NCBI RefSeq assembly: GCF_004010195.1
Contig: NC_057718.1
Location: 49,501,239-49,565,238, forward strand
Direction of reading: 5' to 3'
Length of the DNA: 64,000 nt
From: Chiloscyllium plagiosum
Lineage: Eukaryota
Of the stretch, positions 1 to 64,000 are shown piece by piece. The position numbers were made by a program, and so were the translations under genes. Position 1 is the first letter of the stretch; the number at the start of each line of letters is the position of its first letter. The notes under the pieces are model-generated. The model did not search any database and had not been told where the DNA came from. It saw only the letters and a list, made by a program, of their open reading frames with translations.

Positions 1-1044
1 CTCACATTCTATGGTTATGCCTTGAACTCCTTCAGTTCCTCCTTTTGGAAGAACATTAGAGCAAGTATTTAATAACTTTTCCAAACCTTAAATGATTTAA
101 CCTTTGAGTCATTTGGTTGCAATCCTAACATGGATGATCATGCTTTCCTCTGTGCAAAACTGGAATCTTTTCCTGAAATAAAATATTTTACAGAATTAGT
201 GCTTTACTTCATATTGTGGAACACATTTGAGTAATGCACACTAATAACATAAATCTTTCAGTTATTTTAAAATATTGTGCTTTTCTTTTAGTTACAAATC
301 CATCAGCTCCTGCACAGCATTTGGTAATGCTGACCACAGATAAGAATGGAGTAATTGCCTCAAGATCCAAATCACTGATGAAAATTCTGGAGGAAGGACC
401 TCTGCTGTGTTTCCTCAATGTGCAGTCAATTAACAGTGGTGCTGAAGTGGATGGAGGCAGGAGATTGATTAATAAATGTGAATTGGTGCCAGCAGGAAGA
501 TTGGAGCCTTCCTTTTTAAATAAAGTTTCAGAAGTCTTCAAACTGGTCGTACAAAGGGAAACATGTAGAATGGATAAAGTGAAGGTCTGTGAGTAGATTG
601 ATGGCTGCATTGTGAAGACGGATAGCACAACATTTCGTTGAATGCTCCCAAAAAGATGTGCCTAAAAGGGTGAGGGAAAGGGGTAAGGTACTTTTTCTAA
701 ACATCCATATTGAGAAGGCCTGCTGGAGACAGCTGAAGAAGAGCAGCCATGGGATAATGGGTGTATTGGAAGTGCCTGAAGGAGCTAGTGAAGGCTGGCA
801 AGGTAACTGGCGTGAATATGAGCAAGATGGCATGGATAATCTGTTGGCCAACCCTTGCATAGAGACTCAGCAATCAGAGTTGTACAATATCAGAGCACCA
901 GGACCAATCATTAGCACTCAGGAAAGTATTACCTTAAAGGAAGGTGTTTTGGGAAAAATCACCAGTTTCAGAGTCAGAATTGGGATTCAGTGACAAGAGT
1001 TTATTGTACAAAGAAACCCGAGCTCCGGGGAGAGAAAGATGTTT

Positions 1045-1258
1045 CTGGATTAGTGGTGCTGGAAGAGCACAGCAGTTCAGGCAGCATCCAAGGAGCTTCG
1101 AAATCAACGTTTCGGGCAAACGCCCTTTATTCTGATGAAGGGCTTTTGCCCGAAACGTCGATTTCGAAGCTCCTTGGATGCTGCCTGAACTGCTGTGCTC
1201 TTCCAGCACCACTAATCCAGAATCTGGTTTCCAGTATCTGCAGTCATTGTTTTTACCT
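1045..1258. mobile_element. Penelope-like pLTR-derived palindromic short element (family 1) with hammerhead ribozyme motif
   Basis: Inverted arms (tctggattagtggtgctggaagagcacagcag... / ...ctgctgtgctcttccagcaccactaatccaga). CTGATGA-A-GGGC-TTTT-GCCC-GAAACGTC at 1132-1159. Imperfect flanking duplication agagaaagatgttt (1031-1044) / atagaaatatgttt (1259-1272). Confidence 0.8.
1129..1162 (+). ncRNA. Minimal type I hammerhead ribozyme motif
   Basis: Core CUGAUGA and GAAA, 4-bp stem II, ACGU palindromic stem III, UC cleavage triplet end, short stem I (auu/gau). Confidence 0.65.
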
Positions 1259-2614
1259 ATAGAAATATGTTTGTCAGCCCGGCTGTCAGCTGCGAGCCCC
1301 CTCTCACTCTCGGAGCACGTGTCATGATATTTTACACATTTTGTGTTACAATAGTTCAAGTGTCAAGTGTTTGTTTGTACAGCATGATTTGTTTACAGAA
1401 AACATTCCAAAATCATTATCAATTTCAGTGGTCATGATCATTCTTCCTAAGAAGGAAGATCGTTTTTCATGACTGCAGATTTGAAGTATTAACACTTGTA
1501 TTCAAGCAGTCTCAGGTAGCTAACATTTATATTGAAGATGGTGGCTGGACTCGGACAGGTCAGCAGGCAGTAGACGTTACTGATGTGTATTCTTTCCCCC
1601 ATCTGCCTTAGATCTATGCTCTGTGTCTATTGAGCTGGTATCCTGTTACCCATTGGCAGTATCTGGGTATGCTTTGCTTTATTTTTCCATGTAATGGCTC
1701 AGTGGCCATCTTGTGTGCTAAGTTACCAATTTATGGCGCAGCGGCCATCTTGTGTCTGTGTGCTCCATGTCAGCATGCCCCGTGTCAACTCCCACTTCAA
1801 AGGTGATAGCAGATTCAATTGTAACGTTCAGAAGGGAAATCAAATGAAGAATTGATGGGGTGAAAACACGGCAATGGAAAAGAGCAGACAGTGTGTGGCT
1901 AATTGAATATTTCTTTCAAAAAGTTGACAGAGATATGATGGGCCAAATGGTCTCCTATGTTTTTCCAATACCTTTAAATGAAATGATCTCCCAATTGTAG
2001 CTCTTCCTGAAAGCTCTGCACATTTTATTGCTTGTCAGTCACAGACAACAATTACCTTCCTTATACTCTTGCCTCGTTATATCTGACATATTGTGACAAC
2101 TATGGGATCTATGCACATTTGGGCAAAATTCCAAGCTTTATTCAAAATTGCTTCTAAATTTTACCTCAATGCTTCACTTGAATGCCTGGGAGCCAACAGG
2201 CTCCTGTTTCTGCTCCCTTGCCCCTCTGATAACCCCCCCAATGATGGGAAAGATCACAGTGTGAAGATGTGAAGCATTCTCCCACTATTTCCTGGCTGCC
2301 CCGCTTCAGCTCTAGAAAGTTAGAAAATGTAGTAGTGGTTTTTGCAAAGGAGGATCCGCTCAGTTTCCATTGAGCTTGGAAACATTCTGGAATCTCTGTC
2401 TATCTTGCCTGTCCAAGGTTTTTACTTCAGGACATTTGTGAGTGTTTTATATACTGTATTTTAACAGATGTTAGTCCCAGAAACTGCAGCTAATGGAGTT
2501 TACCAAGGAATTGGTGTATGGCCAATACTTTCAAGCAAGTCAGTAAGTGTACTTTTCAAATTGATTTATAAGATATTAAAATTGTTACTCTAATCTATAG
2601 AGCACCAATCATTA

Positions 2615-2766
2615 GGGTGGCACATCGGCTTAGTGGTTAGCACTGCTGCCTCACAGCACCAGGATTCCAACCTTGGGTGACTGTCTATGTGGAGTTTGCA
2701 CATTCTCTCCGTGTCTGCGTGGATTTCCTCCAGGTGCTCTGGTTTCCGTCCAAAGATGTACAGGTG
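2615..2766 (+). mobile_element. HE1/V-SINE-like tRNA-derived SINE, 3' truncated
   Basis: A-box-like ggcttagtggttagcactgctgcctcacagc followed by the core tgtggagtttgcacattctctccgtgtctgcgtggatttcctccaggtgctctggtttcc, which is shared with other copies in the window. Confidence 0.8.
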
Positions 2767-4657
2767 TAAAAAAAGTGTATATTTGTTCTGATATAAATCA
2801 CTACTTGGGCATTGATCATTAGTACAACATGATTTGATATTTGGATAGTTCATTTTCATAATCCATTTAATTCTACTCTTTGATCAAGCTTTTATTAAGG
2901 TATTTTGTTAAATATGTTGTATTGCAAGAAGTAGGTTCTCTGGTGCAGGACAGAAACAAAGTTGGATGCTCTCAATAAACACAAACTTCATTCCAAATAA
3001 GATTAAGAAATAATCATAATTAACATCTAGATTAAACAGTATGAGTTCCACTTGGCTAAAACAATAGGCAAATTGTCAAGTGCTTATACTCAGAAAATGA
3101 TCACCATATTTTAAAGAATAATTGTGAACATTCAGCTCTCTTTAATGGTGCGGTTTGATGGATCAAAACATTCAACTATAACTCATGTCTTGAACAATTA
3201 ATTTCCCCAATGAACTGTAAAACATGTTTGAACATTCAAACTTACCACACATCAGTGAATTTAGGATTACTCCATAGAGTGTGTTAACTTTTAACCTTAT
3301 GTTGTATAAGGAGACATCTGGCTCCAGAAACAGCTGTGCTTGTGTCATAAGGTAAAAGTTTTAGAGCTCCATTGCATCAAATTTATGGGTAATACTTTTA
3401 AACATTGCAAGAAATAAAAGTATGACAGTATTTACTAAATATTTTCTCTTTCTTTTTCTCATAACCACTGTTTATGTCAATAGAAGGCAGGTTAAGTTTC
3501 TATATACTATTCAGTTTCTGTACTGCACCTTCGGTAAATCATTTATCATTACACACAAAAGTTTTTGACATGATCTGACAGCATGCAGGTCTCTATCATA
3601 TTGTCAGTAATATTGGCATCTAATGTTCTATTTGCTGTAGTTAATGGCTCATTCTTTTATTCTTTGAATAAATCAGGAATTTCCATGATTTTGCCCAGTG
3701 TCCTACCAATGAGCAGTTGAACTCTTGTTCTCCATTTCAGTTCTCTATAGATCTCATGGTTTTAGTGGGCAGGACTCCTACTGCACTCTCATTACAATTG
3801 TTGAATCATTATATCTTCCCCTACCTGATATACTTCAATATGGCAATGAAAATTGTTTCCACCTCTAACTTTTCCTGATTAGTGGGCTTCAAGTGGGTGA
3901 GCAGTTAAGTTAGGGAACCACGAGAAGTGGGGGAAGTTCCAATTGGGTGTTGGCTTGAAGACTCATTTAAAAAATACCACCTGCCCACCAACTGATGCTT
4001 TCAACTCAAGATATGTCATCAGTTGGCATCCAAATGAAGCTTGCCTGTTCACACCATGCACTCACATGAAAAATTAACATCAACCCTCCAGACTCACATG
4101 AGGCCTGACCATTTTAAAATATACATCCTTTAGTACTTTTCCCACAGCATAAATCAAATTGTCTGCTTACAGTTACATTAAATATTGATATAGCATATGT
4201 GCATTCCTCACCCTTGAAATATCTCCAGGTTTGGTTTCATTCGCTTTAACAGATATGCCTTAAAGGTTTCTAAAAGGATATTGTCTCTTTTAGATAAACA
4301 CTGAGAGCACATGATTTAGATAAATCTGTCATATTTGTTGGACTTTCTCCACTTAAATGGAAAACAGCTGTTGACTGCTCATTGTCCAGTTGCCCGATAT
4401 CCATCCCTCACAGCTTACATGTTACTGATTCCTGTACATTAACCACACTGGGACTTTTCACTATTATACCCTGTAAAGTTAATACAATCACTGTGAGAAG
4501 ATATCTGGGTCTCTGAGGATAGCAAAAACTGTTATGGAAGTTATGGATGCGTCTGTCATTCTGTTCTAGACATTTATCGATCGAGAGAGAACATTTCCTT
4601 CTCAAGGTCGTGCAGGGAAAGTGCAAAAAACTTACTCAGTTGGATGATCAACCATGA

Positions 4658-4875
4658 GGCAAAAGTGAGGACTGCAGATGCTGGAAACCAGAGTTTAGAT
4701 TAGAGTGGTGCTGGAAAAGCACAGCAGGTCAGGCAGCAGCCGAGGAGCAGGAAAATCGAAGTTTTGGGCAAAAGCCCTTAATCAGGAATTCTGATGAAGG
4801 GCTTTTGCCCGAAACGACAATTTTCCTGCTCCTCGGATGCTGCCTGACTGGCTGTGCTTCTCCAGCACCACTCTA
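4658..4875. mobile_element. Penelope-like palindromic short element (family 1) inserted into a CR1 3' tail
   Basis: Inverted arms; hammerhead core at 4791-4815 with GTC changed to GAC. Perfect 11-bp TSD atcaaccatga (4647-4657, 4876-4886). The host sequence resumes as a CR1-type tail (aatgaatggtggagcacgctcaaaggccgaacgacctactcc). Confidence 0.85.
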
Positions 4876-5469
4876 ATCAACCATGATCCTAATGAATGGT
4901 GGAGCACGCTCAAAGGCCGAACGACCTACTCCTACTCCTATTTTCTATGTTTTTAATTATGCTTAACAACTTGATAAATATTTTAGAATTTAAAAGCTTG
5001 CTAGACTTCACTAACTTCCCATTAGGTTTAGCATCCTGAAGTAAACTTACACAGTAAGTGTATACAAGTAGTAGGAGTAGAATTTGGTTTTTTGCAAGCG
5101 CAAGATCAGTGATCGCAAATCAGCAGCCAGCTTTACATCTCTCTTGATTTTTATTTCCATTGAGTTAACTGGCAACAAAGATTAGAAGAGATGTAAAATT
5201 ATTTCCACTTTGTACAAAACAGGGGTTTAATCACTATGAAATGGAAATACATTAACTCCTTGGTAAAATGCAAATTGAGGTAATTTAAGGAACAGCTATC
5301 ATAATGTTGTTTGAATAAGCTCTTAGGCCTATGATTTCTGCTGTGATAGAATCCCATTCTACGGAAGCTCAGTGTGCCAGAACTCAAGGTCTCTGAGGCC
5401 CCTTGCCTGGATATCAATTGCACTGAAGCCTTCAGGAGCCAGCAGTCATTACTTGTTCAATTTTAATCA

Positions 5470-5695
5470 AGAGCTTTGAAGTGTCAGTACTCTGCCTATT
5501 CCTGCTTGCTTGATGTGACAGAAGCTACCAGCTGGGAACATGCTAATCTAAAAGACAAAATCCCTTTTTGGCATTTTCAGGCCTCTGCAGTCTGCTACCT
5601 TGGACCATTATGTGCCTGTCTACCTCAGCAGACAGCTGGGACACTTGAAGAAGATCAACTTCAAAATGCTTGACCGTTTGGATATGACTCTAAGG
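5470..5695 (+). pseudogene. Highly decayed PIF/Harbinger transposase remnant
   Basis: Fragments DRSYQLGT and GHLKKINFKMLDR resemble the HARBI1-type motifs GD.GYPL..W and GLLKMRFRCLDR. Nucleotide similarity to the 8216-8407 remnant. Confidence 0.35.
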
Positions 5696-6819
5696 TAAAT
5701 CTCATGAAATCAACAGTTTAGGAGTTGAAGGAACATTCCTTATTCCCTTGGCTGCACTGGAATACATTTTAATGTTTTAAAATAAAAAGCAGTATTAGTT
5801 TTTGTTGGGCATGTACAATATGAGTGGATCAAACTTACTCCTGCATCACTCTCTGATATCCGATTCACTGACACTAAAGCATGCATTGGGCCTCTCATTG
5901 TAATTGTAAGAGGTCTAATGCTTAACAATGGCCAACACGGATGCATGAAAAATGGCACAACCTAATAACAGTTTGGACATTGTTTAGGTGGACTATTAGA
6001 AAGGACATTTATCCTTGAAATTGCCTCTTGTTGTGCCTGTTTTTTGCACATAAACAGATTACTATGAGTTTGAAATTCTACTCCCCACGATCAACATGCA
6101 GTCTGCTCCTTTTCAGACTGGTACAGTTGAAATTGAGGATATGAATTAAAGTGTCAGTGAGAAAAGGGCATGCTGACTGTAAGAGCAGCTGCAAGTAATA
6201 AAAATGAAACCCCTAGGTAACTTCCCTTGCACCACATGTTAGACACAATAGTTGCAATGTTCTTTTTGAACTTCCTACAATCAATCATTTATACATCGTA
6301 CAATTGACATTGGTGGATTCTACACTGACACATGAATACATGTCTGAAGAATGACAGGCTTGGCTGCACTCTCAGCCATGTTTTCAGCTTCCCCCTGAGC
6401 CATGATTCTGAATTTTAACTCAGTTGATGGGACTTGGCCTCATGGTGAAAAGTGGGTGCTGTGCCTTCCCTTCTTGGCACTGGGACCCGCTGGGGAATCC
6501 GCCATCCATTTCAACATGGTAGGTGGGCTCCTCTTCCAGGCATCTTCCACCCCTTCCATACGATCCCCCTCTCCACCCACATGCTGCTCTCCTCCAATTG
6601 ACAATAGTCATCCTACCAACTCCAAAATATGGCTTGATGCATAAAATATCCCCTAACTGGGTTTTAATTATTCTTAATCAGGCCATCCATCTCTTAGGAA
6701 ATGGCAGCTGATCAACATCTGGACCTGCCACTGGTAAAATGCCCATTGGAGAGTTTGACATCAGGGAGTCCATGTAGTCATGTTACCATCACAGACAAGC
6801 ATATGTATTCTGTACAACA

Positions 6820-6930
6820 GTGGAGGACCTCCCCTGTATTTCATTTCAAAATCACACCAAAGGGATGTTTTACAGGCAGGCAGACGGGGCCTCGGTTTAA
6901 CTTCACATCCAAAAGATGGCACCTCCTGCT
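6820..6930 (-). mobile_element. DeuSINE (AmnSINE1/SacSINE1-type Deu domain) fragment
   Basis: Reverse complement reads ggaggtgccatcttttggatgtgaagttaaaccgaggcccc, matching the Deu-domain core as I recall it (GGAGGTGCCGTCTTTCGGATGAGACGTTAAACCGAGG). Confidence 0.65.
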
Positions 6931-6962
6931 TTAAGCTTGTGCTTTATGCCAATGTCTGCACA

Positions 6963-7028
6963 TTGTGCATTTATCCACATTTATAAAGAGAAACAGCTTG
7001 TGCATTTATCCACATTTATAAAGAGAAA
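6963..7028. repeat. Tandem duplication, 31-bp unit x2 with 35-bp period
   Basis: ttgtgcatttatccacatttataaagagaaa at 6963-6993 and 6998-7028. Confidence 0.9.
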
Positions 7029-7194
7029 TAGTCCCATTTGGTGTAATGCTTTCTTCTTAGAGAATAAATATTATTTTTGTTTGGTAATGTGATGTTCTTA
7101 TGTCATGCAAGTGAAATGGAGGCACATATGTTAACTCCCTTTATCCACTGAAACTGGTCTATACAGGAGTTACAGCAGACCACTTGCTGCTTAT

Positions 7195-8410
7195 TCTTTG
7201 ACTTCACAGGCCTTGATGGAGTGGTTGTGAAGAGAACGGCCCTGCATTTCCTCTCGGCCCACAACACCACAGCACCAGTGCTTGCTGGAACAGTCTGAAG
7301 TTGCCAACATATTGACAGTCCAGAGGAACACCTAGCAGTGCAGGAAGAAGGTCAAACTCCTTCTGTGCTCAACAAAATTAAGTCAACATTTTTGGTACTC
7401 ACACTCAAGGCTCACTATAAAATGTAACACCTTCTCTCTCACGATGGCTCTCAACCAATCAAACCCCCAAGTTATGAACCTTTCCTGCCCTTTGCACTTC
7501 TTTAGGCCAGGAAGTTCTCAGCACATCTGAACTGTCTAGCCACATGTGCCCCACGATATTCTGCCAAAATCTCCAATGCCAGTAGGCTCCACTATAGAGC
7601 AGGTTACCTCAACCGCAGCTTGAATCCTTGGATTATACTTAGTTATAGTGAGAACCCAAGGATAAAGTAAACAATGTCAGGGCACATAGGTGGCATGCAA
7701 GAAACTTCATTGTAAACAGAATAACACACTTGCAAATATTTTGACATCCTCTATCTGACTACCTTCTTAGCTGCAGCTGCAAGAATGATGCTATGGAGGC
7801 ACTTCCTTAGCACCAGGTGATGTCATTTCCCTGTCTGAGGAATATTACTCCTTCTTTAAAGCCCATCATAGCATGGAACTTTGGACAAGGAACATTGTTG
7901 TAAGTAGGCTCATCAGCTGTTGTAAAACTTTCAGAAGTTGTTCATGTTAACTTTAATTGCTCAACAGGAAAGGCAATGAAAAGCCCAAACAAAAAGGATG
8001 CATTTGCATTCGGGAATAAACAGGGAGCTGCTTGCCTTTCCAGCATCCACAGCAATATTCAATAAATGATTATTTCACCCAACTCAGTTCTATTGGAAGA
8101 GATTGTTAATTAGGTCCTGTCTAGCTTGTTGTGCCTAACATTGCTGTACTCTATCATGGTGAAGGTGATGCTACTCCTGCTCAGTGTCCTTATCTTCAGC
8201 CTCAGAAGTTTACTGTCACTCCCCCAGCTCTTCAGCTTCCATCACATTTCTACTTTGTCTGCTCCAGTTGCCAGAGCACAGTATGCAAGGATCATGCAAT
8301 ACACTGTAAGCTGGATTGCAAGTGCACACCTCCTCTGCTTCCAAACTTCCTCTTGACTGACCCAAGCAGTGAAACCTCATCTTCTTCAAGTTGCCTAGTA
8401 GCAACATATA
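7195..8410. mobile_element. Decayed PIF/Harbinger element: possible Myb/SANT-like remnant (+) and transposase C-terminus (-)
   Basis: Minus strand 8216-8407 gives GNLKKMRFHCLGQSRGSL...ILAYCAL...MEAEE, resembling HARBI1-like GLLKMRFRCLD.SGG.L...I.ACC.LHN plus an acidic tail. Plus strand near 7212 gives LDGVVVKRTAL, weakly Myb-like. Confidence 0.5.
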
Positions 8411-9400
8411 TTATTAACCTGTCAAAATTATCCTTGTGGTTAAAGAACAATTGATATATTGTCTCATTCTTCAAAGATACCTTTATTTCCCTGGATTTTG
8501 AAGATAATTTCCCAAAATAGAAATGCTAGGCGATATTTTCAAAAGTATATGAACTATCTCATAGAAAGTGTGAGAATTAGAAAATACAGATAGAGTGAAC
8601 ATATTTTATATCTTTATCTGGGTAACACTCCCAACACCAGCACTGTTCCTTGCAAATACATTATTTTAGAAGCGTAACAAATTTAATTTCACTGTCCTAA
8701 ATGACTGACCAACAAAAGCAACTTCCCATTGCTGAACATAAATGGAACAAATTTTCTGATGATGACTTCATATGAACATGCTGACAAACAGCAAAAAACA
8801 GTTTGAATCTGCGAGTCTTTCAACTTTAAACAAGGTCGATGTAGAGAAAGCGTCTATGGGGAGAAACAATTAAGCTACATATGGAGCTGGGAGAGAGAAA
8901 TTGATCTTTTGGGATAAGTAATTTAGGATAAGAAGCTGAATGGGATCAAGGGACTTTATAAACAGTTCATTCACAATATTCTATTCATCTTTAAGTATTG
9001 TGCAGCTGGTGGATTTTAAATATGATAAACTTCAGGGACCACTTCAGGCAGCTGTAAAATCCATTGGCATTAAAGAATGTTCTGCTGCAAGTAATAAATG
9101 TACACAAGATCCTGCCATATAATGCTTCATTTCTAATGGAATTACAACATCTTCCTGCATATTACAAATTGGTTAGAATACTACTGGTATTACAGGTCCT
9201 CCTGGACTAGTATTTCCAAGACAGACTTGTGCTAAACAGTATTGTATATTCATAAAGTCATTGGCTTTGAGTTTATGGAAAATGTATTAGTGCTGTTCTT
9301 AACAGGTTTTATATTGTATCTGTGAATAAATACACAGGAGAGGTGTTGTCACTTCAGTAACTTTGTCTTGAAAAACATCTTTTTCTGTCCGCAATTCTAC

Positions 9401-9478
9401 ATAGAACATAGAACATAGAAGAATACAGCGCAGTACAGGCCCTTGGGCCCACGATGTTGCGCCGATCCAAGCCCACCT
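9401..9478 (-). mobile_element. CR1 LINE 3' tail
   Basis: (atagaac)n tail followed by tacagcgcagtacaggccc, similar in reverse complement to the tail at 21060-21125. Confidence 0.65.
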
Positions 9479-9684
9479 AAAAGTCCCCCTCACTGTAACC
9501 TCTGATTTGTTTTATTTTATTAGTCGATATCAAAAGAAGATGTTTACCATCTGCCTCTCATTGCATAATAGTTTCAAGCATACACTTCAGATGCAAAACT
9601 GATTCAAAATGTTATCTCAGTGGTACAGAAGTAATCAAAATATTAACTTTTCATCCATTTTAGTATTTCATTTCTGACAGATGC

Positions 9685-10025
9685 ATTTTTTTCATTCATT
9701 CACTTTTTTTCATTCATTCACGGGATATGGACATCACTAGCCAGGCCAATATGTTTTGCCCAGAGGGCAGTTGAGCATCAACCACATTGATGTGGGTCTG
9801 GAGTCACATGCAGGCCAGAACAAATAATGCTAAAAGATTTCCTTTCCAAAAGGACATCAGTGATTCAGGTGGGCTTTTCTGACAGTTGACAATGGTTTCA
9901 TGGTCATCATTTAACTCTCAATCCCAGAATTTTTAATGAATTCATATTCTACTATTTGACTTGAATCTTGGTACCCAGAACATTGTCTGGGTCTCTGGAT
10001 TAATAGTCTAGTGATAATACCACTG
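9685..10025 (-). mobile_element. tRNA-derived SINE (family with tcactratgtccttt...atgtgactccagacccac core)
   Basis: Reverse complement has a tRNA-like head, the shared core and a (tgaa)n/A tail. Similar copies at 14150-14320, 30170-30482 and 44385-44680. Confidence 0.7.
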
Positions 10026-10039
10026 GTTCATTACCTCCC

Positions 10040-10182
10040 CTACTGAGAAACAGAGGGTGGGAGACAGAATGGGAGAAACAGATGAGAAGAAACAGAAAGG
10101 GAGAAAAAAATGACTGAAAAACTGAGAGGAAGAAACAGGATGAGAAACAGAGACTGAGAAACAAAGGGAGAGAAACAGAAAC
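10040..10182 (+). repeat. GA-rich low-complexity tract
   Basis: Degenerate (ctgagaaacag)-like units. Confidence 0.7.
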
Positions 10183-11559
10183 CATTGGAAAAAGGTCAAT
10201 GGACTTCTCTACTTAAGCACCACATCTTTTCACCAAGCTCTCATTCTTGCTCTAACTCTGACACTGTACACTCTTCCCACCAAGTGTTATGCTCCACAAC
10301 TCTCATTATTGCCAACAACATCTCCCTTCACTCACTGCCATTCACACCAATCCAGACGAGACTAATCCTCTGCACTGCTTACTCAAACATGGGACAAATC
10401 CCCACTTGCACCAAAGGTAACAACTGTGCCATCCAATTTCAACTCTGGAATACCTGCCTCTATTTCATTCCAGAAGGAAAACATCCCACAGATGGGTAAA
10501 AAGAGTGAAGATTGATGGTGGACTGCCTGATCTTCAGCTGCTCCCCCCTTTTGTGGAGAGCATGCTGACTCTGCAGACTGTGGCTGACTGACTGCTTCCA
10601 AGATTCTGGACTGTTATCTGAGGCTGCCCTTGACTCACTGTGCCAGGATGTCCTGATCGAAGGTTAGATCCCTTGACTGGAGATCTACTGACAGACATTT
10701 TGCTTTTGTTTGCCCTAATCAGAAAGCAAAGCATAATTAGTACAAACCATGTATTTTTGGCTGAGGGGCAAGACTCAAAAAGGCAAACGAAGGCTGGGAT
10801 GCTGTGTCCATGCAGGTAGGCTCAGAGTGAGTAAGTGTAATGGCAGTAAGCAGACAAGGCCTCTGCAAACATACAGCCTGCTTCATGGACTAGGTGTGTG
10901 TACCTGAACACACCATGTCCTTGCTGCAACATTGCAAAAGTAGTTACTAGTGCAGCCTGAAGAGCAGTATTGAAATGCAGAAGTATTCTGTAACCGAATC
11001 AGAAATGGGCCACGACAATTCCAAGAAGCTGACACATGTCAAATGCCAAAGTCTATGGATGTGGGGTATATGTGGCTGGTGCCCATGTAGTGTGCCCTGT
11101 GATGCTGATGCCTGGTGTTCAACATGGAGATCCTTTGGAGCAAGCAGTACCTGTTACCATTTTAAGTTGCCAGGTTTCCATATCGAGTTTTCTTGAAGCT
11201 AGCTGATTTGACAAGTTTGGGAAGATAGATAGCTGAATATTAATGAAGTGAGTTGGACCATCAGTGAGGTTTTTAAACAAGCAATAATCCCCTCAACTGC
11301 TAATTTGCCTCGCTTGAAACTCACAATATCTCTTGTGAAAAGCATGAAAGATGTGTACGATGCTTCCCTTGTTGAGATCAGTCTTGCCAGATTCTTTTGT
11401 CGAAAATGCCATACATTAGTCCATGGCCATGTTTCTCTTATGTTCCTGTTATGTTGGTGATTCCTTTAGAATCAGGAATTATATACCAGGTGGACAAATA
11501 ATAAATCTGACCAGGAACACTCGATGAAAACACAATGGGTTTTTCCTCTCCATTCAGTA

Positions 11560-14130
11560 AGATATCCTACAGTGCAGGGCCAACCACACAAGGTGAGGCA
11601 TCGCACATTAACTGTGGTGCCAACATCAGGTTGAAATGTGTTAACACTTCTGACCTTTTTAAGGCTTGTTTCACCTCCCAGTAAGCCACATCACATTCCT
11701 GGGTCCATTTCCACAGCCACCCTTTTCCCAGCAACTGATGCTAGGATTTTAGCATCGTTCCAGGTCAGACACAAACTTGCCATTGTACCTTGCCAACAGT
11801 GATCTCATTTGAAACACATTATCTGGTCCTTGGACCTTCATGATAGCCTCCATCTTCTTGGGCACCTTATGTAGTCCCTCGCCATCAATTACATGGCCCA
11901 GGTACTCTATGGAGTCTGTAAAAATCTCAGATTTTTATGTTTTTCCTTTAGGCCATGCTCTTTCAATCGCTTTAGGGCTCCATCTAAGTGTTTCAAAATA
12001 CTTCCCTTCAGAGGATCCAAAAATACATCCCGTTAACATTGGATTCCTGGCAACCCACTTAATACTTGATCCACAATCCTCTGGAACAGAGTTGGCACTG
12101 ACATGATGTCAAAAATAAGTCACTTGTAGTGAGAGAGTTCTCTTTGTGCGACTATTGTCTGAAACTGAGACTTTGTTGTGACCTCCATCTGTTGGTGGGC
12201 CTGTAACAGATCCATTTTTGAAAATTTCTTTCCCTCTGCCAGTGTATCGAAGAGAGTATTGATGCGCACTCAGGGCTAGGTTGACTGTGACCTTAATGTC
12301 ATCACAAATTCTCACCGTGCCATCTGTTTTTAACACTGGATGGATGGGAGTGAGTGGCCCACTCACTGATGGTTATTGGTTCCAATGTTCCCAGATTCAC
12401 CAGCCATTCCAGTTCTGCCTCCACTTTCGGCCGGATGGTGTCTGGCACTGGATACACCTTCAGACTCACAGGAAGAGCTAATGGCTTCAGCTGTAAATTA
12501 ATTTTGTCTCCTTTTCCCCAGGGTCCTTTGAAGACAGCTTTGTACTTATCCACAATCTCTTGAAAACTCATGTTTGGGTTTGCAAGCCTATTAACTACAC
12601 TCCAGTTCAACCCTAACTTTTGTAACCAGGGGTGAACAAATACTGCAAGATGTTCACCTTTTATGAAGTGAAGTAGCATTTTTGTTCTCTGGTCCCTTAG
12701 CTGTACTTTCACCAATGCATAGCCCTTGAGTAGCCCCACTTGTTCTGTGTATGTGTAGTATAATCTTGGCAGGCTACAATGGTAGTGCTAAAAATGTGTG
12801 GCGCTAGAAAAGCACAGCAGTTCAGGCAGTATCCAAGGACCAGGACAGTCAACATTTTGGGCATAAGCCCTTCATCGAGAATGGTAGTGCCCTCAATTCC
12901 TCTCTATAGACTGATTCAGGAATCAGGGACACCACTACACCCTTATTCCCTTCCATTTTTGCTATCTTCCCCTCTTCAACGGAATAACTCAGAAATGATC
13001 AGCTTCAGACCGTACAGACAGTATGCTTAATTGAAAATCTGCTGACTCTGAGCCTTGTGGTTCTCCCACAGACCCGGCTGACTCACGGCCTACCCCCTGG
13101 TAGCTGGCATGTACCTTTGGTCTTGTCCTCAGGGTTGATTCTTTCCAAGTTTGGGTTTGGGTTGTTTCTGGCAATTTCGGGCAATATGACACACTCGCTT
13201 ACACCTCCGCCACTGGGTTTCTCGAGTCGTTGTCACCTTATGGCCACTCTCACCATATTGGTGGCAGACTCCAGTTAGCACCACAACCTGCCGAATTACA
13301 ACTACTAGATGCACCCAGGTGTCATCAGCCAACTGGGGTGTTTTGCTGTTGGCCAACTCTGCCAAGATAGCAATTTTGAAAGCCAACTTGAAATCAGGTT
13401 TCTCCTTATTAGTAGCTTCCATTGGATGACTTCAGCTCAGAGGCCACAAACCAAAGGGTTCCAAAAAGCATCTTGGAGGAGCCCTCCAAATTCACGGTGT
13501 TCTATTAACCTCTTTAAGGCAGCCCTGAATTGGGCTATGAACTCTTCTCCTTTCTGTACCCATTTGTAAAAACGGAAACATTCTGAAATCATCAGCAGTT
13601 TGTGTATAGAATGTCTTCTCCGCAGATTTCTCTGGTTGCATCAGATTCCTTTGAATTACAAAAGTCTGAAGAAAACTGGTACCAATATTGTCCTCAGCTA
13701 CTTTGTTCACCTTTAAGGATGAAGTGCTCCTTGTACAAAATCCAGTTTCCTGACTCTTCATCAAGTGATTCTAAATTGTCCCATCATTTTGTTTTCTTGT
13801 CATTTGAATCTAGTAGCTGTTTCCAGCCTTTGATGAATGCTCTCGGCGTTGGCCATTCCCTTCATTAGCTGTGCTAACATACTGCACCCCCCGGCACTGC
13901 CTACAGCCCGAATCCCATTGCAACAGCTCTCAACAATGACTCTGCTTTCAGCTCACTCTCCGGTGAGTACTTTCTTTTCTGACATCGACTGCAGACCGAT
14001 TCCCCTCAATTTTGCTTCCCTTGACATTACCTCCTTAATCCTACACCATTTCTGAGGTCCAGGTGGTGTCTGCTCCCAAAAATTACTGGCGTTTGCACAC
14101 AGTTCTTGGGCCAGATCCCACTCTTGTCAT
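11560..14130 (-). mobile_element. Ty3/Gypsy LTR retrotransposon internal remnant (gag-protease-RT-RNase H), frameshifted
   Basis: Minus-strand fragments: gag zinc knuckle RRCKRVCHIARNC; protease/linker GYALVKVQL...WLQKLGLNW; RT start VPDTIRPKVEAELEWLVNLGTLEPITISEWAT, LKTDGTVRICDDIKVTVN; RNase H CDASP near 11600. Many stops and frameshifts. Confidence 0.85.
12789..12879 (-). mobile_element. Monomeric PLE family-1 mini-insertion nested in the Gypsy remnant
   Basis: aaaagcacagcagttcaggcagtatcc...gggcataagcccttcatc with a perfect 11-bp TSD aatggtagtgc (12778-12788, 12880-12890). Decayed hammerhead at its right end. Confidence 0.8.
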
Positions 14131-14149
14131 ATAAGGACAGAAGATATCT

Positions 14150-14320
14150 TTCACTAAAAGTGAACCAGATGACTTTTCATGACAGTCTAATTGTTTCATG
14201 GTCACCTAGCATTAGCTAGCTTTTATTCCAGATTTATTCGAATAACTGAATATAAATTCCCCAGCTGCTTTGAGATTTCAACTTGTATCACTGGGTTGTT
14301 AATCCAGATCTCTGAGTTAT
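14150..14320 (-). mobile_element. tRNA-derived SINE fragment (same family as 9685-10025)
   Basis: gtgaaccagatg...gtttcatggtcacc...ttccagatttatt shared with the other copies. Confidence 0.5.
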
Positions 14321-14428
14321 CGCTATACTGACATCCAACAGCCAAGAAGCTAATAAGAATCAAAGAATATTAGAATAGCTACAGCACAGAATGAGGCTGT
14401 AACATTTCGAACAAAAGCTAGTAAAGTG

Positions 14429-14528
14429 CAACAAAAAAACACAAGGTGCTGGAAAAGCTCAGCAGGAGGCAGCATCTGTGAAGAGAAATCAGGGTTAAAG
14501 TTTCGGATGCGGTGACCCTTCCTTAGAA
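14429..14528 (-). mobile_element. Short hammerhead-bearing PLE-like element (family 3)
   Basis: Reverse complement agttctaaggaagggtcaccgcatccgaaactttaaccctgatttctcttcacagatgctgcc. Perfect 11-bp TSD ctagtaaagtg (14418-14428, 14529-14539). Confidence 0.75.
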
Positions 14529-15311
14529 CTAGTAAAGTGAAAAGTGGGTGAAAAATAATAGTAAATATAAAAAAAAGGATACAAAGTGGTAGGTAATGAA
14601 AAATTTGTTTAAATTAGGAGCCTAATGATATTTATTTGAACAAGCTCGAATGATTTATTAGTCAGATGGAGGTGGGGAGAGCAATCAAGATTAGCACAGC
14701 TCTTTCTGTGCACTAATGCAGCTTCATATTCATTACCTGATAACTCACATTAAAGATGAATCAAAGATACAGCAATGAAATAAGGGATTTGAACCCAAGA
14801 GAACTCATTAATCTTTGGATGTTCTTATTGAAAGAAATGAATAAAACATTTCTGTCAGATCTAAAAATACCTGATCAAATATTACTGTGAACAGTAACTG
14901 AAGAAATCAAGAATATTCCAGCCGAAGAGGAAATATATTGATCCTCTCCAATATCCGCCCATATTACATATAATATACGGACACATACACTCCCAATACA
15001 TATTGTGCACATGGTACACAGTCACCTTAAAATTTATACATAGATATTACACAAATATGCACATAAGTACCCAAAAGGATCTACAGATATTATAGATGCT
15101 CACACGGTAAATTGAACGGTGACATGAATGCATGCCATATGCTGTACAGAATAGGAAAGTTTGAGATAATTCACTTTAGGTCTAAAAAAGACAATTTGGA
15201 ATATATTCTTCATAGTGAGAGTTTGGCAACTGTGGACGAACAGAGCAATCCTGTTTTCCATGAACACAAATCACTCAAAGATCATGTACTCCTTTATCTT
15301 TGATCTGTATC

Positions 15312-15780
15312 AAGAGTGCGGTGCTGGAAAGGCACAGCAGGTCAGACAGCATTGGAGGAGCAGGAGAATCAATGTTTCTAGCGTTACCCCTTCATCAGGA
15401 ATGAGGTTTGTGGGCTGGGGGGCTGAGAGATAAATGGGAGGGGGAGGGACTGAGAAGGTAGGTAGCTGAGAAGGAGGGAAGGTAGCTGAGAATGCAATAG
15501 GTAGATGAAGGCGATAGGTCGCAGAGGAAGGTGGAGCCGGTGGATGGGAAAGACAATGGACCGGTCAAGAGGGCAGTGCCAAGTTGGAAGCAGGCACTAA
15601 GGAAGGAGATGTGGCTGAGGTAATGAGTCTGCTTCAGGATGTGGCTGAAGAGCTTCAGGGCAGAGGAGATAACCTGGGGGTGCAGTAAGATAGATTCACT
15701 GAGATTCTTGTAGAGAGAGGAGGAAAACTTCTTCAAGGTAAACATCCTTAGAAGAGGCTTTGCAGTAAGGTTATAACCAA
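15312..15780 (-). mobile_element. Internally deleted PLE family-1 copy (ORF 5' end joined to 3' pLTR)
   Basis: Minus-strand ORF LKLFSHILKQTHYLSHISFLSAC resembles a PLE N-terminal H..FL..C motif. It is followed by a pyrimidine-rich UTR and a decayed hammerhead at about 15365-15402. Confidence 0.7.
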
Positions 15781-18700
15781 CTACAAGAAAGTGTAGACTA
15801 CAGATGCTGGAGATCAGATATAATCAACTAAAGGAAAGTGTATCCCTGACTTACAACACGATCAGAAATGGGGTTGTGCAATTTTAAGTTAAGTTCTGAT
15901 ATGCCTGAAGTATTAGCTTTACTTCCATCTCTCCATAGATTCTTCCTGACCATCTTAGTGTTTTCATCATTTCTGTATTTATTTCAGATTTCCAGAATCT
16001 GCAGCATTTCGCTTTTTTGTTGTATGTTCTATAAATTAAAATGCAGGCGCTTTCTGAAGCATTTTGAAATGTCAAGTTCTTAGCTATGAAGATTAGATCA
16101 CAAATTGCATCAAAGAAATGTATAACTGCTTCAATGCATGCAATCATTCCTTAAAGATTTACTATTGCCTTTTAATGAACTGACCCAGCTTATCACATCA
16201 ATTCAACTTCCTTTGCTTGGATTTAGAACAAAAAAGTCAACTCTCTTTGTACATCAACAATTTCTAATCTCTCAAAGTAATAAATTCATTTGTGAAAGGG
16301 ATGACCAAGAAACTGACATAATTGTAAACAATAAACTATGAGAACAGACTCAAAAGACCAAAAAATAATTGTAAATGTTCGTGCAAGTTAAAATGGCCCT
16401 ATTAAAGGCAGACCAAATTAAATTACAATTGGACGTAAAGAATAGATAGATACTAAACAAATATTTTGCATAACTTTGCATATTTGTGGTTGGAGAATAT
16501 TCCAGAACTGATAGTGAGAAAGAAGAATATAAATAAATTAGTAAAATTTAGAACAAAAAGAAAGCAAATAATTAATGGGACAAAGTGGCGACAATCTACT
16601 CTATCTGATGATTTGCATATTAGGTTGCCTGTTGGCTAGGTTTTAAGAAACAGAAGCTGTAATATATCTTATTCTACAACATTCCCCAGGGATCAGAAGA
16701 TAACAAACACAACCCCCCATTATTTACAAAAGGCAGAACAGAGAAAGTGGAAAATTAAAGATTAGTTAGCCTAACATCAATAGCTTTTTGAGGAAAAGCT
16801 TTTACTTAAATTCTGGTAAGGATTTAGAATACATCCTTCCCTCATGTTGAGGTGGATGCAGATTTGAATCAGGGTTCAAAAGGAAATAGGACATATTCTT
16901 GAAAAAAGCAAAGGAATGAATTGGTGACGAATGGATGTTAGAGGTGGGAATGACTGAATTTCTCTTTGAAAGAACTGTCCAGAGTAAGGGGTTGAATGCT
17001 CTCATTCTGCGCTACTCCACATTGTTAGACCAAAAACGCACAGCAAAGGCACCAAGGCTAAAATGGATTGACTGGGGAAATAAAGGCTCAAAAACATGAA
17101 TCACCAGGGCCAATAATTTCTCTCCTTAACTTATATGTAAATATGGATTCAATTAAATGGGGGATTTTCAAGCTGATTACAATAAGTGGGACACCTCAGG
17201 GACAGTACTTGGGCCTCAACTAAATCTATATCAATGACTTGTATGAATGAACTGAGCATAATACATCCAAAGTTCCAGCTGATACATTGTCAGCAAGAAA
17301 AACAAATAGTGAGGAGAACACAAAGAGGCTGCGGTGATAGATCAATAGGTTGGGTAAATTTTAAAGACATAACAGATGGAATGCATGACTGAATTTTACA
17401 CTAGGGTGGAATTCCTGACCCTGCAGCTTAATAATTGACAAAATCCAGGCTGGCCACTTATCTGTCCACCAGTCTGTCAGGTTTCACTCATCGAGTTGGA
17501 CTCATAGTGCTGCTGTGTCCTTCCACTGGTGAAATTGCAGTGGGGAACAGTGGGACACAGAGACAATAGCCACAACACAATTATCATAGCTCTGAAACTT
17601 ATTGCACTCTACCTACTATTCCCAGGTAAAAATATAAAATTAACCACTCTGATGGGAAAAGTTAAAAAAGTAAATTATTTTCTAAATGGTAACAGACATT
17701 TCAGAGATATATTGACTGTTGGCTGCAAAGACCTGCAACCCAAGTCTACAACAAAAACAAGGCCATCAGTTTCAAATACCTTTGCCACCGGATCCTTGCA
17801 GGCAACATTTCATGAACAATGCCAAACTACTCAGGTATATCAAAAAAAAGGTTACTGCTGTTCCATTTAAAAGGATTGAATAAATAACATTTTCAATTGG
17901 AAGCTAGCAAATAAAAGGACAGATATCCAATTCTATACACTGCCAAGGTTCTCACAGGTGAAAGGAGTAATTGGTAGAATGTGTGGAATACTCAAAACCT
18001 CATTTATCATCTCCTTCAATCCTCTGACCAGAAAAGGTTTTTAATCCATTACTGTGTCACTGGTATGTTAGAATGGTTGTCTTACCCTGAATGTGAATGC
18101 CTGTTACACAAATGGCTATCATGATGCTTTCAACTCTTGACAGCCCACTATGCCATCCTTTATGCATCAAAATGGTTGACTGATTGTCAAGCCTATTCCC
18201 TGCAGGCAAAGTTTATTTTACTACACATTGTTCTCTTGCAGTCAGGAAAAATAATACACTGAGACCCAAGCCAGTATTATGAAAAAGGAAATGCTTACAT
18301 TGACTTACATCTTTTGTGACATGCGCACACAAATGTAGTAGTACCTTTAAAGGAATACAGGAAATACTGGATAAAACTTGTGGTGCCCTGTAATACAGCA
18401 GAGGAAACAAACATGCAGAATTATTGTCATCACCAGTGTACCGCATAAAACTACAAAGGAGAGATTTGCTACTTTCAGAAGCTGAACATGGGGATGGGAA
18501 AATCCTTCCTGTCCACAGAATAATTACACAGGGGCAGATAATGTTGAACAGGAGAGAAAAAAACCCAAAAAGAAACACAATGAATAAAGTTGACTTTTAA
18601 GGTATGATCATTTCATACCTACCTTCCTTTAATGCCTTACAAAGCCGCTCACTGTCAAAGATTTTTAATTGTTTTATTCATAAAAAGGAAATTCTGTGCT

Positions 18701-19697
18701 ATGCTGCTGAATGATCTATAATTATTTTATGTCTACTTTAATTATTTGGTAGGACAGAACAGTAACATTGCTAAAAAGAGACTTAAGGTCAAAGTTTTTC
18801 ATCTTGTACACATCAGGACTGAAATGTGAAAAAGGACCAACTTCAGTAAAGAAATAACAACTTATAGAGCACGAGAAGAAGATGCTGATTGATTGGCCTG
18901 AGGCTGGCATGGACAGGGAGCAGGAAATGGTCAGTGTCAGTCTTTGTTAACTGATTAAATTCAGCGGAGAATTGCCATGGGAAACATTGGGGATTGGCTG
19001 CTTACACAAGCCTTTTCTCAGAGAAAAATGTGCAATGTGTAGAAGTATTTATTTACTTTCAAAGAACAAGGTCATGTGAGCGCATAACCACAATGTTGAG
19101 CATATGAGCCCAATTGATAATTTTAAACTGGTGTCCAGTATCATTTTTAACACTGAAATGTAATGGTTGAGAGAGCTGCTGTAACCAGTTTCAAGTGAGT
19201 TTTCCACTTGCTCAGTGAAGGATTCCTTTACTCACTGACCATGCAGTCGCTTCCTTTTTTCCTGCCTTCGTCCTTTTGAAAGTGTCGTTACTTTTGCTTA
19301 TTTTTTTCCCCAAAGATCCAAAACAATGTCACAACATAGAAAACAATAGTTGCTCCTCCTGGAATTTGACGAAATCACCTTCAACATCTAAAATATCTCA
19401 AAAGAAGAGTAGCTCTTACAGCCACAATTTTGTCCAGTCCTCTATCTTAGATTATCCAGAATTCTTATCCATTTCTGTTATAAATATACACAATGATTTG
19501 GCCTCCATAGCCTTCTGTGGCAATGAGATCCACAGAACCACTTTCTGGCTAAAAGAATTCCGCCTCATTGCATTTCTAAAGGGTCATTCCTTCATTCTGA
19601 GGCTGTGCTCTTGGGTCCTCGTCTCTCCTACTATTGGAAACATCTTCTCCACGTACATTCTATACAGGTCTTTCAGTATTCTGTAAGTTTCAATGAG

Positions 19698-21125
19698 TAC
19701 CTGGAGGATTGCAAATGTTGTGTCCTTGTTCAAGAAGGGCAGTAGAGATGACCCAGGTAATTATAGACCAGTGAGCCTTACTTCTGTTGTAGGAAAGGTT
19801 TTGGAAAAGATTATAAAAGATGAGAGTTATAATCATCTAGCAAGCAACAACTTGATTTCAGATAGTCAACCTTGGTTTCGTCAAGGGCAGGTCATGTCTC
19901 ACAAACCTCATTGAGTTTTTTGAGAAGGTGACTAAGCATATTGATGAAGGTAAGGCAGTTGATGTGGTATACATGGACTTCAGTAAAGCCTTTGATAAAG
20001 TTCCACATGGTAGGCTGTTGGAGAAAATGCAGAGGCATGGGATTGAGGGTAACTTAGCAGTTTGGATTAGAAACTGGCTTTCTGAAAGAAAGCAGCGAGT
20101 GGTGGTTGATGGAAAATATTCAGCCTGGAGTCCGGTTACTATTGTCGTGGTGCAACGATCTGTTTTGGGACCACTACTGTTTGTTATTTTTATAAATGAC
20201 TTAGACACAGGCATAAGCGGATGGATTAGTAAATTTGCAGATGACACTAAAGTCAGTGGAGTAATGGACAGTTTGGAAGAATGTTATAGATTGCATGGGG
20301 GCTTAGATAAACTGCAGAATTGGGCTGAGAGGTGGCAAATGGAGTTCAATGCAGCTAAATGTTGGGTGCTGCACTTTGGGAAGAATAACAGGAAGGCAGA
20401 GAACTGGGTCAATGGAAAGATTCTTGGTAGTGTGGAAATGCAGAGGGATCTTGGAGTCCATGTACATAGATCCCTGAAAGTTGCCATCCAGGTTGATAGT
20501 GCTGTTAAGAAGGCATACAGTGTGTTAGGTTTCATTTGTAAAGGGATTGAGTTCTGGTGCTGCAATACAATGCTGCAACTATACAAAATACTAGTGCGGC
20601 GACACTTGGAATATTGTGTACAGTTCTGGTCACCATATTTCAGAAAGGATGTGGAAGCATTGGAAAAGGTGCAGAGGAGATTTACGAGGATGTTGCCTGG
20701 TCTGGAGGGAAGGTCTTATGAGGAAAGGTTGAGAGACTTGTTTCTGTTCTCATTGGAAAGAAGAAGGCTAAGAGGGAATTTGATAGAGACATACAAGATG
20801 ATCAGAGGATTAGATAGGGTAGACAGTGAAAGTCTTTTTCCTAGGATGATGACGTCGGCTTGTGCAAATTGAGGGGTGATAGATTCAAGACAAATGTCAG
20901 AGGCAGGTTCTTTACTCAGAGAGTGGTAAGGGCATGGAATGTCCTACCTGCCAATGTAGTTAACTCAGCCCCATTAGGGTGATTTAAACAATCCTTGGAT
21001 AAGCACATGGATGATGGGATAGTGTAGGGGAACGCGCCGAGAATAGTTCATGGGTTGGTGCAACATCGAGGGCTGAAGGGCCTGTTCTGCCCTGTATTGT
21101 TCGATGTTCTATGCTTTATGTTCTA
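19698..21125 (+). mobile_element. CR1 LINE, 5'-truncated, RT domain to 3' tail
   Basis: WRIANVVSLFKKG...NYRPVSLTSVVGKVLE; ORF 19928-20872 with VDVVYMDFSKAFDKVPH, SVLGPLLFVIFINDL, KFADDTK and LEYCVQFWSP; (ttctatg)n tail. Confidence 0.95.
19928..20872 (+). pseudogene. CR1 ORF2 reverse transcriptase fragment (314 aa open stretch)
   Basis: RT motifs present. PQG is mutated to VQR, there is an upstream frameshift, and no endonuclease domain. Confidence 0.9.
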
Positions 21126-21684
21126 CCTCCTCATCCTTCTAAACTCCATCGAGTACAGATCCAAAGTTCTTACCCGTTCCTCAAATGAGGAGCCCTTTAT
21201 TTCTGGGATCATGTTAGTAAACTTCCTTTGCATCGCTTCCCAGGCTAACATATCTTCCTTAGACATGGGGCCCAAAACAGTTTAACAATATTCCCAATGT
21301 AGTCTGACCAGAGCCTTATACAGCCTCAGCAGTACATTTGTGTTCTTATATACTGGTTTTCTTGAAATGAATTCTATTGTTGCATTTGCTTTCCTCATTG
21401 CTAACTGAACAAGCAAGTTAATCTTAAGGGAGTTCCGAATTATAGTTCCCAAGCCCCTTTGTGCTTCAGATTTCTGAAGCCATCCCATATTTAGAAAATA
21501 GTCTATGCCTCTATTCTTCCTATCAAAATGTATAACCTCACAATTTCCCACATTATATGCCATCTGCCACTTCTTTGCTAAGTTCTTCTGTAACCTCCCT
21601 GCTTCCTCAGCACTATCTGTCTACCTTTATGTCATCTGCATAATTAGCAACAATGCCCTCTGTTTCTTCTCAGTCATTGCATAG

Positions 21685-22785
21685 ATTGTAAGAACAGGGA
21701 GATGATGTTGGAACTGTACAAAATTTTGGTCCAGCTATGGTTAGAGTACTGTGTAGAACTCTGGTTGCCACACCATAGTGTTATGGAGTTGTGGGTGTAC
21801 TGTATGTTTAAGTGAGATAAAAGCTAACAGTGATAGCACCAAGTGTTCTCATTAAGAAACAATGTAACTTTGGGGTAGCTGGTTGCTTGGGAATGACAGA
21901 TTCGAATTAGACCAATCAGTTTAAATTATTCCCCAGAAAATACCAAACTCTATTCCAGTTTAATTGAATATATTGACAATCTTAAAGCCAATGACACAAT
22001 CTGATGTGTTGGGGGGGTATCAGATCAGGGAAAATTGAACAGTTGAGAGGAGAACTGCCAAGCCACCAGCATGTAAAAAGGCTGCCTGAAAAATAGCTCT
22101 CTTAAAAGTACATTTATCGATCAGTAATCTGTGAAGCAGAACTCCCCAAGAAGAAGAAAAGAAGACCGAAATATAGAGGGGAACCTAATGCTGCCTGGTT
22201 TTGAGATAGGAGGTTTTGTTTTGTAAATCATAATTGGGAGTTTTATCAGACTAGTATTAAAGAAGGGAAAGTTAAAGATAGGTTAGAGTAAGGTCCTGTA
22301 AATAGTTGTTAGTTAATTATTCTCTGTTATACTTCAATAAATAAAGTTGTTAATTTTTACTTTATATAGTTCTTAGCTTCTTGAATTTTCACAGATTACT
22401 GCACAGGATAAATCTTTTCAGTGTTGCTGGTTTACATTAACAGGAGACTTTACCCATATTGTAACAGTAGGAAGACCGAGAGGGAACCTGCATGAGGTGT
22501 ACAAGAGTATATGGAGATGGGATAAAGTCAATTGGAATTTGCCATTCCCCTTTATTGAAGGGTGAATAACAAGGGGACTTAATTTTAGACAAAAGTTTAG
22601 AGGGGATTTGAGGAAGGGAAATTCTCCCAGAGGGAGTTGGGAATCTGGAATGATTCATTTAGGAGGATAGTAGAGGGAAGAAACAACACAATCTTTTAAA
22701 GAGCATGTGGATGAGCCCTTGAAAGCAGGATTAGTAAAGATAGGGTGGTGCAGACTCAATGGGTGAAAGGACCTGCTTTGTGTTG
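21685..22785 (+). mobile_element. Decayed CR1 3' fragment split by a solo LTR
   Basis: LELYKILVQLWLEYCVELWLPH before 21779; CR1-like 3' sequence resumes at 22467. Confidence 0.65.
21779..22466 (+). mobile_element. Solo LTR (Gypsy-type)
   Basis: TGTTA...TAACA inverted termini, AATAAA near 22340, near-TSD atag/gtag; cleanly interrupts a CR1. Confidence 0.75.
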
Positions 22786-23440
22786 TGTTACAGGCCAGAG
22801 CAGACTCCTGCACCTTCCCATACCAAAATATTGTAAGGAGATAGCCTAGAACCTAACTTTTCTATTTATTTAAAGGCAAATATGAGGCTCTTTGTTCCAG
22901 ATGAGACTCGAATTGTTCATCACTAGGCTTTAATCAAAACACATTTTATTCTCACAGCACAGTTAAAATACAAAAAATGTTTGGCATTTTGTCAACTCTA
23001 TTGACATACTTAACAAGGTAAAATATTATTTAACCACTAATCAACAACTGTTCCAATATTGGCAGCATCCCATAAACACACCCTTGGCAAGGCAACTTAG
23101 CTAAACTGCGTTAGGATTCTCATGTGCTGTTTGTCTCCAGTCCAGAAGAAAGAGGAAGCCTCTCAACTAGATCTTCATTCTAGCAGCTTGAGTCTTTAGC
23201 TCAGCAGCCATGAGAAATCTTCAACTGAAAGCAAAACTAAAACCTTTCCTCTGTGTTATCCTGACCCCGCCCACTCATGCATCATTTGTCTTATTTAAAA
23301 AAAAGACACACAGGGATAATTCCAAGCTATTCACTAATTGCCTCTGTGGAGCAGACAGTCCAGCACCACTCTGACAACACCTCTCTGAAAGTGAAATACA
23401 GCACAGAACACATCTGTCTTAAAGGCACACGGCCATCACA
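22786..23440 (-). mobile_element. Solo LTR
   Basis: TG...CA ends. The reverse complement carries aaagttaggttctaggctatctcctt near the 3' end, shared with the LTRs at 28340 and 45263. Confidence 0.65.
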
Positions 23441-23658
23441 GGGAGCGTTCTGATATAATGCAATAGTTCCGTTCCTGTGCGATCCTGCATTATAAGAAAA
23501 TTGCGTATTGCAGCACCATTTAAACCAATGAGACCAGAATCGCGTTATAGCCAATACAGGTAAGGAAATTTTGTGTTCGACAAATAATGGTCTAAAATCT
23601 TCAAGGGCTTTATAGCCAATTTGTGTTGAAGAAACACATGTTCTAGCAGTACCAACTG
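23441..23658. mobile_element. Tc1/mariner-pogo (Tigger-like) MITE, decayed
   Basis: Imperfect terminal inverted repeats (gttctgatataatgc ... catgttctagcagtaccaactg) ending in CTG-TA. Confidence 0.45.
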
Positions 23659-23720
23659 TACACTACTCTATGACTCTAAGACCCACATACTGAGTACCTA
23701 ATATAGTGGTCAGATTGCTC

Positions 23721-24002
23721 AATTAGATTTTCTACAGTGTGGAAACAGGCCCTTTGGCCCAACAAGTCCACACCGACCCTCCAAAGAGTATTCTCCTACA
23801 TTCACCCCTGACTAATGCACCTAACACTAAAGGCAATTTAGCATGGCCAATTCACCTAACCTGCACATCTTTGGAAAGAAACCCACACAGACACGGGGAG
23901 AATGTGCAAACTCCACACAGACAGTGACCCGAGGCAGGAATTGAACCAAGGTCCCTGGCACTGTGAGGCAGCAGTGCTAACCACTGAGCCACCGTGTTGC
24001 CC
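23721..24002 (-). mobile_element. HE1/V-SINE-like SINE, near full length
   Basis: Reverse complement gggcaacacggtggctcagtggttagcactgctgcctcacagtgccagggaccttggttcaattcc (A and B boxes), core, and CR1-derived tail. Confidence 0.9.
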
Positions 24003-24221
24003 TAATAGGTTTGTGTAGATGAAATTCAGTATACATTTGATGGCAGGACTGTTTAATGGGGAGAAATAAAACTGATAGCAAGTTAAATTGTGCAGAAAGG
24101 AAGTATAGACAGGTGAAGACTTTTAATAAGACACAGCTAAGTCATTTTGACTCTGGAGTATGTTTTGTCATCTAGTCATCAAAGTGAATTTCCTTCAGAG
24201 GACACAGAAAGAAACAACAAT

Positions 24222-24320
24222 TAAAAACAGAAGTTGCTGGAACAGCTTAGCTGGTTTGGCAATATCTGTAGAGAGAAGTCAGAGTTAATGTTTTGAGTCA
24301 AGTGATCCTTTCTCAGAACT
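24222..24320 (-). mobile_element. Family-3 hammerhead-bearing short element, decayed
   Basis: Reverse complement agttctgagaaaggatcacttgactcaaaacattaactct..., homologous to the 14429 and 44215 copies. Confidence 0.6.
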
Positions 24321-38069: not shown

Positions 38070-38371
38070 TAACACCTTCAGCATTTTATCTGGGCTGACA
38101 CCAATTGTTACAGTTAACCTGAGAATGTGACTTTTAAAAAAGTTTTGTGATTTACATATGAAAGAAGGGAAACTAACATGGTCATTAACAAACAATCAAG
38201 GTATTTTTCAATGCATAATTTCAGTTACATCACACTGTAAACCTTTGCTATAAATTCTGTATCTTACAATTGTGTACTCCACAACCACCTGATGAAGGAG
38301 CAGCGCTCCGAAAGCTAGTGCTTCCAATTAAACCTGTTGGACTATAACCTGGTGTTGTGTGATTTTTAACT
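38070..38371 (+). mobile_element. PLE family-2 pLTR fragment with intact hammerhead motif
   Basis: High similarity to 55830-56150 of the larger PLE. Confidence 0.85.
38286..38320 (+). ncRNA. Minimal type I hammerhead ribozyme motif (family 2)
   Basis: CAC-CTGATGA-A-GGAGC-AGC-GCTCC-GAAA-GC-TA-GTG: stem I CAC/GTG, 5-bp stem II, palindromic AGCT stem III. Predicted cleavage after A38317. Confidence 0.75.
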
Positions 38372-38899
38372 CAAAATCATAAGCAGCTACAAAACACCTC
38401 AAAGCTGCCAGTTTGCTCCAGTCTTCAAAGGGAATGGTTAATTGAGAAAAAACAATAACGTAGAAAAGTGATGGGGATACTAGATGTTTGGCTTTTTGTT
38501 GCTGAGTTAATGACTGACAATCGACTGACCAGGTTTTCTTTTAAAATCCTGCTTTAATGTGAAGTCTGCAGATGCAAAAGTCCTCTTCCTGGTCCCATAA
38601 TAATGCTGTGATGTGTTATTAGTTTGTGAAAGTGCCCTCTTTCTAAACCCATTCTCCATCTCTCTCTCAGGAGAGTTGGAGCCAGTAAGGGAAGTAGTGC
38701 TAATATAATTTCATCACAAATACAGGAGCTGTTTTGGAAAGCACAGGAGGTGCTGGCAGCTTGTGTTAATGATTATGCCGAAAGCTTGTCTGTTGATCCT
38801 CATGCCTCATTGTCTGATCACACACTTTGCTGCCTACACTCTGCAGCTAAATGCAGAAATTGTTTAAATTGTTTAAATCCATCAAATCGCCAGTTGTGG

Positions 38900-39160
38900 G
38901 ATAATGTGTTGATGTGGAGTTTGCACATTCTCCCCGTGTCTGCATGAGTTTCCTTCAGGTGCTCCGGTTTCCTCCCACAATCCAAAGATGTGCAGATCAG
39001 GTGAATTGGTCGTGCTAAATTGCCCATAGTTGTAGGCTATTAGTCAGAGATAAACATAGGGTAGAGGAATGGGTCTGGGTGGGTTACTCTTCAGAGGGTC
39101 GGTGAGGACTTCTTGGGATGAAAGGCTTGTTTCCATACCATAGGGATTCTAATCTAATTC
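38900..39160 (+). mobile_element. HE1/V-SINE-like SINE, 5' truncated
   Basis: Core tgtggagtttgcacattctccccgtgtctgc... and tail ttctaatctaat. Confidence 0.85.
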
Positions 39161-39539
39161 TATGTCAATCATGATGATGAAACCAACCAAATGACTTTAA
39201 TATCAGTAAGCAAGAAGACACCCTTAAATAAGCCTGTGATGATAGAGGTTTTAGACACTGCACCAAAGAGCTGAATTTGATAATTTGATACTGTGTGCAA
39301 CTGTAAATAAAGTTTATATATAGATGACGAGCCTTTTGTAGAGATAAGGAACAAGCAGTCTGAAGGACAGTGTATGCCCAGGCGCCTAACAGTTTTCCAG
39401 ATCAGTATTTCAATGCACAAATAACAGAACCCTTGGAAATCATAGAATCATAAACTCCCTACAGTGCAGAAAGAGACCATTTGGCCCATCGTGTCTGTCC
39501 ATCATGAGCCTCTGAAGAGCATCCTCCTCAGACCCTTGC

Positions 39540-39950
39540 ACTATCCATATGAGGAAAGATTAGGCAGGCAACACTGGTATCCATTGGAGTTTCGAAGGGT
39601 AAGAGATGAATGCTGGGTGATAAGATGCTGAAGGGTCTTGATTGTTAGATTTGGATTGAAAGTCTCCTCTTATGGTCTTTGTTTGAAAAACAGGCATCGC
39701 TCATTTAAAACTGCAATAATGCGAATGATTTTTCTTGCTGAGCATCGAGTGTTTGGAATTCTCCTTCTGAAAAGGTCGAGGGAGCAGAATCCTTTGATAC
39801 TTTTAAGACTGAAGCAGATAATTAAGCAAGGGGATGAAATGTTATTGTAGATAAGCATGACTGCAAATTTGAGGCTATAATTGAATCAGCCATGATTTTT
39901 TTGACTCAAGGGTCTCAATACCTGACTCACTCCTCTTTATTCCTGTGTCT
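39540..39950 (+). mobile_element. Old CR1 3' fragment
   Basis: tatgaggaaagattaggcagg...ccattggagtttcgaagg resembles YEERL..L...LEFRR; CR1-like tail. Confidence 0.55.
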
Positions 39951-40029
39951 ATGTCACAAGAACCCTTGGTTGCAATGTCGGCTTAAAGTAAGGATTTATA
40001 AATCATTTTTAATCAAACTATGCAGACAA

Positions 40030-41620
40030 TATACTTCGCCTCTGGGAAAGGTTGGACTTGAACCCAAATCAAAGGTCGGGACACTACCATGACACCACAA
40101 GACCCTTTTAGCTGATTACAGTTATTTTAGTCAACAGTGGCAGGTAGACTTGAACCTGGACTTCTGAGTCAGAGGTAGGGACGCTACCACTGAACGACAA
40201 GACTATTAAAAGGACATGGTTTTCTTCATACATGAAACATAGCAATTCTTTTCTTATCAATCAATCTGTTCAACCATGTTATAGTTCACCACCACAGCAT
40301 GTGACACTTGAACCTAGATCTTCGAGCCATTTTCCAACACCTTTCAGTTCTGAAGATGTCATATCAGATGTCATAATTAAAACATTAACTAGGTTTCTCT
40401 CTCCACAGATGCTGTAAAACCTGCAGTATTTCTTGAGAACATTCTGTTTTTATTTCAGATTTCCAGGTATTTAGCTTTTATTCCCCTACCTCAGTGGAAG
40501 AAACACTGCCAATTCGCCACAAGATCCTTGTAGTTGATTATAAAACTTTTGCTTCCAATATGCTCTTAATTTAAACAGGAACACTGTCCAGCATTGCTGC
40601 CTTATAGCACCAAGGACCAAGGTTCAATTCCCGCCTCGGGACTCCCCATGCCTGCATGGGTTTCTTCCAGGTGCTCCGGTTTCCTCCCACAATCCAAAGG
40701 GCCTGTTTCCGTACTGTAGGGAATCTAATCTAATCATCATTCACTAGTCTGCACCTTATTAAAGAACAATTCTCTTGTATGCTTAATTACCTCTGATTTG
40801 TGTCAGATTATAGTTTAAACTACTCTGCACTGACTGTAATGTTCAAGCTTGTTCAATAAATAAGTAGCTCCTTGTGGAAATCCAATTATCTTGTATACTT
40901 AATCTTGCCTAAATGCTCTGGATTTACAGTTTTGCTCAATAATGGCACATATAGTGAACAAGTCTTGTTTGCACCATTGCACTCATTGTAAACAATGGCC
41001 AATATTATTGCTGCCTGAGGAGAGCTTATTACCAGAGATAAAAGGGGCTAATTTGATTGAACCCCAAAATTAAGCATCATGTATATTTCAGCTACAACTG
41101 CTCAGAGTGATGCGGGCAGTAAAAAAACTTGAGGGCCCCTTTTGTGCCACATAGGTAGAATCCCAACATTTGGACCAAGAGATCCAGTTCAAATCCCACC
41201 TGTTCCAGGGGTGTATCATAACATCTCTGTGCAGGTTGATTAACAAAAAGGTTAAACAAAAATAAGAAAATGTGAAGGGCCCCCATGTGATGAAATGGGA
41301 GTGTTCCCATCTTTCAGCCAGGGGCCCCAGTTTCTACTGCCACCTGCCTCTGATGTGTTATAACAGGTTGATTAAACAACAAAAACAACTATGGGTTACC
41401 TGTAAGAGATTTAGTATTGGCTATGTCCAGAAGGGGTTCTGGTGGTGATGTGATGCAGCCATGTTTGCTAAGCATACATGTAGAGACAAAATCTTTGGGA
41501 GTCTTGTGATATAGGGGTAGTTGGACTGAGAGACCCAGATTCGAGTCCCACTTCATCCATAGGTTAAAAAAACAAATAAAAGAAAACTTGAAGGGCCCAC
41601 TTGTGGTGCAATGACACCAA
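40030..41620. repeat. Two oppositely oriented clusters of tRNA-head-like repeat units
   Basis: Minus-strand units near 40030-40108, 40130-40205 and 40480-40530. Plus-strand units near 41131, 41274, 41496 and 41590. They share ggg..cttgtggtg...ggtag...ccc...ggttcaagtcccacct. Confidence 0.6.
40585..40735 (+). mobile_element. HE1-like SINE with internal deletions
   Basis: agcattgctgcc...ggttcaattcccgcctcggg...ggtttcctcccacaatccaaagggcctgtttccgtactgtagggaatctaatct. Confidence 0.75.
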
Positions 41621-41699
41621 TTTAAAATGTCCAACACTAATTAAAGCTACCTGCGTTGTTTCAAGGCAGACTACGCCTCTTGAAGACGTGATGCATTCT

Positions 41700-41860
41700 G
41701 GCTGCAGCAGGAGCTGTAAATGGTAAAACAGCAATTACAATGAAGCAGAAAACTAATAAGAGGTGCAACAGGCAGATACCATGCCTCTAAAGTTATCTAA
41801 TGCTGCATCGAAGGCCTTAATGGAAGTGGTGCACAAGAAGAAAGAGGAGAGCAAGAAATT
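41700..41860 (+). pseudogene. Harbinger-type Myb/SANT-like ORF remnant
   Basis: PLKLSNAASKALMEVVHKKKE resembles the RAPRFS.A.LEAL.E.V..R start of Harbinger accessory proteins. Confidence 0.4.
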
Positions 41861-42599
41861 CCTTGAGGTAGACACTGAGAAGGCAACAAGTAGCCATTGT
41901 TGCTCCATGGCAGAATTCTTGTTCCAAAAGTCATATTCTTGCATTACTTAGATTAACACAAAACTAACACTCTTAGATGATATTAGTAAGTAGTTTTTAG
42001 GTTCAAATTAGTTGAAAATCTCAAACATGTTTGCTTAACAGGCGAGCTGTAATTTGCAGAGCAATTTAAGCACGCATTCTGAGTCTTGCATACTGCTGTT
42101 TGGAGACCTTGTGGGCATACTGAATACACTCAGCTCTTAAAACAGAACCTCAACACTGAAGAGTTGAGTGCAGTAGAATGATATTTGATAATCGACCAGA
42201 GGGTGCTGAGACATTGCTCATTTGGATTCTGGGAGCAAACCTTGCCGTCAGTGCAGTTGTAAAGGGGCATTGTGGAACAACCTGGTGTTAAGGAACGGTC
42301 AGTCCCAAACATTACAGTACCATAGTGTTTCCATCCCTCCTTCCTCTTCCAACTGAAAAAAATGTGAGGCAAGGTTCAAAGGGGAGGAGACAGAAAATAA
42401 TGAAAAGAAGGTCAACAACGAGAGTTCCAGTAGGTAAAGGAGCCTAAGTCTAAACAGCTTCTTGAAGCTGTTGTTGGTGAGTAGTTTTGAGAAATTGTCA
42501 TTGGAACAGAGAGCACCAACAGTTTCAATTTAGTATTAAAAGTATTTGACATTATAAAGATTAATTAAGTTAAAGGGGTAAAACATGGCAGGAGAGCTT

Positions 42600-42950
42600 C
42601 AAATCAAAATTGTGAATGGCATGGATAGAATGAAAATTATGAGGCTTTTTTCCAAGGGTGGAGGGGTCAATTACTAGAGAACACAGATTCAAGGTGCAAG
42701 TTGGGAAGCTTAAAAGAGATGTGCAAGGGAGATTTTTCGTACAAAGGGTGGTGAGTGCCTGGAATGACTCCAAAGGAGATGACGGAAGCAGACACAATAG
42801 CAGCATTCAAGAAGCACCTGGATGAATAGAAAGGCAGTAGAGGGATATGAATCCTGTAAGTGAAGACAGTTTTAGTATGATGTGGTAAAATGTGATAGCT
42901 TGGCTTGGTGGGCTGAAGGGCCTGTTCCTGTGCTGTATTGTTCTTTGTGC
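42600..42950 (+). mobile_element. CR1 3' fragment
   Basis: aaagagatgtgcaagggagatttttcgtacaaagggtggtgagtgcctggaatg...gggctgaagggcctgttcctgtgctgt. Confidence 0.8.
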
Positions 42951-43489
42951 TTTATTCTTGATTTTGCACATTTGGTCAAGACCAGTGAATATTCTTCCAA
43001 CTGAATCGTTAACCTTACACACTGCTCTGGTCATCAGAGCCTCTTCACTCACCTACTGACAATCGCATTAAGTACAACTCAAACATCACATCCAGAACTT
43101 CAGCATCCTCTCATACATTTAACTGTACACAGCGTGCATACACACATTGCTAATTATTCAGGTATGGCATGTACCTTACACAAATAAAAGTATTGCAGAT
43201 GCTGAAAATCTCAAGGCACCTTACACAACACTCACTGATACTCCTTCTTCTGTTTGGCACAACATGGCCCTAAATAGGCAACTGCAAAGGTTAACCAGTA
43301 AGGGTTAGGCACAGCAGCAAACTCTGACCCCAGTAGAGGAAACAATGTTGGGAAAAATAATGGAACGTCATAGTTGAGGCTTGAGTTGTTGAAGATGGCA
43401 CTATGTTCCTGCTTAATCAACCTGCTTGTGTACCACTTCACCCACACCCCATAATCTATTATGATTTATAGTGCAGGAGCAGAAATACC

Positions 43490-44170
43490 TGGTTGTGTGT
43501 ATGCAGAAGTCACTTAAGGTAGTAGGGTAGATAGAGTGAGCAGCTACTGAAGCATACAATACTAGGCTTTATTAACAGGTAAATACAGTACAGGGACAAG
43601 GAATGCAGGCTGAATTTGCATAAGACACCAGTTAGATCTTTAAGTAATGTGCACAATTCTAGGTGCCACACTGCAGGAAGGATGTCAACATAATAGAGAG
43701 AGTTGAAAAGTTAGAGAGAGAAAAGATTGATGAGAATGGGTTCAGGGATGAGAAACTTCAGTTCTGAAGAAAACTTGGAGAAATTGGGATTGTTCTTTTT
43801 GGAGAAACAAAGGAGGAGATTTAATGGATATTTTCAAAATTTTGAGGGTACTGGATGGATTGAAAAAGTAGAAACTGTTCTCTCTCGTAAAAGTATCAAG
43901 AATGAGAGGACTTTGATGTAACATAATTTGCAAAAAATGTAAATGCAACATGCCATGAAACTTTTTCACACAGCAAGTTGTTATGACCTGGAACAAGTTG
44001 ATTGTGATGAAGATGGGCTCAGCTGAGGATTCAAGAGATCATTAGATGGTTAATTAAATAGATATCATATTCAGGGTTATCGACAAAATGTAGGTGAATG
44101 ACCCTGAGTCATAATGCCAGTGAGCTGGTGCAGTCACAATGGGCCAAATAGTCTTTGCCATAGTAATTCT
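43490..44170 (+). mobile_element. Old CR1 3' fragment
   Basis: ORF GMRNFSSEENLEKLGLFFLEKQ. Confidence 0.65.
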
Positions 44171-44214
44171 ATGCTGTGCACATTCTGAAACCGTATCACT
44201 TTTCTCTTCATAAA

Positions 44215-44347
44215 ACCCAAAAGGATTGCAGATACTTTAAATCAGAAACAAATACAGACATTGCTGGAGAACCTCAGTGGGTCTCACAGCATCTGTGGAG
44301 AGAAATCAGAGCTATTGTTTCGGGTTGAGTGACCCTTCCTCAGAACT
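44215..44347 (-). mobile_element. Family-3 hammerhead-bearing short element
   Basis: Reverse complement AGTT-CTGAGGA-A-GGGT-CACTCA-ACCC-GAAA-CAAT-AGCT...ctctccacagatgctg; core intact, stem III mutated. Confidence 0.7.
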
Positions 44348-44384
44348 GTTCTGTTTCTTTGTGTACTCTCACTTTATAATATTG

Positions 44385-44680
44385 ATGGACTAGTAATCCA
44401 GAAGCAATGGCTAATACTTTGGGGTGCAGGTTCAAATCCCACCATGGGACAAGTTTAAATCTGAATTTAATACAAATCTAGAGTAAAAAGCTAGCTCGTG
44501 GCAAATACATACCACTGTTGATTTTCATAAAATGCCATCTGATTCACAAATGCCCTTTAAGGAAGAATCGTTCTCTGGCCCACATGTGACCACATGCACA
44601 GCAATGTGGTTGTCTTTTAACTGCTCTGTGGGCAATTAGGGATGGGCATTAAATAATGGCAGTCAGTGATAGCCAATAGA
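44385..44680 (+). mobile_element. tRNA-derived SINE (same family as 9685-10025)
   Basis: ggactagtaatccaga...ggttcaaatcccacc B-box; core catctgattcacaaatgccctttaaggaag...aatgtggttg. Confidence 0.7.
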
Positions 44681-45262
44681 ATTGTTAAATGCAGCAATTT
44701 TGAGAGAAATAAGAATGTGCTGGAATTAAATTTAAAAGGTCATAAAACTCATTACTCACCAGTGCTCCTTATACTGCATCTTCCAAACTTGTGACCCCTA
44801 CCAAATATAAGGACATTGAAACACCACCACACACAAACTCCTCTCCAGGTTGCACACCATTCAGACATGGAACTATGTTAGTGTTCCTTCATTGTCATTG
44901 GATAACAGGCCTGGAAATGTCTTCCTCAGCAAACCCCCTCTCCAATTGGCTATTGTTCTTGACCTCTAAGGTCATGGAGCTGTGAATGCAGTACAACCCA
45001 AGATGACTTAAGAAATTCCCCACTTCCTGCAGCAAGGACAGTGGTCACCATAACCCAGGGCATAATGTTGTCCTACACCTGAACTGTACTGCTTCCCAAG
45101 TCTACTGAACATCGTAGTAACCTGTGCATATAAAGCACAAAGTGTGAAAAAAGTAAAAAAAACAGAAATGTGAATGAAAAGAAATTAAAATTTAAGTCTA
45201 CATTTAATGTGTGTCTCAGAATCACAATCTTGCAGTTCAATCCATCTTTCCAGTTCTCCATC

Positions 45263-46069
45263 TGTGACAATACTGCTCCTTTGACAATGATATGGAGGAG
45301 CCGGTGTTGGACTGGGGTGGACAAAGTTAAAAAGCTACATAACACCAGGTGATAGTCCAACAGTGCTCCGAAAGCTAGTGCGTCCAAATTGACCTGTTGG
45401 GCTAGAACCTGGTGTTTTGTTATTTTTAACTTTGCTCGTTTTATGTTGTCCTTGGTGTTTTTTCAGAGAGGTAGTAAAAACAGCGATTCCAAGTCTGTGT
45501 TGGATGGGTTTTAGGACCAATTTGATTATAGCTAACAGACACTGCCTCAGGCAGAAGGGTTTCAAATATATACAAACACTGGTGCAATGAAAGGGGAGGG
45601 CCAGTTCTCCTAGCTCAGTTTTATCTCTGGTTTGATTTGGTTTTTGGCAGTCTGGCTATTCACTGAAAGCAGTCAGGAAGTTTGAGGCTGCTGGTCCAAG
45701 AAACAGCTATACTGAGAGGGTGTTCCATGCTGCCATCTCTGACTTCTCTCCTGTCAGACCCTGTGTTTTATTTTCCCTTTTGTGTCAAGGAGTGTTTATG
45801 GGATTGTTGCAAATATTTGGAAAAGCATCATTAAGTGGGATGATCTGTTGGGTTTTTAGATAGTTTAAGTTATTCAGTATTCTGTTCTCTTTTATTTGTG
45901 TTTCATTCAGTAATCTTGTAAATAAATTCCGTTTTGTTTAAAATAAGTGGTTTGCCCAGCTTCATCTCCCCTGAGATATCCATGTTACACCTGCTTAAAA
46001 CAACTTGCAAAGTTAGGGTCTAGGCTACTTTCTTGAAATGTTTGAAGGAGTCTGGCCTGGCGCATAACA
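45263..46069 (+). mobile_element. Solo LTR containing a nested PLE family-2 palindrome
   Basis: TGTGAC start, TAACA end, AATAAA near 45920, 3' motif aagttagggtctaggctac. Confidence 0.65.
45290..45435. mobile_element. PLE family-2 palindromic short element
   Basis: caaagttaaaaa...aacaccagg...gtccaacag and gctccgaaagctagtg...cctgttgg...aacctggtgtt...tttttaactttg form inverted arms; the 3' half of the hammerhead is at the centre. Confidence 0.75.
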
Positions 46070-46209
46070 GAATTAACTTCCTTAATTTAGTTCTTGGAAT
46101 GTAGACCACCCAAAGCTCAGGCTAGTCACTTCAGGCCTGACAGAAACATTCTAGATCACACTTGCAGGCCTGAAGCCAGCTCCTTTCCCAAATCTCAGAG
46201 ATATGTTAA

Positions 46210-46990
46210 TCCCCTCCTTTTCCTCAGGCTCAGGGCTAAAACAACTGCCATCTCATCCTAGGCCTCTCCCTTCCTCCTATCTCTCCCACATTCCTTTCCC
46301 TTCCACCCATCCTCTTCCTATCCCTCCCTTGCTCCCACTGCCCTTCCTTACATATGTCCCTTCTAGCTCACCCCTCACTCCAATCCCACCCCTACTCTTC
46401 CAGGCTTTGGTTTATAGTTTTCAGTCCAATCTTATCCCCATGTCCCACCAGCCAATCCTTCCAATAGACACTTCCCCTGCTGCTCCTTTCCTTGCTGCCC
46501 TCCAGCCTTATTACTGAGCTACTAGAACTGGAAACACTATTAGAATAACTCATAACTTCTGGTTCTGGCTGTGCTACAGCTGACAAGGGGCAGGGGGAGG
46601 AGATGGAGAGTACAGGGTGGGGAGGAAAGAGAGGGGAAGAAGGGCAAAGTATGTTTGAGGGAAGAGAAAGGAGAAGGGAGTAGAATATAGGGGGCAAAGA
46701 GAAGAGAGGATAACAGGGAGGAATGTAGTGGTGTCAGAAGAGATTGGAGGGGCAGAGAGAAAGGCTGGAGGAGAGCAGTAGGGAAGAGAGTGGTGGAGGA
46801 AGGGGAGCCAGGATGGGAGGAGAGTGAAGAGCGGAAGAGAATGAAGAGGGGAGGAGAGTGAATAGCAGAGGAGAATGGAGGAGCAGGGAAGTGGAGAAGA
46901 GCTGTGGTTAGAAGAATAGTAAGATAGGGAGAAGATTGTGCTGTCAAGGGAAGAGGAACAGTGGGAAGAGAGGAATGGGGGCAGGAATGT
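46210..46990. repeat. Polypyrimidine tract (46210-46505) and polypurine tract (46585-46990)
   Basis: Strong C/T skew followed by strong G/A skew, separated by about 80 bp of mixed sequence. Confidence 0.8.
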
Positions 46991-48894
46991 AGTGAACATC
47001 CGAAGTAAATGGGATCAAATACTGTTGAGTGTAGAATGGCATCAGTTTTCTGGCAGCACAGAGAGGGAGTATGCTGTGTGGATAATATGACCATGACCCC
47101 TGGACACCACAGCAGGAATATGACATCAGCTTCAGGAATCAGGTTTTAATGTCATTTTGTAAGTTTTCTTTGAAGATTCAATTATTGTTTCATTACCGCT
47201 TTATGGGCTGGTTCTATACGTTAACCTGTTAACTAGTTCATTTGTACATTTGAACACCTAAAAGATCATAAAGAGACAATTACTGAAACAACAGTGAAGT
47301 GGAGTCAAGTGGTTGAAATTCTGTGAACAAATCTATTCCAGCTAAAGATTGCTTTTGATTTTATCCATCAATGACCAGGTTTAAGAAGAATCCCAGCCTG
47401 ACCTCATGTCTTTCCACCCAAGAACATTTGTCTGGCCAAGCAGCCAAGCTTGAAGCTTAAGAGCCGGAGAGAGAAGTGACTGATGAAAAAGAAATACAAT
47501 CCATTGATCTGATGCTCACAGTCACCAGCTCACATTCTGGTACTAAGTGTACTTTGGAGGGAAGAATAAAGGCACAAACAATAGATCAATCAGCCTAATA
47601 TTCAGTTTGATAAATTTGTTAGAATTCTTTGAGGAAGTAAATTGCAATTGGATAAGCTGCAATCAGCAGGCGTAGTGTGTTTCAATTTCCAAACAGATCC
47701 AATTAGGTGCCACATAAAAGGTTACTGACAAGATAAAAGGCTCATAGTGTTGGGCAAAATACTTTAACATGGATGGAATTAGCCAAGTAAAGAATCGAGA
47801 TAAACAAGTGATTTTCAATGTGGGAAAATGTAACTAGTTGGGGTGGCTGTATGATCAGTGCTGGAATCTCAACTCATAACTAAATATATTAACAACATGA
47901 AAGAAGAGGCCAAGTATATTGTAGCCAAACTTTATGATTCTACAAAGATAGTTTGGGAGACAAGTCACCAGATCAACACAAATGATCCAACTTTCATTTT
48001 ATGATTAGATGCTTAGAGAAGGGAAAGTTCCCAACCTGTATAAACTAAACTTTTAAATAAAACTGCCCACAGTTCCCATTTCTGGTGGCATGTAGGTGGT
48101 CTGGAAGGGGTGGGGTTAGTGGTAGTACTGATGGTCATTGGGCTGGATTGAAAGCTGGGGTTGGGAGTGGGTCAGGGGAATGGGGGTTGGGGGTGGGGGC
48201 AATATTGGAAGACCTGAGGAGGATGCCGGTTGTAGAAGCGGAATGGGCCAGAAGCCTACTCCAGCCTCTGCCACTCTGTTCAAAGTTTAAAACTAAAACT
48301 ATAAAATAATATCTTCCTCCTGCCCTCATCCATCACTCTTCCCACCCTCACACAGTTCCCATGTTCCATCCATGCCAATACATGCCATCCAATGACTGTT
48401 GCCCACCTTCATGGCTCTCCACACCACCATGCCAATCTGCACCCTTTCCATCCATCACATTTGCCTTTTCTCTTACCATGTCAAATCACTGAGTATCCAG
48501 AATGGAGGTTCTTCAGGATTCATGCTCAGATGAGATTAAAAAAGCTGTTAAATAATATAAGTGTATTGCAATCTTCACAATCTGAGAAAGAAAAAACTCT
48601 CACTTATAAAACACATTCACTATACTTAATTTTTTTTCATTTCAATAAAGCCTGTGGAAAAAACAGATTTCTCTTAAGCTGAGCAAACATTAGAATTCAC
48701 AGTCTCACATTAAAAGTCCAAAACCTCTTGTAGCTGTTAATAAAACTATGAAGTGGAAGGCAATCCACTGCAATAATGGATCCTTGTGAAATCGCTCAGG
48801 GGGCACAAACACAACATGGCAATCGTCAGAACTATATCAACATCGAATAGAAACCAATCTTTTAATTAACTCTCCCATTATTTTTTCGATGATT

Positions 48895-49105
48895 ACGAGT
48901 AAAGTGCCCATAGTCCGACAGGACCACAGGTTGCCCTCTCATTAGATATCGATGACTAGTGGTGGTTTAACCTGAGAGACACCATGCCTCAGGAAGGGGA
49001 GAGAGGAAGAATCCTTCACAGTAACCTCAGCTAGTGTGGGAATTAAACCTAACCTGTTGGCATCACTCTATATTGCAGAACAGCTGTCCAGCCAATTGAA
49101 CAAAT
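48895..49105 (-). mobile_element. tRNA-derived SINE (distinct family; related head at 33443-33515 on +)
   Basis: Reverse complement ttcaattggctggacagctg...gatgccaacagg...ggtttaattcccac head, similar to ttagctcaattggctggataactg at 33443. Confidence 0.55.
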
Positions 49106-50129
49106 CAACCACTTTGTCAAAGATTAAAAGATGCTGTAAATGCCTTGACAGCCATGGCAGGCCCCTTTCACAGCCTTTGATAGCTTGACAGTTCTTTGAT
49201 AGTGACGACAATTCATTGGCAATTTGAGCATTCCAATAAGTTTATGCACATGAATGTCTGTTGTTAACAATCACAAGGATACCTAGCTTTTCCCAAAGGG
49301 GTAACCTACACTTCCCAATGGTGCCTTACCTCCACCAAAAGGGCAGCATACCTCCTTAAAGCTGTTCCAAAACCAGATGTAATGTGGTGCATTACCTTTC
49401 CAAAAGGTAGCCTAGCTATCCAAACTATTCACAAGCTTCAGTTCTGCTCTTGCCTGGTGTAATCTACACAATATGTGTTTCAGACAATAACCTTACCAAA
49501 ATGATGTAACCAATGGCTAGTTTCCTCCATGAATTGTGGCCGCATGGATAAAGAGCAGACTGTATTCCTGCCCGTGTGATTAAGGGAGGTTTTGTGTTTG
49601 GTGGTGGGACTTGCAATTTCTGTCTATTTATGTCATTTTCACCACAATTGAGAAATGTTCTATCCTTGTAAACATTTGGGCCTAAGAGTTGTCAAAGTAG
49701 TAGACAAAAAATTCTTAGGTGAAGACGTAGGAAAATGTGAATTTGTCCATTTTGGTGAAAAGAATAATAAAGGAGGATATTATTTAAATAGAGAGAACTG
49801 CAGAACGTTGAGGAACACAGAGATTGGAGTGTTCCCATCACAGGAAGTTAACATGTAGGTGTAGCATGTAATTAGAAAAACAACTAGAATGCTGCTTTTT
49901 ATTGCAAGGGAGATGGAATTTTAAAATAAGAAATGAAATGAAGAAAATAATTACTTGGGAAAATGAAGAAGATTACATATGAAGTCTAACTCGTGATTAA
50001 CTATTCAACTGACTCCATACTTTCTTCACAAACCCTCAACAACACACCCCCACACAACTACAATGTCCAAACTCTGATCTGACACCAACCTAGCCTCCGA
50101 TGTACTCTTACAGCCAGTCTAGTTCAGTT

Positions 50130-50810
50130 TCTGGTGAATGGTTACCCCCAGGATGTTAAAAATGGCATACCAGTGATGGTAATGATACTGAATATAAAGG
50201 GATGATTATTATATGCTCTTTTGTTGGAGATTGTCATTGCCTGACACTTCAGTGATACTCTTGTTAGTTGCCACTTGCTAGCCCAGACCTGAATATTGTC
50301 CACTGGATATTGTTGAGAATGGTGCTGAACATTGTCCAAACATCAGCAAACATTCCCACTTCTCACCTATCTCTGGAAGGAAGGTCATTGATGAAACAGT
50401 TGAAGATATTTGGTTGTCGGACACTGTTCTAAGGAAATTCTGCAGAGATGTCATGGAGCTAAGGTGCCTGACTCCGAACAACAACAACTTTTGTATTCAA
50501 TGTGACTCTGACCATTGGCAAGATTTCCTTGTGTTCCCTTTAATACTGGTTTTGCTAGGGTCAAAAGTAGCTTTGATGTCATTCTCGTATCACCTCTGGA
50601 GTTCAACTCTTTTGTGCATGTTTCAACCAAGGCTGTAATGATGTTAAGAGCTGAATGGCCCTGGTGGAACACAAACTGAGCATCAGTGAGTATAATTATT
50701 GCTGATCAAATGGTGCTTAATAGCACTGTTGATTAGATATTTCATCATTTTACTGATGATTGAGAGTAAACTGATGTGGCAGTGATTGGCTGGGCTGGGT
50801 TTATCCAAGC
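50130..50810 (-). mobile_element. CR1/L2-clade LINE RT fragment, decayed
   Basis: PANHCHISLLSIISKMMKYLINSAIKHHLISNN (RT N-terminus) and DNIQVWASKWQLT...KCQAMTIS. Confidence 0.7.
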
Positions 50811-51077
50811 CAGTGTTGCAGCTACAATAACCTCTAGCAGTGAGGCCAACTTTCTCTTCTTGAAAGAAAGGAATGGCCATTGGATACTCAATTAACTTAC
50901 AGCCACTAGCAATATGTTGACTGACCCAGTTATGACATCAGGTTATTATCACCTGATATTAATACTTCAGAACCTATTCACAGCACTATTTCAGGCTAGG
51001 TAATCAGTCGATGGGAACATTCACTTCACATCATTTAAATTTGTTATTTTTTTCTCTTTGATGATCACCACATCCAT

Positions 51078-51427
51078 AGGGTGGCATGGTGGCTCAGTAG
51101 TTAGCACTACTGCCTCACAGTGCTAGGGATCTGTGTTTGATTCCAGCCTTGGGTGACTGTCTATATGAAGTTTGTGTTTTCCCTATGTCTGCATGGGTTT
51201 CCTCCTGGTGTTCTGGTTTCCTCTACCAGTTCAAAGATGTGCAGATTAGGTGGACTGACCGTTGCTCCATAGTGTCCAGGGATGTGCTAGCTAGATGGAT
51301 TAGCCATGGGAAATACAGGGTTATAGGGAAAAGGTAAGGGTGTGGATTTGAGTGGGATACTCTTCAGAGAGTTAGCGTGGACTCACTGGACTGAGTGGCC
51401 TGCTTCTATGCTGTAGGGATTCTATGA
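51078..51427 (+). mobile_element. HE1/V-SINE-like SINE, full length
   Basis: ggggtggcatggtggctcagtagttagcactactgcctcacag head, core, and tail tgctgtagggattctatg. Confidence 0.85.
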
Positions 51428-51856
51428 TAAAGGATGGGATATGTCCTTAGAATGTATGTACAGAAATGCATTTACAGGTTGAACAGATAGTATGCAATCC
51501 TCTTTTCCAGAATTACACTCAGAATTTAAATCCTGAATTTCATTTGCATTTAGTGACAAATTTGGAATCCTATACACAGTTAAAGTTATCAAATTTTACA
51601 TGCAACCAAAAAAACCTTGATAATTATTGAAATTTTCCTGTAAGTCATGATGGACTTGCACATAGATTTGCAGTATACAAGGTCGTAGGATGCTTTTTGC
51701 ATAATAAGTCAATCAGATGTAGTTGTGACAAAAGAGTTGTTTAATCACCCTCCAAACATGAAAGGGATGATAGTCTTGTTGAAATGATCCTTTCAACACT
51801 CCCAACATCTGTGCTGTTGATTCTGCACTGCAGTTCTTGATCCAGAAAAACTAATA

Positions 51857-51935
51857 AGGTAAAACAATGACTGCAGATGCTGGAAACCAGATTCTGGATT
51901 AGTGGTGCTGGATAAACTGCTGTGCTCTTCCAGCA
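51857..51935. mobile_element. Very short inverted PLE family-1 insertion
   Basis: Perfect 15-bp TSD ccagaaaaactaata (51842-51856, 51936-51950); the arms match the 1045-1258 element. Confidence 0.85.
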
Positions 51936-53536
51936 CCAGAAAAACTAATAGCCTAATCCACAAATGAATCAGAGTTTGACAGTGAGAGCTGAATGTCAGG
52001 CAGTGCTGCATGACTGAATATTTATGCTACTGTTTTCTTTTCAGGGTTGCAGGACAATTTTAATCATTTTAGACTCTAATCCAGAGAAGATAATAAGGAA
52101 ACAAGACAGTTGACACTTTAGAGAGCAAAGGAACTGGAGGACATTTGCTCAGAATTAACTTTGCATTGAATGTTGTTTCTAATTTTATTGGCCACTGAAT
52201 TTTTAGTGTAATCATCTCAAAGTCAAATCCCTAATACGTCAGCAGAAACCATCATTGTTGGATTTTTTTTTGTGACTGCCTCCTCCCTTCCCATTGTGAC
52301 TGAGAAAGGATGTAATTTCATTGGGATTCCTGCTGATCTCATAGGCCGTGGAAGATAATCAGCAGAAGCCACTGCAGAAGTTATTAGAATCAGTATTACA
52401 ATTTATGCAAAGATGGATTTTTTTTGAGAAACTACTTGCATTGGTTTTCTAACTCACAGAAAGGTCACGTTACGTGGCAGGATGAATTTACCATTTCCTT
52501 TGGCCTTGCATTATTTTGTCATTTAACAATTGTCTTCAACTGTATCACTGATTCAGTTAGATTAGCGAGTACAGTCTGCTGTTTACAAATCTGTGCTGAC
52601 TCTCCTCAATTAACTCAAAACTCTCCAGTGCTGATTAATTTTTTTTCTTTATGATTGCTTCTAAAAACTTGTCAACCACTGATATTGAATTAGCTGAGCT
52701 GGAGTTGAGAAGGATGTTCTGTCCACTTTCATGATTACATGTATCACATCTCTTGTTCATCAATCATTTGGAGCCTTCCCACTATCTAAGGAATCTTAGG
52801 AGATTACAGTAAGTCCTTCTGCTCTCTTGACTATCACATTCTTTAGAAATCTGGGATCCAAGCCACCTGAACCAGATGACATGTCCACTGTTAGTTCTTA
52901 GCCACTCTTTCCATTATGCCTTTCCAATCAATTTCAGCTCTTTCATTGCCTTTACCATTGTCACTTATACCAACATTTTGTAAACATCCTTTTCCTTAGT
53001 AAATAAAGCACAAAGTCTGGTCTTGCTCTAAGCCTTCATGCATAGACCACCTTTTTCTCCCCAATAAGATCCATCTCTTCCGACCAGACTTACATTTGCA
53101 TACTGATAGAAAACGTTTTTATGTTGGCTATCATTCTATTTCTATATTTAAAGACCATGACACCGTAAGATATCAGAGGACAATTAGACCATTTGGCCCA
53201 TCAAGAATGTTTCACCATTCATTCATGGCTGCTAATGTTTCTCTGTCCCATTCTGCTTCTTTCAGTAGGGCCTCATACATACATTAAAATCAGGGAAATG
53301 AAATTTGATTCCTGAAGCCATTTTACTAAGACGTTGTTGCAGCCCTGATTACTGCCTGTGATTCCAAATTTTGCTGTACTAACCTCTTAAAGAAGCCATT
53401 TTATTAAATCAGATAGATGCTGTTCTGCAAATAGAGCATTGTACCAAAAACCAGTGAACTAGCATAAAGTCATCGAAGCAACTAAGGTAATAAACAGAAA
53501 TACCTCAAAAGTGGGAAATCCTAACAAAGGAAAAGA

Positions 53537-54425
53537 CATAGATTCATAGAGTCATAGAGATGTACAGTATGGAAACACACCCTTCGGTCCAACTCGTCCA
53601 TGCCAACCAGTTATCCTAAGCTAATCTAGCCCCTTTTGCCAGCACCCAGCACATATCTCTCTAAACCCTTCCTATTCATGTACCCATCCAGATGCCTTTT
53701 AAATAATGCAATTGTACCAGCGTGCACCACTTCCTCTGGCAGCTCATTCCATCCACGCATGAAAATGTTGCCCCTTAGGTCCCTTTTATATCTTACCCCT
53801 CTCAACCTGAACCTATGCCGTCTAGTTCTAGACTTGCCCACCCCAGGAAAATGACCTTGTCTATTTATCATATCCATGCCCCTCATGGTTTTATAAACCT
53901 CTATAAAGTCACCCCTCATCCTCCGATGCTTCAGGGAAAATAGCCCCGGCCTCTTCAGCCTCTCCCTATAGCTCAAACCCTGGCAACATCCTCGTAAATC
54001 TTTTCTGAACACTTTCAAGTTTCACAACATCTTTCTAATAAGAAGGAGACCAGAATTGCACACAATATTCCAAAAGTGACCTAACCAATGTCCTGTACAG
54101 CCGCAACATGACCTCCCAACTCCTGTACTCAACACTTTGACTAATAAAGGAAAGCATACCAAACACCTTCTTCACTACCCTATCTACCTGCGACTCCACT
54201 TTCAAGGAACTATGAACCTACATTCCTTGGTCTTTTTGTTCAGCAATACTCCCTAGGACCTTTCCATTAAGTGCATAAATCCTGCTTTGATTTGCTTTTC
54301 CAAAATGCAGCATCTCACATTTATCTAAATTAAACTCTATCTGCCACTCTTCAGCCCATTGGCCCATCTGATCAAGATCCTGTTGTACTCTGAGGTAACG
54401 TTCTTTGCTGTCCTCTACACCTCCA
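53537..54425 (-). mobile_element. CR1 LINE 3' fragment
   Basis: ORF 53626-54018 LSYRERLKRPGLFSLKHRRMRGDFIEVYK...WNELPEEVV...FKRHLDGYM; (tatgactc)n tail. Confidence 0.92.
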
Positions 54426-54719
54426 AAATCCCAAGTTCATCTGAGAAGCAAACTCCTGGAAATGTAATCACATTAAAAACATGCAGCTTTCTGAGAATCT
54501 TTCAATTTACAAAGTTAAAAACCACACAACATCAGGTTATAGTTCAACAGGTTTATTTGGAAGCACTAGCTTTTGGAGTACTTCTCCATCAGGTGGTTGT
54601 GGAGTATAAGATCATCAGGCACAGAATTTATAGCAAAAGTTACAGTGTGATTCACTGGGATCACTGCCGGCATCTTGAAAGAATTCCTGGAGTCTTATTG
54701 GCCTGATGAATTTCTCAGT

Positions 54720-55271
54720 GCCTGCTGCATTTTGGTGGTGGGGCAGAAATTGAGATGCCTGCTAAGAATTTCAATCTCTTCTGGTTGAAGGGTATGGCCT
54801 GATAAATTGACGATTGACTTCCCCGCAGTGATAACATTATTCACTGTGGTGCCAGGGTGGGCTTGGCTACTGCTAGTGGTGATGCCAAGTTTCTCCACTT
54901 TCTTGTTCTTGGCGTGCATGTACGTAGTGTAGTTTTGTCGCTTTGCCTGTTTGGCAATGTCCCATAGCTGTACCGCTGTATCCTGAGTCAGGCTGAGAGT
55001 GTGGACTCCATTTTAATTTCAAGGTTGTGGCATCTGCTGTCGAGTTGGTGCACAAGATGATTGAGGAGTTTGCGAGAGTTGCGTGGCAAAGTCTCTCCAT
55101 GTATTCTGTGTTGTCAGTCGACTTGAGCGTGTTCATGATCTGTAATCCTTTTGGGATCTTTCCTGCTTTCCTGCATTTCTGTAGAAACTTGATGTCTATG
55201 TCAATATGTGCGATCTTCTTGGAGATCCTCTCCAGTGTAAGCCGGCAGTTAGTGGTGTTGATGGTAGTCAT
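54720..55271 (-). pseudogene. PLE polyprotein N-terminal fragment
   Basis: MTTINTT...KKIAHIDIDIKFLQKCRKAGKIPKGLQI and, after a frameshift, SIVNLSGHTLQPEEIEILSRHLNFCPT (the PLE pre-RT VNLS...L...E..L.KGLNF.P motif). Confidence 0.8.
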
Positions 55272-55350
55272 GATTTGGAGATGCTGTTGTTGGACTGCCG
55301 TTGTTGCCGTTGTACAAAGCTAAAAATCACACAACACCAGGTTATAGTTA

Positions 55351-55617
55351 TGGTACATCGGCAAGACCAAGCAGAGGCTATGGCAATGGATGAACGGATG
55401 CCGCACAACAATCAACAGACAGGAGTGTTCCCTCCCAGTCAGAGAACATTTCAGCAGTATAGGACATTCAATCTCGGACCTTCGGGTGACTGGTTTCCAA
55501 GGCAGACTTCGGGACAGGCAACAATGCAAAGTGGCCGAGCAGAGGCTGATAGCCAAGTTCAGTACCTACAGGGATGGCCTCAACCAGGACCTTGGATTCA
55601 TGTCACACTACAGGTGA
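55351..55617 (+). pseudogene. PLE GIY-YIG endonuclease C-terminal fragment
   Basis: WYIGKTKQRL...MNGCR...VREHF...H...DL...AEQRLIAKFSTYRDGLN. Confidence 0.85.
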
Positions 55618-56063
55618 CCCCACTGCACTATATACAGACACACACACACACACACATCCATGTGCACACAAACACAGATACATTTGTGGGGTGAATTTGT
55701 ACTTGCAGAATTACATTTTATTTTGCTCAAAAACTACATGAATCCATGTAAGATTCTGTAAATCTGTTTTGTTTTAGATTAGAATTAGTCTGAATATTGT
55801 GGCACAGACAGTCTCACTTTGGGCACCTCACACCTTCAATGCATTATCTGGACTGACATGCCACTGATTGTTAAAGTTCACTTGAGAATGTAACTTTAAA
55901 AAAGTTCTGAGATTTACACATTAAAGAACTGAAACCAACATGCTCATTCTAAAAGATGAGAGAATTAACAAACAGTCCAAGTCTTTTTCAATATATAATT
56001 TCAGTTACATCATACTGTAAACTTTTGATATAAACTCTGTCTTACGATCTTATACTCCACAAA

Positions 56064-56098
56064 CACCTGATGAAGGAGTAGTGCTCCGAAAGCTAATG
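56064..56098 (+). ncRNA. Hammerhead ribozyme motif (family 2) in the PLE pLTR
   Basis: CAC-CTGATGA-A-GGAGT-AGT-GCTCC-GAAA-GC-TA-ATG; one stem I mismatch. Confidence 0.6.
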
Positions 56099-57132
56099 CC
56101 TCCAAATAAACCTGTTGGTCTATAAACTGGTGTTGTGTGATGTTTAACTTTGTACACCCCGGTCTAACACTGGCAACTCCAAATCAATTTACAAGGCATA
56201 CACTTTATATAAAATGTCATCTAAGAAACTACAGGCCTGCCCTGAAAGAGACAGCAACAACTAGAAGTTGTAACTTTATTTTATCTTTTATATTCTATTA
56301 TGTTATTTCATCATATTGTATTTGTCTACATTAGTGTGTGTGTGTAAAATAATGCTTTATTTCAGGATACGTGTGTGAGAATAAATAATCTTTATTTTAA
56401 GTCTCATAAAAAAAACTTGCTGTTGAACATTTTAATTAAGCATGAAATCTAAAGTGAAGAGGATAGTCACCTGTTAAATGCAAGCATAATGATCAGAGGT
56501 AGTAGAGGGGAATAGATCAATTTTGACCTTGGCTATATGCTCATTTCCCACTTTGTGCTGAGTTATAAAGGTGAACATGTTGAGCAGCCAGAGATGTAAT
56601 ATCACATGATGAAGTCTGTTTCAACCAGAGCTGATCACCCACCAGGCAAGAAAATCTGGGTTAAAATCTAGGGTGTTTTTTTTTCTTTTGAAGGTCAGTC
56701 ATATCACCCATTGTTTAAAATTTTAAGTTATGTTTTCATTCACATAAGCCTTTATTTAAAGACAATTAGTGTAAAGGTAGTATTATCTTGGATTATAGGC
56801 CTGCATTTCTTTTGGATTTGTTGACCTTAAAATGTCACATCTAACTCAGTTTCTTGTAAAAGAACGTTTATATGAAACAGACCCAGTTCTCTTCTCAGCA
56901 AACGTATCTTTTCTAAAATTAAGCAATTCAATGGTTTTAACATGATAAGTTAGACATCAAAAATGCACCAATTATCTTAGAACTGAGTAGAGAGAAATTT
57001 ATAAATTATTACGGTATTGTTAAATTTTGGTGAAAATATGTTGGATTTTTATAAGTTATTTAAAATAATTTTATTGGTAAATATTCTTGTTCATACACTA
57101 TTTGTGTACACGGTGGCTCAGTGATTAACACT

Positions 57133-57316
57133 GTTGAGAGTGTGTTGCTGGAAAGGCACAGCAGGTCAGGCAGCATTCAAGGATCAGGAAAATCAACGTT
57201 ACGGGCCTGAAACATCGATTTTCCTGCTCCTCGAATGCTGCCTGACCTCTGTGCTTTTCCAGCAACGCACTCTCACCTCTGATCTCCAGCATCTGCAGAC
57301 GTCACTGTCTCCTAGT
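57133..57316. mobile_element. PLE family-1 palindromic short element nested in the SINE head
   Basis: Perfect 11-bp TSD tgattaacact (57122-57132, 57317-57327); inverted arms centred on hammerhead stem II. Confidence 0.85.
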
Positions 57317-57485
57317 TGATTAACACTATTGCCCCACAACACCAGTGATCCAGGATCGATTTCAACCTCAGGTGATTGTCAGATTCTCTCTGTGCCTGCA
57401 TGGGTTTTCTGCTGGTTGTTCTGGTTTCCTCCCACAGTCTAAGGAGGTGCAGGTAAGGTGGACTGGCCATGCAAAATTATCTGTA

Positions 57486-57813
57486 CAGGTACACAATCTT
57501 TTATCCGAAATTCCTAAATCTGAAAAGCTCCAAAATCTGAAGATTTTTTGTGAAGTATTTTTCTGTATAACAAGGTTGTTTGACATGCGAACATGTGACC
57601 CAACTCCACACCCACTCGGCCAATGTCACTCGGATGTGACATGGCAGCATGGCCCAGCACAGGCAGGCGTCAACTGTGTCTCAGTGCTCGTACTAGTCAC
57701 ATGTGGGTCTGCTATTTGGTAAGATTTTTCTATTTCACAGTGAAAATGTCAGTTATTCTGAAATCTGAAAATCAACCAGCTCCAAGGATTTTGGATAAAG
57801 GATTATGTACCTG
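57486..57813. mobile_element. Tigger/pogo-like MITE
   Basis: About 25-bp TIRs caggtacacaatcttttatccgaaat / attttggataaaggattatgtacctg; TA on the left flank, TC on the right. Confidence 0.8.
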
Positions 57814-58316
57814 TCGTGTAAACTAGGTGGATTAGTCTTGCGAAATGCTGAGTGATAGGGGTCTGGGTAGAATGCTTTTTGGGTGTTTAGTGCAGTCTTG
57901 ATGAGCCAATGGCACTGAAGATATTCAATGATTTACAGAACAATTCGCTGCAAATTTTCTCCTTTAAACTTAATGGAAATCAACATTCTTGCAAAAGGGA
58001 TGGTGAGGTTCTACTAAACCTGCTCCGCCATTCAATAAGATCATGGTTGATCTCTTAGTTGACTCAGCTCCATTTTCCCACCCACTCAGGATTGAAAGGG
58101 GGAAGAAACTCAAGCAGAAAACTCTTGAAATATTAAGTGATGGCTTTCATATCTTTGAAACAAAGAAAGAAGGAGAGGAGAGAAACAGTTGCCACTGTAG
58201 AGTACTGCAGTTTTGTGTTAATAGCTAAGCAGAATGCTTGTGAGGATTAATTTTTATTTGAATAGTAGGTAATATAATGACCAGTACGTTTGATATTTAA
58301 AGGAAAAAGGAGTTGC

Positions 58317-58691
58317 TGTGATGGGCCTGGTTTGTGAAATTTGGCTCCATGAGACATAGGCTGAGTGGGAAAATGTTTGAAAAACACCAAAAGTTTCAAC
58401 TTAACACAACCAGGGAGGAATGACCCTTGTCACAAATTGAAAGTAACTTTGAATTTGTGCTTGTAGTAATACATACCTATTAGAAGCATCAAGTATGGCA
58501 AATGGCTTTACAGCATGTATCTCACTTGTGTTGATAAATGTGAGAGTGATTTTCTTTAGTTTGATCAATTGGTTGTATGCTTGTTACAGTAAAAGTCCTC
58601 AAATGTGAAGTTTTGTCTTTTAGGTATCTCTGTCAGTTACTTGCAAATTCGCCTCTTAAAAGAGATAATTGGCTTCTGCAAGAATCAAACA
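58317..58691 (+). mobile_element. Possible decayed solo LTR
   Basis: TGTGAT start and ...AACA end; no TSD found. Confidence 0.3.
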
Positions 58692-59639
58692 ACTGAAGTG
58701 ATTTATCTGTTGATATATTATCTGGCTCATATCTAGAAACTATTCCAAATTTGACAGTAACAAAAAGAAACATAGCCAATTTGTTTGACTTTTTCAATGT
58801 CATGGACTTTTTTTAGCGAAATCATGTTTAGGGCAGATCTTCAGTTTTATTTTAATTTAAGAAAGCATATTATTGATCTTGTTGGACATGCTTTTTAATA
58901 TCACTATCCATCTTTTTGTTAAAGTTATTATAAATATCCCCTAAATCATGTGATAATATTATCTAGTATTGTGAATTCTGCCTTTTGGAACAAATATGTG
59001 TGCACATGCCTGTTGTTCTATTACTTAGCTGTCAGTCATGTCTAAGGCAATTTTTTCCAGGAAGCTTTAAATGAGCAATGTAATTACATTGTAGGCAACA
59101 CTGCAGTAGTTGGCAAAGGAAAAAAATAACAACTGCAAATCTGCTGCGTTTCCTTCAAACATTTATATTTATAGGTCAGTACTTCACAGTTCACCTGCAC
59201 ATTCAGTAGTTATTCAGCTCACATGTGTAATAAGATAATTGTTCAAGTGAATTATTATTTTAATAATTGCATTTTATTTAAAGATTATGAACTTGTATGC
59301 TGTAGTTTGTATTTTAATGTTTGCCCATTCGGCTCACTGAATATTGTGTCAATTTTCACTTGTGGTGATGTAACAGTAGGTAATATTGGAACAGAATCCA
59401 TTATTCACCCTGTCAGATTTCATTTCCATGAAGTCTCAGCTTCAAGCCAGCTGCTTCCTTTATTCTTGCAACCTACAACACATCAATAAAACAGACATCC
59501 ACAGAGCAACTTGTGTGCGAGCAATCCATAGGCAGCAGTGAAACAGAAAAAAAAAGAATGAGAGAGAAACGGGGGGAGAAAGAGTGACATGGATGCAAAA
59601 GGATGCAACAAACATCATAAGAAGTACTACAGCTCTCTC

Positions 59640-60208
59640 TATGTGTCTGTATATGAGCTGGATTAAGGAAGTGATGGTGGCTAATTTTGGTCGTGATGAA
59701 GAGTAAGTTGTGAAGAGGACATGGAGAGTCTGCAAAAGGTCATAAATAGTTTAAGTGCGTTGACAAAAATGGCAGATGGTGCGTAATGTGGAAAAATATG
59801 AATGTGTCCACTTTGGTAAGAGGAAAATCAAAGCAGCATATTATTCCAATGGCAAGAGATTGTGGAAATCGTAATACAGAGATCTTGGTCTCCCAATCAC
59901 AAATCATAAAACATTAGCCTGCACATACAGCAAGTGCTTCGGAAGGTAAATGGAATATTGTCCAGAAGTAATTAAGTAAAGATTTATGAAACAAATATCT
60001 TGAATTCTGGATTGTCTTAAGAGGGATGATTAGACTGGCTGAGCTTGTCTGCTGTAACATAGAAGGTGAAGAGGTTGTTTGATTGAAACATACAAAATCC
60101 TGGGAGGTCTTCACAGGGTGGAGATGGAAAGGATATTTCCTGTTGGTGTAGATTGTAGAACCAGGAGTCACTTTTTAAAAATTAGAGATCATCGAGTTAA
60201 GACTGAAA
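59640..60208 (+). mobile_element. Old CR1 fragment
   Basis: ORF LIETYKILGGLHRVEMERIFP...TRSHFLKIR. Confidence 0.7.
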
Positions 60209-60209
60209 T

Positions 60210-60965
60210 AGAGTCATTGAATCATACAGCATGGAAACAGACCCTTCAGTCCAACCAGTCCTGAAGAACATAATCCCAAACTAAACTAGTCCCACCTGCC
60301 TTTTCCTGGCCCATATCATCTTTCCTATTCATGCATCCTTCCAAATGTCTTTTAAATGTTGTAATTGTAACCGCATCCATCACTTCCTCAGGAAATTTAT
60401 TCCACACACGAAGCACCCTCTGTGTAAAAAACTTGCCTCTTATATCTTCTTTAAGGCTCTCTTTTCTCACCTTAAAAATTTCTCACCTTGAAATTTTCTA
60501 CCTTGAAATTCCTCATCTTAGGGAAAAGACTATCCCTCCCCCTATTTTATACACTTTTATCAACCTCTCAACCTCTTACACTCCAGTGAAAAAGTCCTAG
60601 CCTATCCAACCTTTCTTTATAACTCAAAACTTACAAATCCGGCAACATCCTGAAAAATCTCTTCTGAACACTCTCCAGTTGATAATATCCTTCCTATAAC
60701 TGGGCGACCAGAACAAAACACAGTATTCCAGAAGAGGCTTCACCAATGTACTGTACAACTCAATATAATATCCGAATTCCTTTACTCAAAGGACTGAGCA
60801 ATGGCTGCAAGCATACCAAAGGCCTTTTTAACCACCCTGTCTATATGTGATGCAAACTTTAAATAATTATGTACCTGCACCCCTAGGTCTCTCTGTTCTA
60901 CAACACTATCCAAGGCCTTACCATTAATCGTGTAAGCCTTACCATTGTTTATTGCAATAAAATGC
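60210..60965 (-). mobile_element. CR1 3' fragment nested in the older CR1
   Basis: ORFs AYTINGKALDSVVEQRDLGVQVH...DRVVKKAFGML and GKFFTQRVLRVWNKFPEEV...FKRHLEG. Confidence 0.88.
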
Positions 60966-61189
60966 AATGGAAAGATTACTTTTGTTAAAGGATAATGAGT
61001 GATTGGAACTCTCTTATTGAAAAGATGGTGAAAGCTGAGTTTTTGAATACTCTTATGCAAGGAGTGAAAGTTTATTAAATTTAAGTGGGAATATGGAGTA
61101 ATCAGGTTAGCTGTGATTTTATAGAATGGTGGAGCAAACTCAAGAGGTTGAGTAGCCTCCTAATTTGTGTACTTGCATCTGTTCATAAT

Positions 61190-61935
61190 TCATTTATCGT
61201 AAGATATTTTGCTGGAGTTGTGCAGGGAGTTAGTGAGAACACATCTGGAATGCTGTGTACAGTTTGGACCCTTTGCTTAAGAAAGGACATAATTTTGTTA
61301 CAAGCAATTTACTCAACTTATTTCTGGATTGAATGGTTTGACATATGAGCAAAATTGGATAGGTTGTGCCTGTTTAGAAGAATTAAAATGTGAGGTAAAA
61401 ACAAGGACTGCAAATGCTGGAAACCAGAATCTAAATTAGAGTGGTGCTGGAAAAGCACAGCAGGTCAGGCAGCATCCGAGGAACAGGAAAATCGACGTTT
61501 CATGCAAAAGCCCTTCATCAGGAATAGAGGACCGAAACATCGATTTTCCTGCTCCTCGGATGCTGCCTGACCTGCTGTGCTTTTCCAGCACCACTCTAAT
61601 CTAGAATTAAAATGTGAACCTATTTAAACATTGAGAAATAGTAGACTCAATTTAAAACAACAATATCTCCTATTTGGGTTATGGGTGAAGAAGATTTTGT
61701 TTTACTCAGAAGGTTATCGGTACATGCATGCATGAATAGGGTGGAATTCTTTTCCTCAGAGGTCACTAAAAGCAGGATCATTGAGTATTTTTAAGGCTGA
61801 GTTTGATAGATTCACAATTAACAGGGAATAAAAGTGTATAAGGGATAAAGTGAAAGTAGAATTTACCTAGAATCAGATCTGTCACTCAGGGGCATGGAAC
61901 AAATGGTCCACTTGTGACTCTAAATATTATGCTTG
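61190..61935 (+). mobile_element. Old CR1 fragment split by a PLE palindrome
   Basis: cacatctggaatgctgtgtacagtttggacc (HLECCVQFG); ttttactcaga...ggaattc...; CR1-like tail. Confidence 0.6.
61394..61602. mobile_element. PLE family-1 palindromic short element
   Basis: Perfect 15-bp TSD agaattaaaatgtga (61379-61393, 61603-61617). Minus-strand hammerhead attcCTGATGAagggcttttgcatGAAACGTCgatt at 61490-61525. Confidence 0.88.
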
Positions 61936-64000
61936 TAGGTTCATATATATAACGGAGAGAAAGAAAGTAGAAGACATAGCCAGAGATAGTGCCAGAAGCA
62001 GAATGATAAGGTTGAATGAGACCAGATGGATCTGGGCCCTGACATTATAACTTTATTGCAGCTCATGTAGGGCCTCAGTCTGCTTAATGGACTAACAAGA
62101 GTGGTTAGTGTTCTAACATAGTGGTTTTTGTTGAATTAAGGATAATGGGCAGGATCGCAACATTGGAGTCCCAGTGAGAGGGCCTCAGCATTGGACACAA
62201 GCAGACTCTTTGGAAGAAATGGTTGCTGCAGAGACCACACGAGAAAGCCTGAGAATTCATTAAAAAGAAAACATTCTCAGATGTCACCTGCTGAATATAT
62301 TTTTAAAGCTGCCCAGGGATTATTAGGATTATCAATGTGGAAGGGGACTCTTATGTCTCAATCATTAGATGTTTAGAGAAGTTCGATGGTGCCGTAACCT
62401 GCCACTGGCTGCCTCTATGTAGTTTTAAAACTCCAGGTTCAGTGGTCAAGGGTGGGGAGGGGGAAGGGAAGGCGGAGGGCTTTAACCCATCAGCACTAAT
62501 AAAATTCTACCATCTTGGGATAAGTCACTTAACTGGAGCCTTAAACAGAACTATTAGCTGCCTGCCTATGTGGTGAAAGCTGTTGATTTCATTGGAACCA
62601 CCAACAGAATGTCAACGAGTGGCAGAACAACACTGGGGAGAACTTGCCACACACCTTCACTCTACCTTCTAGTTCCAACTCCGTAATGGTCTCCACAGGG
62701 CCAGGAAAATTAAACTTTTATGATGAGAATGAAGTAGATATCTACACAGCAGTTACTAATAGGTATATGACATTCCAGCTGTCAGGCTTTACATTTACAT
62801 ATGTAAAAGCTGCTTGATTCTGGAGTTATGACATATAAACTAACTTGTAATTGATCATGAGGCATTTAGAAATATTTCCACAGGATTATTTCAAACATGT
62901 AGTTTAAGAAATAAAATTGACAAGCAATGCAAGACCCCAACTTACTCAAGAAGATAATAGGTCCCCTACTTGTTGAAACATGTATATTTTCCTTTCAATC
63001 AGAAAAGTATCTGGAGGCATGGTAGCTCAAATTCTTTTCAGATAAACATTATTGTGGAAATTTCTAAATGGTGTTGCGATACAGTGACAGCAAGGCAAAC
63101 CAAATCAGCCTCACTGTCGCTGGATTCACAGCATAGTGAAATTAAAACATTGAGTGACCCTCAAATTTGTTCAATTGTTTTTAGCCAGACTTTATGAATA
63201 ATGGTTCTTGGACACCAAGTTTATAACTTAAACAAAATTGATAATTTATTATTGATAATGTAAATTTAGCAGAACACAGATAAACAATGAAGCCATCAAA
63301 TTGAATACCTATAATCTAAGACCAACCTTCTTTGTTCATAACTACCAATCACACACTGACTGACACAGTTAAGGGAAAAGTTAAAGAGGAAAATTAACAC
63401 ATTATAATTTGCCAGTTTGATAATCATTTCAGCGATGAATACCATGCCTTCATGAAATCCTCAGAACCTGGGTTGTATTACAAGCATATAGGCTTGCATA
63501 TCATGTTTTAGTTATGAAGTAACAGGTCAACGTAAACCTCAGAAAACTTTCAGAATTATTCACCACTTCTTACATACTAGGATTCTTTTCTCAGAGCATT
63601 CAACAAGTCAATAGCTGGAGTGAAACAACAGGGACAAAAACAAAAGCAACACTGTCCAATAGCTTCCAAAACTCAAAACTGCCTGCTGCTGAAAAGCTAG
63701 TCAGAACCAGTTCACTCTTTGTTTTATCCTTTTTGCTTCAACATTCTCTTTGATTGGTTGACCAACACTCTCTTGATTAATCAATTGAATGTCCATCCTG
63801 TTGCCAGTCCTTGAGCATAGCAACATCTCAAACTTTGACACTGTCCTTAGAGCAATAATTAATCTGCATCATCCTTCCAGGCCAGTTCCCAACAAACATC
63901 TGCCTTTTGTTCTCTCGTTTGATTTTAAAACAAACTGTTCTTCAAAGCTGAAAGTTCAATTTTTAACTTCAACTTACTAAGTCAAACCAAAGTGAGAAAA

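Follow-up and report, generated by a model that had tools for sequence, protein, structure and literature searches.

Penelope-like pseudo-LTRs carrying a minimal hammerhead motif in a 64-kb stretch of the Chiloscyllium plagiosum genome

Several dispersed repeats in a 64,000-nt stretch of the genome of the shark Chiloscyllium plagiosum (hereafter the window) share what looks like a hammerhead ribozyme, which raises the question of what these repeats are and what the motif does in them. A first-pass annotation had described three independent repeat families. All three are pseudo-LTRs (pLTRs) of Penelope-like retroelements (PLEs), an origin that the annotation missed, and the hammerhead in such pLTRs is a known feature, the min-HHR class of metazoan PLEs described by Cervera and De la Pena in 2014 (PMC4209133). 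Two points stand out here: the number of copies, and a template RNA that was likely still uncut when they were made. We hold with high confidence that the repeats are PLE pLTR ends, Neptune-type by motif, with a minimal type-I hammerhead predicted to be slow and dimer- or protein-dependent, and that the genomic copies are stubs in neutral decay, for which uncut element RNA likely served as the reverse-transcription template. The putative Neptune-type assignment goes by motif rather than by an RT tree, and covers both Neptune and Nematis. The features of the window are listed in Table 1.

Table 1. Hammerhead motifs, pLTR copies and PLE coding remnants in the window (positions counted from its first base)
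Feature	Position	Strand	Remarks
Family 1 head-to-head pLTR pair	1043..1258	.	arms 1043-1130 (minus) and 1124-1258 (plus, carrying the tail)
min-HHR, passes strict descriptor	1129..1162	+	core 1132; predicted cut 1159/1160; 1-nt deletion re-registers stem I
Family 1 head-to-head pair with two broken HHRs	4657..4872	.	flanked by an 11-nt duplication (4647, 4876)
Family 1 solo stub, start at -5	12791..12883	-	11-nt flanking duplication
Family 3 solo stub, core decayed	14435..14530	-	11-nt flanking duplication
Family 1 copy that includes 3'UTR (53 nt); broken stem II	15322..15451	-	tail piece 15786-15818
Family 3 pLTR fragment without HHR	15928..16003	+	
Family 3 solo stub, core decayed	24223..24320	-	
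Family 3 head-to-head pair, decayed	25510..25693	.	
Family 1 head-to-head pair	27231..27397	.	
Family 1 solo stub, start at -5	29126..29220	+	10-nt flanking duplication
Intact min-HHR	29127..29162	+	stem I 4 bp, stem II 4 bp, ACGT, C17; predicted cut 29158/29159
Family 1 insertion: 3'UTR piece and short inverted piece	32750..33061	.	15-nt flanking duplication
Family 2 3'UTR and pLTR	38036..38371	+	TATAAA ~40 nt upstream of core
Intact min-HHR	38286..38320	+	stem I 3 bp, stem II 5 bp, AGCT, A17; predicted cut 38317/38318
Family 3 pLTR fragment	40380..40466	+	
Family 3 solo copy with tail, start at -5	44210..44348	-	stem III position U16.1 mutated
Family 2 head-to-head pair without core	45287..45434	.	
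Very short family 1 head-to-head pair	51857..51938	.	15-nt flanking duplication
Single broken family 2 PLE insertion, 5' part inverted	54508..56186	.	11-nt flanking duplication partly overlapping element ends
Frameshifted N-terminal ~210 aa of PLE ORF	54648..55271	-	tblastn against 881-aa RT homolog, 45-48% identity
GIY-YIG endonuclease C-terminus of PLE ORF	55351..55617	+	56% identity to homolog residues 794-880; 79% to L055 copy
Family 2 min-HHR opening the 3' pLTR	56064..56098	+	first stem I pair broken
Family 1 head-to-head pair without core	57133..57314	.	11-nt flanking duplication
Family 1 head-to-head pair	61393..61607	.	minus-strand HHR (core 61521), stem II broken; 15-nt flanking duplication

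A CTGAnGA...GAAA core, or a decayed version of it, was found at all nine places that had been annotated as hammerhead sites, but only three pass a strict min-HHR descriptor (core starts 1132+, 29131+ and 38289+). The others are broken by ACGA instead of ACGT (4791+), ACAA (44343-), GCAT in the 3' strand of stem II (61521-), C-A at the first stem I pair (56067+), a CTAAGGA core (14490), or CTGAGAA with AAAAC (24283). Two motifs had been misread: the ATTC/CTGATGA given at 1129 lacks one C and reads ATT/CTGATGA, and the AACT given at 44310 is AGCT in the copy. Fifty shuffled windows yielded a mean of 0.1 hits, none of them palindromic, and in 948,874 sampled non-N bases the strict descriptor gave 60 hits, compared to 0 in reversed sequence and 0-1 in five shuffles. 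An Rfam scan of the window returned no hammerhead family at E<=1; weak miRNA-hairpin hits were rejected, since they are produced by inverted pLTR pairs. The ORF at 231-593 has no match in Pfam or PDB.

The motif is a stripped-down hammerhead, and its predicted self-cutting activity is weak. Stem I has merely 2-4 bp and stem II 4-6 bp, the latter shorter than the 7-8 bp described for Schistosoma (PMC4209133). Upon folding, the hammerhead was the sole minimum-energy structure for one of four monomers and tied for another, and the cofold minimum was a stem III dimer in none of the four RNAs tested. At position N17, family 3 carries U17, and the copies at 29127 and 38286 carry C17 and A17, respectively.

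Each family adjoins, on its upstream side, a GIY-YIG endonuclease C-terminus. ORF linkage was seen for family 2 in the window copy and in L051, L053 and L055 (RVT_1, E=3.5e-9), for family 1 with a GIY-YIG match just under the Pfam cutoff (E=1.6e-4), and for family 3 in three of 30 loci (L064, L069 and L084). L053 and L055 match a homolog over its whole length, with the frames broken, and the homologs contain both RT and GIY-YIG. Families 1 and 2 have a CX4CxxC linker upstream of the endonuclease, while no CX2-5CxxC linker was found for family 3. Partial pLTR-ORF-pLTR tandems occur in family 2 (L051, L053, L054 and L055), the pLTR that leads the L051 ORF beginning at -3; no complete pLTR-ORF-pLTR unit was seen for families 1 and 3. 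None of 15 long loci holds a full-length ORF free of gaps and stops, and long 'open frames' were rejected as mostly runs of N or broken. EN+ Neptune-type PLEs, as described in PMC8557442 and PMC3846280, likewise combine RT, C-terminal GIY-YIG and a CX2-5CxxC linker, and share 5' truncation, inverted pLTRs, target duplications, a 30-40 bp tail at one end and, in some pLTRs, TATA and Inr-like motifs.

This linkage to RT/GIY-YIG ORFs refutes the idea that the repeats are MITE-like DNA transposons whose palindrome resembles a hammerhead by chance. Numerous ~200-nt palindromic insertions with flanking duplications would suit such elements, but the arms have fixed, unequal ends and join RT/GIY-YIG ORFs, inner junctions and duplication lengths vary, and controls hold 0-1 motifs versus 60; we regard the probability of this reading as negligible. 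In annotation, such palindromes belong under PLE ends, and not under MITEs or miRNA hairpins.

The families are not independent. The bodies of families 1 and 3 align at 72-79% and are, by sequence, homologous, and what all the families have in common is the hammerhead motif, inherited by descent. The 4-nt palindromic stem III ascribed to families 1 and 2 is indeed present there as ACGT and AGCT, but it does not set family 3 apart: among 38 family 3 copies, ATGT (10), ACAT (10) and ACGT (7) were counted, and since ATGT and ACAT are symmetric CpG-decay products of ACGT, this stem was ancestrally ACGT as well.

The catalytic core (CUGANGA and GAAA...UH) is invariant in lineage majorities, and G10.1-C11.1 is G-C in all six groups. 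In the 60 sample hits, the unpaired base between positions 9 and 10.1 is A in 59 and C in one (the bulged form being tried first in the scan), and a palindromic minimal stem III, ACGT or AGCT with CpG decay, is present in 47. At I.1-I.3 and II.2-II.4, compensatory changes have produced three or four kinds of pair, family 1 carrying U-U at I.3. The extra base before stem II, G10.1-C11.1, the palindromic 4-nt stem III and the many covarying families identify this architecture as min-HHR. The proposal that a hammerhead architecture with compensatory stems is shared across lineages was borne out by pairing in 32 of 35 cells, as compared to a permuted mean of 16.8, a count that is partly circular because seeds were chosen by a pairing descriptor, with F5 represented by three seeds. 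MAFFT produced no structural alignment across all lineages. A covariance model of six copies drawn from families 1, 3 and 5 did not recover the window family 2 sites at E<=2 and detected family 2 elsewhere weakly (E 0.016-0.12); pair counts on the model-fitted alignment (89% paired; 0/500 shuffles) were set aside as circular and inclusive of weak hits.

The first-pass annotation had anticipated a very large number of such motifs, and this was confirmed: four exact patterns occur in 108,599 copies genome-wide (control patterns, 0), and extrapolation from the 0.95-Mb sample gives ~210,000 intact motifs. It undercounted insertions in the window at roughly 15, where we find 30 pLTR segments, or ~19-20 insertion events by our grouping. 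Approximately 4% of the sampled DNA consists of pLTR segments. The bulk of copies are broken, solitary or held in long hairpins; intact motifs amount to ~60 per 173 segments that span the motif, inverted pairs contain 152 of 354 segments, and the three window pairs that were folded give hairpins with 75-83% pairing. The shark number is ~10 times or more that reported for Xenopus, exact copies numbering at least 108,599 as against ~9,000 in Xenopus tropicalis and ~4,000 in coelacanth, as counted by different methods (PMC4209133); we saw no shark among the species named there. As the class was already known, the chief value of these data lies in their scale and testability.

Could so many copies serve the host? 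The stems covary between lineages, as expected from the functional RNA structure argued for earlier, but selection acts on source elements and inserted copies decay neutrally. Rare non-CpG changes are equally frequent in core (19/570, 3.3%) and flank (81/2370, 3.4%; p=1.0), and CpG within the core decays (12/57). In a coarser test the core was more conserved (21/570 versus 184/2826, p=0.009), which we read as subfamily variation in the flank. A host role, such as the cutting of intronic RNA by dispersed hammerheads retained by selection after insertion, could draw on this lower core divergence and on the extrapolated number of intact motifs. It is made very improbable by the equal rare-change rates, the CpG decay, the low intact fraction and the many segments in paired hairpins, although a few copies may have been domesticated.

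The 5' ends of copies bear on how they were made. Of 330 copies, 138 start within -10..+5 and 70 at -5..-2, over a background of 2.4 per nt at +6..+50, without a pile-up at the cut site (6 versus 7.25 expected). These are BLAST alignment ends, precise to a few bases, and F4 (24 segments) was left out of the statistics because its ten starts near -2 are an artefact of a second F4 subfamily, eight of them sharing upstream DNA. Since the ends gather at the start of stem I rather than at the cut site, the template RNA was probably uncut. Upstream DNA is unshared in 57 of 63 solo copies of families 1-3; a splice acceptor behind the -5..-2 starts was rejected on this ground and because AG fits only family 3. 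Promoter motifs are patchy: TATAAA is found at -38..-40 in 8/10 family 2 copies, 0/25 of family 1 and 0/2 sampled copies of family 3, and the consensuses of F1a, F1b and F3 match an Inr at -4, whereas that of F2 does not.

Starts within -10..+5, in copies that are mostly short and devoid of an ORF, might also be expected of non-autonomous, retrozyme- or SINE-like units whose own hammerheads cut them and which then circularise and insert again. Animal non-LTR retrozymes, as presented by Li et al. (2026; bioRxiv 10.64898/2026.07.22.740005), similarly have type-I HHRs, are non-coding and are argued to stem from PLE pLTRs, some being reported in one chondrichthyan genome. They are, however, defined by tandem HHR-bearing units, whereas the shark copies are solo or inverted: tandem units each with an HHR were found neither in the window, which holds no tandem HHR array, nor in the 0.95-Mb sample, and only 14 same-strand neighbours lie within 600 nt among the 354 segments. 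Copy ends are not enriched at the cut site, stubs lack the upstream TATA where one exists, and they grade continuously into ORF-bearing copies. We consider a retrozyme origin quite improbable.

Uncut templates would also suit a motif that has lost cleavage and is retained for protein binding, promoter function or RNA pairing, as would the 2-4 bp stem I and U17 of family 3. In the anole PLE system of PMC11167929, HHR mutants inserted normally in vitro and RNA-seq gave no ends at the cut site. We nevertheless judge loss of cleavage unlikely, as all catalytic positions and H at N17 are retained in five lineages with unalignable flanks, and hammerheads of related PLEs are described as cleaving as dimers or with element protein (PMC4209133, PMC11167929).

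Pairs are arranged head-to-head in 76 cases and never in the opposite way, and 71 of the 76 have exactly one long arm, or tail (p=3e-16). Flanking duplications of >=8 nt accompany 43 of 75 pairs, as opposed to 0.8% of 2000 mismatched controls. An origin of each pair from two unrelated RNAs was rejected, the arms agreeing at 241/260, 34/37 and 26/33 diagnostic sites versus 55-58% for random copies; a single source, either one RNA or two sister RNAs, is favoured.

We propose that the element RNA would start 2-9 nt before CUGA, and that the RT would prime internally at two sites ~35-40 nt apart, at ~+85-95 and +120-130, for which the anole PLE offers an in vitro precedent (PMC11167929). With priming in the 5' pLTR, copying would stop at the RNA start, leaving stubs of 90-130 nt, and longer, 5'-truncated copies would come from priming in the 3' pLTR; nicking of both target strands would generate inverted pairs and duplications. 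Selection on the motif would be confined to source elements that are still active, where the motif probably serves to process tandem transcripts slowly and in an RNP-dependent way. More tentatively, as a combined reading to which we give limited credence, a million PLE stubs could be the fossil record of a transposition intermediate. In this reading the 5' strand of stem I is at the same time the Inr where the RNA starts, the RNA stays uncut while it is copied, and a dimeric RT uses two fixed sites to prime on both target strands. Two element RNAs would pair within that dimer through the palindromic stem III, the hammerhead being chiefly a dimerisation and timing device and not a unit-length processor. 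Precise predictions for the role of the PLE hammerhead and for the formation of inverted insertions can be drawn from the fixed starts, the two fixed ends and the duplications of 14-15 nt.

Comparable features are described for the Anolis Poseidon element PAc (Frangieh et al. 2024, PMC11167929), in which two fixed 3' ends correspond to two RT start sites, unprocessed RNA is inserted, and both target strands are cut and extended. The duplication peak at 14-15 nt differs from the 8-10 nt of the rotifer EN+ PLE examples in PMC8557442 and PMC3846280, and in contrast to the elements described there very short double-arm stubs dominate in the shark. The PAc ORF starts inside the hammerhead, whereas that of shark family 2 starts ~120 nt downstream, and the zinc-finger linker present in shark families 1 and 2 is absent from Poseidon as described in PMC11167929.

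All nine hammerhead-like sites claimed in the first-pass annotation were present in the window sequence; three of them were intact under a strict descriptor (CUGAnGA, stem II of at least 4 bp, GAAA..UH, stem I of at least 2 bp), whereas the other six failed it through breaks in the core or in stems I, II or III. Shuffled windows (n = 50) gave a mean of 0.1 matches to this descriptor, and an Rfam search of the window returned no hammerhead family match. The window carries 30 related segments, which we group into approximately 19–20 insertions.

Features located in the window
Feature	Position	Strand	Remarks
Intact hammerheads	1132, 29131, 38289	+, +, +	pass strict descriptor
Broken family 2 Penelope-like retroelement (PLE)	54508-56186	+ and -	plus: endonuclease, 3'UTR, hammerhead; minus: pseudo-LTR (pLTR) end, ORF N-terminus
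GIY-YIG endonuclease C-terminus	55351-55617	+	part of the broken PLE
Family 2 hammerhead	56067	+	after 3'UTR of the broken PLE
N-terminus of same PLE ORF and pLTR end	within 54508-56186	-	frameshifted
LINE reverse transcriptase	19856-20872	+	RVT_1, E=1e-20
LINE reverse transcriptase fragments	53626-54021, 60782-61159	-, -	
tRNA-like SINE family	2600-2763, 23722-24006, 38912-39153, 51063-51424		abundant
Gypsy-like pol fragment (putative)	12302-12787	-	decayed
Stop-free frame	231-593	+	121 aa, protein-like composition

Both ORF pieces of the broken family 2 element match one 881-aa RT protein (45-56%), and genomic relatives (loci L051, L053, L054 and L055) display pLTR-ORF-pLTR layouts with RVT_1 present. 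Family 1 is preceded by a related endonuclease (L005, L012, L186-L188, L191); genome-wide there were 96,400 first-look candidates, and 150 of them were scored. The family 1 protein has its best relatives in Chiloscyllium punctatum (84%), whale shark (67%) and zebra shark (63%), which points to a carpet shark as host. A third endonuclease precedes family 3 in 3 of 30 loci. The pLTR bodies of families 1 and 3 are 72-79% alike, and that of family 2 did not align with either. Thus, the independence initially claimed does not hold for families 1 and 3, and the hammerhead motif is common to the three families by descent. Two further lineages, F4 and F5, occur outside the window. The F4 endonuclease, of a different type, is presumably Poseidon-like; F4 copies (L125, L139, L160, L176 and others) carry U at the bulge, and in the variant listed most often for them, a 6-bp stem II is interrupted by an A-G mismatch. 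F5 is a rare relative of family 3 with stem II GAGTC/GACTC (L111:2317-2358 (-), L098, L121). The linker in families 1 and 2 is CX4CxxC, a type that Craig et al. (PMC8557442) give for Neptune and Nematis and not for Poseidon. Several gene models from ray and turtle that carry host-gene names (P0126, P0189; P0028-P0030) match the PLE ORF over long stretches, and are either exonised elements or annotation artefacts.

The stems indeed differ yet still pair across lineages: with the caveat that the seeds were chosen by a pairing descriptor (three for F5), 32 of 35 variable cells were paired in the five lineage majorities, versus a permuted mean of 16.8, and none of 200,000 permutations reached 32. 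The true assignment alone did so among 120 strand swaps. Pairing failed at a U-U within stem I of family 1 and at the ACAT of families 3 and F5; the family 3 ACAT is a CpG-decay product of ACGT. Once inserted, the core is without protection: rare non-CpG changes affect 19/570 core versus 81/2370 flank positions (57 copies reaching at least 30 nt upstream); a coarser comparison, which retains minor-subfamily differences, gave a more conserved core (p=0.009).

The expectation of very many ribozyme-like motifs genome-wide was borne out by two counts. Exact patterns in the 3.56 Gb genome numbered 80,723 (family 1), 18,037 (family 2), 444 (family 3, an old family) and 9,395 (F4), with no matches to any reversed control. 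A sample of 100 pieces of 10 kb, taken at preset positions along contigs C1-C35 (948,874 non-N bases), held 60 strict motifs, versus 0 reversed and 0-1 shuffled, and 324 pLTR segments covering 4.3% of bases. Extrapolation from this sample, which excluded small contigs, yields ~213,000 motifs (163,000-275,000) and 1.15 million pLTR segments.

Among 354 segments from sample and window, 76 head-to-head pairs and no opposite arrangement were found. Pair arms share one source lineage, and exactly one arm carries a 35-40 nt extension in 71 pairs, an anatomy like the inverted pLTR and tail of PLEs described in PMC8557442 and PMC3846280. Flanking duplications of at least 8 nt accompany 43/75 pairs and 13/73 solos, versus 0.8% of controls, and measure 14-15 nt in 18 of the 43 duplicated pairs. 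In the anole PLE (PMC11167929), reverse transcription is primed at two internal sites, which define the tail, both target strands are cut and extended, and insertion uses unprocessed RNA; hammerhead cleavage occurs only with protein. Fold-back self-priming, proposed in PMC3846280, would explain the inverted pairs equally well.

In families 1-3, 138 of 330 5' ends lie at -10 to +5 of the core (70 at -5 to -2), with no pile-up at the predicted N17 cut site (6 versus 7.25 expected). Upstream DNA of the 63 solo copies in the 5'-end pile was unshared in 57 and shared in 4, and 2 abut N. TATAAA occurs 38-40 nt upstream in 8/10 family 2, 0/25 family 1 and 0/2 sampled family 3 copies, and is visible by eye in five family 3 loci with UTR. 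Transcription of D. virilis Penelope starts within the upstream pLTR (PMC2377424). We propose that element RNA would start where stem I begins, that short pLTR-only copies would be run-off products of priming in the 5' pLTR, and that the hammerhead would still be uncut at the time of copying. RNA folding did not favour a hammerhead dimer and gave long hairpins for inverted pairs, which predicts inactivity for most copies in the genome. In family 2 (38230-38371 and 56010-56150), the downstream pLTR body is partly complementary to sequence upstream of the core, possibly an alternative fold hiding stem I.

The observation is real and explained. The minimal type-I hammerhead class and all architectural features initially listed are already in PMC4209133, where metazoan monomers are inactive and dimers weak. 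A literature search returned no paper on shark PLE hammerheads; the supplements of PMC4209133 and of a 2026 preprint (bioRxiv 10.64898/2026.07.22.740005), which takes in one chondrichthyan, may list such motifs, and a whale-shark paper mentions Penelope.

Other repeats share the window. We take the LINE and its fragments to be CR1/L2-like (HER1), and the SINE family, for which ARAGORN found no tRNA, to be HE1. The putative Gypsy-like fragment, judged by eye, had no Pfam match. The stop-free frame, with no match in Pfam or PDB, is possibly a host exon.
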